NCBI RefSeq assembly: GCF_913774845.1 | Contig: NZ_CAJYJO010000055.1 | Reading direction: 5' to 3' (one strand) | Origin: an uncultured Microbacterium sp. | GTDB taxonomy: Bacteria; Actinomycetota; Actinomycetes; Actinomycetales; Microbacteriaceae | DNA length: 64,000 nucleotides | Shown: positions 1 through 64,000 of the stretch, in pieces | Layout of the letters: each line of letters starts with the position of its first letter | Position numbering within the stretch: the first letter of the stretch is position 1 | The notes under the pieces: model-generated | Databases searched by the model: none | Told to the model about the DNA's origin: nothing | The model's input: the letters and a program-made list of their open reading frames with translations, nothing else | Program-made: the position numbers and the translations under genes

Positions 1-384
1 GCCCCGGGCGATCGTGGTTGTGCTGCCGCAGCTTCCGACGAAGACCTGCGTGGTCACATAGGCGGACTCCTCGGCGTTGAGTCCGAGCGAGACCGTCGGG
101 GTGATCCGCCACCGAAGGGTGGTGCCGGATGCCGCGGTCTCTGTGACGCGCAGGGTCGCCGTGTCGCTCACCCCACCGGGGAACAGGGGTTTCCATGCCG
201 CCCAGTCACCCGTCCACTGCGTCGCGAGCGCGAAGGCTCCCGTGGCCGTGGCTCCGGCGTTCAGCGCGACGGATCGTTGCCACAGTGCGTGCGCCGCGGC
301 GGTCCCGGTCCACAGGACCAGGACCGCCGCGAGCACGCCACCCCACTTCAAGCGACGGATGGTGCTGTCGTCGCGATGGAGCAT
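1..384 (-). CDS. Secreted protein with SipW-class (alternate) signal peptide; runs off the left window edge
   Basis: Not in the ORF track; translated by hand from ATG at 384: MLHRDDSTIRRLKWGGVLAAVLVLWTGTAAAHALWQRSVALNAG. Basic N-region, hydrophobic core, AHALW cleavage-type motif; starts 9 nt after the stop of the 394-993 gene; open to base 1. Confidence 0.7.
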   Translation of the reverse strand, partial: MLHRDDSTIRRLKWGGVLAAVLVLWTGTAAAHALWQRSVALNAGATATGAFALATQWTGDWAAWKPLFPGGVSDTATLRVTETAASGTTLRWRITPTVSLGLNAEESAYVTTQVFVGSCGSTTTIARG

Positions 385-393
385 GGATCTACC

Positions 394-993
394 TCAGCTG
401 GATGCCTGGGTGAGCGAGAACGAGAGCTTGCTGAGATCCACGGGAGTGTTGACGCCGACGAGGTTCGGCGTGTTCGCGTCGAAGGTGACCGTCACCGTCG
501 CCTGCAGGGTGCCCGCCGTGGCGGGGGTGACCCGGTACGTGTTGGTGCCGGTCTGCGTTCCGAGGCCGGGGATGTTGACGGCGACCTTGACGTACTGCGC
601 GGCGGGTCCGGAGACGAAGTCTGCGGCTTGGGTCACGGCGAGGTCGGCCTGCAAGGTGTTGCCGATCAGGGTGACCGTGACGGGCTGCGTCAAGGTGAGG
701 ACGTCCCCCGGGACGATGCGGGCCGTGGTGGGGTCCGTCAGCGGGATGGCCGAGCCGAGGACGCCCTTCAAGCTCCAGGCGCTGGTGCCCAGCGTGAGAC
801 GGAGGTCGCCGGACTGCACGGTCCCGGCGGTCAGGGCCGTCGAGGTCGTCCAGTACGCATACGTCCCGCCTCCACCGAGGAGCAGAGCGGTACCGGCGGC
901 GATGGCGAGGATCGCCTTCGCCTTTCCGCGACGCGAGCGACGGGCGGCGCGGGTGGCGGGGATCGGGGCTGCGGTTTCGATGGACGGCGACAT
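394..993 (-). CDS. Alternate-signal (SipW-cognate) exported protein, TasA/camelysin-like
   Basis: KAILAIAAGTALLLGGGGTYAYW followed by GTVQSGDL is typical of SipW-class signal peptides; Thr/Gly-rich beta-type mature region. Confidence 0.8.
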   Translation of the reverse strand: MSPSIETAAPIPATRAARRSRRGKAKAILAIAAGTALLLGGGGTYAYWTTSTALTAGTVQSGDLRLTLGTSAWSLKGVLGSAIPLTDPTTARIVPGDVLTLTQPVTVTLIGNTLQADLAVTQAADFVSGPAAQYVKVAVNIPGLGTQTGTNTYRVTPATAGTLQATVTVTFDANTPNLVGVNTPVDLSKLSFSLTQASS

Positions 994-1142
994 GGCTTCT
1001 CCTGGGCACGTGCGACGGGTATTGCCCCGAAACTAAGAGTTCGGTGAGAGTTCGCCGCTACCGATCCGTCGGGCGCATCTACCGACTTTCGTGAGCGCTA
1101 CGTAGTCCTCGGTAGCAGCTCGGTAGCGCTAGCCTCGGGCGC

Positions 1143-1685
1143 ATGGAGATCGCCCCCGACGCCTCGGTCCTATCGCTTCGCGGCGCGACGCCCCGCCTGC
1201 ACGAGACCGCGTTCGTGGCATCCGGGGCCCGAGTCGTGGGCGACGTGACGCTGAGCGAGGGCACGAGCGTCTGGTACAACGCCGTCGTCCGCGGCGACAG
1301 CGCGGCGATCTCGATCGGTGCGCGGAGCAATCTGCAGGACAACGTGTCGGTGCACGTCGACGCCGGACGGCCGGTGGTCATCGGCACCGACGTGTCGGTC
1401 GGGCACAACGCCGTCGTGCACGGCTGCACGATCGGCGACGGATCGCTGATCGGCATGGGCAGCGTCGTGCTCTCGGGGGCGCAGATCGGCTCGGGGTGCC
1501 TCGTCGCCGGGGGAGCGGTGGTGCTCGAGGGGACGGTGATCCCCGACGGGTCGCTGGTCGCCGGCGTCCCGGCGAAGGTCCGGCGGCCGTTGACCGACGA
1601 GGAGCGGGAGAAGATCCTGCGCAACGCGCAGACCTACCTGGCCCACATCGACAGGCACCGCGCGGCCGTCGGTGCGAGCGACTGA
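1143..1685 (+). CDS. Gamma carbonic anhydrase family protein (left-handed beta-helix)
   Basis: Hexapeptide repeats; motifs VRGD, NLQDNVSVH and VGHNAVVHGCTIG carrying the metal-ligand histidines. Confidence 0.92.
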   Translation: MEIAPDASVLSLRGATPRLHETAFVASGARVVGDVTLSEGTSVWYNAVVRGDSAAISIGARSNLQDNVSVHVDAGRPVVIGTDVSVGHNAVVHGCTIGDGSLIGMGSVVLSGAQIGSGCLVAGGAVVLEGTVIPDGSLVAGVPAKVRRPLTDEEREKILRNAQTYLAHIDRHRAAVGASD

Positions 1686-1729
1686 GTCGTTGCGGGGGGA
1701 GTGCGCCCGGCTCAGGAGCCTGCGCGTTT

Positions 1730-1803
1730 TGGAGGGGCTGACGAGAATCGAACTCGCATCATCTGTTTGGAAGACAGAGGCTTTACCACTAAGCTACAGC
1801 CCC
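1730..1803 (-). tRNA. tRNA-Gly (anticodon TCC)
   Basis: Reverse complement folds as a cloverleaf: acceptor GGGGCTG/CAGCCCC, anticodon loop CTTCCAA, T-loop TTCGATT, encoded CCA. Confidence 0.97.
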
Positions 1804-1979
1804 GGATTTCCGCGGTTCTCGGTGAACCGGGGAACTCAACTCCTCCACTCTACGACACCAGCGGGCGCCCCGCGAACGCGAGCCTCCCGAGTGCCACGCG
1901 CCTCGCGGAAATCGGCGCTGCCAGGGTGATCGACTAGACTTTCAGCGGTCGTTTCGTCGGCGCGCGCCGCGCGCCGCCC

Positions 1980-2053
1980 CGGGGCGTAGCTCAGCTTGGT
2001 AGAGCGCCCGCTTTGGGAGCGGGAGGCCGCAGGTTCAAATCCTGTCGCCCCGA
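1980..2053 (+). tRNA. tRNA-Pro (anticodon TGG)
   Basis: Acceptor CGGGGCG/CGCCCCG, anticodon arm CCCGC-TTTGGGA-GCGGG, T-loop TTCAAAT; usual position upstream of tig. Confidence 0.97.
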
Positions 2054-2126
2054 CGTCACGGCCCCACAGACCACAGGCCCAACCGGCCCCCGCGTGCGCG
2101 CGGGCCACACGAGGAGAACGAACCGC

Positions 2127-3617
2127 ATGGTCAACAGCACCGTCGAGAAGCTCAGCCCCACCCGGGTGAAGCTGCACATCACGGTCTCGCCCGATGAGCT
2201 CAAGCCGAGCATCGCCCACGCCTACGAGCACATCGCGCGTGACGTGCAGATCCCGGGCTTCCGCAAGGGCAAGGTTCCCGCGCCCATCATCGACCAGCGC
2301 ATGGGTCGCGGCGCCGTCATCGAGCACGCTGTCAACGAGGGTCTCGACGGCTTCTACCGTCAGGCCGTCGAGGCGCAGGAGCTGCGCGTGATCGGCCGCC
2401 CGAGCGCCGAGATCGTCGAGCTGCCCGAGCTGAAGGACTTCTCCGGCGACCTGGTCGTCGACGTCGAGGTCGACGTCCGTCCGGAGTTCGACCTGCCCGC
2501 GTACGACACCATCACCGTGACGGTCGACAAGGCCGACATCGACGAGGCCGGTATCGACGCCGAGCTCGACCGTCTGCGCGCGCGCTTCGGCACGCTCGTC
2601 ACGGTCGACCGTCCCGCCACGACCGGCGACTTCGTCGAGCTCGACCTCGTCGCCACCATCGACGGCAACGTGATCGACCGCGCCGAGGGCGTGTCGTACG
2701 AGATCGGCTCCGGCGAGCTGCTCGAGGGCATCGACGAGGCGATCGAGTCGCTCACCGCCGACGAGCAGACCACGTTCCGCTCGAAGCTCGTCGGTGGCGA
2801 CCACGCCGGCGAAGAGGCCGAGGTCACCGTCACGATCAAGGCCGTCAAGGAGCGCGAGCTGCCCGACGCCGACGACGACTTCGCGCAGATGGCGTCGGAG
2901 TTCGACACCATCGGCGAGCTGCGCGAGTCGCTCGGCGAGCGCGTGTCGCAGCAGGCCGTGTTCACGCAGGGCTCCGCCGCGCGTGACAAGTTCATCGAGG
3001 CCTTGCTCGACGCCGTCGAGATCCCGGTTCCGCCGCAGCTCATCGAAGACGAGGTGCACCAGCACCTCGAGGGTGAGAACCGCCTCGAAGACGACGAGCA
3101 CCGCGCCGAGGTCACCGAGGCCAGCGAGAAGCAGTTCCGCACGCAGATGGTCCTCGACAAGATCGCCGAAGAGGCCAACGTCCAGGTCTCCCAGGACGAG
3201 CTGACGCAGTACCTCATCCAGTCGGCCGCCCAGTACAACATGGCGCCGCAGGACTTCGTCAACGCGCTGCAGCAGGGCAACCAGCTCCCCGCCCTCGTCG
3301 GCGAGGTCGCCCGCAACAAGGCGCTGGCCATCGCCCTCGGCAAGGTCACCGTCGTCGACACCGACGGCAAGACCGTCGACCTGACCGGCTTCGTCGCCGT
3401 GGAGGGCGAGGAGCCCGCCGAGGGCGACGACGACGCCGACGAGGCCCCGGCCGCTGACGAGGCGCCCGCGAAGGCCCCCGCCAAGAAGCGCGCCCCGGCC
3501 AAGAAGAAGGCCGCCGACGACGAGGCGTCCGCCGAGGACGCACCCGCGAAGGCTCCCGCCAAGAAGCGCGCGCCCGCCAAGAAGAAGACCGACGACGAGG
3601 CCGCTGCCGCCGAGTAA
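2127..3617 (+). CDS. tig: Trigger factor
   Basis: Ribosome-binding signature [14 protein letters not shown]-like domain, synteny with clpP/clpX; ATG at 2127 after a GAGGAG RBS. Confidence 0.97.
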
Positions 3618-3626
3618 GTCGAGACG

Positions 3627-3660
3627 AGGGGGCGGATGCCACGGCATCCGCCCCCTTTTC
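3627..3660 (+). terminator. Intrinsic terminator after tig, built from an inverted GGATGCC pair
   Basis: AGGGGGCGGATGCC-AC-GGCATCCGCCCCCT followed by a T run. Confidence 0.8.
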
Positions 3661-3722
3661 CGTTCCCGGATGCCGTGACCGCGGCGGGACACTCGACTCG
3701 GAGCGCGGACGAGGGAATGACG

Positions 3723-4211
3723 ATGAACGACTGGCAGAGCCGAGTGGATGCCGTCTGGGCCGACGACGGACTCAGCGCCGACGACGTGATCGAGCAGATC
3801 GACGCCCTGGCCGCGGAGCGCCCCGCCGACGACGCGGTGGCGTTGTTCGAGCGGGCCGGAGCGCGCGACTCGGCCGGTCTCGAGGTCGAGGCGGAGGCGC
3901 TGTACCGGCGCGCGCTCGCCCTCGGCCTCGACGACGAGCGGCGCACCCGCGCGACCATCCAGCTCGCGAGCACCATCCGCAACCTCGGCAAGACCGAGGA
4001 GGCGCTCGCGATGCTCGAGGCCGAGTACGGGCGCGAGCCCGACGGGCCGCTGCACGACGCGGCCGCCGCCTTCTACGCTCTCGCGCTCGTCTCGAAGGGG
4101 GAGCCCCAGCGGGCGGCATCCATCGCCCTTCAGGCACTCGCCCCGCACCTGCCGCGCTATACCCGGTCGGTGACCGGATACGCGCGCGAAATCGCCGACG
4201 ACACTCGCTGA
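3723..4211 (+). CDS. Tetratricopeptide-repeat-like protein
   Basis: Helical repeats such as EAEALYRRALALGL and QLASTIRNLGKTEEALAML; start could be 3717 or 3723. Confidence 0.8.
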   Translation: MNDWQSRVDAVWADDGLSADDVIEQIDALAAERPADDAVALFERAGARDSAGLEVEAEALYRRALALGLDDERRTRATIQLASTIRNLGKTEEALAMLEAEYGREPDGPLHDAAAAFYALALVSKGEPQRAASIALQALAPHLPRYTRSVTGYAREIADDTR

Positions 4212-4213
4212 TC

Positions 4214-4227
4214 CGCCCGCGGCGAAC
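4214..4227 (+). promoter_or_regulatory. Putative ClgR operator upstream of clpP1P2
   Basis: CGC-CCGCG-GCGAAC matches the reverse of the actinobacterial ClgR consensus GTTCGC-N5-GCG; a -10-like TAGATT lies at 4255-4260. Confidence 0.55.
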
Positions 4228-4289
4228 ACGGCATCCCGCCTCCGAGCCCGCCGGTAGATTCGTTGCAGATCACCGGAAGAGGAGCACTA

Positions 4290-4874
4290 ATGCCCGAACC
4301 CCTTATGGCAACGAGCGTCTTCGACAGGCTGCTGAAGGACCGCATCATCTGGCTCGGTTCGGAGGTGCGTGACGAGAACGCGAACGAGATCTGCGCGAAG
4401 ATCCTGCTTCTCGCCGCAGAAGACGCCGAGCGCGACATCTACCTGTACATCAACTCGCCCGGTGGCTCGATCACCGCGGGTATGGCCATCTACGACACGA
4501 TGCAGTTCGTGCCGAACGACATCGTCACCGTCGGCATCGGCATGGCGGCGTCGATGGGCCAGCTGCTGCTGACCAGCGGCACCAAGGGCAAGCGGTACAT
4601 CACGCCCAACGCCCGCGTGCTGCTGCACCAGCCGCACGGCGGCTTCGGCGGCACCTCGAGCGACATCCAGACGCAGGCGCAGCTCATCCTCGACATGAAG
4701 CGTCGACTGGCCGAGATCACCGCCAGCCAGACCGGCAAGAGCGTCGAGCAGATCAACGCCGACGGCGACCGCGACCGCTGGTTCTCGGCGCAGGAGGCCC
4801 TCGAGTACGGCTTCGTCGACCACATGCGCGAGCACGCCACCGACGTCACCGGCGGCGGCGGAACCGCAGCCTGA
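4290..4874 (+). CDS. clpP1: ATP-dependent Clp protease proteolytic subunit 1
   Basis: Motifs [14 protein letters not shown] and LHQP. Confidence 0.96.
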
Positions 4875-4897
4875 GCTGAGAGGAAACGGACACCATC

Positions 4898-5560
4898 ATG
4901 AACATCCCCACTTTCGGCGGCGCTGCATCGCACATGCCTTCGAGCCGCTACGTCCTTCCTCAGTTCGAGGAGCGCACGGCCTACGGCTACAAGCGCCAGG
5001 ACCCCTACAACAAGCTGTTCGAAGACCGCGTGATCTTCCTCGGCGTGCAGGTCGACGACGCGTCAGCCGACGACGTCATGGCTCAGCTGCTCGTCCTCGA
5101 GTCGCAGGACCCTGACCGCGACATCATCATGTACATCAACTCGCCGGGTGGCTCCTTCACGGCCATGACGGCGATCTACGACACGATGCAGTACGTCTCG
5201 CCGCAGATCCAGACGGTCGTGCTCGGTCAGGCCGCCTCCGCGGCATCCGTCCTTCTCGCCGCGGGCGCGCCCGGCAAGCGTCTCGCCCTGCCGAACGCGC
5301 GCATCCTGATCCACCAGCCCGCCATGGGCGAGGCCGGACACGGACAGGCCTCCGACATCGAGATCCAGGCGGCGGAGATCCTCCGCATGCGCACCTGGCT
5401 CGAGGAGACCATGGCCCGCCACACCGGACAGGAAGCCGCGAAGGTCAACAAGGACATCGACCGCGACAAGATCCTCTCGGCCCAGGAGGCCATGGAGTAC
5501 GGCATCGTCGACCAGGTCCTCACGACCCGCAAGCGCACTCCGGCGGCCCTCACCGCCTGA
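4898..5560 (+). CDS. clpP2: ATP-dependent Clp protease proteolytic subunit 2
   Basis: Motifs [14 protein letters not shown] and IHQP; tandem clpP pair typical of Actinobacteria. Confidence 0.96.
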
Positions 5561-5578
5561 GGCCCTCGCGCCACGATC

Positions 5579-5612
5579 AGCCCCGCAGACCCGTTTCGGT
5601 CTGCGGGGCTTC
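5579..5612 (+). terminator. Hairpin terminator after clpP2
   Basis: AGCCCCGCAGACC-CGTTTC-GGTCTGCGGGGCT, a 13-bp perfect stem. Confidence 0.75.
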
Positions 5613-5632
5613 GTCGTGCGCGCCGCGCTGAT

Positions 5633-5698
5633 CGCGTGAGTCGCCAGGATTTGTCGCTTCGGCGTCCGCCCAGGCGACAAAAAGTGGCGACTCGCGCG
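5633..5698. repeat. Bulged REP-like palindrome
   Basis: GAGTCGCCA-GGA-TTTGTCGC...GCGACAAA-AAG-TGGCGACTC inverted repeat with an internal loop. Confidence 0.55.
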
Positions 5699-5802
5699 GT
5701 GGGGGGAACGCCGCGGCGCGCGCAAATGCCCTCGGATGTCGTGGGCTCGGGTTAGGCTCGGGTAACACACCGGCGGGGGCCGGGTGACGGGAGGAACCGG
5801 CC

Positions 5803-7071
5803 ATGGCACGCATCGGTGAGAGCGCCGACCTGTTCAAGTGCTCCTTCTGCGGCAAGAGCCAGAAGCAGGTGCAGCAGCTGATCGCCGGTCCCGGCGTGTA
5901 CATCTGCGATGAGTGCGTCGAGCTGTGCAACGAGATCATCGAAGAGCGCATGGCCGAATCCTCGGCCGGCGAGGTCGCCGAGTTCGACCTGCCCAAGCCC
6001 CGCGAGATCTTCTCGTTCCTCGAGGAGTACGTCGTCGGTCAGGAGCCCGCCAAGCGCGCCCTCGCCGTCGCGGTGTACAACCACTACAAGCGCGTCCGTG
6101 CGCACGGCACCCTGCAGCCCGCCGAGCAGCGCGCCGAAGAGATCGACATCGCCAAGAGCAACATCCTCCTGCTCGGGCCCACCGGTTGCGGCAAGACCTA
6201 CCTCGCACAGACGCTCGCGAAGCGCCTCAACGTGCCCTTCGCGGTGGCCGATGCCACGGCCCTCACCGAGGCCGGCTACGTCGGCGAAGACGTCGAGAAC
6301 ATCCTCCTCAAGCTCCTGCAGGCGGCCGACTTCGACGTGAAGCGCGCCGAGACCGGCATCATCTACATCGACGAGGTCGACAAGATCGCCCGAAAGGCCG
6401 AGAACCCCTCGATCACGCGCGACGTGTCGGGTGAGGGCGTTCAGCAGGCGCTGCTGAAGATCCTCGAGGGAACGGTCGCCTCGGTCCCCCCGCAGGGCGG
6501 CCGCAAGCATCCGCACCAGGAGTTCATCCAGATCGACACGACGAACGTCCTGTTCATCGTGGCCGGCGCCTTCGCGGGTCTCGAGGAGATCATCTCGGCC
6601 CGAGTCGGCAAGCACGGTGTCGGCTTCGGCGCTCCGCTGCACCGCAAGGAGGACGCTCCCGACCTCTTCAGCGAGGCGCTTCCCGAAGACCTGCACAAGT
6701 TCGGCCTGATCCCGGAGTTCATCGGCCGTCTGCCCGTCGTCGCCTCCGTGTCGCCCCTCGATCAGGACGCCCTGATGGAGATCCTCACCGCGCCGCGTAA
6801 CGCGCTCGTCAAGCAGTACCAGCGCATGTTCGAGCTCGACGGCGTGCAGCTCGAGTTCGATGAAGACGCCCTGCGCGCGATCGCCGATCTCGCCGTCGCC
6901 CGCAAGACCGGTGCCCGAGGCCTCCGTGCGATCCTCGAAGACGTTCTCGGCCCCATCATGTTCGATGTGCCCTCCGCCGACGACATCGCCAAGGTGGTCA
7001 TCACGCGCGCGGCCGTCGAAGACGGCGCGCAGCCGACGATCGTGCTCGCGCAGAAGCGTCGCAGCGCCTGA
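5803..7071 (+). CDS. clpX: ATP-dependent Clp protease ATP-binding subunit ClpX
   Basis: N-terminal zinc finger CSFCGK...CDECVELC, Walker A GPTGCGKT, Walker [25 protein letters not shown]. Confidence 0.98.
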
Positions 7072-7136
7072 GCGTTCCCGTCGTGTTCCACGGACACGGC
7101 GCGCATCTGCGTGTGAGCCCTCTTTCCATCGGGGGC

Positions 7137-7646
7137 GTGACCCGCGGAGCACGGCTCGTCGTGGGCGAGAGCCCGGATGCCGCACTCCCGATGCTCGTCG
7201 AGGCGTTACGGATGGAGCGGTTCGAGGTCGGCGATGACCGGGTGTCGCGGGCACTCACAGCGCGAGGGTCGGAGTGGATCGCCCAGGATCTGCGCATCGG
7301 GTCGTCCTCGCCGTCGTGGTCGTCGGGGATCCTCGATGCGGCACTGCAGCACACCCCGCTGGCCTTCGTGCCCGTGCTGCGCAGGCGGGCGACGCCGACC
7401 GTGGTCATCGCGAGCGCACGCGCGCACGCCGAGGGCGCGGAACTCGTGGTGTTCTCGCACCCCACGCTGATCGGCTGGAGCACGACCAACGACGCCGCGC
7501 CCCTCGTCTCCGCGGCCGTCGACCGCGTCGCGGCACAGTACGCCGCTGGGGGACGCCTGGTCTCATGCGAGGTGCTACGGGGGATTCCGAACAACGGAGC
7601 GCCGGCATCGCAGCAGTTCGTGCGAGAGGTCCTCGGCTGGCGTTGA
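7137..7646 (+). CDS. Hypothetical protein
   Basis: Open frame filling the gap between clpX and the GNAT gene; GTG start chosen after a G-rich RBS; no recognisable motif. Confidence 0.45.
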   Translation: MTRGARLVVGESPDAALPMLVEALRMERFEVGDDRVSRALTARGSEWIAQDLRIGSSSPSWSSGILDAALQHTPLAFVPVLRRRATPTVVIASARAHAEGAELVVFSHPTLIGWSTTNDAAPLVSAAVDRVAAQYAAGGRLVSCEVLRGIPNNGAPASQQFVREVLGWR

Positions 7647-7693
7647 GCCCAGGTTCTCTCCGCGAGAGGCGCCCGGGCGGGCAGGATGGAGGG

Positions 7694-8209
7694 ATGTTGT
7701 CTGAACTCTCCCTCCCGGTCGGTCTGTCGAGCCGAGCCGGGGAGGTTCGGCTGCGGCGGGCGGTTCCGGACGATCTGCCGGGTCTGATGGCTCTTCTCTC
7801 GGACGATCCGATCAGTGCCGCCCGAGGCGACCGGGCCGACGACGCCGACGAGGGCGCCTATGCCGCCGCACTGCGAAGCGTGCTGCAGGCCCCCTTGAAC
7901 GATCTCCTCGTCGTCGATGATGCCGAGGGTGCCCTGGTCGGCACGCTGCAGCTGACCGTCATCCCCGGCATGGCGCGCCGGGGCGCCACGCGGCTGCTCG
8001 TCGAGGCGGTCCGGGTGTCCTCGAGCGTGCGCTCCGGGGGCATCGGCAGCGCCGTCATGCGCTGGGTGATGCACGAGGCCGCCCCGGCGACCGGGGCGAG
8101 CCTCGTGCAACTGACCTCCGACGCGGCGCGCGTCGACGCCCACCGGTTCTACACGCGGCTCGGCTTCGTCGACTCGCACGTCGGGTTCAAATACTCGGTG
8201 CCGAGCTGA
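7694..8209 (+). CDS. GNAT family N-acetyltransferase
   Basis: Acetyl-CoA-binding motif VRVSSSVRSGGIGS and C-terminal AHRFYTRLGF. Confidence 0.9.
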   Translation: MLSELSLPVGLSSRAGEVRLRRAVPDDLPGLMALLSDDPISAARGDRADDADEGAYAAALRSVLQAPLNDLLVVDDAEGALVGTLQLTVIPGMARRGATRLLVEAVRVSSSVRSGGIGSAVMRWVMHEAAPATGASLVQLTSDAARVDAHRFYTRLGFVDSHVGFKYSVPS

Positions 8210-8215
8210 CCGCGC

Positions 8216-10264
8216 TCAGCCCGCGAGCCCGCGACGCTCCAGCAACGGCTCGATCTCGGCATCCCGGCCCCGGAAGTCGCGGTAGGCGGCGAGAGGGTCG
8301 CCGGAACCGCCGACACCGAGGAGGCGCTGGCGGAATCGATCGCCGTTCTCGCGCGTGAGGCCGCCGTTCTCACGGAACCACTCCACGGTGTCGGCGTCGA
8401 GCACCTCGCTCCAGATGTAGGAGTAGTACCCGGCGCTGTAGCCGCCCGAGAATACGTGCGCGAAGTACGTCGACGCATAGCGGGTGGGGACCGCGGGGTT
8501 GTCGAGTCCGATGTCGGCCAGGGCCGACGCCTCGAAGGCCTCGACGTCGATGTCGGCCGCCGCCTCTTCCGTGGAGAGACCGTGCCACGCCTGGTCGATC
8601 CAGGATGCCGCGAGGTACTCGCTCGTGGCGAAGCCCTGGTTGAACGCCTCGGACGCGTGCAGCCGCTCGACGACGTCGGACGGCAGCGGCTCACCGGTGT
8701 CGATGTGACGGGCGTAGTGCGAGAGGATCTCGGGCCAGAGGATCCACATCTCGTTCACTTGGCTCGGGAACTCCACGAAGTCGCGGTACACCGCGGTGCC
8801 GGCGAAGTGCGGGTACGTCACGGTGGCGAACAGGCCGTGCAGGCCGTGCCCGAACTCGTGGAAGAGGGTCGTGACCTCGTCCAGCGTCAACAGCGTCGGG
8901 GTTCCCGGGGCGGGCTTGTTCACGTTGAGGTTGTTGACCACGACGGGTGCGGTGCCGCGCAGCGCCGACTGGGTCACGATCGAATTCATCCACGCGCCGC
9001 CGCGTTTCGTGTCGCGCGTATACAGGTCGAGCAGGAACAGCCCGAGCTCGCTGCCGTCGGCGTTGTGCACCTCGAACACGCGAACGTCGGGGTGATAGCC
9101 CTGCAGGTCGTGCCTCTCGGTGACCCGGATGCCGTACAACTGCTCGGCCGCGAAGAACACGCCGTCGCGCAGCACTCGCTCCGCCTCGAACCACGGGCGC
9201 AGCGCGGCACGGTCGAGGTCGTAGCGCTCGGAGCGGACCTTCTCGGTGTAGAACGCCCAGTCGTGGGCCTCGATCCGGATGCCGTCGGCGTCGGCGATCC
9301 GCTGCAGGGCGGCCTGCTCGTCGTGGGCGTTCCGGGCGGCCGGTGCGGCCAGTCGACGAAGGAGCGACTCGACGGCGTCGGGTGAGCCGGCGGTCTGGTC
9401 GGCGAGCACGGCCGCGGCGTGCGAGGGGTAGCCGAGGAGCGTTGCTCGCTCGGCGCGCAGCCGGACGATCTCGCGCAGCACCGGACGGTTGTCGTTCGCG
9501 TTGTCGCGCGCCGCTCGCGAGCGCGACGCCTCGAGCAGCCGTCGGCGGCTCTCGCGGTTCGTCAGCGACGAGAGGTACGGGTGCCCGGTGTACAGCGTGA
9601 GAGTCACGACGTACCGACCGTCGAGCCCGCGGCTGGTCGCAGCCTGCGCGGCGGCCGAGAGCTCGCCGTCGCTGAGCCCGTCCAGCTCGGCGGCATCGTC
9701 GAATACCACGGCGAGGTCGTTCGTGTCGGCGAGCAGGTTCTTCTCGAACGTGGTCGTCAGCACCGACAACCCCTGATTGAGGTCGGTCAGACGCTGCTTC
9801 TGCGCGGCATCCAGACCGGCGCCCGCCAGCGCCATCTCGCGGTGGTGACGTTCCACGAGGTAGCGGCTCTCGGCATCCAGGTCCAGATCGTCCAGCTGGG
9901 CGTGCACCGCGGCGACGCGGGCGAACAGAGCGGTATCGAGCTGGATCGCGTCGCGGTGGGCGGACATCAGGGGCGCGAGCTGCTCCTCGATGGCCTGGAT
10001 CTCGGGGGTGCCGTCGGCACCCGTCACCGTGTAGAACGTGCGCGACACGCGACCGAGGAGCTCTCCGCTGCGCTCGAGGGCGACGAGGGTGTTCTCGAAC
10101 GTGGCGGGCTCGGTCTGAGCGGTGATCGCGTCGACCTCCGTCCGCTGAGCGGCGAACGCCTCGTGGAAGGCGGGGAGGTAGTGCGCCGAACGAATGCTGC
10201 CATACGGCGGCAGATCGTAAGGAAGCGCGGGGGAGGACAGCAGGGGATTGGGGGCATCCGTCAT
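8216..10264 (-). CDS. dcp: M3 family metallopeptidase (peptidyl-dipeptidase Dcp-like)
   Basis: HEFGH zinc motif, RDFVEFPSQ and GGYSAGYYSY. Confidence 0.92.
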   Translation of the reverse strand: MTDAPNPLLSSPALPYDLPPYGSIRSAHYLPAFHEAFAAQRTEVDAITAQTEPATFENTLVALERSGELLGRVSRTFYTVTGADGTPEIQAIEEQLAPLMSAHRDAIQLDTALFARVAAVHAQLDDLDLDAESRYLVERHHREMALAGAGLDAAQKQRLTDLNQGLSVLTTTFEKNLLADTNDLAVVFDDAAELDGLSDGELSAAAQAATSRGLDGRYVVTLTLYTGHPYLSSLTNRESRRRLLEASRSRAARDNANDNRPVLREIVRLRAERATLLGYPSHAAAVLADQTAGSPDAVESLLRRLAAPAARNAHDEQAALQRIADADGIRIEAHDWAFYTEKVRSERYDLDRAALRPWFEAERVLRDGVFFAAEQLYGIRVTERHDLQGYHPDVRVFEVHNADGSELGLFLLDLYTRDTKRGGAWMNSIVTQSALRGTAPVVVNNLNVNKPAPGTPTLLTLDEVTTLFHEFGHGLHGLFATVTYPHFAGTAVYRDFVEFPSQVNEMWILWPEILSHYARHIDTGEPLPSDVVERLHASEAFNQGFATSEYLAASWIDQAWHGLSTEEAAADIDVEAFEASALADIGLDNPAVPTRYASTYFAHVFSGGYSAGYYSYIWSEVLDADTVEWFRENGGLTRENGDRFRQRLLGVGGSGDPLAAYRDFRGRDAEIEPLLERRGLAG

Positions 10265-10335
10265 CGGTCCAGCCTAGGCGGCGGACCCCCGGCGGTCACG
10301 GGGGAGGGGACAGACGCGGGAGCTCTCGAAGGGGA

Positions 10336-10450
10336 GGTCCCTGAGCTCGTCGAAGGCTCCGGTGGCTCAGACGGGCTCAGCCACCACGGCGAAGGGACGG
10401 GGACTTCGGCAAGCCCAGCCACCACGTCGAAGGGGCGGGGCCCAGCCACC
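10336..10450. repeat. Cluster of 25-nt palindromic repeat copies (REP-like)
   Basis: GGTCCCTGAGCTCGTCGAAGG (10336), GGTGGCTCAGACGGGCTCAGCCACC (10361) and two degenerate copies ending in CAGCCACC. Confidence 0.75.
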
Positions 10451-10522
10451 TCCGCGGGGCCCCGAGACGATCGAGCCCGCCGCCCCGAGCGGGGACGGCG
10501 GGCTCGTCGTTGGTGACGCGGC

Positions 10523-10771
10523 TCAGGCGAACTCGGCGTCGTCGTCGTAGCGCACGACGACCTCTCCGGCGGCGTCCTGGGTCACGATGACCCCGGTGTC
10601 GAGCTCCGCGACCGGACGCCCCTCGAGGAACGTCAGCGTCCATCGCGGGGCGGGTACGCTCAGCCCGTCGGGGTTGAGCGCCTCCTCGACCGCGGCGATC
10701 TGCGCGTGCAGCGCCTCGGGAACGGCCTTCGGCGGCTGCTCACGGGCGGTCCAACGGGTTCCGAGCTGCAT
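10523..10771 (-). CDS. Small hypothetical protein coupled to valS
   Basis: 82-aa ORF MQLGTRWTAREQPPK..., ATG overlapping the valS stop (TGATG). Confidence 0.7.
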   Translation of the reverse strand: MQLGTRWTAREQPPKAVPEALHAQIAAVEEALNPDGLSVPAPRWTLTFLEGRPVAELDTGVIVTQDAAGEVVVRYDDDAEFA

Positions 10772-13338
10772 CAGGCCTCCTGGGGTGCGAACACGATGTC
10801 GGTGACGGTGGTGGAGTCGGCCTCGGCGAACGAGATCTCCTCGATGCGTCCCACGGCGCGCAGGTCGCCCTCGGCGAGACGCAGGGCCTCGACGTGCGGG
10901 CCCGCGACGGTGAGCGAGGTCACCGGCGTCTTCTGCGAGGCCTTCGCCTCGGTCTTGGCACGACGGATGCCGATGAGGGCGGCGCTCACCGCGGTCAGCA
11001 CGGCGGGGTCGCCCTCGATGCCCAGCGGCTCGGGCCACGCGGCGGTGTGCACGGAGCCCTCTTCGAACCACGACCACACCTCTTCGGACGCGAACGACAG
11101 CACGGGGGCGAACAGGCGCACCAGCGTCGACAGAGCAGTGCGCAGCGCGAGGGCCGCTGAGGCCTGGCCGACGTCGGTCTGGTCGTAGGCGCGCTCCTTC
11201 ACGAGCTCGAGGTAGTCGTCGCAGAACGTCCAGAAGAACGACTCGGTGATCTCGAGCGCCCGCGCGTGGTCGTACGCCTCGAACGCGGCCGTGGCGTCGC
11301 GCACCACGGCATCCAGGGTCGCGAGCATCGACGCGTCCAGCGCATGCGTGACCTCGGCGCCCTCGGGCACCGGGAACGACAGCACGAACTTCGCCGCGTT
11401 CAGCAGTTTGATCGCGAGGCGGCGGCCGATCTTGACCTGCGTGGGGTTCTGGGGGTCGAAGGCCGCGTCGGTCCCGAGGCGGCTCGACGCCGACCAGTAG
11501 CGCACCGCGTCGGAGCCGTGCTGCTTCAGGATGTCGGCGGGCGTGACGACGTTGCCCTTCGACTTCGACATCTTCTTGCGGTCGGGGTCGACGATGAAGC
11601 CCGAGATCGCGGCATCCGACCAAGGGCTACGGTCGTCCTCGAGGGCGCTGCGCAGCATGGTCGAGAAGAGCCACGTGCGGATGATGTCCTGACCCTGCGG
11701 GCGCAGGTCGAACGGCGAGACGAGGTTCCACAGCTCCTCGTCGCGCTGCCAGCCGCCGGCCAGCTGCGGGGTGAGCGACGACGTCGCCCACGTGTCGAGG
11801 ATGTCGCGCTCGGCGTCGAAACCGCCCGCCGCGCCCCGCTGGTCCTCGGTGTAGCCCGGGGGCACGTCAGTGGTCGGGTCGACCGGGAGCGAGGCGAGGT
11901 CGGGCGTCAGCACGCGGTCGTAGTCGCGCTCGCCGTTCTCGTCGAGGCCGTACCAGACCGGGATCGGCACGCCGAAGAAGCGCTGGCGCGAAACGAGCCA
12001 GTCGCCGGTGAGTCCGCTGGTCCAGTTCTCGAAGCGCACGCGCATGAAGTCCGGATGCCACGACATCTCGCGACCGAGCGAGATGAGGCGCTCGCGCAGC
12101 TCGGCATCCCGAGCCCCGTTGCGGATGTACCACTGGCGCGTGGACACGATCTCGAGGGGACGGTCGCCCTTCTCGAAGAACTTCACGGGGTGCGTGAAGG
12201 GCTTGGGCGCGCCCTCCATGGCCCCGGACTCCTGCAGCAGCTCGACGATGCGCTTCTTGGCGCTGAACACGGTCTTGCCCGCGAGCTCGCCGTACGCCGC
12301 CTTCGCGGCATCCGTCACGATCACGTCGGGAGCGTCGGCGACGATCCGCCCGTCTTTGCCGATGATCGTGCGGTTGGGGAGGTCGAGCTCGCGCCACCAG
12401 ATGATGTCGGTCACGTCGCCGAAGGTGCAGATCATGGCGATGCCCGATCCCTTGTCCTTCTGCGCGAGCGGGTGCGCGAGCACCGGCACCTCGACGTCGA
12501 ACAGGGGGGTGCACACGGTCGTGCCGAACAGCGGCTGATACCGCTCGTCATCCGGGTTCGCCACCAGGGCAACGCACGCGGGCAGGAGCTCGGGGCGGGT
12601 GGTCTCGATGAACACGTCGCCCGAGCCGTCGGTCTTGGCGAAGCCCACGCGGTGGTAGGCGGCGGGCTGGTCGCGGTCCTCGAGCTCGGCCTGGGCGATC
12701 GCGGAGCGGAAGTCCACGTCCCACAGCGTCGGCGCGAGAGCCTGGTACGCCTCACCGCGCTCGATGTTGCGCAGGAACGCCAGCTGGCTCGTGCGGATCG
12801 AGTCGTCGGAGATCGTGCGGTAGGTCTGGGTCCAGTCGACGCTCAGGCCCAGCTCGCGGAAGAGGTCTTCGAACTGCTTCTCGTCTTCGACCGTGAGCCG
12901 CTCGCACAGCTCGATGAAGTTGCGGCGGCTGATGGGCACCTGGTCGGCGGCCTTGCTGCTCTTGTTGTCGCCGCCCGCGAACGGCGGGGTGAAATCGGCG
13001 TCGTAGGGGAGGGAGGGATCGCAGCGCACGCCGTAGTAGTTCTGCACGCGGCGCTCGGTGGGCAGGCCGTTGTCGTCCCAGCCCATCGGGTAGAACACGG
13101 TCTTGCCGCGCATGCGCTCAAAACGCACCTTGACGTCGGTGTGCGTGAACGAGAACACGTGGCCGATGTGCAGGCTTCCGGATGCCGTCGGCGGCGGGGT
13201 GTCGACCGAGTACACGCCCTGCCGGCCGGACTCGGCGGCGCGGAGGCGGTCGAAGACGTACGTGCCGCGCTCGCGCCACGCGGCGTCCCACTTTTGCTCG
13301 AGGCCTTCCAGGGCGGGCTTGTCGGGAATGGTGGCCAT
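10771..13338 (-). CDS. valS: Valine--tRNA ligase
   Basis: PPPTASGSLHIGH (HIGH), KMSKS, DWLVSRQR and PQGQDIIRTW; start MATIPDK at 13338. Confidence 0.96.
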   Translation of the reverse strand: MATIPDKPALEGLEQKWDAAWRERGTYVFDRLRAAESGRQGVYSVDTPPPTASGSLHIGHVFSFTHTDVKVRFERMRGKTVFYPMGWDDNGLPTERRVQNYYGVRCDPSLPYDADFTPPFAGGDNKSSKAADQVPISRRNFIELCERLTVEDEKQFEDLFRELGLSVDWTQTYRTISDDSIRTSQLAFLRNIERGEAYQALAPTLWDVDFRSAIAQAELEDRDQPAAYHRVGFAKTDGSGDVFIETTRPELLPACVALVANPDDERYQPLFGTTVCTPLFDVEVPVLAHPLAQKDKGSGIAMICTFGDVTDIIWWRELDLPNRTIIGKDGRIVADAPDVIVTDAAKAAYGELAGKTVFSAKKRIVELLQESGAMEGAPKPFTHPVKFFEKGDRPLEIVSTRQWYIRNGARDAELRERLISLGREMSWHPDFMRVRFENWTSGLTGDWLVSRQRFFGVPIPVWYGLDENGERDYDRVLTPDLASLPVDPTTDVPPGYTEDQRGAAGGFDAERDILDTWATSSLTPQLAGGWQRDEELWNLVSPFDLRPQGQDIIRTWLFSTMLRSALEDDRSPWSDAAISGFIVDPDRKKMSKSKGNVVTPADILKQHGSDAVRYWSASSRLGTDAAFDPQNPTQVKIGRRLAIKLLNAAKFVLSFPVPEGAEVTHALDASMLATLDAVVRDATAAFEAYDHARALEITESFFWTFCDDYLELVKERAYDQTDVGQASAALALRTALSTLVRLFAPVLSFASEEVWSWFEEGSVHTAAWPEPLGIEGDPAVLTAVSAALIGIRRAKTEAKASQKTPVTSLTVAGPHVEALRLAEGDLRAVGRIEEISFAEADSTTVTDIVFAPQEA

Positions 13339-13439
13339 AGGGGTACTCCTCGAGCGATATGGGCGGCACCGTGTGAGCGTGCCTGATGGGTGTGGCATTC
13401 AGGATACCGGCGGCGCGCGCGAGCGCACGCTGCGGCGCA

Positions 13440-13520
13440 CCTCCGCAGAATCGGAGCGGTGCAACGTCTTCGGATGCCGCGGAGCCGAGGGCCCGCATCC
13501 GTTGCGCGAATCCGACTCCG
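13440..13520. repeat. Imperfect palindrome related to the 43167-43346 repeat units
   Basis: GAATCGG..TGCAACG..CGGATGC...GCATCCGTTGCGC..CCGACTCCG shares the GCAACGGATGCGG core. Confidence 0.5.
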
Positions 13521-13616
13521 TTCGCGGTCAGCGCGGGCGCGGGGCCCGGGTTTCCGCACCGGGTCCAGGAACGCGGGTAGGCTGGAGTTTCCCCACAGAC
13601 ACCTCGAGGTTTCGTC

Positions 13617-15230
13617 ATGCCTTCACCGCTTTCCCGCCGCGTGCTCTCGGCGGTCGCCGTCGCCGCGGTCGCCGCCCTCTCGCTCTCGGCGTGCGCCGGT
13701 TCCGACCCCGCAGCGCAGGGCGACGGCGAGATCGTCTGGGCGATCGAGGGCGCGAACCTCTCCGCCGGGCACATGGACCCGCAGACCAGCCAGCTCGACG
13801 TGTCGGCCATGGTGCAGCGCGCCGTGCTCGACTCGCTCGTGTACCAGGAGGCCGACGGATCGTTCTCGCCGTGGCTCGCCGAGTCGTGGGACGTCGAGGA
13901 CGGCGGCGCGAGCTACCTCTTCCGCCTGCGCACCGACGTGACCTTCCACGACGGCACGGCGTTCGACGCCGCCGCGGTCAAGGCGAACTTCGACCGTATC
14001 GCCGACCCCGACACCGCCTCGGCCCAGGCCGCGAGCATGCTCGGCGGCGAGCTGTACGCCGGCACCGATGTCGTCGACGACCACACCGTGCGCGTGCGCT
14101 TCGCGCAGCCCTACGCGCCGTTCCTGCAGGCGGCGTCGACCTCGTTGCTCGGCTTCTACTCGCCCGCGGTGCTGGAAACGAAGGCCGACCAGCTCAAGGC
14201 CGGCGGCCCCGGCATCACCGTCGGCACGGGCCCCTTCGAGCTCACCGAGTACACGCCCGACCAGGACATCGTCTACACCCGCAACGACGACTACACCTGG
14301 GGGCCCGACGGCGGTGGCACGCCGACGTTCAAGACCCTGCGCGTCGACATCCTGCCCGAGGCCTCCGTCCGCCTCGGCGCGCTCTCGAGCGGCCAGGCCG
14401 ACGTCGTCACCAACCTCCCGCCGAACCTCGTCGGCCAGATCCCGGGCGATGACGAGGTGAAGTCGATCGCCTATCCGGGCCTGCCCTACTCGCTGTTCCT
14501 GAACGAGAAGTACGGCGTCTTCGCCGACCAGAAGGTGCGTCAGGCGTTCTCGAAGGCCATCGACGTCGACACCGCCGTGCAGGAGATCTTCTACGGCCAG
14601 TACCCCCGCGCGTGGAGCATCCTCGGTGCCACCACCCCCGGCTACGACGCGAGCCTCGAGAACTCCTGGCCCTTCGACCAGGCTCAGGCCAACGCCCTTC
14701 TCGACGAGGCCGGATGGACGGGGCGGGATGCCGACGGCATCCGCACCAAGGACGGGCAGCGCCTCAGCGCGCGCTGGATCGCCTGGACCCCGGTCCCCGA
14801 CGACCGCGCCGCTCTCGCCAACGCGATCCAGAGCGACCTGAAGGCGGTGGGCTTCGACCTGCAGCGCGAGGTGCTCGAGCCCGGCGCCTACAACGAGCAG
14901 TACGGCCCGAAGACCTACGACGTCACCGACTGGGGCTTCTCGGGCGTCGACGCCGACCTGCTGCGCAGCCACCTCGCCACCGACGGCTTCCAGAACGCCT
15001 CCCAGGTGAGCGATCCGGCCATGGACGCGCTGCTGGAGCAGGGCGCCTCGACGACCGACACCGCCGCGCGCAACGCGATCTACGCCCAGGTGCAGCAGTG
15101 GAACGCCGAACAGTCCGCGATCGTGCCGTTGTACAGCCCCGCGCTGATCAGCGCCGTCACTCCCAAGGTGTCGGGGCTCGCGTTCGACCTGTACGGTCGT
15201 CCGCTGTTCGCCACCGCCTCCGTCGGCTGA
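13617..15230 (+). CDS. ABC transporter substrate-binding lipoprotein, peptide/nickel (family 5)
   Basis: Lipobox LSAC; motifs LRTDVTFHDGTAFDAAAVKANF and GTGPF. Confidence 0.9.
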   Translation: MPSPLSRRVLSAVAVAAVAALSLSACAGSDPAAQGDGEIVWAIEGANLSAGHMDPQTSQLDVSAMVQRAVLDSLVYQEADGSFSPWLAESWDVEDGGASYLFRLRTDVTFHDGTAFDAAAVKANFDRIADPDTASAQAASMLGGELYAGTDVVDDHTVRVRFAQPYAPFLQAASTSLLGFYSPAVLETKADQLKAGGPGITVGTGPFELTEYTPDQDIVYTRNDDYTWGPDGGGTPTFKTLRVDILPEASVRLGALSSGQADVVTNLPPNLVGQIPGDDEVKSIAYPGLPYSLFLNEKYGVFADQKVRQAFSKAIDVDTAVQEIFYGQYPRAWSILGATTPGYDASLENSWPFDQAQANALLDEAGWTGRDADGIRTKDGQRLSARWIAWTPVPDDRAALANAIQSDLKAVGFDLQREVLEPGAYNEQYGPKTYDVTDWGFSGVDADLLRSHLATDGFQNASQVSDPAMDALLEQGASTTDTAARNAIYAQVQQWNAEQSAIVPLYSPALISAVTPKVSGLAFDLYGRPLFATASVG

Positions 15231-15243
15231 GTCCGGACCCAGG

Positions 15244-16221
15244 ATGCCGCGTTCTCGCTCCCGCGCCCTGCTGAGGCGCCTCGGCGGGATCGCGGCATCC
15301 GTCGTTCTCGTGCTCTGGGGCGCGGCGACCTTGGCGTTCGTGGCCTTCCGGATCATCCCGGGCGACCCGGTGGACGTCATGCTCGGTCCGCAGGCGCAGG
15401 TGAGCGAGGCGGTGAAAGCGGGCATCCGCAGCGACCTCGGTCTCGACCGGCCCGTGCTCGAGCAGTACGCGGCGTTCCTCGGGCGACTCGTGCGAGGAGA
15501 CCTGGGGGAGTCGTACCAACTGCGTCTGCCCGTGACCGAGGTCATCGGCCGACAGCTCGGACCCACCCTGCAGCTGTCGGCGCTGGCGCTGGTGATCGCC
15601 GTGGTGCTGGCCCTCGCGACCGCGCTTCTCGTGCGCGGACGGCGTGGGCGGGCCGTGGCATCCGGGATCGAGCTCATCGTGCTGTCATCACCGGTGTTCT
15701 GGACGGGGCTCGTGCTGCTGAGCGTCTTCTCGTTCCAGCTCGGGTGGTTCCCGGTGGCCGGAGGACGGGATGCCGCCTCGCTCGTGCTGCCGGCGGTGAC
15801 CCTGGCACTGCCGGTCGCCGCACTCCTGTCCCAAGTGCTGCGCGACGGGATCGAGGCCGCCGAGCGCGAGCCGTTCCTGCTGACGGTGCGGGCCCGCGGT
15901 GCGACGCCACGACGCGAGACGCTGCACCACACGCTGCGTCACGCGAGCGTCGGCGGCGTGACCCTCGCCGCGTACCTGGTGGGCTCCCTGCTGGGCGGCG
16001 CGGTGCTCGTCGAGACGGTGTTCGCGCGACCCGGGATCGGGCGGGTGACGCTCGCGGCGATCACCGACCGCGATCTGCCGGTGATCACGGGAGTCATCCT
16101 GCTGAGCGCGCTCGTCTTCGTGGTGGTCAACACCGTGGTCGACCTCGTCGTCCCCCTTCTCGATCCGCGCCTGCGCTCCGCCGGGACGGCCCTGCGCGTG
16201 CGGACGGGGGTTCCGGCGTGA
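15244..16221 (+). CDS. ABC transporter permease (DppB/OppB-like)
   Basis: PGDPV N-terminus, LGLDRP, EAA-like loop, ETVFARPGIG. Confidence 0.9.
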   Translation: MPRSRSRALLRRLGGIAASVVLVLWGAATLAFVAFRIIPGDPVDVMLGPQAQVSEAVKAGIRSDLGLDRPVLEQYAAFLGRLVRGDLGESYQLRLPVTEVIGRQLGPTLQLSALALVIAVVLALATALLVRGRRGRAVASGIELIVLSSPVFWTGLVLLSVFSFQLGWFPVAGGRDAASLVLPAVTLALPVAALLSQVLRDGIEAAEREPFLLTVRARGATPRRETLHHTLRHASVGGVTLAAYLVGSLLGGAVLVETVFARPGIGRVTLAAITDRDLPVITGVILLSALVFVVVNTVVDLVVPLLDPRLRSAGTALRVRTGVPA

Positions 16222-17060
16222 GCGTCGTCGCTCCCGCACGCCGGCGATCCCGCCGCGGCCGCGTCGTCGCGCTGTCGATCGCCGGCGCCGTCCTGACCGT
16301 GATCGCCCTCGCTGCGGTGGCACCGGGACTCCTCGCGACGCACGATCCGCTGCTGACCGACGTGCGCGCCACCCTCCAGCCGCCGAGCGCCGCGCACTGG
16401 TTCGGCACCGACCAGAGCGGGCGGGACGTGTACTCGCGCGTCGTGTTCGGCGCGGGGAGATCGGTGGGGATCGGTCTGCTCGCGACGGGTCTCGCCGTGA
16501 TCGTCGGGGTCGTCTTCGGTTCGCTGTCGGCCGTCGCCCCGCGCGCGGTGGACGCGGCCGCGATGCGTGTCGTCGACGTGCTGCTGGCCTTCCCCGAGTT
16601 CCTGGTCGCCCTCCTGGTCGTGGCGGTCCTGGGCCCGGGACCGGCGAACATCGCGGTGGCCGTGACGATCGCCGCCGTCCCCGTGTACGTGCGTCTGGCT
16701 CGTGCGCAGACCCGCTCGCTCGCTGCGGCCGAGCACGTCGAGGCCGCGCGCATCATCGGCGTCCCCGCCGTCATCGTGCACGTCCGGCACGTGCTGCCGG
16801 GCGTTCTGGGCGCCGTGAGCGTGCTGGCCACGATCGGCGTCGGAACGAGCATCCTCGCGGCAGCCGGCTTGAGCTTCCTCGGCCTCGGCCCCACCGAGCC
16901 CACCGCCGAGTGGGGTCTCATGCTGTCGGCCGGCCGGAACCTCCTGCTCCAGGCCCCGTGGGTCGCCGTGTTCCCGGGGCTGGCCATCACCGCGACCGTC
17001 GTCAGCGTGAGCGTCGTCGGGCGCATCCTCCGCGCACGCACCGAGGAGCGGGGCGCGTGA
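16218..17060 (+). CDS. ABC transporter permease (DppC/OppC-like)
   Basis: HWFGTDQSGRDVYSR, EHVEAARIIG, LSFLGLG and EWG motifs; GTGA overlap with the previous gene. Confidence 0.9.
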   Translation: MSVVAPARRRSRRGRVVALSIAGAVLTVIALAAVAPGLLATHDPLLTDVRATLQPPSAAHWFGTDQSGRDVYSRVVFGAGRSVGIGLLATGLAVIVGVVFGSLSAVAPRAVDAAAMRVVDVLLAFPEFLVALLVVAVLGPGPANIAVAVTIAAVPVYVRLARAQTRSLAAAEHVEAARIIGVPAVIVHVRHVLPGVLGAVSVLATIGVGTSILAAAGLSFLGLGPTEPTAEWGLMLSAGRNLLLQAPWVAVFPGLAITATVVSVSVVGRILRARTEERGA

Positions 17061-18604
17061 GCGGGGTGCGCCTGCGCGGCCTGCGCATCGACGGTCCGGA
17101 TGGCGCGATCGTGCGCGGACTCGATCTCGATGTCGCACCGGGGGAGTGCGTCGCGATCGTCGGCGAGTCGGGAGCGGGCAAGTCGCTGAGCGGACGCGCC
17201 CTGCTCGGGCTGGTTCCCGACGGTCTGTTGTGGTCCGCGGACGACCTGGAGATCGACGGCGTCGCCGCGCAGTCCCTGACCGGACCGCAGTGGCGGGCCC
17301 TGCGCGGTCGGCGCATCGCCCTCGTGTCGCAGGACGCGCTCGTCTCGCTGGATCCCCTCCGTCGTGTCGGCGCCGAGGTCGCCGAGCCGGTGCGCATCCA
17401 TGAGCCGGGCGTGTGCGGCGACGCTCTCGCGGGGCGCGTGCGCTCCAGCCTCGAGCGTGTCTCGATGCCCAACCCCGACGAGCGGGCCCGGCAATACCCG
17501 CACGAACTCTCCGGCGGACTGCGCCAGCGCGCCCTGATCGCCTCGGCCCTGTCGGCGAACCCCGCCGTCGTGGTCGCCGACGAACCCACCACGGCCTTGG
17601 ATGCCACCGTGCAGGCGCGCGTGCTCGACCTGCTGCGCCGCATCGCCGACGACGGCGTCGCCGTGGTGTTCATCAGCCACGACCTGGGCGCCGTCGCGCG
17701 GGTGGCGGATCGGGTCGTCGTGATGCACGAGGGACGGGTCGTCGAGACCGGCGTCACGGCCGAGGTGCTGGCATCCCCTCGCGATCCGGTCACGCGCGAA
17801 CTCGTCGCCGCGGTGTCGCACGAGCCGCTCGGCCGCGCACCGCGCACCGACGCTCCGCTCTTCGCCGCCCGCGGCGTCACGAAGCGTTTCGGCGACCGAG
17901 TGGCCGTGAACGACGTCTCGTTCGAGGTCCGTCGCGGTCGCACCCTCGCTGTCGTGGGGGAGTCGGGGTCGGGGAAGACCACCCTCGCGCGGCTCGTGGT
18001 CGGCGTAGCGGCGGCCGACGCGGGGACGCTCTCGTTCGACGGGCACTCCTGGACGCCCGACGTGGCACGCGGCGCGGACCGGCGGCGGGTGCAGCTCGTG
18101 CAGCAGAACCCCTGGGGTGCTCTGGATCCGCGGTGGAGCGTGGGTCGCACGCTCCTAGAGGCCGTGGCCGCCGGCGGCGTGGCGCGTCCCGGACGTCGTC
18201 GGGCCGTGGCCGCCCTGCTCGACGAGGTCGGGCTGTCTCCCGCGTTCGTCCGGCGCCGACCCGCGCAGCTGTCGGGCGGACAGCGCCAGCGCGTCGCGAT
18301 CGCCCGCGCCCTCGCGGTGTCGCCCGATCTGCTCGTGCTCGACGAACCGGTCTCGGCCCTCGACGCCTCGGTCCGGGCACGCATCCTCGAACGCCTGCTC
18401 ACCCTGCAGCGCGAGCGCGACCTCGCGATGATCTTCGTCACCCACGATCTCGACGTCGTGGCCGGAATCGCCGACGACGTGATCGTGATGAAGGACGGCC
18501 GCGTCGTGGACTCCGGCGCCGTGTCGTGCGTCTTCGCCGCGCCGGGGCATCCGTTCACCCGGGAGCTGCTGGCCGCCGCCGGCCTGGGCGTCCCCGAGGC
18601 GTGA
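17057..18604 (+). CDS. ABC transporter ATP-binding protein with two fused ATPase domains
   Basis: Two Walker A motifs (GESGAGKS, GESGSGKT) and two signature motifs (LSGGLRQR, LSGGQRQR). Confidence 0.92.
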   Translation: MSGVRLRGLRIDGPDGAIVRGLDLDVAPGECVAIVGESGAGKSLSGRALLGLVPDGLLWSADDLEIDGVAAQSLTGPQWRALRGRRIALVSQDALVSLDPLRRVGAEVAEPVRIHEPGVCGDALAGRVRSSLERVSMPNPDERARQYPHELSGGLRQRALIASALSANPAVVVADEPTTALDATVQARVLDLLRRIADDGVAVVFISHDLGAVARVADRVVVMHEGRVVETGVTAEVLASPRDPVTRELVAAVSHEPLGRAPRTDAPLFAARGVTKRFGDRVAVNDVSFEVRRGRTLAVVGESGSGKTTLARLVVGVAAADAGTLSFDGHSWTPDVARGADRRRVQLVQQNPWGALDPRWSVGRTLLEAVAAGGVARPGRRRAVAALLDEVGLSPAFVRRRPAQLSGGQRQRVAIARALAVSPDLLVLDEPVSALDASVRARILERLLTLQRERDLAMIFVTHDLDVVAGIADDVIVMKDGRVVDSGAVSCVFAAPGHPFTRELLAAAGLGVPEA

Positions 18605-18679
18605 GCCCGCGCGGCCCCTCGCGCCGCGTGTCCGCGCGCGGAGCCGCACCGCAGCCCGCCCTCCTCGCGTAGACTCGAC

Positions 18680-18866
18680 GGACACGCATCGATCCGGCCA
18701 TCACCGGGGAGCTCGCGGAAGAACAGGGTCCAGGCCCCCAGTAGAACCGCGCGGGGCAGGCCCGTCACAGCCGCAGTGAGAGCGGCACCGGCCCCTGAGT
18801 TCGTCGACGGGTCCCGTGCAATGCAGGGTGGTACCGCGGTCCGCATGGATCGTCCCGGCGAGAGAA
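18680..18866 (+). promoter_or_regulatory. Ile T-box riboswitch (actinobacterial translational type)
   Basis: Stem I sequence GATCCGGCCATCACCGGGGAGC with the ATC (Ile) specifier at 18700-18702; T-box GCAGGGTGGTACCGCG at about 18823-18838; directly upstream of ileS. Confidence 0.88.
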
Positions 18867-18885
18867 CCTCGACCCGCGGAGTGAC

Positions 18886-21800
18886 ATGACCTACCCACGC
18901 CCCTCATCCTTCGGCCCGGCCGCCGACGCGCAGAGCGCCGCCGTCGCGGCATCCGTCGTCCCGAGCCCTCGCTTCCCGTCGATCGAGAACGACACGCTCG
19001 CGTTCTGGAAGGACGACGACACCTTCCGCGCCTCCATCGCGAACCGCGAGGGCGCCGAGGAGTGGGTGTTCTACGACGGCCCGCCCTTCGCGAACGGCCT
19101 GCCGCACTACGGGCACCTCCTCACCGGGTACGCCAAGGACGTCTTCCCGCGCTTCCAGACGATGCGCGGCAAGAAGGTCGACCGCGTCTTCGGCTGGGAC
19201 ACGCACGGCCTTCCCGCCGAGCTCGAGGCGATGAAGCAGCTCGGCATCACCGAGAAGGACGAGATCGAGCGCATGGGCGTCGCGACCTTCAACGCGAAGG
19301 CCCGCGAGTCGGTGCTCGAGTACACGCGCGAGTGGCAGGACTACGTCACGCGCCAGGCCCGCTGGGTCGACTTCGAGCGCGGCTACAAGACGCTGGACAC
19401 GACGTACATGGAGAGCGTCCTGTGGGCGTTCAAGACGCTGCACGACAAGGGTCTCGCGTACGAGGGCTACCGCGTGCTGCCCTACTGCTGGCGTGACGAG
19501 ACGCCGCTGTCGACGCACGAGCTGCGCATGGACGACGACGTCTACAAGATGCGCCAGGACCCCTCGGTCACGGTCACCTTCCCGCTGGTGGGCGCCAAGG
19601 CCGAGTCGCTCGGCCTCACCGGCGTCCGCGCCCTGGCCTGGACGACGACGCCGTGGACCCTGCCGACGAACCTCGCGCTCGCGGTGGGTCCCGGCATCCG
19701 GTACGCGGTGGTCGAGGGCGGCCCGAACGGCGCGGCCGACGTGCACACGACCCCCGACGGCACGCCCGACGAGGCGTTCGAGGCCGTCGCGCACCGGTAC
19801 CTGCTGGCCGAGGACCTGCTTGCGAACTACGCCAAGGACCTCGGGTACGACAGCGCGGATGCCGCCCGCGCGGCCGTGCAGACGACGATCTCGGGCGCGG
19901 AGCTCGAGGGCGTCGCGTACGACCGGCTGTTCGACTATTACGCCGACGCCGACACGTGGGGAACCGAGAACGCGTGGAAGATCCTCGTCGACGACTACGT
20001 CACGGTCTCGGACGGCACCGGCATCGTGCACCAGGCCCCCGCGTACGGTGAAGACGACAAGCGCCTCGCGGATGCCGCGGGCCTTCCCACGATCATCTCG
20101 CTCGACGACGGCGGACGGTTCCTGTCAGCCGTGACCGACGTCGCGGGCGAGCTGTGGCTCGAGGCGAACCGTCCGCTGATCCGTCTGCTCAAGCAGGGCG
20201 GGCGTCTCTTGCGCGAGGCGTCGTACGAGCACTCGTACCCGCACTGCTGGCGCTGCCGGAACCCCCTCATCTACAAGGCCGTGTCGAGCTGGTTCGTGCG
20301 CGTGACCGACATCAAGGACGACCTGCTGGCGAACAACCAGCAGATCACCTGGGTGCCCGAGAACGTCAAGGAGGGCCAGTTCGGCAAGTGGCTCGAGGGC
20401 GCGCGTGACTGGTCGATCAGCCGCAACCGCTACTGGGGCTCGCCGATCCCGGTGTGGAAGAGCGACGACCCGAACTTCCCGCGCGTCGACGTGTACGGCT
20501 CGCTCGCCGAGATGGAGGCCGACTTCGGCCGCCTGCCGGTGAACGCCGACGGCGAGGTCGACCTGCACCGTCCCTACATCGACGGCCTCACGCGCCCGAA
20601 CCCCGACGACCCGACCGGGCAGTCGACGATGCGCCGCATCGAGGACGTCCTCGACGTGTGGTTCGACTCGGGCTCGATGCCGTTCGCGCAGGTGCACTAC
20701 CCCTTCGAGAACCACGAGTGGTTCGACGAGCACGCCCCCGCCGACTTCATCGTCGAGTACATCGGGCAGACGCGCGGCTGGTTCTACGTCATGCACGTGC
20801 TCTCGACCGCGCTGTTCGACCGCCCCGCCTACACGGGCGTGTCGTGCCACGGCATCGTGCTCGGCAACGACGGGCAGAAGATGTCGAAGTCGCTGCGCAA
20901 CTACCCCGACGTGCGCGAGGTGTTCGACCGCGACGGTTCGGATGCCATGCGGTGGTTCCTCATGTCGTCGAGCGTCCTGCGCGGTGGCAACCTCGTCGTG
21001 ACCGAGGAGGGCATCCGCTCGGGCGTCCGCGAGTTCCTGCTGCCGCTGTGGAACGCGTGGTACTTCTTCGCGACGTACGCGAACGCTTCAGCGCCGGTGG
21101 CTGAGTCCGTCGAAGCCTCCGGCCCCGGGCTCGAGGGGGTTTCGGTCCCTTCGACGGGCTCAGGGACCTCGGTCGCAGGCCCAGGGACCTCGGTCGGCGG
21201 GTATGAAGCTCAGTGGCGCACCGACTCCACCGACGTGCTCGACCGCTACATCCTCGCGCTCACCGGCGACCTCGTGCGCGATGTCGCTTCCGACCTCGAG
21301 GGCCTGGACTCGACGACCGCGGCCGAGCGTCTGCGCGACTTCGCCGAGGTGCTGACCAACTGGTACATCCGCCGCTCACGCGACCGCTTCTGGGTGGGCG
21401 TGACCGACGACCCGTCCAGCCGCCAGGCCTTCGACACGCTCTACACGGTGCTCGAGACGCTCACCCGCGTGGCCGCTCCGCTGCTGCCGCTGGTGACCGA
21501 GCGCGTATGGCAGGGGCTGACCGGCGGGCGGAGCGTCCACCTGACCGACTGGCCCGACGCCGCGGCGTTCCCCGCCGCCGAAGACATCCGCACCGCGATG
21601 GACACCGTGCGCGAGGTCTCGAGCGTCGCCAACGCCCTGCGCAAGCGCGAGGGCAAGCGTGTGCGCCTGCCGCTGCCGCGTCTGACGGTGGTGACCCCGG
21701 ATGCCGCGGGCCTGGCGCAGTTCGACGACATCCTGCGCGAGGAGCTCAACGTCAAGGCCGTCGAGCAGGTCGCCCTCGAAGACGGCACAGCGGGGGAGTA

Positions 21801-22383
21801 CGGGATCACCCACCGCCTCTCCGTGAACGCCCGCGCCGCGGGTCCGCGCCTGGGCAAGCAGGTGCAGCAGGCCATCAAGGCTGCGCGTGAGGGCGCCTGG
21901 AGCGAGGTCGACGGACAGGTCGTCGCCGGCGGCATCCCGCTCGAACCTGCGGAGTACGACCTCGTCGTCGAGACCGCGGGTCGACCCGAGGGAGAGGCTC
22001 TTGCGGTGCTGTCCAGCGGCGGCTTCGTGCTGCTCGACACCGTCACCACCCCCGAGCTCGAGGCCGAGGGTCTGGCGCGCGACATGATCCGCGGCATCCA
22101 GGACACCCGTAAGGCCGCCGGCTTCGACGTGAGCGACCGGATCGCCCTCACCCTCACGTTCGACGACGCCGGTGACGCCGCGGCCGTGGCTCAGGCGTTC
22201 GACGTGGCGGGCGTGGCATCCGAGACCCTCGCCGAGAGCGTCGTGCTCGCGAGCCGCACCGAGCGACTCATCGAGCGCGGGAACGTCGGGGCGCCGCAGT
22301 TCGAGAACGTCCTCATCGCCAGGACCTATGCGAACGTCGGTGCCGTCACGGTGGCCGTGGCGCGGATCGGAGCCCCCGCATGA
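18886..22383 (+). CDS. ileS: Isoleucine--tRNA ligase
   Basis: [24 protein letters not shown] and KMSKS; carries an in-frame repeat-derived insert at about 21091-21195. Confidence 0.97.
21096..21195. repeat. Two inverted copies of the 25-nt palindrome plus a partial duplicate inside ileS
   Basis: GGTGGCTGAGTCCGTCGAAGCCTCC (21096-21120), GGTCCCTTCGACGGGCTCAGGGACC (21144-21168), and CAGGGACCTCGGTC duplicated. Confidence 0.85.
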
Positions 22384-23732
22384 GCGAGCGCAACAGGGCG
22401 GATGCCGTCTACTCGGCGCTGCTCGAACGGCAGGGCGAGCAGTGGGTGCAGCCGCGCGTCGAGCGCACCCGCCGCGTGCTCGAACTGCTCGCCGACCCGC
22501 AGCGCACGTACCGCGTCATCCACGTCACCGGGACCAACGGCAAGACCTCGACCAGCCGCATGATCGAGAGCCTGTTGCGGGCCCTCGGGCTGCGCACGGG
22601 GCTGTTCACGAGCCCGCACCTCGAGCGCTTCACCGAGCGCATCCTCATCGACGGCGAGCCCGTGGCCGACGCCGCGATCGCCGACGCCTGGGACGAGATC
22701 CAGCCGTTCGTCGACATGGTGGATGCCGAGCTCTCGGCATCCGGAGACGCCCCGCTGACGTTCTTCGAGCTCCTCACCGTGCTGGCCTTCGTCGCGTTCG
22801 CGGACGCGCCGATCGACGTGCTCGTGCTCGAGGTCGGGATGGGCGGGGAGTGGGACTCCACGAACACCGCCGACGGAGACGTCGCGGTCTTCGCGCCGAT
22901 CGACATCGACCACACCGATCGTCTGGGCTCGAGCATCGCCGAGATCGCCACGGTCAAGGCCGGGATCATCAAGCCTGGGGCGGCGGTCGTCTCGGCCGCG
23001 CAGCCGGAGGAGGCCCTCCGCGCCATCCGCGCCCGCGCCGAGAAGGAGGGCGCCACCGTGTCGGTCGCCGGCGACGGTTTCGCGCTCGAGGGCCAGACCC
23101 TCGCCGTGGGCGGACAGCAGCTCGACATCCGCGGGGTGGCCGGCACCTACTCCGAGGTGTATCTGCCGCTGTACGGCGCTCATCAGGGCAGCAATGCGGC
23201 CCTCGCGGTCGCCGCGGTCGAGTCGCTCATCGGCGGGGGGGAGCAGGCGCTGAGCGCCGACGTCGTCGCCGACGGTCTCGGTAACGCCACCTCGCCCGGC
23301 CGGCTGCAGCTCATCGGCACCGCGCCCACCGTCTTCGTCGACGCGGCGCACAACCCGCACGGCGCCCGTGCCCTGGTCGCCGCTCTCGACGAGTCCTTCG
23401 ACATCGACGAGTGGGGCGCCGTGGTCGGCATCCTCGAGGGCAAGGATGCCGCCGGCATCATGTCGGCGCTGGTCCCGGGGGTCGCTCGCGTGTTCGCGAC
23501 CGCGCCCGACAGCGACCGCGCCACCGATCCCGACGCGATCGCCGACGTCGCCGAGTCGGCCGACCTGCCCGTCACGGTGCACCCGACCCTCGAGGACGCC
23601 GCCGACGCCGCGCGTTCCTGGGCCGCCGAGTCCGACCGCCGAGCCGTCGTCATCGCCGGGTCCGTCGTGCTCGCCGGCGAGGCCCTGCGGCTCGCGGAGC
23701 TCGAGGACTGGAAGGCCGGGTGGCAGGGTTGA
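22380..23732 (+). CDS. folC: Bifunctional folylpolyglutamate synthase/dihydrofolate synthase
   Basis: [29 protein letters not shown]. Confidence 0.95.
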
Positions 23733-24142
23733 GCCCGCGCGAACCCCGCGCCCCTCGCCCGCGCCGCCAGCGCGGCGCCCAGGAGTCGCTCGGCGCGGTG
23801 GTGCTCGGCTTCGAGTCCATCGTCGTGTTCCTCGGCGGGCTCGTCGTCTACGGCCTCAAGGTGCTGCCGTTCGACATCGCGCCCTGGTGGGGCATCGTCG
23901 GCGGCGTCGTCCTGGCGATCGCGATGGTCGCGGTCTCCGGGCTGCTCCGGCACCGCTGGGCGCTGTTCGCCGGGTGGGGCCTGCAGGTGCTCCTGCTGCT
24001 CGGCGGTTTCCTCGTCCCCGCCCTCGCCGTGGTCGCCGTCATTTTCGGCGGCATGTGGGCGTATGCGACGATCAAGGGAGCGGCACTGGACCGACGCAAC
24101 GCCCGGCTCGCCGCCGACCCCGACCTCTCGAACGGAGAATGA
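23729..24142 (+). CDS. Membrane protein, DUF4233-like
   Basis: Four hydrophobic segments; conserved folC-X-ndk position; TTG start overlapping the folC stop. Confidence 0.75.
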   Translation: MSPREPRAPRPRRQRGAQESLGAVVLGFESIVVFLGGLVVYGLKVLPFDIAPWWGIVGGVVLAIAMVAVSGLLRHRWALFAGWGLQVLLLLGGFLVPALAVVAVIFGGMWAYATIKGAALDRRNARLAADPDLSNGE

Positions 24143-24145
24143 CCC

Positions 24146-24562
24146 ATGGCCACCGAAGAGACCCTCGTCCTGGTCAAGCCCGACGGCGTCGCCCGCGGCC
24201 TGACCGGCGCGATCCTCGCCCGTATCGAGGCGAAGGGCTACGCCCTCGTCGACATCCGCCTCGTCGAGCCCGACCGTGAGACCCTCGCCCAGCACTACGC
24301 CGAGCACGAGGGCAAGCCGTTCTACGAGCCGCTGCTCGAGTTCATGATGTCGGGACCCTCCGTCGCGATCCGCCTCGCCGGTAACCGCGTCATCGAGGGC
24401 TTCCGCTCCCTCGCCGGGACGACCGATCCCACGACCGCGGCCCCCGGCACCATCCGCGGCGACTTCGGCCGCGACTGGGGCCTGAAGGTGCAGCAGAACC
24501 TCGTGCACGGCTCCGACAGCGTCGAATCCGCCGAGCGCGAGCTCGCGATCTGGTTCGCCTGA
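24146..24562 (+). CDS. ndk: Nucleoside-diphosphate kinase
   Basis: LVKPDGV, APGTIRGDF and NLVHGSDS. Confidence 0.97.
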   Translation: MATEETLVLVKPDGVARGLTGAILARIEAKGYALVDIRLVEPDRETLAQHYAEHEGKPFYEPLLEFMMSGPSVAIRLAGNRVIEGFRSLAGTTDPTTAAPGTIRGDFGRDWGLKVQQNLVHGSDSVESAERELAIWFA

Positions 24563-24575
24563 TCCCGGATGCCGA

Positions 24576-24607
24576 GAAGGCCGTCGCCCGTAAGGGCGGC
24601 GGCCTTC
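24576..24607. terminator. Hairpin between the convergent ndk and vkor genes
   Basis: GAAGGCCGTCGCCC-GTAA-GGGCGGCGGCCTTC with a GNRA loop. Confidence 0.75.
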
Positions 24608-24762
24608 GTCGTTGTGGGCGGCGTGTCGGGGACGGACGCGGCCCGCTCCGTCAAAGCTGGGTGAGCACCGCGCCGCACGATGTCAGCGATCCCCACCACC
24701 TCAGCGGCTCCAAGCGCCGTAGCGCTGAGGATGCTCGACTTCGCGACATCGCGCGCGGTACG

Positions 24763-25359
24763 TCAGAGCTGGGCGAGCACGTTCAGGCGCAGCTGCGCGA
24801 GCACCGCCACCACGACGAACGCGGCGAGCGTCATGAGCGGAACCCACGACATCAGGCGGTCGGCGATCTCCCGCACGCGCCGGCCCGGCAGAACGCCCTC
24901 GCGCAGCACGTGCAGCGTCACGACGAAGAACGAGGGGATGACCACCGACCACGTCACCATGCACCAGGGGCAGAGCGTCGCGAGCACGTACAGGCTCTGC
25001 GCGATCAGCCAGATGACGAATCCGAGCGCGAAGGCGAAGCCGACCCAGAAGAGCGCCCAGAACCACCGCGCGAAACGGGCTCCGGCGAGCAGCGCCATGC
25101 CGACCACGATGGGCGCGATCCACGCCGCGAGACCGATGATCGGGTTGGGGAAACCGAAGACGCTGCCCTGCGCCGACTGCAGGTTCGCCGAGCACTGCAC
25201 CAGCACGCTGAAGTCGCAGGATGCCGCCGCATCGGGGTTCGCGAGCTGGTGGAAGCGCTCCATGGTCAGCGAGAAAGCGGCCCACCATCCGACGACCCCC
25301 GCGAAGATCAGCCAGACGGCGACGACGACGGGGCGGCGCGGGGCGACTGTTTCGCTCAT
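24763..25359 (-). CDS. Vitamin K epoxide reductase family protein (bacterial VKOR, DsbB analogue)
   Basis: SCDFSVLVQC, FGFPNP and the CPWC redox motif; multiple transmembrane helices. Confidence 0.93.
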   Translation of the reverse strand: MSETVAPRRPVVVAVWLIFAGVVGWWAAFSLTMERFHQLANPDAAASCDFSVLVQCSANLQSAQGSVFGFPNPIIGLAAWIAPIVVGMALLAGARFARWFWALFWVGFAFALGFVIWLIAQSLYVLATLCPWCMVTWSVVIPSFFVVTLHVLREGVLPGRRVREIADRLMSWVPLMTLAAFVVVAVLAQLRLNVLAQL

Positions 25360-25463
25360 GTGCGCGATTCTTCCACCCGGTCGCTATGCGCATGCTTTGA
25401 GAGGCGGGGGCTGTCCTCCGGTCGGCAAGCGGCAGCGCGTGCGGGTCTCGCCCCGAGCGTGCT

Positions 25464-26990
25464 TCACTCGCGGGTCGTGTAGATGCTGTGGTCCAGAACC
25501 TCGCCGGTGAAGACGTCGAGCCCGGGTGGGGGACCTCCGTGCGTCTCGGCGTATTGCTTTTCCCATGCGGCGACTGAGTCGGCGTATGCCTGATTGTTGT
25601 GCGCTGCGAGGGGGCTGAGAGATCCCTGCATCACAACGCGGGTGACGTTGGGCGCCGTCGCGTCGTACACGTTGCCATCGAGCGCCGGCACGATATCGGT
25701 GACGTGCTGGAACGCATACACCGGAACGCGCGACGGGATGACAAAGGAGTCTATGGGGGAGCCGTTCGTCACGACGCCGACCGTGTTGTACGGGAATGCG
25801 GGATCGGCCGCGAGATTCGCTGCCATGATTCCTCCCTGGCTGAATCCCGTCAGCACGACATCGCCTCCAGGCGGGATTCCGGCGTCGTTCATCGCTTCCA
25901 GAACAGCCCGCTCGTAGGCGGTACGAAGAAGAGGATTGTCGGCCATGAGGGCGACGTTCGAGTCGCGATCATTGAGGGCACCGCTATCAGAACTCCACTG
26001 CCAATCCTGGGTGGACGGCAACGAAACAACCCATCGCTCGACTCCGTCCGCGCCTCGAATTTTCTTCACGTCGATCACGGTCGCATCGGCGGTGCCCATG
26101 GCGTCCGTCGTGCCGTTCACCGAGACAAGATCAGAAAGCGACGACAGATGAGTGACCTTTTGAGACTCATCCCAAGCCAATCGTTCGTCGCCATGTAACG
26201 CGTGTGGATCAAGCTCCTCTACATCGGTCGAGTCCTGCAGAAAATTCTGGGCGGCGCCGCCGAGCACCAGACCCACTCCGACTCCGACGGGCCCGAAGGG
26301 TGCGGTTATGAGGGCGTTCGCCATGGGCAGGATGTGGGCAACGATCCGTCGGAGTTCGCCAAGCCCCTCATCAACGATGGGAAGAAGTCTCTGCAGCAGG
26401 GAATCGAGGGCGAACAGCGCCTCGACCAAGTCGGTTACGAGACGCCCCGTCGCGTCGATGAGGTCGTACGCGCCTCGCGCGAAATCCTCCACACGCTCCG
26501 AGATGACGAAGGGATTGACCGCGAACGAGAAGAGCTCGTCCGCGAACTTCGCCAACTGAATGAGCGCGTCACAGACATAGGAACGGGTTGCGTCGACGAG
26601 TCTCGAGGCAAGGCGAAGGGCCGCTGCGGCCGCAGAAGTCCATTCAGAGGCGTCGAGCGCGATACGTTGCAGGTCCTCGTGTCGCTCGCGCAGCGCACGA
26701 ACTGTGCGCCCGTCCAGTTCATCGAGAGACGATCGTGCCTGCTGGACAATATCCGGGATCCCGATGAGCAAGCGCGAGGCGTCTTCCCATGTCGCGGCGA
26801 CGGAAGCCGTCGCGACCGGGTCGCCAGCCAACGCGTCGAACCATTCGCGCAATGGTTCAATGAACTGAAGGACGACGCCGGCAATGCTGGGAATCTGGGC
26901 GCAGTAGTCGCTGCCGGGACCGTTCGTGGGAACACCGCGGGTCCAGCTGCCGCCAGCGAGCTCCGCGCTGATCGCGGATGCCGTGGTCAT
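25464..26990 (-). CDS. Putative type VII secretion substrate: helical N-terminal domain plus C-terminal alpha/beta hydrolase (lipase-like)
   Basis: N-terminal PLREWFDALAGDP...AATW helical region; nucleophile elbow VVLTGFSQGG, candidate Asp in HVTDIVP and His in AAHNN; sits among WXG100-like genes. Confidence 0.7.
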   Translation of the reverse strand: MTTASAISAELAGGSWTRGVPTNGPGSDYCAQIPSIAGVVLQFIEPLREWFDALAGDPVATASVAATWEDASRLLIGIPDIVQQARSSLDELDGRTVRALRERHEDLQRIALDASEWTSAAAAALRLASRLVDATRSYVCDALIQLAKFADELFSFAVNPFVISERVEDFARGAYDLIDATGRLVTDLVEALFALDSLLQRLLPIVDEGLGELRRIVAHILPMANALITAPFGPVGVGVGLVLGGAAQNFLQDSTDVEELDPHALHGDERLAWDESQKVTHLSSLSDLVSVNGTTDAMGTADATVIDVKKIRGADGVERWVVSLPSTQDWQWSSDSGALNDRDSNVALMADNPLLRTAYERAVLEAMNDAGIPPGGDVVLTGFSQGGIMAANLAADPAFPYNTVGVVTNGSPIDSFVIPSRVPVYAFQHVTDIVPALDGNVYDATAPNVTRVVMQGSLSPLAAHNNQAYADSVAAWEKQYAETHGGPPPGLDVFTGEVLDHSIYTTRE

Positions 26991-27304
26991 GAGTCGCTCC
27001 GGGCGAAAGCGTCGACGGCGTCCTGTTCAACACTGGAGAAGGCGGTCGCGGCGTCATCTACTCCATCCGCCACTCGATCGGCGAGATCGCGGGCGGATGA
27101 CAACAGATCCCGGGCTCGCGCCGCGAGAGCAGTGGCCAGGGGAACGACGAGGCCTTGGCTCAGAGGTCCGAAAGCATCGCCTGCGAGATCAGCGCGGATG
27201 CCATCACCGGCGGTGCCGAACACCGACGAGGCTTCTCGCATGAGAACGGCCTGCTTCCGGAGAATTCCACCGTCGATTTCTATGTGCTGATTCGCAGCGG
27301 TCAT
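26987..27304 (-). CDS. Small WXG100-like/EspC-like helical protein
   Basis: 105 aa, two long amphipathic helices around a central DAFG turn, C-terminal FxxxE-like FSSVEQD; coupled to the effector gene. Confidence 0.6.
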   Translation of the reverse strand: MTAANQHIEIDGGILRKQAVLMREASSVFGTAGDGIRADLAGDAFGPLSQGLVVPLATALAARARDLLSSARDLADRVADGVDDAATAFSSVEQDAVDAFARSDS

Positions 27305-27747
27305 CGTCCAGCTTCCTCCGCGATCTTCCTCGCTTCGTCCATCGTGATGCTTCCGTCTCCTCTCGGACTAGCACCCAAGGCCGTCAAAGTCGGCTCAACG
27401 TCGAGCAGGTCGCTGTCTGCATCTCTCAGACTGACGTCGACATAGGACATCGGAAGTGACCGGCTTTCGAGAGCTACCCCAAGAATCTCCGCGACAAGCT
27501 CGGGGGCTACTTCGCTGCTGGGCTGCTGAACCGCATTCAGCGTCCCCCCGATCGACAGCGTCTCCGTGAACCCACTGAGTCTGACGTCAGCCCAGGCATC
27601 CGTGATCCCGAGATCCGCCGCCTCCAGCGCAGCCGGAATCTCCGTCTTGTACGAGTCATCGTGGAACGGCATCTGACTGCAGCCCGAGGCGACGCTCGCG
27701 ACGAGGGCGATGCCGAACAGGACGGCGAGACGGCTACGCCGGATCAT
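27301..27747 (-). CDS. Lipoprotein, candidate immunity protein
   Basis: Signal peptide MIRRSRLAVLFGIALVASVASG|C with a lipobox; lies inside the WXG100-like operon. Confidence 0.65.
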   Translation of the reverse strand: MIRRSRLAVLFGIALVASVASGCSQMPFHDDSYKTEIPAALEAADLGITDAWADVRLSGFTETLSIGGTLNAVQQPSSEVAPELVAEILGVALESRSLPMSYVDVSLRDADSDLLDVEPTLTALGASPRGDGSITMDEARKIAEEAGR

Positions 27748-28043
27748 GCCGTCGCCCCGAGTCCGCGAGCCCCCGCAAGGTCGGCCTCGCTGTACGCCGT
27801 GGCGAGGTCGTCGAGCGCTCCGCTCAACCGCCGCAGCAGAGCGGTCCGGCTCACCAACCGTTCGCCGAACTGCACCTGAGCACGTGCGTAAGCCTGCTGA
27901 GCCTCGCCGCTCCGCTGCGTGCTGAGTGTCGCGGCCTCGCGCGTGAGGGTCTCGACGAGCGCGTCGATCTGCGCGCCGGCCGCCTTGATGCTCGCCGCCG
28001 TCGTCGACAATCGGAGCGGCGTGACTTCGAGGTGCTCGATCAT
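27744..28043 (-). CDS. WXG100 family protein with degenerate motif (RSG instead of WxG)
   Basis: 99 aa, central TQRSGEAQQAY, C-terminal YSEAD matching YxxxD/E. Confidence 0.75.
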   Translation of the reverse strand: MIEHLEVTPLRLSTTAASIKAAGAQIDALVETLTREAATLSTQRSGEAQQAYARAQVQFGERLVSRTALLRRLSGALDDLATAYSEADLAGARGLGATA

Positions 28044-28447
28044 CAGCCGACCGTTCCCGTCGTCGGGCTCACGTACTCGTCGTCGATCCGACGACGTGTC
28101 GATACGACCAGCGGCGATGACGCACCCAGGCTTTCCGCCATGCGCCGAAGCGCTGTGTCAGCGGCATCCCGCTGCGCCTGCCGCACGGTGTCGGTCACGA
28201 TGCGTGACAGCGTCGCCGCGTCGAGACCCGAGGCGCTCCGAGAGATGTCGACGCGGTCGACGCGACCACTGGCGCTCGCCGAGACGCGCACTTCACGACC
28301 GACCGATGCTCGGGTCGCCGTGGCCGTTCGTGTGTCGTCGGCCATGCGTGCGGCGTCGTGCGCCAGCGTTCGTGCCTGCGCGGTCTGGGCCTGCACGTGT
28401 GCGCGTGCCTGCTCGAAAGCGGTGAGCGAGTCGTCGGACAGAGTCAT
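28043..28447 (-). CDS. YbaB/EbfC-like protein of the kind found upstream of actinobacterial WXG100 clusters
   Basis: VRVSASASGRVDRVDI...LSRIVTDTVRQAQ pattern; ATG at 28447 after an AAAGGAG RBS; overlaps the WXG100 start. Confidence 0.6.
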   Translation of the reverse strand: MTLSDDSLTAFEQARAHVQAQTAQARTLAHDAARMADDTRTATATRASVGREVRVSASASGRVDRVDISRSASGLDAATLSRIVTDTVRQAQRDAADTALRRMAESLGASSPLVVSTRRRIDDEYVSPTTGTVG

Positions 28448-28506
28448 GGGGCTCCTTTCGCCGGAATTTCGACCGTACCCAAGCCCGTCTCGGGGGCGGA
28501 GGCGCC

Positions 28507-28515
28507 TGTGGATAA
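28507..28515 (-). promoter_or_regulatory. Perfect DnaA box
   Basis: TGTGGATAA on + equals TTATCCACA on -, the consensus DnaA box, about 60 bp upstream of the YbaB-like gene. Confidence 0.4.
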
Positions 28516-28750
28516 CCGGTTCCGCGAGCGGCGCCGTGGGCGTTCGCGCCGGTCCGTGCGATAATCGAAGCTGATGTGACCGCGGCCGCGCCGCAGGAAC
28601 ATCACCAGAAGACTTCGGGCGATGACCGCCCTTCGCAGACCGAGCCGCAGGCCGACTGCAGACCGAGTGAGTTCGCGGCCCCGCCGGGTGCGGCGCCGCA
28701 TGAGATTTCGTCGGGCGACGCGCGGTGTCGCCCGCCAGGGAGTACGCCGA

Positions 28751-31282
28751 ATGGCCGAGAAGAACGACGATCAGACCCCCACCGACGAGACGGTGATCGA
28801 GACGCCCGCTCCCGAGACCGACGAGCAAGCCGCTCCCGACGCCGACACGGTCGCCCCGGCCGAAGAGGACGAGGCCGCGGTCCAGGATGCCGAGCAGGCC
28901 GCCGCCGCCGACACCGAGGCGCCCGCGGTGCTCGATGAGCCCGACGTCGAGGCTGCGGCATCCGTCCCCGACGTCCCGGCCGAAGACGCCGAGGCCGCCT
29001 CGGTCGACGCTCAGCCGGAGCCCGAGGCGCCCGCCGAAGCCGAGCCCCCCATCGAGGCCGAGGCCTCCAACCAGCCCGAGACCCCCACCGAACCCGAGGC
29101 GCCCGCCGAGCCGGAGAAGCCGGCGCGACCCACCGCGGTCTCGCTCGGTCTGCTCCCCGAGAACTTCGTCTCCGCGGTCTCGACCGCTCTGCACTTCTAC
29201 GCCCCCGAGCTGCCGCCGCTGCCCGCGCGCGACGACGCCTGGGACCGTGACGACCGCGACGACGACGGGCCGAACGAGCGCGTCTCCGCGAACGCCCGCC
29301 GCCGCAACCGTCGCCGCGGCGGTGCGTCCGGGGGAGACGAGGCTGCCGAGCCGTCGACCGCTCCGGTCCGTCAGCGCGCTGTCGAGGTCATCACCGAGCC
29401 GCAGCGCATCAAGGGCTCCACCCGGCTCGAGGCGAAGAAGCAGCGTCGGCGCGACGGACGCGAGGCCGGCCGTCGCCGTCCCGTGGTGACCGAGGCGGAG
29501 TTCCTCGCCCGCCGCGAAGCGGTCGACCGTGTCATGGTCGTGCGCTCGAAGGCCGGTCGCATCCAGATCGCCGTCCTCGAGGACAACGTGCTCGTCGAGC
29601 ACTACGTCGCCCGCAACCAGGACGCCTCGCTCATCGGCAACGTCTATCTCGGACGCGTGCAGAACGTGCTGCCCAGCATGGAGGCCGCGTTCGTCGACAT
29701 CGGTCGAGGCCGCAACGCCGTGCTCTACTCGGGCGAGGTCGACTGGGACGGCGTCGAGACCAACAACCAGCCGCGCCGGATCGAGCTCGCCCTCAAGTCG
29801 GGCGACCGCGTGCTCGTACAGGTCACGAAAGACCCCGTGGGGCACAAGGGCGCGCGCCTGACGAGCCAGATCTCGCTGCCCGGCCGCTACCTCGTGTACG
29901 TGCCCAACGGCACGATGAACGGCATCTCGCGCAAGCTCCCCGACACCGAACGCGCGCGCCTGAAGAAGATCCTCAAAGAGGTCCTGCCCGAGTCCTCCGG
30001 CGTCATCGTCCGGACCGCGGCCGAGGGCGCGACCGAGGAGCAGCTGACCCTCGACGTGCAGCGCCTCACCTCGCAGTGGGAGCACGTCTCCAGCCAGGTC
30101 AAGACGATCCAGGCACCCGCCTTGCTGCACTCCGAGCCCGACCTGCTGGTCAAGATCGTGCGCGACGTCTTCAACGAGGACTTCACGCGCATGCTCATCC
30201 AGGGCGACGAGGCGCTGCAGACGATCTCGAACTACCTCAAGGGCGTCGCTCCCGACCTGCTCGAGCGCGTCGAGAAGTACGAGGGCGAGCAGGACCCGTT
30301 CGACGCCTTCCGCGTGACCGAGCAGATCGAGAAGGCGCTCGACCGCAAGGTCTGGCTGCCCTCGGGCGGTTCGCTCGTGATCGACCGCACCGAGGCCATG
30401 ACCGTGGTCGACGTCAACACCGGCAAGTTCGTCGGCTCGGGCGGAAACCTCGAAGAGACCGTCACCAAGAACAACCTCGAGGCCGCCGAGGAGATCGTGC
30501 GGCAGCTGCGCCTGCGCGACATCGGCGGGATCATCGTCGTCGACTTCATCGACATGGTGCTCGAGTCCAACCGCGACCTCGTGCTGCGCCGACTCATCGA
30601 GTGCCTGAGCCGCGACCGGACGAAGCACCAGGTCGCCGAGGTCACCTCGCTCGGACTCGTGCAGATGACCCGCAAGAAGCTGGGTCTGGGTCTGCTGGAG
30701 ACCTTCAGCGAGGCCTGCGAGGTCTGCGCCGGTCGCGGCGTGATCGTCCACCACGATCCCGTCGTCAAGCATCGCCCCACGGGCTCCTCGAACGGCAACG
30801 GCAACCAGGGCTCGTCCAACCGCCGCGGGCGCGGCGGCAACGGGGGATCGAACGGCAGCGGCAACGCTCAGGCGGGTGCGACCTCGCAGAGCGCCTCGGG
30901 CGCCGCCGCGGCCCAGGCCGGCGGCACGCACGTCATCACCGAGGGCGTGAAGTCCGCGCTCGCCCAGATCGCGGCATCCACCGTCAAGCCCACGATCGAC
31001 GACCCCGCCGTCGTCGAGGCGGCGGTCGTCGCGTCCGTGGAGGCCGTCCTCGAAGCCAAGGCCGAGAAGGATGCCGAGACCCCGGCGCCCGTGCGCGAGA
31101 AGCGCCCCCGCAAGAAGCGCGAACCGAAGGCTCCGCGCACCGAGAAGGACGCGCTGTTGGAGTCGGTGCTCGAAGCCCTGCCCGAGCCCAAGGCTCCGGG
31201 GCAGGGACGCTCGCGCCGCCGCGTGACCACGGCAGCCCTCACCGGTACGCCCGTCGACGCGCAGCCGGTCACCGAGTCCTGA
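28751..31282 (+). CDS. rne: Ribonuclease E/G family
   Basis: S1 domain GNVYLGRVQNVLPSMEAAFVDIG, VDVNTG, GGIIVVDFIDM, CxxC zinc link; acidic disordered N-terminus. Confidence 0.95.
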   Translation: MAEKNDDQTPTDETVIETPAPETDEQAAPDADTVAPAEEDEAAVQDAEQAAAADTEAPAVLDEPDVEAAASVPDVPAEDAEAASVDAQPEPEAPAEAEPPIEAEASNQPETPTEPEAPAEPEKPARPTAVSLGLLPENFVSAVSTALHFYAPELPPLPARDDAWDRDDRDDDGPNERVSANARRRNRRRGGASGGDEAAEPSTAPVRQRAVEVITEPQRIKGSTRLEAKKQRRRDGREAGRRRPVVTEAEFLARREAVDRVMVVRSKAGRIQIAVLEDNVLVEHYVARNQDASLIGNVYLGRVQNVLPSMEAAFVDIGRGRNAVLYSGEVDWDGVETNNQPRRIELALKSGDRVLVQVTKDPVGHKGARLTSQISLPGRYLVYVPNGTMNGISRKLPDTERARLKKILKEVLPESSGVIVRTAAEGATEEQLTLDVQRLTSQWEHVSSQVKTIQAPALLHSEPDLLVKIVRDVFNEDFTRMLIQGDEALQTISNYLKGVAPDLLERVEKYEGEQDPFDAFRVTEQIEKALDRKVWLPSGGSLVIDRTEAMTVVDVNTGKFVGSGGNLEETVTKNNLEAAEEIVRQLRLRDIGGIIVVDFIDMVLESNRDLVLRRLIECLSRDRTKHQVAEVTSLGLVQMTRKKLGLGLLETFSEACEVCAGRGVIVHHDPVVKHRPTGSSNGNGNQGSSNRRGRGGNGGSNGSGNAQAGATSQSASGAAAAQAGGTHVITEGVKSALAQIAASTVKPTIDDPAVVEAAVVASVEAVLEAKAEKDAETPAPVREKRPRKKREPKAPRTEKDALLESVLEALPEPKAPGQGRSRRRVTTAALTGTPVDAQPVTES

Positions 31283-31345
31283 GCCGCATCCACTGAGGGG
31301 TCGTCCTCCGCCATCGGATCCGATCCGATCGCGGGGGCCGGCCCC

Positions 31346-31621
31346 TCAGGCGTGCCGGGGACGGTCTCGTCCCGGAACGCGCAGCCCCGACGCGAGCAGG
31401 CGTCGCACGAGCTCCTTGCCGCCCACGTGCTCCGCGCCGAGGGCGACGAGGTCGGCGTGCCTCTCGTCGGGGACGTCGTAGTGGTCGAGGTCGAAGGCTC
31501 GGCGGGGGATCCCGGCCGCTGCGGCGAACGCGTGCAGCTCCGCGAGATCGCTGTCGCTGACCAGGTGCGCCCACAGGCGTCCGTGGGCGGGCCACCGCGG
31601 GTCGTCGATCAGGATCGCCAT
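31346..31621 (-). CDS. DUF4031 family protein
   Basis: WPAHGRLWAHLVSD..ELHAFA..GIPRRAF..DHYDV pattern. Confidence 0.85.
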   Translation of the reverse strand: MAILIDDPRWPAHGRLWAHLVSDSDLAELHAFAAAAGIPRRAFDLDHYDVPDERHADLVALGAEHVGGKELVRRLLASGLRVPGRDRPRHA

Positions 31622-31835
31622 CGCTCGATCCTACGGTCGACACGCGGGCCGAATGCTTTTGCCGGATGTCCCCGGGTGAGCTAAACTTGACCCTTGGTGC
31701 GTCGCGTCCGCCCTCCCAGGTGCGTGACCCCGCGGTCTTTCGCCCGCCGGATCGCACCGAGACTTGGGTCAGCAGACCCTCCCCAACGTCATCAGACAAC
31801 CGGAGCCGTGCGCTCCCGAATGAAACAGGTGTGAA

Positions 31836-32144
31836 GTGGTTTACGCAGTTGTGCGCGCCGGCGGCCGGCAGGAGAAGGTGGAGGTCGGCACGATCGTCGT
31901 GCTCGACCGCCAGCAGGCGAAGATCGGCGAGAGCATCCAGCTGCCCGCCGTCCTGTTCGTCGACGGCGACGCGGTCACGACCGACGCCGACAAGCTCGCG
32001 AAGGTCTCGGTCACGGCCGAGGTCCTCGGTGAGGAGCGCGGTCCCAAGATCGTAATCCAGAAGTTCAAGAACAAGACCGGCTACAAGAAGCGCCAGGGCC
32101 ACCGTCAGGACCTCACGCGCGTCAAGATCACCGGCATCAAGTAA
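31836..32144 (+). CDS. rplU: 50S ribosomal protein L21
   Basis: [13 protein letters not shown]...[14 protein letters not shown]. Confidence 0.98.
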
Positions 32145-32162
32145 GAGCCAGGAGACGCAGAG

Positions 32163-32420
32163 ATGGCACACAAAAAGGGCGCAAGCTCCACCCGCAACGG
32201 TCGTGACTCCAACGCACAGCGCCTCGGCGTGAAGCGCTTCGGCGGCCAGGCCGTCAACGCCGGCGAGATCCTCGTCCGCCAGCGCGGCACGCACTTCCAC
32301 CCCGGCGCCAACGTCGGTCGCGGTGGCGACGACACGCTGTTCGCCCTCGCCGCCGGTGCGGTCGAGTTCGGCAACAAGGGCGGCCGCAAGGTCGTCAACA
32401 TCGTCGCCGCAGCGGAGTAA
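32163..32420 (+). CDS. rpmA: 50S ribosomal protein L27
   Basis: [16 protein letters not shown]. Confidence 0.98.
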
Positions 32421-34942
<2,522 letters not shown>

Positions 34943-34946
34943 CCCC

Positions 34947-36206
34947 ATGACCGTGATCGCCGCCTCCGTCGACGAGCGCCTGCGCCTGGCCAAAGACGCG
35001 GCGCGCGAGGTCGCCCTCCTCGACGCCGATCGCAAGCGCGAGCTGCTGAACGCCGTCGCCGACGCGATCGACGCGGCGACGACCGAGATCGTGGCCGCCA
35101 ACGCCGACGACCTCGAGCGCGGCCGGGCCGACGCCATCGGCGAGGCCCTGCTGGACCGTTTGCGCCTCGACGAGCGTCGTGTGGCGGCCCTCGCCGCGGC
35201 GGTGCGCGACGTCGCCGACCTGCCCGACCCGGTCGGGCGCGTCCTCGACCGCCGCACCCTCCCCAACGGCCTGTCCCTCGAGAAGGTCGCCGTCCCCTTC
35301 GGCGTGGTCGGCTCGATCTACGAGGCGCGTCCCAACGTCACGGTCGACATCGCCTCGCTGGCGCTGCGGTCGGGCAACGCGGTCGTCCTCCGGGGCGGCT
35401 CGGCCGCGCAGAGCTCGAACGCGACGCTCGTCCGGGTCATGCGCGACGCGCTGCAGTCGCAGGGTGTTACGCCCGAAGCGGTGCAGAGCGTCGACGATTT
35501 CGGTCGCGACGGCGCCCGCGCGCTCATGAACGCCCGCGGGCTCGTCGACGTGCTGGTCCCGCGCGGCAGCGCCTCGCTCATCGAGACCGTCGTCACCGAG
35601 TCCTCCGTCCCCGTGATCGAGACGGGCGCCGGCGTGGTGCACATCGTGCTCGACGCGACGGCCCGCGACGACTGGGCGCGAGACATCGTGCTGAACGCCA
35701 AGGTGCAGCGACCGAGCGTCTGCAACGCGGTCGAGACGGTGCTCGTGCACCGCGCCGCCGCCGACCGTCTGCTGCCCGAGCTCGTGGCGTCCCTCTCCGA
35801 CGCGGGCGTCACCGTCCACGGCGACGACGCGACCCGCGGCTACGACGCGCGGGTGGTCGCGGCCACCGATGACGACTGGGCGCGCGAGTACGGCACCCTC
35901 GACCTGTCCGTCCGCGTGGTCGACGACCTCGACGACGCCCTCGAGCACATCCGCCGCTACTCGACGCACCACACCGAGGCGATCATCACCGACGATCAGC
36001 TCTCGGCCGACCGCTTCCTCGCCGAGGTCGACTCGGCCGTCGTGCTCGTGAACGCCTCGACGCGGTTCACCGACGGCGGGGAGTTCGGCTTCGGCGCCGA
36101 GGTCGGCATCTCGACGCAGAAACTGCACGCCCGCGGACCCATGGGCCTCGCCGAGCTGACGAGCACCAAGTGGCTCGGGCGCGGCGACGGCCAGGTACGC
36201 GCCTGA
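34947..36206 (+). CDS. proA: Gamma-glutamyl phosphate reductase
   Basis: IYEARPNVT, LRGGS, CNAVET, NASTRFTDG and STQKLHARGP. Confidence 0.96.
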   Translation: MTVIAASVDERLRLAKDAAREVALLDADRKRELLNAVADAIDAATTEIVAANADDLERGRADAIGEALLDRLRLDERRVAALAAAVRDVADLPDPVGRVLDRRTLPNGLSLEKVAVPFGVVGSIYEARPNVTVDIASLALRSGNAVVLRGGSAAQSSNATLVRVMRDALQSQGVTPEAVQSVDDFGRDGARALMNARGLVDVLVPRGSASLIETVVTESSVPVIETGAGVVHIVLDATARDDWARDIVLNAKVQRPSVCNAVETVLVHRAAADRLLPELVASLSDAGVTVHGDDATRGYDARVVAATDDDWAREYGTLDLSVRVVDDLDDALEHIRRYSTHHTEAIITDDQLSADRFLAEVDSAVVLVNASTRFTDGGEFGFGAEVGISTQKLHARGPMGLAELTSTKWLGRGDGQVRA

Positions 36207-36256
36207 CCGCCTAAAATGGCAGTGCGCTGTGCGCACACCACTCGAACGGAGCACTG

Positions 36257-36481
36257 ATGACTTTCGCCTCACTTCTCGCCCACGCCGCCGAAGAAGGCGG
36301 ACACCACGGCGGCAACGTGCAGGCCGAGACCTTCTGGGTCGGCGCCGTGGCGTTCGTGGTGTTCATCGCCCTGAGCCTCGTGACCCTGTCGTACCGCAAC
36401 GTGGCCAACCGTCACGCCCACAAGGCCGAGGCGTACACCCAGAAGCACGGGACGCCCACCCCCGAGGCGCACGGCCACTGA
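36257..36481 (+). CDS. Small His-rich single-pass membrane protein
   Basis: 74 aa, one transmembrane segment, own -10-like TAAAAT upstream and a GGAG RBS. Confidence 0.7.
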
Positions 36482-36491
36482 GGCCCACCGT

Positions 36492-37088
36492 ATGTCGGTG
36501 ACGCGCGCCCCGCGGATCGGGGTCATGGGTGGGACGTTCGATCCCATCCATCACGGTCACCTGGTCGCGGCGTCCGAGGTCGCGCAGTCGTTCGATCTCG
36601 ACGAGGTCGTCTTCGTGCCCACGGGTCGCCCGTGGCAGAAAGACGAGGTCACGCAGAGCGAGCACCGTTACCTCATGACGGTGATCGCGACGGCATCCAA
36701 TCCGCAGTTCACCGTCAGCCGCGTCGACATCGATCGCGCGGGCCCGACGTACACGATCGACACGCTGCGCGACCTGCAGGAACAACGGCCGGGGGCCGAG
36801 TTGTTCTTCATCACGGGGGCCGACGCGGTGGCGCAGATCCTGAGCTGGCGCAACCACGACGAGCTGTGGCAGCTCGCTCATTTCGTCGCCGTCTCCCGTC
36901 CCGGTCACGTGCTGACCACCGAGGGCCTTCCCTCCGACAACGTGAGTCAGCTGGAGATCCCCGCGCTGTCGATCTCGTCCACAGACTGCCGCGCCCGCGT
37001 GCGCCGAGGACACCCCGTGTGGTACCTCGTGCCCGACGGCGTCGTGCAGTACATCGCGAAGCACCACCTCTACCGGAGCACTGCATGA
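36492..37088 (+). CDS. nadD: Nicotinate-nucleotide adenylyltransferase
   Basis: [18 protein letters not shown] and ISSTDCR. Confidence 0.96.
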
Positions 37089-38191
37089 GCACTTCCGAGA
37101 ACCCCGAGAACCCGCCGCTGACCCGCCGTCAGCTGCGCGAGCTCCGTCAGACCGGCGCGACGCCGATCATCACGTCGTCGCCCGCCGACGAGACCCCGGA
37201 TGCCGAGACCCCGGCGCCGGTCGTCGAGCCCGCGCCCGAGGCCCCGGCGTCCGACGAGCCCGCCGCTCCGGCTCCGGTCGCCGAGCAGCCCGCCCGAGAG
37301 CAGGAGCCCGAGCCCGCGATCGTCTCCGAGGTGCCGGCGGCCACGCCCGAGCAGCCGACGGACGGCCCGGCCGTCACCGACGACTCCGTCGCCGAGACGC
37401 CCGTGGTCTCGACGTCGGAACCCGCTCTGCGGCCGGCGTCGTTCGAGTCCTTCGACGGCTTCGACGCGGGGGGCGAGTTCGGCGTCTCCGGTCTCACCCG
37501 TCGCCAGGCGCGCGCGCAGGAGAAGATCCGCACGGCCGCCGTCCCCATCATCAGCCCCGATCTCGAGCCTTCGCCGCCGCACCAGCCGGTGCCCTCCGCG
37601 AAGACCGATGAGGCCGAGGCGTCGCCCGCCATCTTCCGCCCGGCCGTCGCCGACTCCGCCGACGACGCCGTCGAGGCGCCCGCCCCGTCGGTGGTCAACC
37701 CGGCCCTCGGCTCCGACCTGCTGCAGGGCGCCACGCCCGAGGTCACCCTGCCGGCGTCGTTCGACCAGCTCATCTCGCGCAACACGGGATCGACGGGTGC
37801 CGTCTCGACCCCGAACGCGCTGATCCTCTCGCAGACGCCGACCGGCGTCCCGCTCGTGGGCCCCGTCAACGCCACCGGTGAGATCATGATCACCGGCACG
37901 TTCGAACTCCCCGAGGGTCTCGGGTCGGTCGGACACGCCCCCGGCACCACCGACGGCCGCGACGCCGACGCGGTGCTCCTCGACGGCGAGCTCCCGCCCG
38001 CGTCGTCACCCACGCCGATCGCCGCGAGCGCCGCGATCAGCACCGTCAAGCAGCCCGGCGAGATCATTCGCCCCCCGGCGCCCGAGAAGGGGAGCAAGCT
38101 CCTCGTCGGCCTCATCGTCACGACCGGCGCGCTCGCGCTGGCTGTCGCCGTCACCCTCGTGCTCGCCTTCACGACAGGAGTCTTCCGATGA
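37085..38191 (+). CDS. Pro/acidic-rich disordered protein with C-terminal membrane anchor
   Basis: ATGA overlaps with nadD and rsfS; low-complexity body; C-terminal hydrophobic helix. Confidence 0.75.
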
Positions 38192-38568
38192 CAGCCACCG
38201 ACAACGGCCGCGAGATGGCGCGCATCGCCGCGATCGCCGCCGACGCGAAAGGCGGCGACGACATCGTCGCCCTCGACGTCTCCGAGCCCCTTCCGCTCGT
38301 CGACATCTTCCTCCTCGTCACCGGTCGCAACGAGCGCAACGTCGCCGCGATCGCCGACGAGGTCGAAGAGAAGCTGCTCGAAGCCGGCCACAAGCGTCTG
38401 CGCCGCGAAGGGCGCCAGGAGTCCCGCTGGGTGCTCCTCGACTTCGGCGACCTCGTCGTCCACGTCTTCCACGAGGAGGAGCGCGTCTACTACGGCCTCG
38501 AGCGCCTCTGGAAGGACTGCCCGGTCGTCCCGATCGAGCTGCCGACTCCGGCGAACGCCGCCGAGTAG
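38188..38568 (+). CDS. rsfS: Ribosome silencing factor
   Basis: IVALDV..., WVLLDFGDLVVHVF and YGLERLW. Confidence 0.95.
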   Translation: MTATDNGREMARIAAIAADAKGGDDIVALDVSEPLPLVDIFLLVTGRNERNVAAIADEVEEKLLEAGHKRLRREGRQESRWVLLDFGDLVVHVFHEEERVYYGLERLWKDCPVVPIELPTPANAAE

Positions 38569-38629
38569 TCGCCGACCTCGAATGCCCCTCGCCGTCCGGC
38601 GGGGGGCATCGTCGTTCCGTCTGCCGGGT

Positions 38630-39559
38630 CTAGCCGTACCGTTCGCGGTAACGGCGCTCCGCGGCGGGGTGCAGCGTGATCGGGGCGGTGTCGATGAGGC
38701 TCGCCGGCGTCAGGTACTGGATGCCGAGGGCATCGGCCGGCACGAGTGCGGGGGCGTCGTCGATGAGCGCGTCGACCAGGGCGCGCGCGAGCTCGTCGGC
38801 GAGGTCGGACCGGGCGAGCAGGAGGTTGGCGACGCCGATCGTCGGGACCGCGCGCTGCGCCCCGTACACCCCGGAGGGGATCGTCGTCGCGGCGTACACG
38901 TCGGGGAAACGCGCGTCCAGTGCGGGGAGCGCGCCCGTCGTGTCGATGACCGAGACGGCGACGCGTTCGGCCAGGGCGGCGATCTGCGGGGTCGGCACCC
39001 CGCCCGACCAGAAGAACGCGTCGATGCGCGCCTCGGCGAGCTCGTCCACCGCCTCCCGGAAGGTCCGTTCCACGGGCCGCGGACCGGTCGTCCCCTCCGG
39101 GTCGAGCCCCGCCGCGAGAAGCACGCGACGGGCGGTCGCGGCCGCTCCGGATCCCGGCGCGCCGAGCGACACCGTTCGCCCGGCGAGATCCGACAACTGT
39201 CCGATCTCGCTGTCGGCGCGCACGATGCACTGCAGGTAGTTCTGGTACACGCGTCCGATCGCGACGACCTCCCCGTCGGCATCCGCCGCGGAGTCCACCA
39301 GCGACAGTCCGAGGTCGACGCGTCGCTCCCGCAGGAGCCGCAGGTTGTCGATGCTGCCCTCGGTGGCCAGCGGTGAGACGCTCACGGCGGTCGACGACTG
39401 TGTCGCCGCGGCCAGCAACGTGCCGAATTCCAGGTAGCTGCCGCCCGGCTCGCCGCACCCGAGGACGAGCGGCGTCGGCGTGGGGGCACCACAGGCGGCG
39501 AGGGAGGACACGCCTGCTCCGGCGACGACCGCGAGGAAGGCGCGGCGCGTCAGGGTCAT
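38630..39559 (-). CDS. TAXI family solute-binding lipoprotein
   Basis: Twin-arginine-like signal with lipobox (TRRAFL...LAAC); TEGSIDNL, GAPGSG, FWSGGVPT and LHPAA..Y. Confidence 0.85.
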   Translation of the reverse strand: MTLTRRAFLAVVAGAGVSSLAACGAPTPTPLVLGCGEPGGSYLEFGTLLAAATQSSTAVSVSPLATEGSIDNLRLLRERRVDLGLSLVDSAADADGEVVAIGRVYQNYLQCIVRADSEIGQLSDLAGRTVSLGAPGSGAAATARRVLLAAGLDPEGTTGPRPVERTFREAVDELAEARIDAFFWSGGVPTPQIAALAERVAVSVIDTTGALPALDARFPDVYAATTIPSGVYGAQRAVPTIGVANLLLARSDLADELARALVDALIDDAPALVPADALGIQYLTPASLIDTAPITLHPAAERRYRERYG

Positions 39560-40947
39560 CTCGTCCGTCCCCACGTCAGACGGGCGCCCAGACCACCGAG
39601 CGGGGAGCGCTCGAGCCCCAGTTGCCCACCGCCGGCGCGCATCAACTCGGCTACGATCGCGAGACCGAGACCGGTGCCGGGCGTGGAACGGTGCGCGCGA
39701 GCTCGCCAGAACCGGGTGCCCATGCTCTCGAGGTCGACGTCGGCGAGCTCCGTCCCGGAGTCCTCGACGCGCAGAGTCGTCGTCCCGGCGGCCTCGGCCA
39801 GGGAGAGCCGCACGAGCGCCCCGACACCGGCGTAGTTCACGGCGTTGTCGAGCAGCACCTGCACCATCTCCTCGAGGTCCGCGCGGCCGCAGGGGACGGT
39901 GACGCCCGTCTCGTCCGCGGCATCCATCGTCAGGCCGGCGTCCTCGAGCCGGCGTCGATGGGGTTCCCCGAGAGCGGATGCCGATACCCGGCACTCGCGC
40001 TCCGCGCCCTCGTCGCGCGCGGCGTCGAAGCCCTGCCGTGAGGCCGAGGCGCGATGCTCGGCGTTGGCGAGGGTCAGCATGCGCTCGACGGTGTGCTCGA
40101 GGCGGTCGAGGTCGTGGTCGACCGCGGTGAGATCATCTGCGGCATCCGGGTCCCGCGGGAGCGAGTCGACGCGGAGCCGGATCGCTGCCAGGGGTGTGCG
40201 CAACTGGTGCGAGGCGTCGGCGACGAAACCGCGCTGCTGTTCGAGGGTGTTCTCGACCTCGTCGGTCATCGTCGTGAACGCGCGGCTCAAGCGCCGCAGC
40301 TCGGGCGGGCCGGTCGGGCGCAGAGGGACCCGCTCGCGATGCGCGGTCAGGGCGTCCACGGCGGAGTCGAGGGCGCGCACCGGCCGGAGGATCCAGCGCG
40401 TCCACAGCAGCGACGCCCCCATCAGCGTCGCGAGGAGCAGCAGGCCCACGAGCACCACGAGGGTCCAGGCCGTGGCGACCTCGGTCTTCGCCCGCTCCAG
40501 GTCGACCTCGAGCACCACCACGCCGGTCGACAGATCACCCGCCGCGATCACGGGTACCGCGACGAGAGCGGAGTCCGGAGCCCAGGGGGCGACCCGCGGA
40601 AGCGACACCTGGGGGATCGCCCGTGAGGCCGCGCCGGCGATCGAACGGACGTCGAGGTCGGGGGAGAGGCCGCCCGCGGAGGCGACGACGTCACCGCTCT
40701 CGTCGAGGACGAGCACGGCCTCGCCGTAGACCGCGTGGAAACGGTCGAGATAGGTCTGCAGACCCGAGGAGCCGCCCTGCACGAGCGCTGTGCGCGCGCG
40801 TTGCACGACCTGGTCGAGCGACGCCTGGCGCTGCAGGGCGAGCTGCTGCGTCCTCGAGTCCGCGATGGACTGCGCCGTGGGGATCAGTACGGCGACGACG
40901 GCGATGAGACCGAACACGAGCAGGGGGAGGAGCACGCGCAGCTTCAC
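39556..40947 (-). CDS. Sensor histidine kinase with HAMP domain
   Basis: Two transmembrane segments, H-box DASHQLRTP, N-box LLDNA, G-boxes GTGLGL. Confidence 0.92.
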   Translation of the reverse strand: MKLRVLLPLLVFGLIAVVAVLIPTAQSIADSRTQQLALQRQASLDQVVQRARTALVQGGSSGLQTYLDRFHAVYGEAVLVLDESGDVVASAGGLSPDLDVRSIAGAASRAIPQVSLPRVAPWAPDSALVAVPVIAAGDLSTGVVVLEVDLERAKTEVATAWTLVVLVGLLLLATLMGASLLWTRWILRPVRALDSAVDALTAHRERVPLRPTGPPELRRLSRAFTTMTDEVENTLEQQRGFVADASHQLRTPLAAIRLRVDSLPRDPDAADDLTAVDHDLDRLEHTVERMLTLANAEHRASASRQGFDAARDEGAERECRVSASALGEPHRRRLEDAGLTMDAADETGVTVPCGRADLEEMVQVLLDNAVNYAGVGALVRLSLAEAAGTTTLRVEDSGTELADVDLESMGTRFWRARAHRSTPGTGLGLAIVAELMRAGGGQLGLERSPLGGLGARLTWGRTR

Positions 40948-41600
40948 GCGGCATCCTCCAGCCGGTAACCGAAGCCGCGCACGGTCGTGATCGTCAGTTC
41001 GGGGAGCTTCTGCCGCACCTGGCCGAGGTGCACGTCGAACGACCGCGAAGAGGTGGCGTAGGCGTCGCCCCAGACCTCGTCGAGGATGACCCGTCGGCTG
41101 ACGACCGTCCCCGCGCGGCGAGTGAGCGACAACAGGATGCCGAACTCGTTGGGGGTGAGCGCCACCTCGCGTCCCGCCACGCTGACGCGCCGTGCGTCGA
41201 CGTCGATCGACACCCGAGAGGTCTCGACACGCGTGGGCTCCTCGGGCGGGCTGTAACGGCGCGTGACGGCGACCAGCCGCGCGAGCAGTTCGTGCAGGCG
41301 CACGGGCTTCACGAGATAGTCGTCGGCGCCGAGGGACAGGGCGCGCACGGTGGAGCGTTCGTCACCGCGCGCGGTGACCACGATCACCGGGACCGGGCTG
41401 ACCTCGCGCAGATCGCGCAGCACGTCGAGGCCGTCGCGGTCCTCGAGGCCGAGGTCGAGCAGCACCGCCTGGACGTCTCGGTGTCGCAGCAGCACGTCGC
41501 TGCCCCGCGATACCCGCGTGCACGTGTGGCCCGCGCGGCTCAGGGCCGAGACGAGGGCCGCGGCGACGGAGCCGTCGTCCTCGGCGACGAGTACGTGCAT
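40944..41600 (-). CDS. OmpR-family response regulator
   Basis: VAEDD, LLDLGL, GADDYLVKP and winged-helix TVRGFGY. Confidence 0.93.
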   Translation of the reverse strand: MHVLVAEDDGSVAAALVSALSRAGHTCTRVSRGSDVLLRHRDVQAVLLDLGLEDRDGLDVLRDLREVSPVPVIVVTARGDERSTVRALSLGADDYLVKPVRLHELLARLVAVTRRYSPPEEPTRVETSRVSIDVDARRVSVAGREVALTPNEFGILLSLTRRAGTVVSRRVILDEVWGDAYATSSRSFDVHLGQVRQKLPELTITTVRGFGYRLEDAA

Positions 41601-41643
41601 GCTCCATCGTAGGCACAGCGCCCGCGCGGCCGGGATCGCCGAA

Positions 41644-41661
41644 TGTAAGGCGACTGTAAGG
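41644..41661. promoter_or_regulatory. Tandem direct repeat, candidate OmpR-family operator
   Basis: TGTAAGG-CGAC-TGTAAGG with an 11-bp period, in the divergent region between the regulator and the MFS gene. Confidence 0.55.
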
Positions 41662-41778
41662 ATCCGCGCACATGGCGCCCGCAGCGACCACGATGGCCGG
41701 TACGTCTCGTCGCCGCTGCCGGGGCCGTCCCCTCAGCGGTGACGGGGCGACCATCGTCCCTCGACCGATCGGATTCCC

Positions 41779-43143
41779 ATGTCAACGACGACGACGATCC
41801 CCACGAGCCTCAGACGTTCGATCTCGAACACCTTGAAAGGTTCGGCCGGCAACCTCGTGGAGTGGTACGACGTGTACGTCTACTCCGTCTTCGCCGTGTA
41901 CTTCGAGTCGCAGTTCTTCAGCGCGGACGACAAGAACTCCACGATCTACGTGTGGGCGATCTTCGCCGTCACGTTCCTCATGCGACCGATCGGCTCATGG
42001 TTCTTCGGCCGCTTCGCCGACCGCTACGGCCGCCGCCTCTCGCTCACCGTCTCGGTGTCGCTGATGGCGTTCTGCTCGCTGGTCATCGCCTTCGCGCCCA
42101 CCGCCGAGGCCATCGGCGCCGGGGCGGTCGTCATCCTCGTCTTCGCCCGCCTCGTGCAGGGTTTCGCCACCGGAGGCGAATACGGCACGAGCGCCACGTA
42201 CATGTCGGAGGCGGCCATGCCCGGGCGCCGCGGCTTCCTCTCGTCGTTCCACTACGTGACGCTCGTCGGCGGTCACGTGCTCGCGCAGACCACGCTGCTG
42301 ATCATGGTGCTGACCCTCGACGAGGAAGCCATCACCGCGTGGGGCTGGCGCGTCGCCTTCGCCATCGGCGGTGTCGCCGCGGTCGCCGTGTTCTGGATGC
42401 GCCGCACGATGGACGAGTCGCTCGAGAAGCACGTGCTCGACGACACCAAGGCGGGACGGTCGAAGGACTCGGGCTCGATGCGCGACCTGCTCGTCAACAA
42501 CTGGCGCCCGCTGCTGCTGTGCTTCGCCGTCACCGCGGGCGGCACCGTCGCGTTCTACACCTACTCGGTCACCGGCCCGAACATCGTCAAGACCGCGTTC
42601 TCCGGCGGTGACGTCGTCACCGGCACCGTCATCAACCTGATCGCGCTGATGGCCCTCATGCTCATGCAGCCGCTGGGTGGCTGGCTGTCCGACAAGGTGG
42701 GTCGCAAGTCGCTGCTCGTCTTCTTCGGCGTCGGCGGTGTGCTCTACACGTGGTTCCTCATCACGATGCTGCCGCAGCAGACCAACGAGTTCGCGGCGTT
42801 CGCGATCCTGTTCGGCGGCTTCGTCATCCTGACCGGGTACACCTCCATCAACGCCCTGGTGAAGGCGCAGCTGTTCCCGACGCACGTCCGCGCCCTCGGC
42901 GTCGGCCTCGGGTACGCGCTCGCCAACTCGCTGTTCGGCGGCACGGCGCCCCTGCTCTACGCGGGAGCGCAGTCGACCCAGCAGGTACCGCTGTTCATCG
43001 TCTACGTCACGGTCATCATCGCCGCCTCGCTCGCGGTGTACGTCTTCGCGCTGCGCAACAAGGCACCCAACTGGCTCGACGACGAACTCGTCATGCGCGA
43101 GATCGAGCAGAACAGGACCCGCGAAACGGTCGCGTCGCGCTGA
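41779..43143 (+). CDS. MFS transporter, metabolite:H+ symporter (KgtP-like)
   Basis: GNLVEWYDVYVY, FLMRPIG, QGFATGGEYG; about 12 transmembrane helices. Confidence 0.9.
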   Translation: MSTTTTIPTSLRRSISNTLKGSAGNLVEWYDVYVYSVFAVYFESQFFSADDKNSTIYVWAIFAVTFLMRPIGSWFFGRFADRYGRRLSLTVSVSLMAFCSLVIAFAPTAEAIGAGAVVILVFARLVQGFATGGEYGTSATYMSEAAMPGRRGFLSSFHYVTLVGGHVLAQTTLLIMVLTLDEEAITAWGWRVAFAIGGVAAVAVFWMRRTMDESLEKHVLDDTKAGRSKDSGSMRDLLVNNWRPLLLCFAVTAGGTVAFYTYSVTGPNIVKTAFSGGDVVTGTVINLIALMALMLMQPLGGWLSDKVGRKSLLVFFGVGGVLYTWFLITMLPQQTNEFAAFAILFGGFVILTGYTSINALVKAQLFPTHVRALGVGLGYALANSLFGGTAPLLYAGAQSTQQVPLFIVYVTVIIAASLAVYVFALRNKAPNWLDDELVMREIEQNRTRETVASR

Positions 43144-43166
43144 CGCGCACGGAAGCGGATCCAGTG

Positions 43167-43346
43167 AACGGATGCGGATGCCGGCGATCCCGGCATCCGC
43201 ATCCGTTGCTGTTCTCCGCATCCGGCGCAGGTCCGCGCATCGCGCCGTGGAGTCGGCTCCTGCGTCGCGGAATCGGCCCTGCGCAACAGATGCGGATGCC
43301 ATCGCCCCTGGCATCCGCATCCGTCACCGTCCTCCGCATCCGGCGC
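43167..43346. repeat. Two ~62-nt palindromic units spaced 118 bp apart
   Basis: AAC(G/A)GATGCGGATGCC-N8/9-GGCATCCGCATCCGT-N8-CTCCGCATCCGGCGC at 43167-43228 and 43285-43346. Confidence 0.8.
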
Positions 43347-43430
43347 GCCTACACCGGCGCAGCAACGGCATGACGGTCATGACCGAGGCGCGGCGCCGGC
43401 CCCGGCGCAGGACAGCCACGCCGATACGAC

Positions 43431-43458
43431 GAAAGCCCCCGCCGAAGCGGAGGCTTTC
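43431..43458 (-). terminator. Hairpin downstream of tRNA-Ala
   Basis: GAAAGCC-CCCGC-CGAA-GCGG-AGGCTTTC. Confidence 0.65.
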
Positions 43459-43466
43459 TCTCTGGG

Positions 43467-43539
43467 TGGACCTGAGGGGACTCGAACCCCTGACCCCCTG
43501 CATGCCATGCAGGTGCGCTACCAGCTGCGCCACAGGCCC
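43467..43539 (-). tRNA. tRNA-Ala (anticodon GGC)
   Basis: Acceptor GGGCCTG/CAGGTCC, anticodon arm CCTGC-ATGGCAT-GCAGG, T-loop TTCGAGT. Confidence 0.97.
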
Positions 43540-43591
43540 GTTTTTTGTTTTCCGCCCCGTTCGAGGCAACTCCATGAGCTTACAACACGGA

Positions 43592-44488
43592 TCACGAGCG
43601 CACGAAATCGGCGCCGCCGGGCGTGTCGTCGGGCCGGGTGGCGGACGCGAGGACGGCCCGACGCAGTGTTTGGCCGCGCTCGCTGAGGGCTCTCTGGCGC
43701 GAGATGTACTCGGCCTTGCCCTCGGGGGTCTCGATGGTCACCGGGGCGTATCCCCAGGCGGTGAGATCGTACGGCGATGCCTGCATGTCGAGGCTCCGGA
43801 TGTCGCGGGCGAGCTCGAACGCGTCGAGCAGCAGAGCACCCGGAACGAGGGGGCCGAGTTTGACCGCCCACTTGTAGATGTCCATGCCGGCGTGCAAGCA
43901 CCCGGGCTGTTCGCGCGACACCTGGTCGTCGCGGCTCAGGGCGGTGCGGTTGAGCGGAACGGCTTCGGGGGTGAAGAAGCGGAAGGCGTCGAAGTGCGTG
44001 CACCTCAGGTCGTGAGCCTCGACCACGGCGTCGGTCCCGTCGCGCCCGAGACGGAGCGGAACGGCGTGTCGCACCGCGTCGGCGCGGTAGGCCATCGCCC
44101 ACTCGTGCAAGCCGAAGCACCCGAACTGCGCGGGGCGGTCGAGGGTCGCCCGCAGCAGGTTGACGACGCCGCGGTACATCGAGCCCTTCTCGGTGCGGAA
44201 GCGCTCGGCATCCACCTCCACTCCACCGGCCACGGCGCGGTACCAGCGCCAGCCGGCGCGCTCGTCGGCGCCGTCGAGCGCGATGCCCGGGCCAGGGTGC
44301 CAACGCCGCAGAACGGCGGGCTTGTAGGAGTAGTAGGTGAAGAGGAAGTCCTCGACGGGATGCTTCTGCGCCCGCTGTGCCCGGGCACGGTGATCGGCGG
44401 TCAGCGCGTCGGCTCGGTGCGCGTGTTCGTCGGCGGCGGTCGTCCACTCGTCGCGCGTGAGACGCGTTCCGGTCGCGAGAAGGCTCAC
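43592..44488 (-). CDS. Conserved actinobacterial protein (family often labelled 3-methyladenine DNA glycosylase)
   Basis: KHPVEDFLFTYY, GCFGLHEWAM, CTHFDAFRFFT and QPGCLHAGMD; GTG overlaps the SRAP stop. Function is not established from the sequence. Confidence 0.75.
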   Translation of the reverse strand: MSLLATGTRLTRDEWTTAADEHAHRADALTADHRARAQRAQKHPVEDFLFTYYSYKPAVLRRWHPGPGIALDGADERAGWRWYRAVAGGVEVDAERFRTEKGSMYRGVVNLLRATLDRPAQFGCFGLHEWAMAYRADAVRHAVPLRLGRDGTDAVVEAHDLRCTHFDAFRFFTPEAVPLNRTALSRDDQVSREQPGCLHAGMDIYKWAVKLGPLVPGALLLDAFELARDIRSLDMQASPYDLTAWGYAPVTIETPEGKAEYISRQRALSERGQTLRRAVLASATRPDDTPGGADFVRS

Positions 44489-45195
44489 TCGACGGGCTCG
44501 ATCAGGGCGGGGGAGTCGTTGCGCACGTTGCCCACGGCTGGCGAGACCACGTGGTCGTCGAGCGTCTCGGCGACGTCGGGCGCCGCGTCGATCGCCGCAT
44601 CGAGGATGTCGCCCACGTTCTCGGTCGTCGGATCGAGCCACGCGTCGGCGAAGTCGGGGTCCATGAACAGCGGCATCCGGTCGTGGATCGAGCCGAGGCG
44701 CCCGATCGAGTCGCGCGTGAGGATGGTGCAGCTCAAGATCCACCGGGAGGGGTCGTCGTCGGCGCGGGCGGGGTCTTTCCACCACTCGTACAGGCCGGCG
44801 AAGAACAGCGGGGATCCGTCGGCGGGGTGGATGTAGTGCGGGGTCTTGCCTTCGTCGCTCGTCTTCCACTCGTAGTACCCGGATGCCGGGATCACCGCGC
44901 GTCGCTTGATGAGGGCGTTGCGGAACATCGGTTTGTCTTCGACCTCTTCGGAGCGCGCGTTGAACGCCCGCGCCCCGATCTTGACGTCTTTGGCCCACCC
45001 GGGCACGAGGCCCCAACGCGCGACCTCGAGTCGCCGGACCGGGGGCTCGCTCTTGATGGAGTCGAGCACGATCCCCACCTGCGACGTGGGCGCGATGTTG
45101 TAGGAGGGTGTCGGCAGCTCATCGGCTTCGACGTCGACGCGGAGCACCCCCACGAGTTCCGAGGCCACGTTGGCTACGACGAATCGACCGCACAT
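44485..45195 (-). CDS. SOS response-associated peptidase (SRAP/HMCES family)
   Basis: N-terminal MCGRF with the catalytic Cys2, YNIAP, RWGL, NARSE, GYYEW and HDRMP. Confidence 0.95.
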   Translation of the reverse strand: MCGRFVVANVASELVGVLRVDVEADELPTPSYNIAPTSQVGIVLDSIKSEPPVRRLEVARWGLVPGWAKDVKIGARAFNARSEEVEDKPMFRNALIKRRAVIPASGYYEWKTSDEGKTPHYIHPADGSPLFFAGLYEWWKDPARADDDPSRWILSCTILTRDSIGRLGSIHDRMPLFMDPDFADAWLDPTTENVGDILDAAIDAAPDVAETLDDHVVSPAVGNVRNDSPALIEPVE

Positions 45196-45201
45196 GTCTC
45201 C

Positions 45202-45223
45202 ACCGTACGCGCCGCCTCCGACA
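45202..45223 (-). promoter_or_regulatory. RecA-NDp/PafBC-type promoter of SRAP (leaderless)
   Basis: TGTCGGAG-N8-TACGGT, 6 nt before the ATG. Confidence 0.7.
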
Positions 45224-45283
45224 TCGGGACGCTCGAGTCGATGCGGGACGGGCGAGCGGCGTCGACCGACGCGGCATCCGGGA

Positions 45284-46315
45284 TCAGGCGCCTGCGGAGA
45301 TGACCCCGACCGCCTGCAGGCGCTCGAGCAGGCCGGCGCCGTCGGACGCCGTCACCCACGGGACCTCGGCGGCCGAGTGGTCGTCGACCACCGTGCGACC
45401 ACCCGCGAGCACGGCCTCGGCGGGAAGCAGCTTGCGGATCGCCACGGCGGCGACGTTCTGCGGGTGCTCGATCGCGAAGCCGGTGTAGATGGCGTCGTCG
45501 TGCTGTCCGTCGTCTCCGACCAGCAACCACTTCACCTGCGGCAGCTCCGCGGCGATGCGGCGGAGGTTGGTCTCTTTGTGGTCGCGTCCGCTGCGGAACC
45601 ACCGGTCGTGCGTGGGGCCCCAGTCGGTGAGCAGGAACGACCCCGAGGGGAAGAGGTGTCGACGCATGAAGCGCGTGAGCGTGGGGGCGACGTTCCACGC
45701 TCCCGTGGAGAGGTAGATGACGGGGGTGCCGGGGTGCTCGCGGGTGAGTCGCTCGAGCATCACCGCCATGCCGGGCACGGGCTGACGAGCGTGCTCGTCG
45801 ACGACGAACGAGTTCCACGCCGCCAGCAGGGGGCGGGGGAGCGCGGTGACCATGACCGTGTCGTCGATGTCGCTGACTACACCGAACCGCACGTCGGAGC
45901 CGACGATGAAGACGCGCACCTCGGTCGGGTCGCTGCCCTCGACGACCATCGTGACGGTCTGCCAGCCGGGAGCGAGGGATGCCGGCAGCTTCGCATCGAT
46001 CACGCCGCCGCGGTCGGCGGTGACCTCGTGCGGCACGCCGTCGATCATCACCGTGACACGCGCGGACCCCACCGGGACCGCCGCGAAACTGCGCCAGCCG
46101 CGCAGGCTCGCGAACTCACCGGTGGAGGTGCGCTTGATCGGCGGGGCGATGAGGACGCGTCCGAGGACGCGCACCCACTCCTCGGTGCCGTATCCGGGGA
46201 AACCGGTGACCACCGGCCGCAGACCGCGCGCGCGGGCGCGCCGCTCGCGCCAACGGTGGAACCGGCGCTCGAGTCGGGCGAACCAGAGCGCTTTTACGCG
46301 AGGAGAGCGAGACAT
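45284..46315 (-). CDS. App1-family phosphatidate phosphatase-like protein (DUF2183)
   Basis: VVSDIDDTV HAD-like motif, YLSTGAWN and LVGDDGQHD. Confidence 0.85.
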   Translation of the reverse strand: MSRSPRVKALWFARLERRFHRWRERRARARGLRPVVTGFPGYGTEEWVRVLGRVLIAPPIKRTSTGEFASLRGWRSFAAVPVGSARVTVMIDGVPHEVTADRGGVIDAKLPASLAPGWQTVTMVVEGSDPTEVRVFIVGSDVRFGVVSDIDDTVMVTALPRPLLAAWNSFVVDEHARQPVPGMAVMLERLTREHPGTPVIYLSTGAWNVAPTLTRFMRRHLFPSGSFLLTDWGPTHDRWFRSGRDHKETNLRRIAAELPQVKWLLVGDDGQHDDAIYTGFAIEHPQNVAAVAIRKLLPAEAVLAGGRTVVDDHSAAEVPWVTASDGAGLLERLQAVGVISAGA

Positions 46316-46320
46316 CGCCC

Positions 46321-47001
46321 TCAGTCTTTCACGTCGCCGTCCACCGGTTCGAGAGTCTGCGCCTCCTCGGCGAGGTGACGTCGTTCGAGGCGCTCGAGGA
46401 GCTTCTTCCCGACGAAGACCAGCACGATGAAGGCGGCGAGGATGCCGACGAAGATGTAGCCCGCTCCGTGGATGCGGTCGGACAGCTCGCGGTACGTGCC
46501 CGCCGCCGACGCGGCCACCGTCACGTACAGGCTCGCCCACACGATGCAGGCCGGCGTCGTCCAGGCGAGGAAGCGCCGGTAGCGGTAGCCGCTCATGCCC
46601 ACCGTGAGGGGCACGAGCGAGTGCAGGACGGGGAGGAAGCGCGAGAGGAAGATGGCCGGCCCGCCCCGACGGCGGAGGTAGCGGTCCGCGCGGTCCCAGT
46701 TGCGCTCGCCGAGCTTGCGACCGAGGCGCGAGGCGCGGATTCGCGGCCCGAAGTACCGCCCGAGCCAGAAGCCGAAACTCTCGCCGAGCAGAGCACCCAC
46801 GACGATCGCGGCGGCCAGCACCACGCCCTCGACGGGGGAGGCGACCGCGGTCCCGGCGACGATCACCATCGTGTCGCCCGGGACGATCAGTCCCACGAGC
46901 ACGCTGGTCTCGAGCATGACCGCGATTCCGGCGATCAGGGTGCGCAGCACGGGGTCGACGTTCTGGACGACGTCGAGCAGCCACGTGAGGATCTCGTTCA
47001 C
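46321..47001 (-). CDS. DedA family membrane protein
   Basis: LETSVLVGLIVPGD, AIFLSRFLPVLH and AGMS-like VGMS. Confidence 0.9.
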   Translation of the reverse strand: MNEILTWLLDVVQNVDPVLRTLIAGIAVMLETSVLVGLIVPGDTMVIVAGTAVASPVEGVVLAAAIVVGALLGESFGFWLGRYFGPRIRASRLGRKLGERNWDRADRYLRRRGGPAIFLSRFLPVLHSLVPLTVGMSGYRYRRFLAWTTPACIVWASLYVTVAASAAGTYRELSDRIHGAGYIFVGILAAFIVLVFVGKKLLERLERRHLAEEAQTLEPVDGDVKD

Positions 47002-47043
47002 CTCCGTCAGCCTATTGCCGCCCCTCGGCCCTAGCCTGGGAGC

Positions 47044-48282
47044 GTGCCGCACTGCGCCTCACCGTTCCCTCTGACCGGATGGGTCGATCCCGAGGCGGTG
47101 TTCGTCCACCTCTTCGCGGACGCCCCGTACGCGTTCTGGCTCGACGCCGGCAGCGACGCGACCACGGGCTGGAGCTGGATGGGCGTCGCGCGACCCGACG
47201 ACCCCGCCCGGCCGCTCGGACGGACTTCCGCCGTCTCGCCCGACGTCGATCCCGCCGCCGGCGCCTTCCGGGGCGGATGGGTCGGCTGGCGCACCTATGA
47301 GGGCGACGACCTGTGGTTGCGAACCGACGCCTTCCTCGCGTTCGATCACGCGACGCGGCGAATCCTCGCCTTCGGCGATCCGGCGCTCGCGGAGGCCGCG
47401 TCCGACGCCCCGTCCGCTCCGACGCTTCCCGACGCGCAGCGGCGCGCGACGGCATCCGCCCGGGTCGCCCCCGAACGCTACGCGGAGCAGATCGAGGCGT
47501 GCCGCGAGCGCATCCGCGAGGGCGATGCGTACCAGCTGTGCCTCACGACCCGCTTCCGCGTCGAGGGCGCGGTCGATCCGGTCGCGGTGTTCCGGCGCCT
47601 GCGCCGCAGCTCGAGCTCTCACCACGGCGGTCTCGTGCGCGCCGGAGACATCGCGCTCGTCAGCGCCTCGCCCGAGCGGTTCCTCGAGGTGCGCGCGGGC
47701 AGCGTGCACACGCACCCGATCAAGGGCACCCGCCCGCGCGCCGCCGAACCGGCCGCCGACCGCGCTCTCGTCGAGGACCTGCGCACGGATGCCAAGGAGC
47801 GCGCCGAGAACGTCATGATCGTCGACCTGATGCGCAACGACCTCACCCGGGTGTGCGTCCCGTCGTCGGTCGGCGTCGACCGGCTGCTCGAGGTGGAGAC
47901 GTATCCGCACGTCCACCAGTTGGTCAGCGAGATCTCCGGACGCCTGCTGCCCGGGACGACGGTCGGCGAGCTGCTCGAGGCGACCTTCCCGGCGGGGAGC
48001 ATGACGGGAGCGCCGAAGCGGTCGGCGCGGGAGATCCTCGCGGCGCTCGAAGGCGCCCCGCGCGGGCTGTACTCCGGCGCCTTCGGCTGGATCGGCGACG
48101 ACGGGGACGCGGATCTCGCGATGGTCATCCGCAGCATCGTCGTCGAACCGGATGCCGCCTGGGTCGGCGCCGGTGGAGGCATCACGTGGCGCTCGGTCGC
48201 GGCATCCGAGGTGGCCGAGGTGGGCATCAAGGCGCGCGCGCCGCTCGCCGCCCTCGGCGCCCGCGTACCGCCCGGGTGGTGA
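47044..48282 (+). CDS. pabB: Chorismate-binding enzyme, aminodeoxychorismate synthase component I-like
   Basis: [35 protein letters not shown] and GAGGGI. Confidence 0.8.
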
Positions 48283-48347
48283 CGACGGGTCCGATAGCCT
48301 GGGAGTTGGTCCTCGTGGCCTCCCGACCTTCACGATTGGCTTCACCC

Positions 48348-50921
48348 GTGTCTCAGAACTCCGCAGCAGACCCCCGCGAGGGGGGCTTCGACACCCACGC
48401 CATCCAGGCGAAGTGGCAGCAGGCTTGGGCCGAGAAAGACCCGTTCCGCGCCGGCGGCGACGACGACACGCGCCCCCGCAAGTACGTGCTCGCGATGTTC
48501 CCGTACCCCTCGGGCGACCTGCACATGGGTCACGCCGAGAACTACCTCTACTCCGACATCGTGGCGCGCTTCTGGCGCCACCGCGGGTACAACGTGCTCA
48601 ACCCCATCGGGTGGGACTCGTTCGGCCTGCCCGCCGAGAACGCCGCCATCAAGCGCGGCGCCGACCCCGTCGAGTGGACCTACGCCAACATCGCCCAGCA
48701 GAAGGAGAGCCTGAAGGACTACGGCGTCTCGTTCGACTGGAGCCGGGTGCTGCACACGAGCGACCCCGAGTACTACCGCTGGAACCAGTGGCTGTTCCAG
48801 AAGCTGTACGAGAAGGGCCTGGCGTACCGCAAGGACGCCCTGGTCAACTGGGACCCGGTGGATCAGACCGTGCTCGCGAACGAGCAGGTGCTGCCCGACG
48901 GCACGAGCGAGCGCAGCGGCGCCGTCGTGGTGAAGAAGAAGCTGACGCAGTGGTTCCTGCGCATCACCGATTACGCCGACCGCCTGCTCGACGACCTGAA
49001 CCAGCTCGAGGGCTTCTGGCCGAGCAAGGTCCTCCAGATGCAGCGCAACTGGATCGGCCGGTCGGTCGGCGCCGACATCGAGTTCGAGATCGAGGGCCGC
49101 GACGAGAAGATCACGGTCTTCTCCACCCGCCCCGACACGCTGCACGGAGCGACGTTCTTCGTCGTGGCGCCCGAGTCCGACCTGGCGGCCGAGCTCGCGG
49201 CATCCGCTGATCAGGGGGTGCGCGAGACGTTCGAGGCGTACCTCGCCCAGGTGCAGCGCGCGACCGACATCGAGCGCCAGTCGACCGACCGGCCGAAGAC
49301 CGGTGTCTTCCTCGGCCACTACGCGATCAACCCGATCAACGGCGAGAAGCTGCCGATCTGGGCCGCCGACTACGTGCTGGCCGACTACGGTCACGGCGCC
49401 GTCATGGCCGTACCGGCGCACGACCAGCGCGACCTCGACTTCGCCCGCGCCTTCGATCTGCCCGTCAAGGTCGTCGTCGACACGAACGCGCCCATCACCG
49501 GCGCGATCCCCGTCATCGAGCTCGACGACGAGGGCGTGCCGATCGACCCGCTGGGCGAGATCGACGACCTCGACCCAGTCAAGACCGGCATCGCGCTGAC
49601 CGGTGACGGTCGCATGATGAACTCCGGCTCGCTCAACGGGCTGTCCAAGCGCCACGCGATCGCGCGCATGATCGAGGAGCTCGAGGCCAAGGGCGTCGGC
49701 CGCGCCGCGAAGACCTACCGTCTGCGCGACTGGCTCATCTCGCGACAGCGCTACTGGGGCACGCCCATCCCCATGCTGCACGGCGAGGACGGCTCGATCA
49801 TCCCCGTGCCCGCCGAGCAGCTGCCGGTGACGCTGCCCTCCGTCGATGGTCTCGACCTCAAGCCGAAGGGCACCTCGCCCCTGGGCGCGGCCACCGACTG
49901 GGTGCAGGTCACCGACCCCGAGACGGGCCAGGTGCTGCTGCGCGACCCCGACACGATGGACACCTTCGTCGACAGCTCCTGGTACTACCTGCGCTTCCTC
50001 TCGCCGAACAGCGAAACAGAGGCGTTCTCGGCCCGCGAGGCGAACAAGTGGGGCCCGGTCGACTTCTACATCGGCGGCGTGGAGCACGCCATCCTGCACC
50101 TGCTGTACGCGCGCTTCATCACCAAGGCGCTGTTCGACATGGGCCTGGTGGAGTTCACCGAGCCGTTCTCGAGCCTCATCAACCAGGGCATGGTGATCCT
50201 CGACGGCACGAAGATGTCGAAGAGCAAGGGCAACCTGGTGCTGTTCCAGGAGGAGCTTGACGCCCACGGCGCCGACGCGCTGCGCGTCGCGCTCGCCTTC
50301 GCGGGCCCCGTGGAGGACGACAAGGACTGGAACGACGTCTCGACCACGGGAGCGGCGAAGTTCCTCGCCCGCGCGCTGCGCATCGCGCACGACGTCGACA
50401 GCGAGACCGACGTCGTCTGGGCCGAGGGCGATCAGGCGCTGCGCCGTGTGACGCACCGACTGCTGGCCGAGGCGCCCAACCTCATCGAGCAGACGAAGTT
50501 CAACGTCGTCGTCGCCCGTCTGATGGAGCTCGTCAACGCCACCCGAAAGGCGATCGACGGGAAGGTCGGCGCGAGCGATCCCGCCGTCCGCGAGGCTGCC
50601 GAGGTCATCGCGATGACCCTCGACCTGTTCGCCCCGCACACGGCCGAGGAGATGTGGCAGACGCTCGGGTACACCGGCTTCGTCGGTCTCGTCACCTGGC
50701 GCCAGGCCGACCCGATGCTCCTCGTCGAGGACTCCGTCACCGCGGTCGTGCAGATCGACGGCAAGGTGCGCGGCACGCTCGAGGTCTCGGCCAAGATCGG
50801 CGCCGACCAGCTCGAAGCCCTCGCCCGTGACGACGAGAAGGTCCGTCGGGCGCTGGGCGACCGCGAGATCGTCCGCGCGGTGGTCCGTCCGCCGAAGGTG
50901 GTCAGCTTCTCGACGAAGTAG
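48348..50921 (+). CDS. leuS: Leucine--tRNA ligase
   Basis: [24 protein letters not shown] and KMSKSKGN; GTG start at 48348. Confidence 0.97.
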
Positions 50922-50931
50922 TCCGTCGTCC

Positions 50932-50980
50932 CGGATGCCACGTCCTCGCCGTTCCTTCGAGCGGTGGGACGTGGCATCCG
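50932..50980. terminator. Hairpin between the convergent leuS and DUF2087 genes, closed by a GGATGCC pair
   Basis: CGGATGCCACGTCC...GGACGTGGCATCCG. Confidence 0.7.
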
Positions 50981-51014
50981 TCGTTCGCGCTGTCCCCGGA
51001 GGGTTGTGACGCTC

Positions 51015-51512
51015 TCAGGCGCGCGAGTAACGGGTGCCGGCGGCCGTCCGTACGAGGAGTCCGGCGTCGACGAGATAGCGGCGCATGCTCGCGGCGTCGT
51101 CGGTGATCGTCGAGAGGCGTTCGTTGATACCCGCCTCATCGACGGTCTCCCCCTCGGCGAGGAGGCGGGAGGCGATGTGCTCGAGCACGGCACGACGGTC
51201 GGCGTCTCGCGCGGGGTACACCGACAGCCGACCTTCGACGAAGAACCGTCCGATACCGGTCGGGCGTTCCGCCGCCGGTGCGGACGCGAGCGTGCGGGCG
51301 AAGACGTCCGGAACGGCTCGGTGTCCACCGTCCGGGCTCGGGATGACGAGTCCGGCCGCTTCCAGCGCGCCGAGGACGCGACGCCGCTTGCCGGGGGACA
51401 TGACCGCGAACTCCTCCTCGGCGTCCTGCTGGAGCACGATCCGCGCGTACACGGCACGAGCGCGTTCGTCGGCGAGGGCGGCGACGACCGCGCGCCAGGC
51501 GTTCTCGTTCAT
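51015..51512 (-). CDS. DUF2087-domain protein
   Basis: C-terminal FF..GRL..YP.R...E..IN..L....D.A..RRYLVD.GLL.R pattern. Confidence 0.8.
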   Translation of the reverse strand: MNENAWRAVVAALADERARAVYARIVLQQDAEEEFAVMSPGKRRRVLGALEAAGLVIPSPDGGHRAVPDVFARTLASAPAAERPTGIGRFFVEGRLSVYPARDADRRAVLEHIASRLLAEGETVDEAGINERLSTITDDAASMRRYLVDAGLLVRTAAGTRYSRA

Positions 51513-51620
51513 GTCCCCAGGCTAAGCACCTCTCCTCCCCATCGCCTCGCCGGGGTCGCGTGTCCACGGAAGCGTCGTCGCACCCCGCGCGCGGGATGAG
51601 CGTCGCCCTACGGTGAGCCG

Positions 51621-52256
51621 ATGACCGCCCCGCCCGTCGCCGCCGCAGAGTCCGAGCGGCTCGCCGCACCGGATGCGAGACGACGGATCGGCGTCGGCGC
51701 GATCCTGGTGATCGTCCTGCTCGCGTTCGCCGCCGTCGTGGTCATCGGCATGCTCCGCGGCACGACCGGGACGCAGATCGTCGCCGCGTCGCCGACGCCG
51801 TCCGCCGCCGTGCTCGCCCCCGCGACGGCCGGGGTGTATGTCCATGTGGCCGGCGCCGTCCGCGCGGTGGGCCTGTACCGACTCGACGTGGGCGGCCGCG
51901 TCGCCGACGCCATCGCCCTCGCCGGCGGCTTCGCCGACGACGCCGACCGCGCCGGGGTCAATCTGGCCCGCCCCGTCACCGACGGTGAGCAGATCGTCGT
52001 GCCCGTCCTCGGCGCGATCCCGGATGCCGTCGCCCCCGGCGCCGCCGCGAACGGTGCGGCCGGAGGGCTCATCGACCTCAACGCCGCCACGGCGGACCAG
52101 CTCGACACCCTGCCACGGGTGGGCCCCGCGATGGCCGAGCGCATCATCTCGTGGCGCGAGCAGAACGGACGGTTCACGAGCGTCGACGACCTGCTGTCTG
52201 TCCCCGGTATCGGCGACAAGATGCTGGCCGCCATTCGAGACCTGGTGCGGGTATGA
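51621..52256 (+). CDS. comEA: Competence protein ComEA (SLBB plus helix-hairpin-helix)
   Basis: VHVAGAV, DLNAATADQLDTLPRVGP and VPGIG. Confidence 0.92.
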   Translation: MTAPPVAAAESERLAAPDARRRIGVGAILVIVLLAFAAVVVIGMLRGTTGTQIVAASPTPSAAVLAPATAGVYVHVAGAVRAVGLYRLDVGGRVADAIALAGGFADDADRAGVNLARPVTDGEQIVVPVLGAIPDAVAPGAAANGAAGGLIDLNAATADQLDTLPRVGPAMAERIISWREQNGRFTSVDDLLSVPGIGDKMLAAIRDLVRV

Positions 52257-54560
52257 CGGGCAGGCGTGCCCTCCAGCGTCGTGCCCTGCGCGCTGTGGCG
52301 GTGGCGCTCACGACCTGGTCGGCCGCGGGGGTGGCGACGGTCGTCCCTGACGCGAGGCCCCTCGCCGTCGCTCTGGGCGTCGCGACGCTCGTGGGCGTGG
52401 CCGTCTCCTGGCGCCGCCCCGCGCCCATCCTCACGGTTTTCACGGTCGCCCTCGCGTGCGCGGCGGCCACTGCGGCATCGGTGGCGTCGGTGGCTCCCGT
52501 ACGTGACGACCTCTCCGGTCTGCAGGTCGAGGGCGGCCGCCACCTCGAGCTCGAGGCCACCGTCACCGGCCGCATCGACGCGCAGTCGGACGGCGGCGCC
52601 CGATTCGACGCGCTCGTCTCGGTCGTCCGGGCGGGGTCCGTCCGCCTCGGCGGCACCGTGCCGGCGCGCATCATGGTCCCCGCCGATCAGACGGCCGCTC
52701 TGGCCTCCGCGGGCCCCGGCAGCGCGGTGCGCCTGGAGGCGCGCGCGATTCCCGCCGATCCCGCGGAACGCGCGGCCCTCGTCGCCCGCGTGAGCGACGT
52801 GCTCGAGGCGAGTGCTCCCGAGGGGATCTGGGGCTGGTTCGAGCACCTGAGACGCGGTCTCGTCGCCTCGACGCACGGCCTCCCTCAACCGGGCGCCGGA
52901 CTCGTCCCCGGGCTCGCCGTCGGCGACACCTCGATGCTCGACGTCGCGACCGAGGATGCCATGAACGCCTCCTCGCTGTCGCACCTCACGGCCGTCTCGG
53001 GTGCCAACTGCGCGATCGTCGTGGCCGCCGCCTTCGCCCTCCTCGCCGCGTGCGGTGCACCGCGCGGCGTCCGCATCGTCGGTGCCGTGGTCGTCCTGGC
53101 GGCGTTCGTCATCCTCGTCACCCCCGAACCCAGCGTGATCCGCGCGGCGGTCATGGCGACGATCGCGCTTCTCGCCCTGGCACTCGGCCGTCCGGCCGTC
53201 GGCGTCGCGGTGCTCGCGTTCGCAGCGACCGTCCTGCTCGTCATCGACCCGTGGCTCGCCCGCTCGATCGGTTTCGCCCTGTCGGCCGCGGCGACGGGCG
53301 CTCTGCTGCTCCTGGCTCGACCCCTGGCCGCGGGTCTCGAGCGATGGATGCCGCGCTCCCTCGCCCTCGCGATCGCCGTGCCCACGTCGGCACAGCTCGC
53401 CTGCGGCCCGCTCATCGTGCTCATCGACCCGCACGTCCCGCTCCTCGGCGTGGCCGCGAACATGCTCGCCGACCCCGCTGCCGCGCCCGCGACGATCGCG
53501 GGTGCGCTCGCCTGCATCGCGCCGGTCCCGTGGCTCCGTGACGGTCTCACCGCACTCGCCTGGGTCCCCGCCGCGTGGATCGCCGCCGTCGCCCACACCG
53601 CATCGGGCATCGCGCAACAGAACCTCCCGTGGCCCGACGGCATCCTCGGCGCGGGCCTGCTTGCCCTCGTCGGGGCGGCGATCGCCGTCCACGTGATCGC
53701 ACCGCGTCGGTTGCCCCGGCTCACGGCCGGCTCGACCCTCGTCGTCGCCCTGGTCACCGGACTCGTCCTCGGGCAGACGACGGTGCGCACGGTGGCCGGT
53801 CCCCTCACCGTACCGGCGGACTGGCAGGTGGCGATGTGCGACGTGGGGCAAGGCGACGCGACGCTCTGGCGCTCGGGCGCGGCCACCGCGCTCGTCGACG
53901 CGGGGGAGGACCCGGAGCCGATCACTGCCTGTCTGCAAACCTTCGGTGTCGACCGCATCGATCTGCTGGTGCTCACCCACTTCGACCGCGACCACGTCGG
54001 CGGGGCGCCCGCGCTGATCGGGCGGGTCGGCACCGTCCTGCACGGCCCCGTGGGCGAATCGTCCGAACAGAGACTCCTCGACGCGTTCGCCTCCGCGGGT
54101 GCCTCCGTGACGGCCGCGACCCTCGGCATGACGGGTGAGATCGGGACGACGCGCTGGCAGGCGCTCGGTCCCGCACCGAAGGCGCAAACCGGCAACGACG
54201 CGAGCATCGCCCTCGATGTCTCCGGCCCCGGCTTCCCGCGGACCGTGCTGCTCGGCGACCTGGGCGAGGACGCTCAGCAGGCCCTCCTGCGACGCGTCGA
54301 CGTCCCGACCGTCGACGTGGTCAAGGTCTCGCACCACGGCAGCGCCGACCAGGATCCCGAGCTCTACCGTCGCCTGCGCGCGAGCGTGGCGCTCGTCGGT
54401 GTCGGTGCCGACAACCGGTACGGGCATCCGACGCCGTCCCTGATGGCGCTTCTGACCTCGCTCGGCACCACGATCGGCCGCACCGACCAGGACGGGGCGC
54501 TCGCGGTGTGGTCGACCGACGGGGCCCTGTCGTTGTGGCGCGAGCGAGATCGCGCGCCCT
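52253..54560 (+). CDS. comEC: Competence protein ComEC/Rec2; homology ends near 54550 but the frame stays open to 55804
   Basis: LSHLTAVSGAN, PSVIRAA and metallo-beta-lactamase domain DVGQGD, THFDRDH, HHGS, NRYGHP. The end coordinate is the approximate end of homology, not a stop codon. Confidence 0.85.
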
Positions 54561-54625
54561 CGACCCCGGATGCCACCCTCCCGCCATCGCCGGCCGGCTC
54601 GGCCCCGTCCCACCGGCGCCGGTCG

Positions 54626-54647
54626 TGTCGGAGGCGGTCGGTAGGCT
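54626..54647 (+). promoter_or_regulatory. RecA-NDp/PafBC-type promoter of holA (leaderless)
   Basis: TGTCGGAG-N8-TAGGCT, 6 nt before the GTG. Confidence 0.65.
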
Positions 54648-54653
54648 GGGGGA

Positions 54654-55691
54654 GTGACCCCCGCTCCGCGACGCTCGGCCCCGGCGAAGGCCAAGACGGC
54701 CATCCCGCAGGTGTCATGGCGCGCCCCGCAACCAGCTCCGATCGTGCTCGTCTCGGGTCCCGAAGAGGTGTGCGCGGAGCGCGCCATCGCCGGTGTCCGC
54801 GCGATGCTGAAGAGCGAAGACCCGAGCCTCGAGGTCACCGACATCCGTGCCGACGATTACGCCGCCGGCACCCTCCTCGCGGTCACCTCGCCCTCGCTCT
54901 TCGGCGAGCCCCGCCTCGTCCGCATCAGCGGCGTCGAGAAATGCAGCGACACCTTCCTCACCGAGGCCGTCTCCTACCTCTCGCAGACGCAGGACGGCGC
55001 GACCGTCGTCTTGCGCCACACGGGCGCGAGCGTCCGCGGCAAGAAGCTGCTCGACGGCATCCGCGCGGGGCAGGGCGGGGGGATCGAGATCGCCTGTCCC
55101 GCCGTCAAGCGCGACTCCGACCGTTTCGACTTCGCCGTGGGAGAGTTCAAGGCGGCGCAGAAGCGCATCGCCCCGGTCGCGCTCCGGTCGCTCGTCTCGG
55201 CCTTCGCCGACGACCTCACCGAGCTCGCCGCCGCCTGCCAGCAGCTCATCGCCGACGTCCCGGGCGACATCGACGAGCGCACCGTCGAGCGGTACTACGG
55301 GGGTCGCGTCGAGACCTCCGCCTTCACGGTCGCCGACACCGCGATCGCCGGACAGTACGGCCCCGCGCTGCTCGCTCTGCGTCACGCCCTGGCATCCGGA
55401 GCCGACCCCGTACCGCTGGTGGCCGCCGTGGCCATGAAGCTGCGCACCATGGCGCGGGTCGCGGGCACCCGGGAATCCTCCTCGGCGCTCGCCCAGCGGC
55501 TGGGGATGAAGGACTGGCAGGTCGACCGCGCCCGCCGCGACCTCGTCGGCTGGACCGGACACACGCTCGGCATGGCGATCCACGCGACGGCGCGCGCCGA
55601 CGCCGAGGTCAAGGGCGCCTCCCGCGACGCGGTATTCGCTCTGGAGCGCATGATCACCGTCATCGCGACGCGCACCCCCTACGGCGGCTGA
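54654..55691 (+). CDS. holA: DNA polymerase III subunit delta
   Basis: SPSLFGEPR, ELAAACQQL and YYGGRVETSAF; conserved comEC-holA-rpsT synteny. Confidence 0.92.
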   Translation: MTPAPRRSAPAKAKTAIPQVSWRAPQPAPIVLVSGPEEVCAERAIAGVRAMLKSEDPSLEVTDIRADDYAAGTLLAVTSPSLFGEPRLVRISGVEKCSDTFLTEAVSYLSQTQDGATVVLRHTGASVRGKKLLDGIRAGQGGGIEIACPAVKRDSDRFDFAVGEFKAAQKRIAPVALRSLVSAFADDLTELAAACQQLIADVPGDIDERTVERYYGGRVETSAFTVADTAIAGQYGPALLALRHALASGADPVPLVAAVAMKLRTMARVAGTRESSSALAQRLGMKDWQVDRARRDLVGWTGHTLGMAIHATARADAEVKGASRDAVFALERMITVIATRTPYGG

Positions 55692-55706
55692 CGCGCGCCC
55701 GGAGCG

Positions 55707-56537
55707 TCAGCTCTCGCTGTCGAGCCGCGCGTCGAGGGCGTCGAAGAGCCGGCGACGCCAAGGGAGGCTCGACCATCCGTGGTCGGCGCCGTCGACGACG
55801 GTGAGGGAGCCGCCGGGAAGGAGATCGGCGTACCGCCGTCCGTACGAGAGCGGAACGACCTCATCGGCGGAACCGTGCAGCACATCCACGGGACCCGGGT
55901 AGGCGCGAGCGGGCTCGTACACGTCGAGACCGGCGCGTACGTCGTCGACGATCGCCGGGCCCACGGCCATCCCCTGCAGGTCGATGAAACCGTTCTCGCG
56001 GAGTGCGGACAGCGGCCAGCCCATCACGCGGTCGTGCACGGTCATGTCGTCGACGACGACCCCGGCGGGCGACCACAGCGACAGCGACGCGACGCTCTCG
56101 GGCTCGAGCGCGGCCGCGAGGGCGGACTCCACCGCGCCCAGGCTATGCCCCACGACATGCACACGACCGGCCCCGGCCGAGTCGCGGATCATCGCCCGAA
56201 CCTGCTCGACCTCGTCGCGTACCGTGATGTCGAAGAAGTCGCCGTCGCTGACGCCCTGGCCGAGCCGGTCGTACGAGCGCACCACGGCGCCGCGCTTCAC
56301 GAGATGGCGCGCCGCCTGCACGAACAACTGGTGCGACCCGGTGGACGTGCTGCTGAAACCGTGGACGAGGAGCACCCGCGTCGCATCGGGGCGCGGGGAG
56401 CCGTCGTCCCACTGCCACCCGCGCAGCGTCAGACCGCGATGCACGAGCGTGACGGCGGAGACGCGCGGGTCGACGGCCGCGCGGACGGCGTCGAGATCAG
56501 GGGACGAGGGGGACGGGGCGCTGATCGGATCCGGCAT
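55707..56537 (-). CDS. Alpha/beta hydrolase
   Basis: VHGF, GHSLG nucleophile, HGSADEVV and GADH. Confidence 0.88.
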   Translation of the reverse strand: MPDPISAPSPSSPDLDAVRAAVDPRVSAVTLVHRGLTLRGWQWDDGSPRPDATRVLLVHGFSSTSTGSHQLFVQAARHLVKRGAVVRSYDRLGQGVSDGDFFDITVRDEVEQVRAMIRDSAGAGRVHVVGHSLGAVESALAAALEPESVASLSLWSPAGVVVDDMTVHDRVMGWPLSALRENGFIDLQGMAVGPAIVDDVRAGLDVYEPARAYPGPVDVLHGSADEVVPLSYGRRYADLLPGGSLTVVDGADHGWSSLPWRRRLFDALDARLDSES

Positions 56538-56719
56538 CCTCCGATTGTCGTCCGAGCACGGCTGCCGCTGCGCGAAGCCGAACGGGGCGCCGAAAACGTC
56601 TACGATTCGTCCTCGCGCGTGAGGCGCTCGCGAGGTGACGGGCCAGGAACGTCGCCGCTCTCAGCGTGAGCCGCGGCTCGGCGCGGCGCATCTGCCGGAG
56701 GGATGAGATCGCCCCGGGA

Positions 56720-56753
56720 ACGACGAAGCCCGCCCCGCGATGCGGGACGGGCT
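56720..56753 (-). terminator. Hairpin after rpsT
   Basis: AGCCCGCCCCGC-GAT-GCGGGACGGGCT. Confidence 0.65.
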
Positions 56754-56771
56754 GTCGAGAGGTGCTGCGGC

Positions 56772-57032
56772 TCAGAGAGCGGCGACCGACTTCGCGATGG
56801 CCGACTTGCGGTTCGCGGCCTGGTTCGCGTGGATGACGCCCTTGCTCACGGCCTTGTCGAGCTTCTTGGTTGCGGTGAGGAGGGCCTTCTCGGCGGCCTC
56901 CTTGTCACCGGCCAGGATGGCCTCGCGGGTGCGACGCACGTGCGTGCGGAGCTCGCTCTTGACGGCCTTGTTGCGCTCGCGCGCCTTCTCGTTGGTCTTG
57001 TTGCGCTTGATCTGCGACTTGATGTTCGCCAC
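56772..57032 (-). CDS. rpsT: 30S ribosomal protein S20
   Basis: [21 protein letters not shown]...[14 protein letters not shown]. Confidence 0.98.
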
Positions 57033-57150
57033 GTCGACGGTCTTTCGTTTGAGTGAGTGTTGGAAGTGCCGGTCAAGCGGTAGAGGGACGCTGCACCGGC
57101 GATCGTGGAGGTCGGGAAAAACCCCACACGCAAGCCAAGGGTTGAGTCTA

Positions 57151-57882
57151 TCAGGTCGACGTCTCGATCGTGGTGAGCGCCACCTCCAGCAGCGCGTTGA
57201 AGACGCGCGGCCGCATCGCCGTGACGAGGTGCGTCGTCCGCGGCACCACCACGAGCTCCGCGTGCGGCGCGAGCTCGAGGAACAGCCTCTCGTTCATCCG
57301 GAGCTGGTCCCACTGCCCGTTCACGAACCACAGCGGCACCTCGACCCGACGCAGCGACGTCAGCAGGTCGAGCGTCGACAGCGACGCCAACGCCGTGTCC
57401 TGCGCGTCGAAGGCGTAGCCCCCGGCCCCGAAATCCGGTCGCGTCTCGGGTGGGAGCGTGCGATCGAGCACGCGATCGGTCAGGCCGAGACCGCGATCGG
57501 GCAAGCTGTCGAAGCGCCGCGTGAGGAAGCGGTACGCCGCCAGCCCGACCCCACGGGGGATCGAGGTGCAGGATGCCGCCACGCACGCCGCGACCGGCGG
57601 CGGTTCCTCCTGCCCGACGTACGCGAGCGAGAGCAGGCCGCCCATCGAATGCCCGACGAGGAGCACGGGGCCGCGGGCCGCGGCATCCCGGACCGCCCGG
57701 TCGATCGTGGCGAACGCCTCGTCGAGCGTGAACTCCTCACCCCGGCGCGTCCCGTGACCGGGAAGGTCGACCGCCGTCGCCGGATTCCCTCGTTCGCTCA
57801 GGTATGCGACCTGCGCACGCCACATGGTCGCCGACGTGCGGATGCCGTGCACGAGCACGACCTGGACCGCCATGGCATCCAT
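57151..57882 (-). CDS. Alpha/beta hydrolase
   Basis: VHGIRTS, DLPGHG and the GHSMGG nucleophile; start at 57882 or 57873. Confidence 0.85.
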
Positions 57883-57920
57883 GCTAGAAGCGCCGTTCGC
57901 CGAGGGGCCCGGCCTGCTCC

Positions 57921-57992
57921 TCGCCCGGGTCACGCGACCTCGTCGAGATCACGCATAGCGGCGTGTCCTTTCGCCCAGGTCACGCGACCTCG
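57921..57992. repeat. 22-nt direct repeat with an internal palindrome
   Basis: TCGCCC(G/A)GGTCACGCGACCTCG at 57921 and 57971 (50-bp period). Confidence 0.7.
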
Positions 57993-58108
57993 CACGCAGC
58001 GGCGAGGGCGTCGCGCACAGCAGCGAGGCGCACGAAGAGCCCCGGATGCCGGCACCCCGAGCATCCGCGGACGGCGATGTCTGCGCGCCCCCGTAGAATC
58101 GACGGAAC

Positions 58109-59968
58109 ATGTCACCGCGCGCCCTGAAGCCCCTCGAGCCGTCTGCCACTCCGCCGGAGCAGATCCGCAACTTCTGCATCATCGCCCACATCGACCACGG
58201 CAAGTCGACGCTGGCCGATCGCATGCTGCAGATCACCGGCGTCGTCAGCGATCGCGACATGCGCGCGCAGTACCTCGACCGCATGGACATCGAGCGAGAG
58301 CGCGGCATCACGATCAAGTCGCAGGCCGTGCGGATGCCGTGGTCCCTTCGACAGGCGCAGGGACCCGAGCAGACCTTCGCGCTCAACATGATCGACACCC
58401 CCGGCCACGTCGACTTCACCTACGAGGTCAGCCGCTCACTCGCCGCGTGCGAGGGCGCGATCCTCCTCGTCGACGCGGCGCAGGGCATCGAGGCCCAGAC
58501 GCTCGCCAACCTCTACCTGGCGCTCGAGAACGATCTGACCATCATCCCGGTGCTCAACAAGATCGATCTGCCCGCGGCCGACCCCGACAAGTACGCGGCC
58601 GAACTCGCCGGTCTCATCGGCGGCGACCCCGCCGACGTGCTGCGCGTCAGCGGCAAGACGGGCATGGGCGTCGAAGACCTGCTCGACCTGATCGTCGAGA
58701 AGATCCCCGCCCCGGTCGGAAGGGCCGACGCCCCCGCCCGCGCGATGATCTTCGACTCGGTCTACGACGCCTACCGCGGGGTCGTCACCTACGTCCGCAT
58801 GATCGACGGCTCGCTGCAGCCGCGCGAGCGCCTGCAGATGATGTCGACGGGCGCGACGCACGAGGCGCTCGAGATCGGCGTGTCGAGCCCCGAGCCCGTG
58901 CCCACCAAGGGGCTCGGCGTCGGCGAGGTCGGCTACCTCATCACGGGCGTGAAAGACGTGCGCCAGTCGAAGGTCGGCGACACGATCACGACGCACCGCA
59001 AGCCCGCCACCGACGCCCTTCCCGGCTACACCGACCCGAAGCCGATGGTCTTCTCGGGCATCTACCCGATCGACGGCAGCGACTACGCCGAGCTGCGCGA
59101 AGCGCTCGACAAGCTCAAGCTCTCCGACGCCTCGCTGCAGTACGAGCCCGAGACCTCCGTCGCCCTGGGCTTCGGCTTCCGCTGCGGCTTCCTCGGGCTC
59201 CTGCACCTCGAGATCATCACCGAGCGCCTCTCGCGCGAGTTCGGGCTCGACCTCATCACCACGGCGCCGTCGGTGACCTACGAGGTCACCACCGACACCG
59301 GCGACACCGTCTCGGTCACCAACCCCAGCGAGTACCCCGACGGGCGCGTCGCCTCGGTGTCGGAGCCGATCGTCAAGGTCGGCATCCTGCTGCCGAAGGA
59401 CTACGTGGGCACCGTCATGGAGCTCTGCCAGTCGCGCCGCGGCACCCTGCTGGGCATGGAGTACCTCAGCGAGGACCGCGTCGAGCTGCGCTACCACATG
59501 CCGCTCGGCGAGATCGTGTTCGACTTCTTCGACCACCTCAAGTCCCGCACGCAGGGCTACGCGAGCCTCGACTACGAACCCGCCGGGCAGCAGACCGCCG
59601 ACCTCGTCAAGGTCGACATCCTGCTGCAGGGCGACAAGGTCGACGCGTTCAGCTCGATCGTGCACCGCGAGAAGGCGTACGCCTACGGCACGCTGATGGC
59701 CGAGCGCCTGCGCAAGCTCATCCCGCGCCAGCAGTTCGAGGTTCCCATCCAGGCCGCGATCGGCGCGCGCATCATCGCGCGCGAGACCATCCGCGCCATC
59801 CGCAAAGACGTGCTCGCCAAGTGCTATGGCGGTGACATCACCCGCAAGCGCAAGCTCCTCGAGAAGCAGAAAGAGGGCAAAAAGCGCATGAAGATGGTGG
59901 GCCGCGTCGAGGTCCCGCAGGAGGCGTTCATCGCCGCCCTGTCCGGAGACGTCGAGACCAAGAAGTAA
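58109..59968 (+). CDS. lepA: Translation elongation factor 4 (LepA)
   Basis: [29 protein letters not shown] and [14 protein letters not shown]. Confidence 0.98.
58341..58365 (+). repeat. 25-nt palindrome in frame within lepA
   Basis: GGTCCCT-TCGACAGGCGC-AGGGACC encodes (W)SLRQAQGP. Confidence 0.8.
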
Positions 59969-59993
59969 CGCACCACACCGAGAGGGGTGAACC

Positions 59994-60638
59994 ATGCGCC
60001 GGCAGAACTTCACCGACGACACGGTCGACTACGCGGCGGTCGGCGCCACCCAGGCGCCCGACCTGATGCAGTACCCGCCGCAGAACTCCCTCCCCGCCGA
60101 AGATGCGTGGCGCATCGGCAGCGGCGAAGACCGCTTCGTCGCGGCCGGGGAGCTCCTGCTGTCGTGGGCGCCCCTGCGCGCGGGCGAGCTGAGCATCACC
60201 GACGTGCGACCGGCCTCGAACGCGGGCTACTCCGGCGTCGGGTTCGACGCCGAGGGCACCCCGGTCGCCCCCAGTCGCCTCGAGGCCGATCAGCGCTTCG
60301 CCGCCGACGGCACCCCGTTCGTCAGCCCGGGCGCGAGCGTGCACCTGCACGGCAAGGTCGACGGCCACCGCGCCGACGCCGAGCTCCGCGTGATCTCGGT
60401 CTTCGAGGAGCCCCGCCGGGTCGGCTTCATCCTCGGCACCGTCGGGCACTCCATCGTCAGCGGTGAGGAGCTGTTCTCCCTCGAGTGGCGCGAGAACGAC
60501 GAGGTCTGGTTCGTCGTCCGCGCGTTCGACCGCCCCACGGCTCCCACGTACCGCCTCTTCCCGGGCCGCGTGCGCCGTCGCCGCCGCGCGCTTTTCACGC
60601 GGTACCTGCGCGCGATCTCGCCGCTGTACTCGTCCTGA
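59994..60638 (+). CDS. DUF1990 family protein
   Basis: DYAAVGAT, IGSGEDRF, GFILGTVGHSIVSGEELF. Confidence 0.75.
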   Translation: MRRQNFTDDTVDYAAVGATQAPDLMQYPPQNSLPAEDAWRIGSGEDRFVAAGELLLSWAPLRAGELSITDVRPASNAGYSGVGFDAEGTPVAPSRLEADQRFAADGTPFVSPGASVHLHGKVDGHRADAELRVISVFEEPRRVGFILGTVGHSIVSGEELFSLEWRENDEVWFVVRAFDRPTAPTYRLFPGRVRRRRRALFTRYLRAISPLYSS

Positions 60639-61855
60639 TGGGCGGACCGCTTCCGCTCGGAGACCCCGCCCCGGCCGACGGCCGTCTCCCCGACGACCTC
60701 GACATCGATCCCGCCGCCGACTTCGGCGTGTATCTGCACGTGCCGTTCTGCCGCGTGCGCTGCGGGTACTGCGACTTCAACACCTACACCGCGAGCGAGC
60801 TGCGCGGCGCCCGGCAGGACGACTTCGCCGACACGCTCGCCGGCGAGGTGCGTCTGGCCGCAGAGGTGATGGATGCCGCCGGCGCCCGGCGGGCGGCATC
60901 CACCGTCTTCTTCGGGGGAGGGACGCCCACCCTCCTCCCGCCCGGCGATCTGGCGCGAATGCTCGACGCGGTGCGCGCGCAGTTCGGGATCGCGGACCGA
61001 GCCGAGGTGACCGTCGAGGCGAACCCCGACACCGTCGACGACACGGTCGCCGGCACGCTCGCCGACGCCGGGGTCACCCGCCTGTCGATCGGCATGCAGT
61101 CGGCCCGGCCGCACGTGCTCGCCGCCCTCGACCGCACGCACGACCCCGCGAACGTCGCCACGGCCGTCGCCGCGGCCCGCCGCGCGGGGCTCGACGTCTC
61201 GGTCGACCTGATCTACGGCGCGCCGGGGGAGTCGCTCGATGACTGGCGTGCGTCTCTCGACGCCGCCGTGGCTCTCGAACCCGACCACATCTCCGCCTAC
61301 GCCCTCATCGTCGAGGACGGCACGAAGCTCGCGCGGCAGATCCGCTCCGGCGCGGTCGCCGAGCCGTCCGACGACCTGCAGGCCGACATGTACGAGCTGG
61401 CCGACGAGCTGCTCGGCGCGGCCGGCTACGACTGGTACGAGGTGTCGAACTGGTCGCGGGGGGTCTCGCACCGCTCGCGCCACAACCTGGCGTACTGGCG
61501 GGGCACGGACTGGTGGGGCTTCGGTCCCGGCGCCCACAGCCACGTCGCGGGTCTGCGCTGGTGGAACGTGAAGCACCCGGCCGCGTACGCGCAGCGTCTG
61601 GTGGCGGGGGAGTCGCCCGCCGCCGCGCGCGAACGTCCGGACGAGACGGCGCGACGCCTCGAATCCGTGCTGCTGCGCAGTCGCATCCGCGAGGGGCTCG
61701 CGGTGTCGGAGATCCTCGGCGAGGGGCGCAGGGCCGTGGCATCCCTCATCGCCGACGGGCTCATCGAGGGCGCGGATGCCGTGCGGGGGCGCATCGTGCT
61801 GACGTTGCGCGGTCGCCTGCTGGCGGATGCCGTGGTGCGGGCGCTCACGGTCTGA
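60638..61855 (+). CDS. hemW: Radical SAM heme chaperone HemW
   Basis: YLHVPFCRVRCGYCDF CxxxCxxC, FFGGGTP, YEVSNW; located between lepA and hrcA. Confidence 0.9.
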   Translation: MGGPLPLGDPAPADGRLPDDLDIDPAADFGVYLHVPFCRVRCGYCDFNTYTASELRGARQDDFADTLAGEVRLAAEVMDAAGARRAASTVFFGGGTPTLLPPGDLARMLDAVRAQFGIADRAEVTVEANPDTVDDTVAGTLADAGVTRLSIGMQSARPHVLAALDRTHDPANVATAVAAARRAGLDVSVDLIYGAPGESLDDWRASLDAAVALEPDHISAYALIVEDGTKLARQIRSGAVAEPSDDLQADMYELADELLGAAGYDWYEVSNWSRGVSHRSRHNLAYWRGTDWWGFGPGAHSHVAGLRWWNVKHPAAYAQRLVAGESPAAARERPDETARRLESVLLRSRIREGLAVSEILGEGRRAVASLIADGLIEGADAVRGRIVLTLRGRLLADAVVRALTV

Positions 61856-61949
61856 CCGCTGTCGTCGGCCCGCGCCGTGGATCCCCGGGCGCCATGACGG
61901 CCGCGGAGGCAGTTCAGGCGTGACACCCGTCCGCGTGCCCCCGGCGCAG

Positions 61950-61971
61950 TGTCGGAGCGATCCCGTAGAAT
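61950..61971 (+). promoter_or_regulatory. RecA-NDp/PafBC-type promoter upstream of hrcA
   Basis: TGTCGGAG-N8-TAGAAT. Confidence 0.6.
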
Positions 61972-61997
61972 TGGCACTCAACTGAGTCGAGTGCCAG
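61971..61997. promoter_or_regulatory. CIRCE operator (HrcA binding site)
   Basis: TTGGCACTC-N9-GAGTGCCAG against the consensus TTAGCACTC-N9-GAGTGCTAA. Confidence 0.92.
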
Positions 61998-62013
61998 GCG
62001 GAAGGAGCAGATC

Positions 62014-63054
62014 ATGGTGTCGGAACGCGGACTCCAGGTGCTCCGCGCGATCGTGCAGGACTACGTCGACACGCGCGAGCCGGTCGGGAGTAAGGCCATC
62101 GTCGAGCGTCATGCCTTCGGGGTGTCGGCCGCGACGATCCGCAACGACATGGCACTGCTCGAAGACGAAGACCTCATCGTCGCGCCTCACACCTCGTCGG
62201 GGCGCGTCCCGACCGACAAGGGCTACCGCGTCTTCGTCGACCACCTGGCCGAACTGCGACCGCTCTCCGGTGCGCAGCGCAGCGCCATCACCTCCTTCCT
62301 CGACGAAGCGGGCGACCTCGACGACCTGCTCGCGCGCACGGTGCGCGCGCTCACGCAGCTCACCGGCCAGGTCGCGATCGTGCAGTACCCCTCGTTCGCG
62401 CGCGCCAACCTGTCCCACGTCGAGCTCGTCGCCCTCGGCGGTCCGCGGGTGCTCGTGGTCCTCGTCACCGACACCGGCCGCGTCTCGCAGCGCATCGCGC
62501 TCGTCGTGGCCGAGCCCACCGAGAACGACATCGCGCACCTGCGCGCGCGGGTCGGTTCCCTTCTCGTCGGACGCAGCGTCGCCGACTGCGTGCAGCAGGT
62601 GACCACGACGCTCGCCGACGGCCCCCGCCCCGGCAACACCCTCGACGCCATCGCCGACGCCGTCCTCCGCGTCGTCGGGGAGGAGCTCGAGGAGTTCCGC
62701 CAAGACCGTCTGGTCATGGCCGGCGCGGCGACGCTCGCGAAGCGCGAGTCGGACTTCCGCGGCAGCATCTACCCGCTCCTCGAGGCCATCGAAGAGCAGG
62801 TGACGCTGCTGCGGCTGATGAGCGAGATGGTCGCCGATGAGCAGGGACTGTCGGCGAGCATCGGTCGCGAGAACGAACCGTTCGGCCTCGTCGAGGCATC
62901 CGTCCTGGCGAGCCGGTACAAGGGCTCGGCCGGCGGCGCCCGGGTGGGCCTGCTCGGCCCGACCCGCATGGACTACTCCTCCAACCTCGCGGCGGTCCGC
63001 GCCGTCGCGCACTATCTGACCCGGATGCTCGAAGACGACGACAGCGCGCGCTGA
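62014..63054 (+). CDS. hrcA: Heat-inducible transcription repressor HrcA
   Basis: [31 protein letters not shown] and GPTRMDY. Confidence 0.97.
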
Positions 63055-63104
63055 CGAGCTCCCTCCCCGAGAACGACCCCGCGACAGCGGGCAGGAAGGC
63101 GATT

Positions 63105-64000
63105 GTGGCTGACCACTACGAGGTCCTGGGCGTCGAGCGCGACGCCAGCCCCGAAGACATCAAGAAGGCGTACCGCCGCCTTGCGCGTCAACTGCACCCG
63201 GATGTCAACCCGGGTGAGGACGCCTCCGAGCGCTTCAAGCTGGTGACCCACGCCTACGACGTGCTGAGCGACCCCGAGCAGCGTCGTCGCTACGACATGG
63301 GCGGCGACCAGAGCCCGTTCGGCGGCGGGGGAGCGGGCGGCTTCGGCGGCTTCAGCGACATCTTCGAGACGTTCTTCGGGGGCGCGCAGGGCGGCGGCGG
63401 CGGACGCGGGCCCCGGCCTCGCTCACGTCGCGAGCGGGGGCAGGACGCCCTCGTGCGCGTCACTCTGCAGCTCGGTGACGTCGTCTTCGGCACCCACCGC
63501 GACCTCGAGGTCGACACCGCCGTGCTGTGCGAGACGTGTCAGGGCGCCTGCACGCAGCCGGGCACCAGCGAGGTCACGTGCGACATCTGCCACGGCTCCG
63601 GTCACGTGCAGCGCACGGTCCGCAGCCTTCTCGGCAACGTCGTGACGAGCGCGCCGTGCACGGTGTGCCAGGGGCACGGCACGACCATCCCCTATCCCTG
63701 CGGCACCTGCCAGGGCCAGGGTCGCGTGCGCGCCCGCCGCACCGTCTCGGTCGACATCCCCGCCGGCGTCGAGTCGGGACTGCGCCTGCAGCTGCCCGGA
63801 TCGGGCGAGGTCGGACCCGCGGGCGGACCCAACGGCGACCTGTACCTCGAGATCACCGTCGAGGCGCACGACGCCTTCAGCCGCGAGGGCGACGACCTCG
63901 TCGCGACCCTCGAGGTCTCGATGCCGGATGCCATCCTGGGTGCCAACACCACGATCGAGTCCCTCGACGGCAGCGTCGACCTCGAGGTGCGCCCGGGCGT
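63105..64000 (+). CDS. dnaJ: Chaperone DnaJ; runs off the right window edge
   Basis: [11 protein letters not shown] motif, G/F-rich region and four CxxCxGxG repeats; GTG start at 63105. Confidence 0.96.

What the first reader, a model, noticed from the sequence alone, without database searches (positions are those of the whole stretch)
1..64000. Highly iterated heptamer GGATGCC/GGCATCC across the window (uptake-sequence- or HIP1-like signal)
Seen: my line-by-line tally gives about 105-110 copies of GGATGCC plus its complement, roughly even between strands and often as CGGATGCCG or CGGCATCCG. A zero-order model at 70% GC predicts about 15, so the excess is about 7-fold. Inside genes the motif uses otherwise disfavoured codons (GAT for Asp in GCG-GAT-GCC; GCA for Ala in GCG-GCA-TCC). 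I found no copies in the tig, clpX, rplU or rpmA coding regions, or in most of the low-GC effector gene. Between genes it forms inverted pairs in terminator-like hairpins (3634/3643, 43176/43192, 43294/43310, 50933/50973). Established: Neisseria and Pasteurellaceae DNA-uptake sequences show this pattern, including inverted pairs in terminators; cyanobacterial HIP1 is an iterated motif linked to methyltransferases. Inference: this lineage carries a genome-wide recognition word for DNA uptake, methylation-directed repair, recombination or nucleoid organisation. The lack of strand bias argues against a Chi- or KOPS-like role.
Basis: partly seen in the sequence, partly recalled or inferred. Interest (0 to 1): 0.85.

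Follow-up and report, generated by a model that had tools for sequence, protein, structure and literature searches.

The report
Strand-tiled genome-wide DNA word in Microbacterium
This Microbacterium chromosome carries about 5,600 copies of the 8-base word GGATGCC(G/A), written even against its codon habits and spaced so that each DNA strand is covered separately; it looks like a 'self' tag of the kind known from Neisseria, Haemophilus and cyanobacteria, I found no published description of it in this bacterial group, and its reader is unknown.

Summary
The window has 113 copies against about 13 expected. The 3.37-Mb Microbacterium genome has 5,571 copies (1 per 605 bp).

- **Uniqueness:** GGATGCC and its complement rank first and second of all 16,384 heptamers against a codon-preserving null, and first in intergenic DNA.
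- **True word:** GGATGCCR.
- **Strand behaviour:** it shows no replication-strand polarity. Copies pointing the same way avoid each other over about 1 kb; opposite copies do not. Eight control words lack this effect, and it replicates in related genomes.
- **Turnover:** single copies are not positionally conserved.
- **Gaps:** foreign low-GC islands lack the word. In highly expressed genes it is lost only where it costs a rare codon.
- **Relatives:** they show variants, (C)GGATGC with a variable seventh base, and GGATCC in Leucobacter and Clavibacter.
- **Methyltransferase:** a conserved orphan DNA methyltransferase exists but also occurs in motif-free Curtobacterium, so it does not explain the word.

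Best reading: a DUS/USS/HIP-like self tag read one strand or one direction at a time. I found no report of it in the papers I could search.

The parts
1..64000 (.). 113 dispersed copies of GGATGCC/GGCATCC (55 +, 58 -). By 8-mer: GGATGCCG 83, GGATGCCA 22, GGATGCCC 5, GGATGCCT 3. Adjacent copies: 50 same sense, 62 opposite.
   Evidence: genome-wide context
3618..3666 (+). Terminator-like hairpin directly after tig. The top of its stem is the convergent pair GGATGCC (3634) / GGCATCC (3643), and a U-run follows.
   Evidence: -34.1 kcal/mol, z -6.6; tig = 2127-3611
43160..43214 (+). Hairpin downstream of the MFS permease gene. Its stem is built from nested GGATGCG + GGATGCC words (pair 43176/43192).
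   Evidence: -41.4 kcal/mol, z -8.3
43278..43332 (+). Second hairpin of the same type, 118 bp downstream (pair 43294/43310).
   Evidence: -26.7 kcal/mol, z -4.7
50915..50997 (+). Long hairpin between convergent genes (48348-50918 + and 51018-51512 -). The pair 50933/50973 forms the lower stem.
   Evidence: -48.2 kcal/mol, z -8.65; genes
60855..60917 (+). Convergent pair 60871/60895 forming a strong hairpin inside a coding region (gene 60638-61852).
   Evidence: -40.3 kcal/mol, z -4.0
18886..22380 (+).
2127..7068 (+). Motif-poor stretch. tig (2127-3611) and clpX (5803-7068) each hold 0 copies where 2.5 and 2.1 are expected at the genome mean.
   Evidence: explained by opportunity and codon cost
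51621..54742 (+). comEA (51621-52250; SLBB + HhH) and comEC (52250-54742; Competence + metallo-beta-lactamase) upstream of holA. This is the DNA-import channel, a generic candidate machine for an uptake-type reading and not shown to read the word.

Best explanation
GGATGCCR is a lineage-specific 'self' word of the same kind as DNA uptake sequences (DUS/USS) and cyanobacterial HIP words. It is a short protein-recognition site kept at about one copy per 1.2 kb on each strand of the native chromosome.

Shown:
- The word is maintained at the DNA level, against codon preference.
- The force per site is about as strong as translational codon selection.
- Individual copies turn over, and density rather than position is what is kept.
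- The benefit of a new copy falls if a copy of the same sense lies within about 1 kb. It does not fall if the neighbour has the opposite sense.

Inferred:
- The most likely setting is the handling of linear or single-stranded conspecific DNA. That means import through ComEA/ComEC and/or end processing and recombination. Tagged DNA would then be favoured, and the tag would spread by weak selection or recombination-coupled drive.
- The reader protein itself is not identified.
For: - Excess over codon-preserving and Markov nulls; top-ranked word in both CDS and intergenic DNA.
- Equal density in coding (1.64/kb) and intergenic DNA (1.69/kb).
- A 24-fold shift in GAT:GAC odds in the G_GCC context.
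- Motif-free gaps longer than 4 kb are low-GC islands.
- No replichore polarity against the GGGGGAG marker: 2,006 vs 2,089.
- Opportunity-site occupancy rises from 7-8% (same-sense copy within 50 bp) to 32-34% (0.8-2 kb away). It is flat with respect to opposite-sense copies.
- Eight control words are flat.
- Same-sense spacing CV is 0.966, against 1.067 +/- 0.011 after orientation shuffling.
- The effect replicates in 21 loci of related genomes: 71 same vs 110 opposite at 30-300 bp, p = 0.005.
- Only 17 of 100 aligned copies are conserved in motif-bearing relatives.
- In top codon-bias genes the rare-codon frames drop to 10-15% occupancy, while the free frame stays at 91%.
- Lineage variants exist around a (C)GGATGC core, with GGATCC in Leucobacter and Clavibacter. 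The excess is absent in 62 loci of other Actinomycetota.
- Convergent pairs cap terminator hairpins, as DUS pairs do in Neisseria.
- comEA/comEC and AdnAB are present.
Against: - No reader has been found.
- I know of no report of natural transformation in Microbacterium.
- A crude screen found no Flp pilin or TadA-type ATPase.
- In Haemophilus, uptake is independent of USS orientation and position (PMC1939737). The orientation-specific spacing is therefore not what a classical uptake drive predicts.
- One-substitution neighbours are not enriched (O/E about 1.0), unlike decayed USS/DUS copies.
- The word is only 8 bp long.
- I could not test plasmids or phages.
- I could not build whole-genome phyletic profiles (genome search closed).
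Confidence: 0.45

Rival explanations
1. One-strand methyl mark (HIP-like). A conserved orphan methyltransferase modifies one strand of the asymmetric word. After replication each daughter duplex keeps marks only at copies of one orientation, so each orientation class must tile the genome. The mark would serve strand or self discrimination in repair, recombination or transformation.
For: - The frequency of 1,654 copies per Mb lies in the HIP range of 1,000-2,000 per Mb, and HIP variants include GGGATCCC (PMC4390886).
- A core N6_N4 methyltransferase (g955, contig C30:48619-49563) sits in high-GC, motif-rich DNA beside a lipoate ligase gene. It is conserved at 70-95% identity across Microbacterium.
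- 15 of 16 syntenic orthologue loci are motif-rich.
- The model naturally predicts per-orientation tiling without replichore polarity.
- Recognition is sharp.
Against: - The same syntenic enzyme occurs in motif-free Curtobacterium, at 77-81% identity to the Agromyces, Cryobacterium and Leifsonia orthologues (L014 and L100). It therefore does not track the word.
- Its specificity is unknown; the closest solved relatives are M.RsrI, CcrM and M.MboIIA.
- The other methyltransferases found lie in foreign, motif-free islands.
- No nicking or Vsr-type partner was found.
Confidence: 0.2
2. Chi-type regulator of a double-strand-break helicase-nuclease (AdnAB or RecBCD). It would be recognised on one strand from one direction and serve two-ended breaks, so that both orientations are needed everywhere.
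For: - It is an 8-mer.
- The spacing is orientation-specific, with a length scale of about 1 kb.
- It is depleted in foreign DNA.
- The word differs between lineages.
- An AdnA/AdnB pair is present.
- No Chi is known for AdnAB (PMC5314763).
Against: - Every characterised Chi is skewed towards one replichore strand (my recollection of the field); this word is 49:51.
- AdnAB has been argued to be Chi-independent.
- The enrichment is much stronger than I recall for Chi.
- A palindromic variant (GGATCC) in sister genera fits a one-directional single-strand signal poorly.
Confidence: 0.08
3. Binding sites of an abundant chromosome-structuring (nucleoid-associated) or global DNA-binding protein that recognises the near-symmetric CGG-ATG-CCG.
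For: - The outer arms CGG...CCG are symmetric.
- There are thousands of sites in both coding and non-coding DNA.
- HIP1 has been proposed to act in chromosome architecture (PMC5861425).
Against: - A symmetric dimer would not distinguish orientations, yet only same-sense copies interfere.
- Flank preferences are asymmetric: +1 is R in 95% of copies, -1 is Y in 66%.
- No candidate protein is known.
Confidence: 0.1
4. Neutral by-product of a context-specific mutation or very-short-patch-type repair bias, with no function.
For: - The synonymous precursor GGACGCC is depleted (O/E 0.53).
- Copies turn over rapidly.
- A repair ratchet has been proposed for HIP words.
Against: - A local bias cannot sense another copy up to 1 kb away, nor its orientation.
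- No m5C-methyltransferase or Vsr motifs were found.
- Aligned non-motif states differ at 2-3 positions and by several mutation types.
Confidence: 0.04

Closest known systems
DNA uptake sequences: DUS of Neisseriaceae (eight dialects, read by the minor pilin ComP) and USS of Pasteurellaceae
   Same: - Short exact word at about one copy per kb, in equal numbers on both strands and without replichore polarity.
- Present inside genes and between them.
- Inverted pairs occur in terminator hairpins.
- One-letter dialects occur among related genera.
- Scarce in foreign DNA.
(PMC12061091, PMC1939737)
   Different: - The host is a Gram-positive actinobacterium with no ComP or type IV pilin reader known.
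- The word is only 8 bp, with no extended flanks.
- Single-mismatch variants are not enriched.
- Spacing interference is orientation-specific, whereas USS uptake is orientation-independent.
- Uptake specificity is untested.
HIP1 (GCGATCGC) and the alternative HIP words of cyanobacteria (e.g. GGGATCCC)
   Same: - GC-rich 8-mer at 1,000-2,000 copies per Mb that overrides codon use.
- Lineage variants replace one another.
- The sister-genus word CGGATCCG is a GATC-centred palindrome like the HIP words.
- An orphan methyltransferase is conserved in the lineage.
- HIP1 is now proposed to aid transformation.

   Different: - The word here is not a palindrome.
- Copies are not positionally conserved (17 of 100), whereas HIP1 sites are reported as conserved.
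- The conserved methyltransferase does not track the word.
- Per-orientation spacing has no counterpart for a palindrome.
Chi sites (e.g. GCTGGTGG of E. coli, AGCGG of Bacillus subtilis)
   Same: - A species-specific 5-8-mer, over-represented in native DNA and read from one direction.
- A helicase-nuclease (AdnAB) is present.

   Different: - It shows no leading-strand skew.
- The enrichment is far stronger.
- No Chi is known for AdnAB.
Iterated word CGGCATAC/GTATGCCG reported by this scan in Dermatophilales (unpublished AI notes)
   Same: - It differs from CGGCATCC/GGATGCCG by one base.
- It is reported at about one copy per 1-2 kb, against codon use, with same-sense copies avoiding each other over about 1.5 kb.
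   Different: It comes from another family, and I did not examine it. It is a lead only, not independent evidence.

Membership tests
DNA uptake sequences (DUS/USS) | Genome-wide over-representation of one exact word beyond codon and composition effects | tested here: met
DNA uptake sequences (DUS/USS) | Equal use of both strands, with no replichore polarity | tested here: met
   2,770 + / 2,801 -; 2,006 vs 2,089 relative to GGGGGAG
DNA uptake sequences (DUS/USS) | Preferential uptake or transformation by DNA carrying the word | not testable with these tools
   Needs uptake assays. comEA/comEC are present; no Flp/Tad genes were found by a crude screen.
DNA uptake sequences (DUS/USS) | Action independent of the word's orientation (shown for USS) | tested here: not met
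   Interference occurs only between same-sense copies, in contrast to PMC1939737.
DNA uptake sequences (DUS/USS) | Dialects among related genera around a conserved core | tested here: met
   (C)GGATGC core with a variable 7th base; GGATCC in Leucobacter and Clavibacter
HIP words (HIP1 class) | Palindromic word | tested here: not met
   GGATGCC differs from its complement GGCATCC. Only the sister-genus word CGGATCCG is palindromic.
HIP words (HIP1 class) | 1,000-2,000 copies per Mb, overriding codon use | tested here: met
   1,654 per Mb
HIP words (HIP1 class) | A cognate methyltransferase present wherever the word is abundant, and specific for it | tested here: inconclusive
   The orphan N6_N4 methyltransferase is present in all motif-rich loci examined, but also in motif-free Curtobacterium. 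Its specificity is unknown.
HIP words (HIP1 class) | Sites conserved between genomes more than controls | tested here: not met
   17 of 100 aligned copies are kept, about the background expectation at 66% third-position identity. The sample is small.
Chi sites | Skew towards one replichore strand | tested here: not met
   49.0% vs 51.0%
Chi sites | Cognate helicase-nuclease encoded | tested here: met
   AdnA/AdnB-like pair, each with UvrD and PD-(D/E)XK domains. RecBCD was not checked.
Chi sites | Orientation-dependent attenuation of the nuclease and stimulation of recombination | not testable with these tools
   Only the indirect per-orientation spacing is available.
KOPS / FtsK-orienting polar sequences | Strong polarity from origin to terminus | tested here: not met
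   Per-contig bias equals the binomial expectation. The genome's polar word is GGGGGAG.
Dcm/Vsr-type patch-repair over-representation | m5C methyltransferase plus Vsr endonuclease; effect purely local | tested here: not met
   No PCQxFS or GCFWH motif in six frames (regex only). The effect reaches about 1 kb and depends on orientation.
REP/MITE-type dispersed repeats | Conserved sequence beyond the core; mainly intergenic | tested here: not met
   No information beyond -1 and +1; 85% of copies are in genes.

The most novel reading that the evidence does not exclude
The word is not an uptake tag. It is an intracellular, strand-specific repair signal that must tile each strand separately. It could be the missing Chi-equivalent for the actinobacterial AdnAB/RecBCD machines acting at two-ended breaks. 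Alternatively it could be a parental-strand or self mark used by the MutS/MutL-less (NucS-type) mismatch repair of Actinobacteria, whose strand discrimination, as far as I recall, is not understood.
Probability: 0.15. Interest if true: 0.9.

Novelty: new variant of a known kind. Interest (0 to 1): 0.72.

Why it matters
Sequence-specific 'self' words are established for only a few Gram-negative lineages (Neisseriaceae, Pasteurellaceae) and for cyanobacteria. Even there, their purpose is debated.

Here a high-GC Gram-positive family carries such a word, and it has an extra property: each orientation tiles the genome independently.

This makes several open questions experimentally approachable in easily grown, non-pathogenic soil bacteria:
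- Do Actinobacteria discriminate conspecific DNA during uptake or recombination?
- Does AdnAB have a Chi-like signal?
- What are HIP-like words for?

Practically, adding or removing the word could change how well DNA can be introduced into Microbacteriaceae. The word is also a sharp marker for native versus acquired DNA in these genomes.

Tried and rejected
- **The genome search closed:** no whole-genome phyletic profiles of the word against gene content.
- **The look-up of sequencing runs closed:** no look for motif-linked miscalls in raw long reads.
- **Raw GC skew as replichore proxy:** rejected because here it follows gene strand (rho -0.58). My first polar-word window test mixed words of opposite sign and was redone with GGGGGAG alone.
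- **Clavibacter 'dialect' ACGGAGAC:** retracted. It is a single local (GACGGA)n tandem repeat.
- **Phage route:** a WhiB query returned mostly mycobacteriophages, and the motif status of the Microbacterium phage hosts is unknown. Dropped.
- **Plasmid route:** a ParA query returned no Microbacterium plasmids among the rows shown. Dropped.
- **Methyltransferase link:** pursued through and downgraded after the Curtobacterium result.
- **Cluster names for methyltransferase representatives:** uninformative.
- **Ribosomal-protein operon gap:** first looked like active avoidance in highly expressed genes. Rejected, because it has few opportunity sites and the cost-free frame stays occupied.
- **Generic direct-repeat (slippage) avoidance as the cause of same-sense depletion:** rejected by eight flat control words.
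- **Literature searches** for the word, for Chi in AdnAB organisms and for uptake sequences in Actinobacteria: no prior description found.

Full report
**1. The observation**

An exact search finds 113 copies of GGATGCC/GGCATCC in the window (55 on +, 58 on -). Dinucleotide-preserving shuffles give 12.6 +/- 3.6.

The window is C55:43645-107644 of a 3.37-Mb, 55-contig, 70.5% GC assembly. ClpX is 89% identical to that of named Microbacterium species.

Genome-wide there are 5,571 copies, one per 605 bp, on every contig above 5 kb at 1.1-2.6 per kb. CGGATCGG-type extensions are common: CGGATGCCG is the commonest 9-mer, and GGATGCCG is the second commonest 8-mer.

**2. Is it more than codon usage?**

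Under it, codon-driven words such as TCGACGA reach 17x, against 7x for the motif.

I built a gene model of 2,853 genes covering 85% of the genome and shuffled synonymous codons within each gene.
- In sense orientation GGATGCC is expected 395 +/- 20 times and observed 2,091 times. GGCATCC is expected 910 +/- 19 and observed 2,599.
- Ranking all 16,384 heptamers against this null puts the two orientations first and second (z = 86 and 56). The best unrelated words reach about 40.
- In 505 kb of intergenic DNA the word is again first: 860 copies against 173 under a 3rd-order Markov model.
- Density is the same between genes (1.69/kb) and within them (1.64/kb).

Inside genes the word uses three frames: xxG-GAT-GCC (1,863), GGC-ATC-C (1,318) and xxG-GCA-TCC (1,165). 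After a G-ending codon, Asp-Ala is written GAT-GCC in 61% of cases, against 6% after a C-ending codon.

Protein composition is barely touched. The dipeptide Asp-Ala is at 1.17x and Ala-Asp at 0.98x.

Flanks add one informative position. Base +1 is G in 73% and A in 22% of copies, and both 8-mers are about 8x enriched. Base -1 is C in 45% (58% in intergenic copies). Nothing further is conserved. The word is therefore GGATGCCR.

One-substitution neighbours sit at O/E 0.9-1.15, so recognition looks sharp. The synonymous precursor GGACGCC is depleted to 0.53.

**3. Where it is and is not**

- Gaps longer than 4 kb without the word are almost all low-GC islands (0.59-0.66 GC).
- One exception is a 10.8-kb run of small co-directional genes that looks like the ribosomal-protein operon. 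It offers only 23 opportunity sites.
- In the 60 most codon-biased genes, occupancy of the two rare-codon frames falls to 10% and 15.5% (genome-wide 23% and 19%). The cost-free GGC-ATC-C frame stays at 91%.
- So expression does not exclude the word. The force that keeps it competes with codon selection at similar strength.
- About 85 intergenic convergent pairs genome-wide cap long GC-rich hairpins with T-containing tails. Density is 2.23/kb in convergent spacers, 1.71 in tandem and 1.44 in divergent.

**4. Strand behaviour (the main new result)**

The genome has a clear polar word, GGGGGAG. It is polarised in 124 of 141 20-kb windows, 62.5% of coding DNA is co-oriented with it, and it runs 25:1 in this window. 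Relative to it the motif lies 2,006:2,089. Per-contig bias of the motif's 8-mer forms equals the binomial expectation. This excludes a KOPS-like role and the replichore skew of classical Chi.

Locally, however, orientation matters.
- Adjacent copies are same-sense only 40% of the time (2,208 vs 3,308).
- Among all pairs the same-sense share is 22% at under 30 bp, 30-36% at 60-200 bp and 42% at 200-300 bp. It reaches about 49-50% only beyond 600-1,000 bp.
- The effect holds within genes, between genes and in intergenic DNA. Convergent and divergent arrangements are equally common.

To control for protein sequence I scored 15,732 'opportunity sites', where the amino acids allow the word synonymously.
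- Occupancy climbs from 7-8% when a same-sense copy lies within 50 bp, to 17-19% at 200-300 bp, to 29-34% at 0.8-2 kb.
- It is flat (about 18-25%) against distance to the nearest opposite-sense copy.
- Eight ordinary control words are flat in both respects.

Same-sense spacing is more regular than after orientation shuffling. CV is 0.966 against 1.067 +/- 0.011. The share of spacings under 300 bp is 15.1% against 20.6 +/- 0.3%.

The effect replicates in 21 loci from other motif-rich genomes. Adjacent pairs are 212 same vs 285 opposite (p = 0.001). At 30-300 bp they are 71 vs 110 (p = 0.005).

A purely local mutation or repair bias cannot sense another copy a kilobase away, let alone its sense. 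The pattern is what diminishing returns would give if each orientation has to cover the genome on its own.

**5. Evolution**

In about 21-kb clpX loci of 80 Actinomycetota:
- The word is enriched 2-5x in Microbacterium, Agromyces and Cryobacterium, and weakly in Amnibacterium.
- It is not enriched in Curtobacterium, Labedella, Rhodoglobus or Rhodoluna.
- It is not enriched in 62 loci outside the family (pooled O/E 0.93).
- Leucobacter luti has no copy at all but 45 dispersed GGATCC sites (7.2 expected). Clavibacter has 31 (6.9 expected).

Across more loci the conserved core is (C)GGATGC, with a lineage-specific seventh base. It is C here (113 C, 20 G, 8 T, 0 A), G in L086, and T in L133 and L004.

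An apparent Clavibacter word was a local tandem repeat and is withdrawn.

Copies are not positionally conserved. Of 100 window copies aligned to motif-bearing relatives, 17 are kept, roughly the background expectation at this divergence. The aligned states often differ at 2-3 positions (small sample).

**6. Candidate readers**

- No m5C-methyltransferase or Vsr signature occurs in six frames (regex only).
- Three DNA methyltransferases lie in foreign low-GC islands.
- A fourth, g955 (C30:48619-49563, N6_N4_Mtase), sits in motif-rich core DNA beside a lipoate-ligase gene. It is conserved at 70-95% identity across Microbacterium. Its nearest solved relatives are M.RsrI, CcrM and M.MboIIA.
- I fetched 80 metagenome loci encoding its relatives. 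15 of 16 syntenic orthologue loci are motif-rich, and motif status clusters on the enzyme tree.
- The exception, L100, is a Curtobacterium. The same enzyme is annotated in Agromyces, Leifsonia, Cryobacterium and other genera at 77-81% identity to it.
- The methyltransferase is therefore a family-wide core gene that does not track the word. A one-strand methyl-mark model remains possible but has lost its main support.
- The window encodes ComEA and ComEC, and the genome encodes an AdnAB-type pair. Both are generic in Actinobacteria.

**7. Comparison with known systems**

- **DUS/USS:** abundance, strand symmetry, hairpin pairs, dialects and scarcity in foreign DNA match (PMC12061091; PMC1939737). 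Orientation-independent action, reported for USS, does not match.
- **HIP words:** the frequency range and the existence of replacing variants match (PMC4390886). Palindromy, site conservation (PMC5861425) and a tracking methyltransferase do not. HIP1 itself is now proposed to be an uptake-type signal.
- **Chi:** direction-dependence matches, but replichore skew does not. No Chi is known for AdnAB (PMC5314763).

I found no paper describing this word in Microbacteriaceae.

Earlier notes of this scan report the same word in other Microbacterium genomes. They also report a one-letter-different word (CGGCATAC) in Dermatophilales with the same same-sense avoidance. Those notes are leads, not independent evidence. 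I measured the avoidance here myself.

**8. Verdict**

This is a real, strong, lineage-specific genomic word, best filed as a new variant of the DUS/USS/HIP kind of 'self' tag. Its distinguishing feature is per-orientation tiling.

My estimates:
- about 0.45 for an uptake or recombination self tag read strand- or direction-specifically;
- 0.20 for a one-strand methyl mark;
- 0.08 for a Chi-type signal;
- 0.10 for a structural DNA-binding protein;
- 0.04 for a neutral bias.

Noticed in passing
window 1-64000 (GGGGGAG 25 copies, CTCCCCC 1); genome-wide: A KOPS-like polar word. GGGGGAG (best 8-mer CGGGGGAG, 510 copies, 90% per-contig polarity) is almost always on one strand per region. 62.5% of coding DNA is co-oriented with it, so it is a likely FtsK-orienting sequence and a handy replichore marker for this draft genome.
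   Followed up: partly
genome-wide CDS: Words containing CCTGG or GGACC, and xxG-GAC codon pairs, are depleted to 0.15-0.4 of the synonymous-shuffle expectation. This may reflect avoidance of CCWGG/GGWCC restriction sites or a codon-pair effect. C7 homopolymers occur 3 times against 525 expected.
   Followed up: no
G000 contig C30:48619-49563 (outside the window): A core orphan N6_N4 DNA methyltransferase next to a lipoate-protein ligase gene. It is syntenic and conserved across Microbacteriaceae (Microbacterium, Curtobacterium, Agromyces, Leifsonia, Cryobacterium and others). Its specificity and role are unknown.
   Followed up: partly
G000 C5:10282-18134, C15:20234-21598, C19:49838-51196 (outside the window): Three further DNA methyltransferase genes lie in motif-free low-GC islands: a Type III Mod-like gene flanked by two ~970-aa genes, an SPPY-type gene and an Eco57I-type gene. 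They are probably mobile restriction-modification or defence islands.
   Followed up: no
L016 (Leucobacter luti) and L009 (Clavibacter michiganensis), whole loci: GGATCC, often as CGGATCCG and in GGATCCGGATCC doublets, is dispersed at 2.1 and 1.5 per kb, against 0.2-0.5 per kb in other loci. It is a palindromic counterpart of the Microbacterium word, differing by one central base.
   Followed up: partly
L009:171-260: A perfect (GACGGA)15 tandem repeat at the edge of the Clavibacter locus. It briefly mimicked a dispersed over-represented word.
   Followed up: yes
window 51621-55685: A comEA-comEC-holA gene row. My GC3-based gene model missed comEC (52250-54742), because a longer overlapping open frame competed with holA.
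   Followed up: yes
G000 C45:39242-41768 (outside the window): Repeated coding units GAC-GGC-ATC-CNG-GAT-GCC (Asp-Gly-Ile-x-Asp-Ala) place the two orientations of the word back to back, 8 bp apart, in what looks like a calcium-binding-type repeat protein.
   Followed up: no
L025 (WNZI01000002.1): A record titled Vibrio cholerae strain 35D carries a 67.6% GC clpX locus whose product is 73% identical to this actinobacterial ClpX. The contig is probably a contaminant or mislabelled (Micrococcaceae-like).
   Followed up: no
G000 C17:92961-103767 (outside the window): A 10.8-kb run of about 21 small co-directional genes ending in a 440-aa gene, probably the S10-spc-secY ribosomal operon (inferred from gene sizes only). 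It holds a single copy of the word and has a distinct codon usage (GGT, CGT, GCT raised; GGG, CGG nearly absent).
   Followed up: partly

Follow-up and report, generated by a model that had tools for sequence, protein, structure and literature searches.

Dispersed hairpins of a Microbacterium genome and their association with a small single-domain GIY-YIG gene

The window, by which we mean the entire 64-kb stretch of Microbacterium DNA that was analysed, contains a cluster of hairpin-forming palindromes at positions 10336-10450, in a gap bordered on one side by the start of a dcp-like gene (8216-10264) and on the other by the end of a small valS-coupled ORF (10523-10771), both on the minus strand. 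Further copies are found upstream of ileS, within ileS and within lepA (Table 1). All of these sequences are present where the initial annotation had placed them, and the cluster stood up to inspection, but its composition had to be revised from four full or decayed copies to two recognisable copies, which abut head to head, and four decayed remnants. The array is missing from the matching intergenic region of one relative (G016), and a shorter decayed pair is found there in another (G439); for other intergenic arrays, too, G016 had none and G439 shorter ones. A degenerate 25-mer pattern with up to three mismatches matched the window eight times, compared to a mean of 0.12 matches in dinucleotide shuffles of the window, and none of 100 shuffles reached eight. 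The perfect Q-class copy at 10361-10385 was predicted to fold as DNA with -7.3 kcal/mol (z -3.1). No Rfam family was matched by the hairpins of the window or by the loci from other phyla described below. In the same gap, directly after the valS-coupled ORF, we also noticed a GC-rich inverted repeat (10472-10506; arms of 15 bp, loop of 5 nt), which looks like the terminator of the valS-coupled operon, outside the hairpin family.

Table 1. Hairpin copies in the window, in-frame inserts in coding sequences, and the GIY-YIG ORF. Positions without a contig name refer to the window.
Feature	Position	Strand	Description
P-class hairpin copy, partly decayed	10336-10360	minus	GGAGCCT / TCGACGAGCTC / AGGGACC on the minus strand; 5/7 stem pairs
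Q-class hairpin copy	10361-10385	plus	perfect 7-bp stem GGTGGCT/AGCCACC; core variant CAGACGGGCTC
Decayed continuation of the alternating array	10386-10450		38-nt unit repeated, 74% identity
P-class remnants	~10386-10399 and ~10424-10437	minus	in the decayed array
Q-class remnant	10400-10423	plus	in the decayed array
Right half of a Q-class hairpin	10438-10450		in the decayed array
Decayed single copy	18790-18814	minus	GGCCCCT GAGTTCGTCGA CGGGTCC on the plus strand; intergenic, upstream of ileS
Q-class copy with one stem mismatch	21096-21120	minus	left half of the in-frame ileS doublet
Perfect P-class copy	21144-21168	plus	right half of the ileS doublet
Perfect P-class copy	58341-58365	plus	core TCGACAGGCGC; inside lepA, read as SLRQAQGP
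ileS insert	21091-21195		+99 nt (33 codons); Q minus, 23 nt, P plus, duplicate of the 3' half; not in five relatives
lepA insert			net +15 nt; ten residues, at a site with five residues in 14/16 aligned relatives (mostly ATADG or ATDAG)
Insert in citrate-synthase-like gene	C20:35048-35115		+96 nt; doublet with complementary outer flanks
P-type ATPase inserts	C2:41507-43160		~+270 nt and +18 nt compared with relatives
In-frame insert in HemB-like gene	C50:26648
Other in-frame insert	C30:112096
Other in-frame insert	C22:11425-11554
Other in-frame insert	C38:18490-18660
GIY-YIG ORF, 119 aa	G000:C36:31695-32054	minus	PF01541, E 1.2e-12; outside the window, present once

The whole genome assembly (3.37 Mb, 70.5% GC, 55 contigs, 99.99% complete) contains ~199 copies of the hairpin in 74 clusters, in agreement with the initial description of a dispersed, non-autonomous, hairpin-forming element. 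The ileS gene of this genome shares 80.6% identity with a Microbacterium record. As long alternating arrays are located at contig ends (e.g. C55:179530-180064, and on C25, C29 and C34), where they break the short-read assembly, the value of ~199 is an underestimate of the copy number. Each copy consists of a 7-bp stem around the core TCGAC(A/G)(G/A)GCTC, and the extended consensus, CC / GGTCCCT / TCGACAGGCTC / AGGGACC / TCGG, makes the element slightly longer than 25 nt. The core had been correctly recognised as conserved, whereas the G allowed at its position 10 is essentially limited to the copy in lepA. Three compensated stem classes were identified, P (GGTCCCT), Q (GGTGGCT) and R (GGACCCT), with 55, 42 and 11 perfect-stem copies in the whole genome, respectively. 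In a set of copies picked solely for an exact core (386 hits), the triplets of the arms paired as TCC/TCC in 56, TGG/TGG in 46 and ACC/ACC in 12 cases, and the TCC/TGG cross did not occur; the mean number of Watson-Crick pairs in this set was 4.04, compared to 2.81 +/- 0.06 with shuffled arms. The compensatory variation that had been proposed for two stems is thus borne out, but there are three classes, and the main two correspond to the two ends of a larger unit. The stem class was not associated with the core variant (AGG, GGG or AAG), and the replication-strand bias of the hairpins was weak. A search with the hairpin family gave no match in a phage collection and a single match, a Microbacterium record, in a plasmid collection.

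The arrangement of neighbouring copies follows the logic of the BIMEs of E. coli: 68 of the 71 inverted neighbour pairs combine Q with P or R, and 52 of the 54 equally oriented pairs consist of copies of one class, with spacings and linkers of a few discrete types. A single hairpin folds weakly (-5.8 kcal/mol, z -1.4). The Q/P doublet is predicted to form one long hairpin (-36.5 kcal/mol, z -4.2), in which the 11-nt 'loops' of the two copies form base pairs with one another and the difference between P and Q leaves small G.G and C.C bubbles, so that 'conserved core' is the better name for this segment. Whenever a copy is partial, it is the 3' half (GCTC plus right arm plus ~10 nt), and such halves follow a full copy in tandem (~10 cases). 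In ileS, a duplicate of the 3' half of the P copy extends to ~21195. Of 12 orphan 5' halves none adjoins a full copy, and these look like chance matches.

Most copies (157 of ~199) are intergenic and enriched in convergent gaps and near stop codons. Of the 74 clusters, 25 are located between co-directional genes, 18 between convergent and 4 between divergent genes, 21 inside predicted coding sequences and 6 at contig ends. In the co-directional gaps, the clusters lie a median of 32 nt past the upstream stop codon and 108 nt ahead of the next start codon. Such a distribution would be expected if the hairpins were 3'-end elements serving the host, for example as transcript stabilisers, U-less terminators or sites for nucleoid or topology proteins, and if their link to a nuclease gene, which is described below, were secondary. 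However, purifying selection against hits in promoters would yield the same location bias, and the clusters show no bias of orientation with respect to transcription (28 same, 24 opposite). Furthermore, hairpins at orthologous sites are not conserved among close relatives, about 9 of the 21 clusters in coding sequences lie deep inside the genes, and the single hairpin is weak. A function of this kind is consequently an improbable explanation of the family.

The inserts in ileS, lepA, the citrate-synthase-like gene and the P-type ATPase gene are missing from close relatives and hence represent recent insertions; those in ileS and lepA, which are essential genes of translation, are lineage-specific. 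In the case of the ATPase, the 270-nt array is shorter in G009 and missing in G016. In the case of lepA, the relative G019 carries an independent decayed hairpin copy in the same loop of the protein, which is read in a different frame. Comparison with the relatives revealed no target duplication at the inserts, and some target bases had been replaced, which fits a single-strand or repair-templated route and speaks against DDE cut-and-paste transposition. Near the junction, strings like CGAC...GGC are present at the empty sites of all four genes (lepA, ileS, the ATPase gene and the citrate-synthase-like gene). They might point to homology-guided insertion, but such strings are common in coding DNA of 70% GC and four sites are too few for this conclusion. 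One of the genes with an insert contains a 21-nt in-frame minisatellite of hairpin 3' halves, which is read as PEPATEV repeats. A further in-frame copy was observed in another family of the Actinomycetes (locus L195, G306:C1:284760-284980), where the hairpin is read as SPSTGSGG just before an LSKRDGA motif; the host gene looks like a glutamyl-tRNA synthetase gene, which would be another aminoacyl-tRNA synthetase hit.

The initial annotation had compared the palindromes to REP elements, which are mobilised in trans by RAYT proteins. A classical REP/REPIN family with a Y1 HUH transposase of this type would account for the BIME/REPIN-like grammar and for insertions without target duplication. The Y1_Tnp domain was, however, found in none of the 41 genomes of the genus (its own and 40 others, complete repeat-rich ones included), with control genomes giving hits, and in none of five further repeat-rich Actinomycetes genomes (G349, G306, G032, G407, G013). 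In two genomes from other phyla that do possess Y1_Tnp genes, no hairpin was present within 1.5 kb of them, and the hairpins lack a GTAG tag. As a mechanism, the REP/RAYT analogy was therefore dropped, and we regard mobilisation by a RAYT protein as extremely unlikely. The IS110 DEDD transposase and the RVT_1 reverse transcriptase were not found in the genome, each of them being present in one repeat-rich genome only, and searches of the genome for the TnpB zinc ribbon and for multicopy IS were likewise negative. The HNH domain gave two hits. For Y2_Tnp no hit was obtained in the genome, but as the control search was positive in 0 of 14 control genomes, this result excludes nothing.

It had been stated that the window contains no cognate nuclease gene, which is correct, and proposed that genes repeatedly flanked by hairpin clusters be sought, with GIY-YIG nucleases named as one option. 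Among the gene-caller predictions, a first screen for genes flanked by hairpins yielded only a sugar isomerase-like gene, and the genes located between inverted hairpins in G008, G009 and G306 were ordinary housekeeping or membrane genes. The GIY-YIG ORF on contig C36 (Table 1), which had been missed by the caller, emerged as the likely partner gene. It is one of two hits of a GIY-YIG scan of the genome; the other is a 648-aa open frame that we take to be UvrC. The ORF on C36 contains PF01541 as its sole domain (residues 1-76) and all residues that are invariant in an alignment of 16 homologues from the genus, including both tyrosines of the motif. It is placed between a five-copy Q array, which overlaps its 3' end, and a P array of five to six copies, which starts 68 nt upstream of its ATG. 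By sequence, the closest solved structures are UPF0213 BH0048 (PDB 1ZG2, E 6.5e-21) and EF2693 (1YWL, E 1.2e-16), both structural-genomics entries without assigned function. SLX1 gave a marginal match (0.008); this protein has an additional zinc-finger domain and acts on branched DNA, whereas the C36 protein consists of a single domain.

Within the genus (41 genomes), close homologues of the C36 gene (58-68% identity) are present only in the six genomes with most hairpins, which contain 135, 133, 106, 102, 71 and 64 copies. All six are flanked on both sides: the upstream hairpins are antisense, the downstream ones sense, and the two flanks usually differ in stem class. The gene thus occurs in 6 of the 8 genomes with at least 48 copies and in none of the 33 genomes with at most 20 copies (Fisher p = 6e-6, with kin counted as independent). 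No close homologue was found in G009 (57 copies) and G442 (48 copies), in which the gene may have been lost, or may have remained unassembled owing to flanking arrays. Two further repeat-containing genomes, G306 (54 copies) and G032 (42 copies), also have no gene. Distant homologues of the genus (41-56% identity) have no hairpin within 1.5 kb. The genes flanking the nuclease unit differ between species, which shows that the unit has moved.

The core and its closing pair occur in a hairpin context with many other stems in other families of the Actinomycetes, in Chloroflexota and Eremiobacterota, in Sphingomonadales, Devosia and Rhodocyclaceae, and in other groups. In 831 kb of loci from other lineages we counted 84 extra core matches, compared to 13 with the reversed control, and at least four contiguous stem pairs were present in 48 of the 84 core matches but in none of the 13 controls. 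Homologues of the GIY-YIG gene were examined in 20 other genomes. Of the 14 best homologues, ten had core hairpins within ~200 nt, eight on both sides and two on one side, and seven of the eight showed the canonical polarity, with antisense hairpins 37-175 nt upstream and sense hairpins 19-74 nt downstream. Of the ten flanked homologues, three are from Actinomycetes and seven from genomes outside the class, to which loci of Chloroflexota, Alphaproteobacteria, Rhodocyclaceae and Eremiobacterota had led. Core hairpins accompanied none of the 16 weaker homologues. The downstream hairpin is usually translated as part of the C-terminus of the ORF, giving PSTGSG or PSTSSG. For the 80 best metagenomic homologues, the exact core was present on both sides in only 7 of 70. 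In about 37 of 64, however, the two flanks matched each other exactly in inverted orientation over at least 13 nt, with variant cores. Most of the homologues from soil metagenomes (L260-L339) are bracketed by other inverted repeats (CATCCTGAGGAGCG... and ...CGTCTCGAAGGATG). These presumably resemble the long-loop palindromes that give rise to LLRMR and SFET-type junk peptides in Alphaproteobacteria.

Small GIY-YIG proteins with repeats of their own have already been described as the Ssn family (Chenal et al. 2025, Nat Commun, PMC11893778). These are single-domain proteins of ~94 aa that cut single-stranded DNA, on one strand only, beside cognate hairpin repeats (NTS/dRS3, generalised as 'SRM'). 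Their gene is flanked on both sides by the repeats, of which hundreds of copies are present in gene-carrying genomes; the SsnA clade corresponds to CDD cd10448, and the authors explicitly compared Ssn with IS and RAYT/REP systems (PMC11893778). In our set, seven genomes from other phyla hold both kinds of gene, weaker GIY-YIG homologues with NTS-like CGTCATTCCCGCG...GGGAATCCAG repeats and top homologues with core hairpins, so that two parallel nuclease-repeat systems exist in one cell (genomes G454-G468). The Ssn-type genes with NTS-like flanks (CGTCATTCCCGCGAAGGCGGGAATCCAG) are located at L241, L249, L251, L252, L256, L242 and L257. In a maximum-likelihood tree, in which the SsnA side was represented by homologues flanked by NTS-like repeats, these were separated from the core-hairpin clade, including the C36 protein, with 100/100 support.

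Based on these results, a small Ssn-type nuclease with a single GIY-YIG domain probably has the hairpins as its cognate repeats; we infer its activity, specificity and role in spreading the repeats from its likeness to the characterised proteins. A full unit would comprise one or more antisense P hairpins, a spacer of ~40-70 nt, an ORF of ~100 aa with a GIY-YIG domain, and one or more sense Q hairpins overlapping the 3' end of the ORF. The location of P upstream and Q downstream of the gene explains why the two classes always pair in inverted orientation. As the dispersed Q/P doublets have the same polarity and end classes without the gene, they look like non-autonomous derivatives comparable to MITEs or REPINs. 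Decay or slippage would have produced the single copies and the 3'-half copies, and arrays may grow via tandem duplication. By analogy with Ssn, the nuclease would be predicted to recognise the hairpin in single-stranded DNA, and only on one of the strands, and to cleave nearby. To our knowledge, no strand-transfer chemistry is known for GIY-YIG hydrolases, which counts against the nuclease itself copying the hairpins.

The direction of the association could also be reversed, with the gene homing into pre-existing hairpin doublets. In that case slippage, gene conversion or a host function, for instance, would suffice for the hairpins to spread or persist, and the GIY-YIG gene would be a selfish, homing-type element that lands in doublets, as IS110-family elements land in REPs. 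The gene is indeed located exactly at the linker position of a doublet, it moves, as judged from its variable neighbourhood, and G009, G442, G306 and G032 maintain 42-57 copies without it. Conversely, a selfish gene with hundreds of doublets as landing sites would not be expected to stay single-copy, to occur in all six of the richest genomes and in none of the 33 poorest, or to have its 3' end fused to the downstream hairpin in distant phyla, and characterised relatives bind and cut the repeats that flank them (PMC11893778). We consider this reversal unlikely and prefer the interpretation of the hairpins as cognate repeats of the nuclease.

A more far-reaching version of the nuclease interpretation, which we put forward only tentatively and regard as doubtful, is that the protein belongs to an unrecognised sister family of Ssn with its own cross-phylum hairpin (core TCGACRGGCTC), that the ~450-bp hairpin-gene-hairpin unit is an autonomous mobile element driven by a hydrolytic GIY-YIG nuclease, that the gene-less doublets are its MITEs, and that ORFs of essential genes are actively colonised in frame. 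If true, an autonomous element of ~450 bp would imply a mechanism of transposition or templated repair not yet described for bacteria. With its two ends and its doublets, the unit allows a direct test of how a plain nuclease might multiply its repeats, in a genus that is non-pathogenic and grown in the laboratory.

With the C36 gene, a candidate enzyme can be assigned to a hairpin family that repeatedly leaves translated traces (VPEPVEG, LRQAQGP, PSTGSGT and the like) in predicted proteins, both here and at the related loci examined. If the enzyme behaves like Ssn, it would have a new cutting specificity for single-stranded DNA and might be of use as a tool. The in-frame inserts in IleRS, LepA, the HemB-like protein, citrate synthase and the P-type ATPase are natural experiments in the tolerance of proteins to insertions. 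In addition, the arrays of hairpins break assemblies and mislead gene callers.

In-frame insertion of palindromes is known from the Rickettsia palindromic elements, which are found in conserved and essential genes and add short peptides at variable loops. The inserts in ileS, lepA, the citrate-synthase-like gene and the ATPase gene resemble these elements in their location within protein-coding genes, but the sequences are unrelated, the host belongs to another phylum, and a candidate enzyme could be identified here. Di Nocera et al. (2013) equated RPE-4 and RPE-6 with the CGTC REPs (PMC3733652), which correspond to the NTS-type family and not to the Microbacterium hairpins. CGTC REPs have a CGTC tag, a stem of 8-9 bp starting with AT, a loop of 4-5 nt and a CCA tail; no associated transposase was found for them, and an actinobacterial family was not described (PMC3733652). 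Like the Microbacterium hairpins they are dispersed palindromes that mostly form head-to-head dimers, but the stem here has 7 bp and starts with GG, the centre comprises 11 nt and the tail is TCGG.

With the REP/BIME/REPIN-RAYT systems, the hairpins share the properties of short GC-rich palindromes that are present in more than 100 copies and located at the 3' ends of genes (PMC3116915, PMC2817692, PMC3337134). Two classes alternate in orientation, like the Y and Z REPs in BIMEs, inverted doublets fold into a single long, imperfect hairpin, the repeats flank an enzyme gene that is present once, and target duplications are absent. The differences concern the enzyme, which is predicted to be a GIY-YIG hydrolase instead of an HUH Y1 transposase, the flanks, which have the consensus CC/hairpin/TCGG and lack the GTAG tag, and the conserved part, which is the centre of the hairpin here but the stem and tag in REPs. 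Moreover, the core of the Microbacterium hairpins is common to several phyla.

The closest correspondence is with Ssn, so that the principle of a nuclease with hairpin repeats is not new (PMC11893778). In the literature library searched, no paper gave the core sequence or tied the C36 clade to repeats, and searches with the DNA string and the peptide string were likewise negative. In both systems, a single-domain GIY-YIG protein of ~90-120 aa is encoded by a gene with inverted hairpin repeats of its own on either side, genomes with the gene contain dispersed copies in the hundreds, the distribution across phyla is patchy, and protein and repeat appear to co-vary. They differ in that the C36 protein belongs to a sister clade of the homologues with NTS-like flanks, in that the repeat has a 7-bp stem and an 11-nt core, compared to a stem of 8 bp, a loop of 4 nt and a CGTC tag in NTS, and in that the stem class differs between the two ends of the unit. 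Roughly one in four clusters is located in coding sequence, compared to 2% for NTS in N. meningitidis (PMC11893778), and the host is a high-GC Gram-positive bacterium in which the nuclease activity is predicted. None of the 36 hits of the published SRM pattern HGTCWY...RNCYNB in the genome overlaps a hairpin copy, and the pattern has no hits in the 80 metagenomic loci of the clade; the published search thus misses whole nuclease/repeat pairs. Compared to Ssn, the novelty lies in a distinct motif that accompanies a sister clade of nucleases, in a host from the high-GC Gram-positive bacteria, and in the unusual frequency of in-frame insertion into genes; the Ssn principle is thereby extended to another clade of nucleases, another motif and this group of hosts.

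Follow-up and report, generated by a model that had tools for sequence, protein, structure and literature searches.

In E. coli, BIMEs are mosaics of alternating REP types, which are extragenic and associated with RAYT. Palindromic repeats within coding DNA are known from Rickettsia, where the RPEs are inserted in frame and where RPE-7 is listed in the isoleucyl-tRNA synthetase gene (PMC3767692; background in PMC3733652). Likewise, intragenic REPs of the GTAG and CGTC superfamilies have been catalogued in several bacteria, their intragenic dimers often encoding 20-30 aa (Di Nocera et al. 2013, PMC3733652), and the CGTC REPs, which are without a dedicated transposase, have a stem of 8-9 bp and a loop of 4-5 nt (PMC3733652). 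The latter survey mentions Actinobacteria, Microbacterium and Clavibacter 0 times each, and a literature search, both by the core text and by REP combined with Actinobacteria or Microbacteriaceae, found no paper describing the Microbacterium hairpin family considered here.

The locus in question is the ileS gene of a Microbacterium genome, for which the original prediction had proposed a repeat-derived in-frame insertion of about 35 aa by analogy with Rickettsia, a precedent that is indeed established, the RPE-7 listing being in ileS itself. Very probably, an A-spacer-B dimer of a transposase-less, REP/BIME-like family specific to Microbacterium entered this gene and has since been inherited as a nearly neutral in-frame passenger. 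Below we set out the evidence for this reading, together with the other explanations that bear on it.

The ileS gene and its repeat-derived insert

The source genome (G000) is a 55-contig draft of 3.37 Mb, 99.99% complete, and the window, that is, the whole stretch of 64,000 nt analysed here, corresponds to G000:C55:43645-107644, with a GC content of 70%. The contig bearing the ileS insert is 180 kb long and the insert sits in its middle. The features of the window relevant to the insert and its repeats are as follows.

18886..22383, plus strand: ileS, encoding isoleucyl-tRNA synthetase (1165 aa), the sole full-length IleS of the genome
21091..21198, plus strand: repeat-derived in-frame insert of 36 codons (A736-G771), between ...TYANAS and GYEAQW
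21096..21120, plus strand: type A hairpin copy, 2 mismatches (23/25) to the consensus, read as VAESVEAS
21121..21143, plus strand: A-to-B spacer of 23 nt, its ends matching the flank consensus of genomic A-to-B dimers (CCGG.CCCC ... GGGGG)
21144..21168, plus strand: type B hairpin copy, 25/25 to the consensus, read as VPSTGSGT
21157..21196, plus strand: 21-nt (7-codon) tandem (TRF: 1.9 copies, 94% matches), the B 3' half and tail being duplicated
10334..10450, strand not given: cluster of four full or decayed family copies

The host protein aligns with T. thermophilus IleRS 1ILE at E 1e-52 (phmmer) and contains both the HIGH motif, as HYGH, and KMSKS, as befits a class Ia IleRS. Its homologues have the domains PF00133, PF08264 and PF19302, the names of its best matches assign the genome to Microbacterium, and the gene is single-copy in G000, the remaining matches being class I paralogues at no more than 63 bits.

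The in-frame insertion that had been predicted is real: it is built of repeats, its reading frame is open throughout, and it ends at 21198 rather than at 21195, comprising 36 codons as against the claimed 35 aa or so. Relative to the nearest empty alleles, which read ANAS-GPD-GYE, the net gain is 99 nt (33 codons, 33 aa) and not 36 aa, because the native GPD tripeptide is replaced by the insert. The two oppositely oriented palindrome copies are likewise found, A at 21096-21120 and B at 21144-21168, with an inverted repeat (21096-21115 against 21149-21168) that is 85% complementary. The same holds for the duplicated sequence: within the 21-nt tandem are the only two occurrences of CAGGGACCTCGGTC in the window, which start at 21161 and 21182, against an expectation of 0. 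Given these A and B copies, their start-to-start distance of 48 nt and the fit of the spacer ends to genomic dimers, the insert is, as read from its DNA, one canonical A-spacer-B dimer followed by a duplicated B-tail. Its residues are G, S, V, P, A, E and T with one L only, a linker-like composition. The RNA fold of the insert, at -60.7 kcal/mol, is not more stable than that of shuffles (z = -1.09), so that evidence for a selected mRNA structure is absent.

The alignment with 1ILE breaks off after residue 663 (...YANLDRPD) and resumes at residue 675 (MDRWLL). The insert falls in this gap, which would have it replace the loop that connects the first two helices downstream of KMSKS; by this alignment the site is an inter-helix loop where the anticodon-binding domain begins. 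The AlphaFold2 model, made with 40 close homologues and poor in confidence, has a helix at 707-733, a coil at 734-783 and a second helix at 784-806, with pLDDT <50 there and a mean of 51.5, and so adds little. The insert may lie in a surface loop, is probably disordered and would be translated; translation, disorder and tolerance we infer from the conservation of the frame across species.

The leader of ileS also carries a degenerate B-minus-like repeat copy (18790..18815, plus strand), which on reading the sequence lies just 5' of a T-box-like GGGTGGTACCGCGG. The GGGTGGTACCGCGG region may be an atypical actinobacterial ileS T-box; an Rfam search of the leader (18790-18839) gave no T-box match even at E<=1. 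The only Rfam matches in the window are three tRNAs, none falling on the insert, on the ileS leader or on the repeats.

The hairpin family in the genome and in other genes

A BLAST comparison of the insert with the whole of G000 gives more than 200 matches. The family comprises a type A hairpin with the consensus GGTGGCT-GAGCCCGTCGA-AGCCACC and a type B hairpin with the consensus GGTCCCT-TCGACGGGCTC-AGGGACC, the loop of which may also be written TCGACRGGCTC. Each is 25 nt long, with an 11-nt loop on a 7-bp stem; A and B have different stems, and their loops are reverse complements of one another. At up to 3 mismatches G000 contains about 77 copies of A and 102 of B, in 65 clusters, and at up to 1 mismatch 69 copies of B. 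In 27 instances a B copy follows an A copy in the same relative orientation, 25-50 nt separating their starts, and each of the opposite arrangements occurs once, and the A-to-B spacing in clusters is about 40-43 nt. It is this layout, shared with the 27 genomic dimers, together with the perfect match of the B copy to the family consensus, that bears out the predicted repeat origin of the ileS insert.

Most copies in G000 lie downstream of genes (75 between tandem genes, 45 between convergent and 8 between divergent ones), a REP-like arrangement of the kind described in PMC3733652, by counts from a crude GC3-based gene caller that covers 64% of the genome and makes the intergenic classes approximate; several copies scored within ORFs near their 5' ends probably reflect over-extended ORFs. 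In the genus, the B pattern at up to 1 mismatch is found in 43 of 151 sampled genomes, at 0-121 copies each, the reversed B pattern used as a control giving 0 in all 151. Exact B copies in the species-representative collection belong mostly to named Microbacterium species; a small number come from Planctomonas and Aeromicrobium, and others from MAGs assigned to different phyla. The MAGs concerned are labelled Vicinamibacteria, Lachnospiraceae, Chloroflexi, Bacteroidales and Lewinella (loci L061, L071, L083, L100, L123, L125 and L131), and these hairpins most likely represent mis-binned Microbacterium-like contigs. Neither G000 nor any of five repeat-rich congeners has the Y1/RAYT transposase (PF01797), for which control genomes were positive, and the aligned empty and filled alleles have no visible target-site duplication at the junctions of the IleS insert.

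In-frame copies were sought in long, high-GC3 ORFs of G000, the genes being named via Pfam. The following genes carry them.

C2:40745-44791, minus strand: KdpB-like P-type ATPase, inserts at two sites, one of about 86 aa; G016 and G019 are without the latter, G009 has a shorter form
C20:34494-35792, plus strand: citrate synthase, 32 aa; absent in 5/5 relatives including G009 (93-97% identity)
C22:10669-12288, minus strand: GcvT, about 70 aa; absent in 4/5 relatives, present in G009
C30:110811-113519, minus strand: TreY-like enzyme, in-frame segment of the same repeats
58341..58365 of the window, plus strand: LepA, single B-type copy read as SLRQAQGP, 5 aa more than in G125, G016, G009 and G002

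ScpA also bears copies, upstream of its conserved domain. At the LepA site, five residues are present in four of the five relatives compared. In G257 the insert at this position of LepA is longer and its core runs in the opposite sense (IPELVEG), which looks like a flipped loop or the entry of a second copy.

The phases in which the repeats are read are unevenly used. Four of six genes use the phase giving VAEPVEAT, VPSTGSGT, VPEPVEGT or VASTGSAT, and two of six that giving LRQAQG; the first phase, which has a TGA in two of four orientations and otherwise yields FDRLRD-type peptides, is used by none of the six. The 21-nt tail tandem CAGGGACCTCGGTNGCGGGC occurs at four loci only, all of them in ORF contexts:

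C2:41566-41700: KdpB
C22:11442-11540: GcvT
C38:18457-18640: N-terminal region of ScpA
C55:64805-64845: IleS

This distribution suggests that CAGGGACCTCGGTNGCGGGC is a subfamily spreading or expanding only where a 7-codon period is tolerated.

Orthologues and the recurrently occupied IleS loop

The original prediction had left room for two readings under which the insert would lose its meaning, namely a same-length segment in orthologues and an artefact of assembly. The first does not apply to the 29 IleS orthologues compared (24 from the genus, 5 from other families within the order), the segment being absent from 29 of 29, with three residues (GPD) in its place. The closest two of this set, G009 and G016, at 94-95% identity, have contiguous DNA flanks around the tripeptide. 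A 120-aa query reaching across the empty site was matched by 248 genomes in an evenly drawn sample of the genus, and in 10 of these 248 Microbacterium genomes, G000 included, the alignment is split at the site by a long insert. The insert of G000 has orthologues with the same junctions in two other species, G125 and G257, and the three have in common the left junction GCTTCG/GCGCCGGTGGCTGAG, a mutated A arm (AGCCTCC) and the start of the spacer. Since the insert is present in three species with the same junctions, it predates their divergence. The metagenome contigs searched did not contain the exact left junction.

The second reading, in which a repeat copy has been wrongly collapsed into the ileS contig, might draw on the draft state of the genome with its 55 contigs. 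However, the same junctions and shared derived mutations recur in the assemblies of two other species, from which it follows that the insert is no such artefact; moreover, the 99 nt are in frame in the middle of a 180-kb contig, and assemblies from NCBI, JGI and Logan have independent insertions of their own at this site. A misassembly is accordingly a most implausible account.

The three carriers differ by a 21-nt duplication in G000, an 18-nt duplication in G125 and a loss of 42-48 nt in G257, so that every later length change among them is a multiple of three. The loss in G257 removed the B copy, which is decayed in G125 and of perfect consensus in G000, and the 21-nt tandem of G000 is absent from the orthologous insert of G125. 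Across the carriers the insert evolves faster than its IleS flanks, which in G000, G125, G257 and G009 have about 90-91% nucleotide identity. The branching of these four on the IleS tree has UFboot values of 70-89 with conflicting site patterns. The simplest reading of these sequences is one gain with G009 outside the carriers, and a single gain is likely; alternatively, the empty allele of G009 may have arisen by loss.

The course of events under the preferred reading, that of a passively inherited dimer, would then be as follows. One dimer unit (A hairpin, spacer, B hairpin) would have entered the ileS coding sequence at the loop that links helices one and two of the anticodon-binding domain, in an ancestor shared by at least three of the species sampled, with template switching or recombination with another copy as candidate routes and replication slippage for the tandem part. 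Because its length is a multiple of three and one phase is free of stops, the unit would be read through as a segment rich in Gly, Ser, Pro, Val, Thr, Ala and Glu, and, the segment being tolerated by IleS, it would be inherited as a nearly neutral passenger. Later change would have come only by in-frame slippage and decay (the 21-nt and 18-nt duplications and the loss of B in G257). Comparison of the sequences establishes the repeat origin, the lineage specificity, the orthology in three species and the conservation of the frame, and the alignment establishes the inter-helix position; neutrality and the mechanism of insertion, like the selfishness that the original prediction ascribed to the repeat, we infer.

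A B hairpin that is perfect in G000 yet decayed in G125 may point to homogenisation by other copies or to some constraint on the hairpin, rather than to drift alone. The inserted peptide, or the hairpin in the mRNA or DNA, could be functional and selected, for example as a new interaction surface or as a translational pause where the catalytic domain meets the anticodon-binding domain. In favour of this, the insert has persisted without a frameshift over about 9-10% nucleotide divergence, its B hairpin is perfect in G000, and many lineages carry something at the same loop. Against this stand the faster evolution of the insert than of its flanks, the large indels among carriers with the B hairpin lost in G257, the close relatives that do without it, the inserts of other lineages that are unrelated in sequence and orientation, an RNA fold at the level of shuffles and the composition of a flexible linker. 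On balance we regard a selected function as very improbable.

The loop occupied by the dimer carries inserts in other lineages of the genus too. Among the best 120 IleS homologues, a ranking that favours insert-like sequences and is to that extent a biased sample, many Microbacterium proteins have extra residues at the same loop, and the DNA read at the individual loci contains at least three unrelated repeat forms at this ileS codon.

Form 1, in G000, G125 and G257: A+/B+ dimer
Form 2: core in the other sense, as single B copies (GGPSTGSGT) or as 24-/21-nt tandem arrays
Form 3, in G086 (L179) and a JGI metagenome contig (L031:2577-2774): a different hairpin with the core GTCGTTGAGCGAGCGCAGCGAGACGAAAC, read as PVVERAQRDET

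The tandem units of form 2 are reverse-A derivatives (STGSAGSA and the like). Such arrays are present in G064, G114, G249, G260 and G070 and differ among the five, which are separated on the IleS tree by short-loop relatives; nevertheless all five begin with the identical junction AA(C/T)GCTTCGACA(G/A)GCTCAGC, in which the native GCTTCG leads straight over into the core of the repeat. The native empty site AACGCTTCGGGCCCCGACGG (AAC GCT TCG ... GAC GG) has CTTCG and GACGG in common with the repeat core CTTCGACGGGCTC.

One question then is whether the recurrent occupation reflects insertion directed by the sequence of the site, rather than merely the survival of insertions in a permissive loop. 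With CTTCG and GACGG common to site and core, template switching or recombination would start here repeatedly. The identical left junction of different arrays in five lineages separated on the tree, the occupation of one codon by B singles, by the A+B dimer and by an unrelated family of hairpins, the failure to find a transposase candidate and the two different forms at one site of LepA all point in this direction. The same pattern is, however, predicted by one ancient copy decaying or expanding in situ, and equally by interspecies recombination of ileS segments; the comparison extends to just one further gene site, and a microhomology of 5-6 nt in a genome of 70% GC is weak alone. We hold sequence-directed insertion to be a tentative possibility, and rather doubtful. 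As for the more specific proposal that one ileS codon, and possibly one lepA codon, is a sequence-directed landing site for transposase-less hairpins, we consider it unlikely. Were it true, a microhomology or template-switch mechanism would write hairpins into coding DNA and then amplify them by 21/24-nt steps.

Relation to described repeat systems

Whatever the route of entry, the findings have several consequences. Palindromes in coding DNA extend beyond reduced intracellular genomes: in a free-living, high-GC genus a hairpin family repeatedly adds peptide segments to essential enzymes (IleS and LepA) and to further housekeeping enzymes (KdpB, GcvT and citrate synthase). The many independent alleles at the one IleS loop, which range from empty through a single hairpin and a dimer to tandem arrays, offer a natural series in which to study RAYT-less movement and how much insertion an aminoacyl-tRNA synthetase tolerates. 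For annotation, the repeats explain low-complexity STGSG, VAEPVEA and LRQAQG segments in Microbacterium proteins, and spurious ORFs.

Among the described classes, MITEs (70-300 bp, with terminal inverted repeats and a target-site duplication) do not fit, the duplication being absent from the junctions and the units being 25-nt hairpins. A REP/RAYT system is approached in that the family consists of many short imperfect palindromes, mostly extragenic and downstream of genes (by crude gene calls) and clustered in alternating orientation; an assignment to it fails on the absence of both the GTAG/CGTC tag and the Y1 (RAYT) gene. As in the GTAG and CGTC REPs, the elements are short stem-loops located mostly downstream of genes, with oppositely oriented dimers and an intragenic minority, and as in the CGTC REPs a dedicated transposase is absent. 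They differ from both superfamilies in that the flank consensus has no tag at the stem end, CGTC occurring only inside the loop of some copies, and from the CGTC REPs in having a 7-bp stem and an 11-nt loop. Similarly, they resemble the BIMEs of E. coli in that hairpins of two subtypes take turns within a cluster and keep a fixed orientation to each other, but RAYT is absent here and copies are also intragenic. We describe the family as working like REP and RPE elements and do not place it among them.

The likeness to the RPEs is one of working: a dispersed, hairpin-forming palindromic repeat is inserted in frame in housekeeping genes including ileS, keeps the ORF and is inherited across species. 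Judged by unit size and host, membership in RPE-1 to RPE-10 is unlikely, the units here being 25-nt hairpins arranged as dimers and short tandems as against RPE elements of 100-150 bp (>90 nt), and the host being a free-living high-GC actinobacterium as against a reduced intracellular alphaproteobacterium. What these findings add is the multi-allelic hotspot at one IleS loop, where a single ileS codon is used by several repeat forms, together with in-frame amplification in 21/24-nt tandems and genome-wide in-frame insertions in a free-living high-GC genus.

Follow-up and report, generated by a model that had tools for sequence, protein, structure and literature searches.

A five-gene cassette in Microbacterium as a putative type VII secretion toxin and immunity locus of the Eat type

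Between the genes for VKOR and RNase E the Microbacterium genome studied here carries five overlapping genes, g1 to g5. We think that they probably form an Eat-type locus, in which g5 would be an envelope-acting hydrolase toxin exported by a T7SSa, g2 and g4 its Tap-like partners, g1 an EspL-like chaperone and g3 the lipoprotein that confers immunity. Secretion, toxicity and neutralisation are properties that we infer by analogy with the characterised Eat loci, and the toxicity would be interbacterial.

The locus

The window, that is the whole stretch of 64,000 nucleotides that was analysed, contains the following genes.

28622-31282 (+): rne (RNase E), flanking gene
28043-28447 (-): g1, 134 aa, YbaB/EbfC-fold, EspL-like protein; ATG start with GGAG before it
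27744-28043 (-): g2, 99 aa, WXG100 protein
27301-27747 (-): g3, 148 aa, lipoprotein with lipobox VASG-C23
26987-27304 (-): g4, 105 aa, EspC/Tap-like (EspC/PE-like) helical hairpin
25464-26990 (-): g5, 508 aa, long-helix N-domain and C-terminal alpha/beta hydrolase
24763-25359 (-): vkor (VKOR), flanking gene; PF07884 in orthologous loci

The initial annotation described five overlapping minus-strand genes in this order between vkor and rne, and no secretion core in the window; both statements hold. All five frames are intact and translationally coupled, with an overlap of 1 nt between g1 and g2 (TGATG) and of 4 nt at each of the other three junctions (ATGA). The T7SS core is absent from the 64-kb window, which lies on contig C55, while the only EccC of the genome is on contig C33. 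Chance can be dismissed as the origin of the arrangement, since at least six more Microbacterium records show the identical gene set and order. A longer minus-strand frame of 962 aa that contains g1 (28043-30931) runs antisense to rne and is spurious, and the start of g1 is at 28447.

The small helical proteins and the YbaB-like protein

The WXG100 assignment of g2 is based on Pfam (PF06013), where it scores 36.8 bits against a gathering cut-off of 27.3; in NCBIfam the score for TIGR03930 is 39.8, under the cut-off of 44.85. The protein is 38% identical to a WXG100 protein of the core cluster on C33 and ends with the export motif Y84-x-x-x-D88, and YxxxD is present in 7 of 9 aligned homologues.

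The W-x-G turn of g2 is lost in the source strain, where R44-S-G replaces W-S-G. Codon 44 is CGG here and TGG in relatives that are 98% identical, and the tryptophan is present in all 8 other aligned homologues. Its absence may impair export. One might thus regard the cassette as being of the proposed kind and disabled or decaying in this strain, which we consider the least probable of the readings discussed here: R44 is a single substitution in a cassette whose five frames are intact and coupled, and some functional T7SS partners lack a canonical WxG, the g4 family itself having LxG/AFG.

For g4 itself there is no direct match to any Pfam family, including EspC (PF10824), while 4 of 16 relatives match EspC with a best E-value of 6.4e-6. 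The AlphaFold model (pLDDT 82.8) is a helix-loop-helix hairpin with helices at 12-35 and 53-104. According to Foldseek its best PDB folds are EsxA, EsxB and PE25, with TM scores up to 0.71-0.73 and all E-values at 1 or above. A turn, L-x-G-D-A-F-G, and a C-terminal F100-x-x-x-D104 are conserved. When the g4 and g2 families are aligned with hhalign they are collinear, at a level that is not significant (E 0.013, probability 3%). Each g5-type gene is preceded by a small gene homologous to g4. The earlier view of the small proteins as WXG100-type hairpins is thus supported by Pfam for g2 and by the modelled hairpin for g4. Searches of PDB sequences with g1, g2, g3 and g5, and with profiles of g4 and g5, gave no significant match.

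In Pfam g1 matches YbaB_DNA_bd (PF02575) with 37.5 bits (cut-off 25.5). Against the equivalog TIGR00103 it reaches only 15 bits (cut-off 49.45), and its genomic context is a T7SS cassette and not dnaX-recR. Because the protein falls within the fold family and outside orthology to YbaB, we call it EspL-like. All five YbaB matches above the cut-off in the host genome belong to cassettes that also contain a gene with the g5-type N-domain, and so do eight of nine in five other Microbacteriaceae genera. Judged from these sequences, a YbaB-like gene appears almost always to accompany the N-domain family, as a near-obligate companion. By analogy, we propose that g1 is a cytosolic chaperone or adaptor.

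The toxin candidate g5

Two domains, joined by a hydrophobic segment, can be distinguished in g5.

26226..26990 (-): N-terminal region, aa 1-255, long-helix bundle, proposed T7SS targeting domain
26256..26315 (-): aa 226-245, glycine-rich hydrophobic segment between the two domains
25467..26225 (-): C-terminal alpha/beta-hydrolase domain, aa 256-508
25839-25841 (-): codon of Ser384
25695-25697 (-): codon of Asp432
25599-25601 (-): codon of His464

In the AlphaFold model helices span residues 95-154, 160-228 and 230-251, and the alpha/beta domain follows. Invariant residues of the N-domain are L54-x-G56 and W68. No N-terminal hydrophobic signal sequence or signal peptide is present, and residues 226-245 are the sole hydrophobic window of the protein. 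Two of 50 family members match WXG100_2 (best E 3.3e-6). Profile searches with LXG (PF04740) and T7SS_signal (PF21725) give no match at E-values up to 1, and hhalign against the PF21725 proteins of the host genome gives E-values of 0.14 and 0.28, so neither method supports an assignment of the N-domain to LXG or PF21725. Inside the same genome, hhalign aligns the domain with the N-domain of an ADP-ribosyltransferase protein on contig C50 with a probability of 99.1% (E 4e-19).

The C-terminal domain is modelled with a pLDDT of about 90 or more, and all its top Foldseek matches are alpha/beta hydrolases. The best PDB folds are a feruloyl esterase, class 3 lipases (fungal lipases among the neighbours) and cutinases/PETases; these matches are weak (E 0.013-0.2) and name no substrate. 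None of the specific Pfam families scores above its threshold. S384, D432, D438 and H464 are invariant across 50 homologous sequences, with GFSQGG as nucleophile elbow. From model and motif together, the domain is predicted to be an alpha/beta hydrolase of the serine esterase/lipase type.

It belongs to a large, uncurated hydrolase family of about 2,400 sequence clusters (2386), most members of which carry a secretion-type N-domain. Of 70 relatives that were sampled, 9 have a PF21725 T7SS_signal domain as fusion partner. Further, membrane-anchored relatives are widespread in Microbacteriaceae, so the fold is not specific to toxins.

The lipoprotein g3

A signal peptide with a hydrophobic segment at residues 5-26 and the lipobox cysteine C23 mark g3 as a lipoprotein. 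Homologues are found in 8 of the 120 sampled congeners, and each adjoins a g5 homologue, either upstream or downstream; orphan homologues without a g5 neighbour do not occur among the 120. In one congener (G264) the gene is duplicated in tandem. It is also the fastest-diverging gene of the cassette.

The lipoprotein of a paralogous hydrolase cassette is homologous to g3 over the full length (E 3e-5), while those of cassettes with other C-domains are not. The g3 family therefore tracks the hydrolase domain and not the N-domain. Such a pattern suggests that g3 is an immunity or inhibitor protein for the hydrolase, and we propose this small family as a candidate specific inhibitor of it.

Sequences upstream of the cassette

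Two conserved elements precede g1.

28507..28519 (-): conserved upstream box CCGGTTATCCACA, core ATCCACAGG, DnaA-box-like
28472..28477 (-): putative -10-like hexamer TACGGT (TAnnnT), conserved in aligned orthologous upstream regions

The ATCCACAGG box is located about 67-69 nt before the start of the YbaB-like gene in 11 orthologous loci, irrespective of the upstream gene, and the 13-mer CCGGTTATCCACA is identical before a paralogous cassette at C55:135545. An exact copy of GGAACCG, the -35 element of M. abscessus SigM, is found 70 nt upstream of g1. The match is probably due to chance, as neither the orthologues nor the paralogues of the cassette have it upstream and the heptamer occurs often in the genome; a SigM-type promoter was thus rejected. 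Scans for terminators and sigma-70 promoters gave nothing informative.

Secretion core and sister cassettes

A T7SS elsewhere in the genome had been postulated from the window, and a search for eccC located an ESX-4-like core (EccB, EccC, EccD and mycosin) on C33. EccC scores 803 bits with TIGR03924 and EccB 192 bits with PF05108; a mycosin-like subtilase is adjacent, and two WXG100 (Esx) pairs lie inside the cluster. The fourth component is found at

C33:26828-28093: EccD (TIGR03920, 100 bits, above cut-off)

Another EccD candidate, the frame L017:11620-13077, is a spurious Arg-rich frame. By these sequence matches the genome is judged to have a complete ESX-4-like (T7SSa) core, on a contig other than that of the cassette.

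Besides this cassette the host genome contains at least six others of its kind. The one on C50 combines the g5-type N-domain with an exotoxin domain of the ADP-ribosyltransferase type (PF03496, 28.6 bits, cut-off 23.4). Across genera, the cassette genes always occur with a WXG100 gene bearing YxxxD and with an EspC/PE-like hairpin.

The constant company of these hairpins also bears on whether the proteins are T7SS substrates at all. If they were not, g5 could be cytoplasmic or inserted into the membrane through residues 226-245, g1 a DNA-binding regulator of the YbaB type and the small helical proteins structural partners. The N-domain without a match to any curated T7SS signal family, the YbaB_DNA_bd score of g1, the operator-like box upstream and the one hydrophobic segment of g5 would all agree with this. 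However, a lipoprotein partner implies that the enzyme is met outside the membrane, yet g5 lacks a signal peptide; a complete T7SS and several cassettes of this sort are encoded in the genome; and ESX chaperone candidates with a YbaB fold are documented (PMC6109436). We therefore regard this explanation as very improbable, although marginally less so than decay of the cassette.

Distribution and divergence

The cassette is present in 12 of 120 sampled Microbacterium congeners, in 7 of the 12 at the same chromosomal site, and three species that were checked have an empty ndk-vkor-rne site. Its GC is 0.64 compared with 0.71 in the surroundings. In comparison with M. testaceum StLB037, where the cassette genes stand in the same order, the identity is 93.5% for folC and 99% for ndk, while it is 60% for g5 and 44% for g3. 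The dN/dS values, which are based on few substitutions, are 0.24-0.64 in the cassette and 0.05-0.13 in the flanks. Taken together, these sequence comparisons indicate that the cassette is an accessory island whose divergence is decoupled from, and much faster than, that of its flanks. An apparent frameshift of g5 in congener G211 is unreliable as a sign of decay because folC and rne are also split in that assembly.

The catalytic domain is the best-conserved part of the cassette, and this, together with a fixed site across much of the genus, would fit a conserved physiological enzyme as well. The exported protein might then be no weapon: it could remodel the own envelope, or break down external polymers or lipids for nutrition or plant colonisation, with the lipoprotein as regulator, anchor or self-protection. 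M. testaceum, the closest named relative, is plant-associated, and the esterase, cutinase and lipase folds that are the nearest matches to the catalytic domain, as well as its widespread membrane-anchored relatives, also point in this direction. A housekeeping role does, however, not agree well with a presence in about 10% of the sampled congeners and with clean empty sites. An adjacent lipoprotein that co-diverges, with a second copy in one genome, fits the usual behaviour of immunity genes, the same N-domain bears an ADP-ribosyltransferase toxin domain in the host genome, and dN/dS is above that of the flanks. In our view such a non-weapon role is unlikely, though it deserves more weight than the two alternatives above.

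The same observations favour the effector-immunity reading that was suggested initially and that we prefer: the lipoprotein co-occurs with the hydrolase and tracks its family, the island evolves fast, and an ADP-ribosyltransferase toxin has the same N-domain.

Proposed mechanism

Under the preferred reading as an Eat-type locus, the helical N-domain of g5 would bundle in the cytoplasm with the hairpin g4, and probably also with the YxxxD-bearing g2, and so provide a composite export signal comparable to EatA-TapA1-TapA2 or LXG-Lap1-Lap2. The stabilising role proposed for EspL, EspH and EspD with Esp substrates would here fall to g1. Recognition of the bundle would depend on the EccC ATPase encoded on C33, and its export on the EccB/C/D-MycP machine. 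Outside, the Ser-Asp-His domain would cleave ester bonds in the envelope of neighbours, most likely in a membrane (glyco)lipid, while g3, anchored on the outer side of the membrane, would bind and block the hydrolase and so shield the producer and its kin.

A more far-reaching model is conceivable, which we put forward tentatively and consider rather unlikely in its full form, if a little less so than the non-weapon role. The N-domain could represent an uncurated T7SSa targeting family of Microbacteriaceae, in which a dedicated YbaB-fold protein and two hairpins make up a four-component pre-secretion complex, the payloads are interchangeable (hydrolase, ADP-ribosyltransferase and others) and a DnaA-box-like ATCCACAGG operator provides control. 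If true, toxin production might through this operator be coupled to replication or to the state of growth.

Comparison with known systems

LXG toxins of Bacillota are exported with the targeting factors Lap1 and Lap2 and are countered by envelope immunity proteins, as in TelC-TipC and in TslA-TilA, a lipase with lipoprotein immunity. Like the cassette, they have a composite helical export signal made of a toxin domain and small hairpins, and the C-terminal FxxxD of g4 resembles the Lap1 motif. The combination of a lipase/esterase toxin and lipoprotein immunity in TslA-TilA is the one that we propose here. However, the machine of the cassette is a T7SSa (EccB/C/D, mycosin) and not a T7SSb, and there is no LXG Pfam match. 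Further, the helical domain of g5 is N-terminal, while TslA has the reversed order, with the lipase N-terminal and the helical targeting domain C-terminal.

The YbaB-fold proteins EspL, EspH and EspD are ESX-1 chaperone candidates of mycobacteria (PMC6109436). As with g1, their genes lie beside T7SS substrates and not in dnaX-recR, and a role in stabilising helical substrates has been proposed. What differs is that in Microbacteriaceae g1-type genes accompany toxin cassettes whose N-domains form one family, and such a near-obligate companion could explain the role of EspL-like proteins.

In the SigM/ESX-4 regulon of M. abscessus, Mab_0251-0253 encode a small helical partner, a helix-bundle alpha/beta hydrolase and the lipoprotein LppV, and other operons of predicted ESX-4 substrates hold the YbaB/EbfC EspL-like genes Mab_2773c and Mab_3666 (PMC13491425). 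The logic of partner, hydrolase and lipoprotein is that of the cassette. The difference lies in the control, a common SigM promoter in those operons and the conserved ATCCACAGG box here.

The experimental demonstration of antibacterial T7SS toxins in actinobacteria dates only from 2026 and is confined to mycobacteria. The Eat (Esx-associated toxin) locus of Mycobacterium abscessus encodes TapA1/TapA2, EatA and EatI (Benedict et al., Nat Commun 2026, PMC13444075; Lee et al., bioRxiv 10.64898/2026.08.24.746431). Eat loci combine small helical partners, a toxin with a helical N-domain, lipoprotein immunity and dependence on ESX-4; they occur across Actinomycetota, and alpha/beta hydrolases are the payload that is listed most often (PMC13444075). 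With these functionally analogous loci, and with YbaB/EspL-like genes in ESX-4-linked operons (PMC13491425), the initial view of the arrangement as uncharacterised has to be given up.

Compared by description only, the Eat locus and the cassette are both orphan operons apart from the ESX-4 core, with small WXG100-family partners, an elongated helical N-domain followed by a C-terminal enzyme, and a lipoprotein that is, or in the cassette is proposed to be, the antidote to an envelope-acting toxin. The payload is different: EatA has a GH183 arabinanase, while the GH183 endo-D-arabinanase domain is absent from g5, whose C-domain is the predicted Ser-Asp-His alpha/beta hydrolase. The locus is therefore of the same kind as that of EatA, with a different protein family. 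The cassette also has an extra YbaB-fold gene, and in the source strain the lipoprotein gene precedes those of the EspC/Tap-like partner and the toxin, while in Eat it follows the toxin. Finally, the Microbacterium host has neither a mycolic outer membrane nor arabinogalactan. The locus and its paralogues suggest that the T7SS toxin strategy is also used by Microbacteriaceae, single-membrane soil and plant bacteria, where export would therefore have no mycolic outer membrane to cross, which would make them a simpler system for study than the mycobacterial one.

The five genes and their flanks

The window DNA is of high GC and actinobacterial. Judged by homologues and flanks it belongs to Microbacterium, near M. 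testaceum: identity to strain StLB037 of that species is 93.5% for folC and 99% for ndk. Five open reading frames are found on the minus strand exactly where the initial annotation put them, with start/stop overlaps of 1 nt or 4 nt:

28043-28447, minus strand: g1, YbaB-like protein
27744-28043, minus strand: g2, WXG100 protein
27301-27747, minus strand: g3, lipoprotein
26987-27304, minus strand: g4, small helical-hairpin partner
25464-26990, minus strand: g5, 508-aa proposed toxin, a helical N-domain followed by a C-terminal alpha/beta hydrolase

The cassette is flanked by VKOR downstream and by RNase E, transcribed divergently, upstream. The start of g1 is the ATG at 28447, with GGAG 5' of it. 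A 962-aa frame (28043-30931, minus strand) contains g1, in frame with it; it is rejected as an Arg/Gly-rich, high-GC antisense artefact of rne, through which a gene caller could mis-extend g1.

In Pfam, g1 matches YbaB_DNA_bd and g2 matches WXG100, each over threshold. For g3, which has a lipoprotein signal (VASG directly before C23), family-profile searches gave no family match, and no curated family was found for g4 or g5. The Pfam matches of g5 are all sub-threshold, around the nucleophile elbow GFSQGG.

A secretion core on another contig

The cassette had been read as an orphan effector-immunity module of a secretion system of type VII (T7SS) encoded elsewhere. A T7SS core is indeed present outside the window, on contig C33:

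EccC (TIGR03924, 803 bits)
EccB (PF05108, 192 bits)
EccD (100 bits, over cut-off)
two pairs of WXG100 genes
a subtilase adjoining EccB, which fits a mycosin

This cluster is an ESX-4-like minimal T7SSa. Since the core is on C33 and the window on contig C55, the cassette is orphan. Export of its products would depend on the T7SS.

Further, tblastn and ORF maps reveal at least seven other modules of the T7SS-substrate type in the same genome.

Further T7SS-substrate-type modules (contig; locus extract with its own coordinates; content)
C55, ~133-135.5 kb; L018:4048-7459; small partner, g5 paralogue (39-44% identical), YbaB, lipoprotein; adjoins tRNA-Met
C50; L021:3885-6060; YbaB, small partner, ART toxin
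C49; L020:4001-6948; small partner, 438-aa protein, lipoprotein, YbaB, WXG100
C14; L019:4699-6648; YbaB, small partner, 477-aa protein; adjoins phage-type integrase
C19; L022:4346-5200; N-domain gene cut by an IS3-type element
C3; L025:683-4110; small partner, PF21725 + Abhydrolase_8 protein, lipoprotein, WXG100; adjoins tRNA-Met
C2; L023:5075-7354; PF21725 protein, 159-aa gene, WXG100

All five YbaB matches over threshold in this genome are within cassettes of the g5 N-domain type, and no canonical YbaB over threshold was seen in it outside such cassettes. In five other Microbacteriaceae genera (genomes G078, G112, G143, G168 and G189), 8 of 9 YbaB matches over threshold have a g5-type N-domain gene no more than ~1.5 kb away. 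By these counts the YbaB-fold gene is a near-constant companion of the N-domain family. Such companionship fits the chaperone role proposed for EspL, EspH and EspD (PMC6109436), and also the YbaB/EspL-like genes that M. abscessus has in ESX-4-linked operons (PMC13491425).

Domains of the proposed toxin

The AlphaFold model of g5, built from 50 homologues (pLDDT 77.8), has very long N-terminal helices (95-154, 160-228 and 230-251) and, starting near residue 256, an alpha/beta domain predicted with confidence. S384 (in GFSQGG), D432, D438 and H464 are invariant. Fold neighbours in the PDB are feruloyl esterase, class 3 lipases, cutinases/PETases and a capsule O-acetyltransferase, at weak E-values (0.013-0.2); the predicted fold class is clear from them, and they name no substrate. 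The target would be a lipid or ester outside the cell.

Searched by itself, the C-domain matches 2386 clusters (E <=0.001) in a set of 1.84 billion representatives, and in nearly all of them it forms the C-terminus of a 450-600 aa protein. In a sample of 70 such relatives, nine have the Pfam "T7SS_signal" N-domain and 20 show weak PGAP1-like lipase matches. The N-domain of g5 is a family other than T7SS_signal, and is unrelated by hhalign to the PF21725 proteins of the genome. It is clearly homologous (hhalign probability 99.1%, E 4e-19) to the N-domain of the C50 protein, which ends in an ADP-ribosyltransferase exotoxin domain. One targeting-type domain with swappable payloads, together with one payload behind two targeting-type domains, is a hallmark of polymorphic effectors. 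The main rival is a secreted enzyme without antagonistic role, which an esterase/cutinase-like fold in a plant-associated lineage would suit; paralogues of toxin type count against it.

Between the helical and hydrolase domains (aa 226-245; 26256-26315) is a glycine-rich hydrophobic segment, GPVGVGVGLVLGGAA, which the family conserves in part and which could serve for membrane insertion or as a linker. Proteins of ~645 aa that begin with a transmembrane helix and have a g5-type hydrolase domain occur across many Microbacteriaceae genera (L039, L041, L043, L045, L047, L048 and L049, from other genomes of the family), and may be a housekeeping, membrane-anchored branch and the source of the secreted versions.

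The small partners

g2 has 38% identity to one of the WXG100 proteins of the core cluster, and a Y84-x-x-x-D88 motif close to its C-terminus that is kept in most homologues. Codon 44 (27912-27914, minus strand) is CGG, Arg replacing the Trp of WxG, while it is TGG in two records with 98%-identical cassettes, and W in all eight other aligned homologues. Arg44 may reflect a genuine loss of function, a variant that is tolerated, or an error in sequencing.

In the model of g4 (18-sequence alignment, pLDDT 82.8) helices 12-35 and 53-104 are joined by a loop containing a conserved L-x-G-D-A-F-G. Foldseek against the PDB ranks almost exclusively EsxA, EsxB, EsxOP and PE25 at the top, with TM-scores to ~0.7 and no statistically significant match (E >=1 throughout). 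Pfam EspC is matched by 4 of 16 g4 relatives. The Pfam match of g2 and, for g4, the hairpin model, this top list and the EspC matches agree with the WXG100-fold hairpins expected of the small proteins. The cassette proteins would form a complex.

The lipoprotein

Homologues of g3 are present in 8 of 120 congeners, all eight with g5. Every copy adjoins a partner-toxin pair: it precedes the partner gene or directly follows the toxin gene. Two copies stand in tandem in one genome, and no orphan copies were seen in the 120. From end to end, the g3 profile matches the lipoprotein in the paralogous hydrolase cassette at E 3e-5, and the one in the cassette of a 41%-identical orthologue at E 2e-4. With lipoproteins from cassettes with other C-domains, one of them of the g5 N-domain type, the signal peptide alone is in common. 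Homology thus follows the hydrolase C-domain and not the N-domain type: the lipoprotein tracks the payload, as expected of an immunity protein, and this counts against a non-antagonistic enzyme. g3 would inhibit the hydrolase.

Distribution and evolution

Of 120 sampled congeners, 12 have a full-length g5 homologue; the genus and family surveys are samples, and absence means not found among the genomes searched. Three congeners without g5 have ndk-vkor-rne with nothing intervening. Seven of the 12 cassettes share the same chromosomal site, in three arrangements:

rne, then YbaB-WXG-lipoprotein-partner-toxin-VKOR, then ndk
rne-VKOR-YbaB-WXG-lipoprotein-partner-toxin-ndk
rne-VKOR-YbaB-WXG-partner-toxin-lipoprotein-ndk

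Remoter homologues elsewhere have the order partner-toxin-lipoprotein-YbaB-WXG. The stable site speaks for a secreted enzyme without antagonistic role, the patchy distribution against it.

The GC of the cassette is 0.64, compared with 0.71 for the remaining window. In StLB037, with nearly identical flanks, g5, g4 and g3 are 60%, 61% and 44% identical, while in a metagenomic relative with remoter flanks (folC 84%) g5 is 74% identical; cassette divergence is decoupled from flank divergence. Against a 98% relative dN/dS is 0.24-0.64 in the cassette and 0.05-0.13 in the flanks, from small counts. Between 25464-28447 and L064:3690-6673, dS is 0.01-0.08 in the cassette but 0.12-0.28 in rne, folC and ileS, which suggests that recombination recently exchanged the cassette allele. 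In congener G211 (locus L071, G211:C1:643001-657000) g5 is split over two frames, yet folC and rne are equally split, which points to assembly errors and not gene decay.

The upstream region

A DnaA-box-like element, CCGGTTATCCACA with core ATCCACAGG (TTATCCACA in the window), is found at 28507-28519 (minus strand); ~29 nt downstream of it a conserved TAnnnT hexamer follows. In 11 loci the box is 67-69 nt before the YbaB-like start, whether the upstream neighbour is rne or vkor (positions include L068:4872, L069:8843, L070:8806, L071:8716 and L077:5537), and the identical 13-mer precedes the paralogous cassette (C55:135545, minus strand). The whole genome has only 67 T[TAG]TCCACA sites. An exact GGAACCG, the -35 element of M. 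abscessus SigM, is at 28517-28523 (minus strand), 70 nt upstream of g1. Neither orthologous nor paralogous cassettes conserve it, so it is probably there by chance.

Comparison with known systems

The analysis shows components, their families, core machinery, modularity, co-occurrence and evolutionary pattern, and complex formation, T7SS dependence, the extracellular target and inhibition by g3 are inferred. The closest characterised system is the ESX-4 dependent Eat locus of M. abscessus, with TapA1/TapA2, EatA and the lipoprotein EatI; in a survey from the same paper alpha/beta hydrolases are the commonest payload and lipoprotein immunities are noted (PMC13444075). Tap proteins belong to the WXG100 family and, as partners of the toxin, stack into a bundle with its N-domain (bioRxiv 10.64898/2026.08.24.746431), and in Schaalia orphan candidate Esx substrates are reported, each adjoining a WXG100-like hairpin gene (PMC13622651). 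The cassette is the same kind of locus as Eat. Its payload is unrelated, its N-domain, hydrolase and lipoprotein families are uncurated, its host is one of the Microbacteriaceae, and it has a fixed YbaB-fold component.
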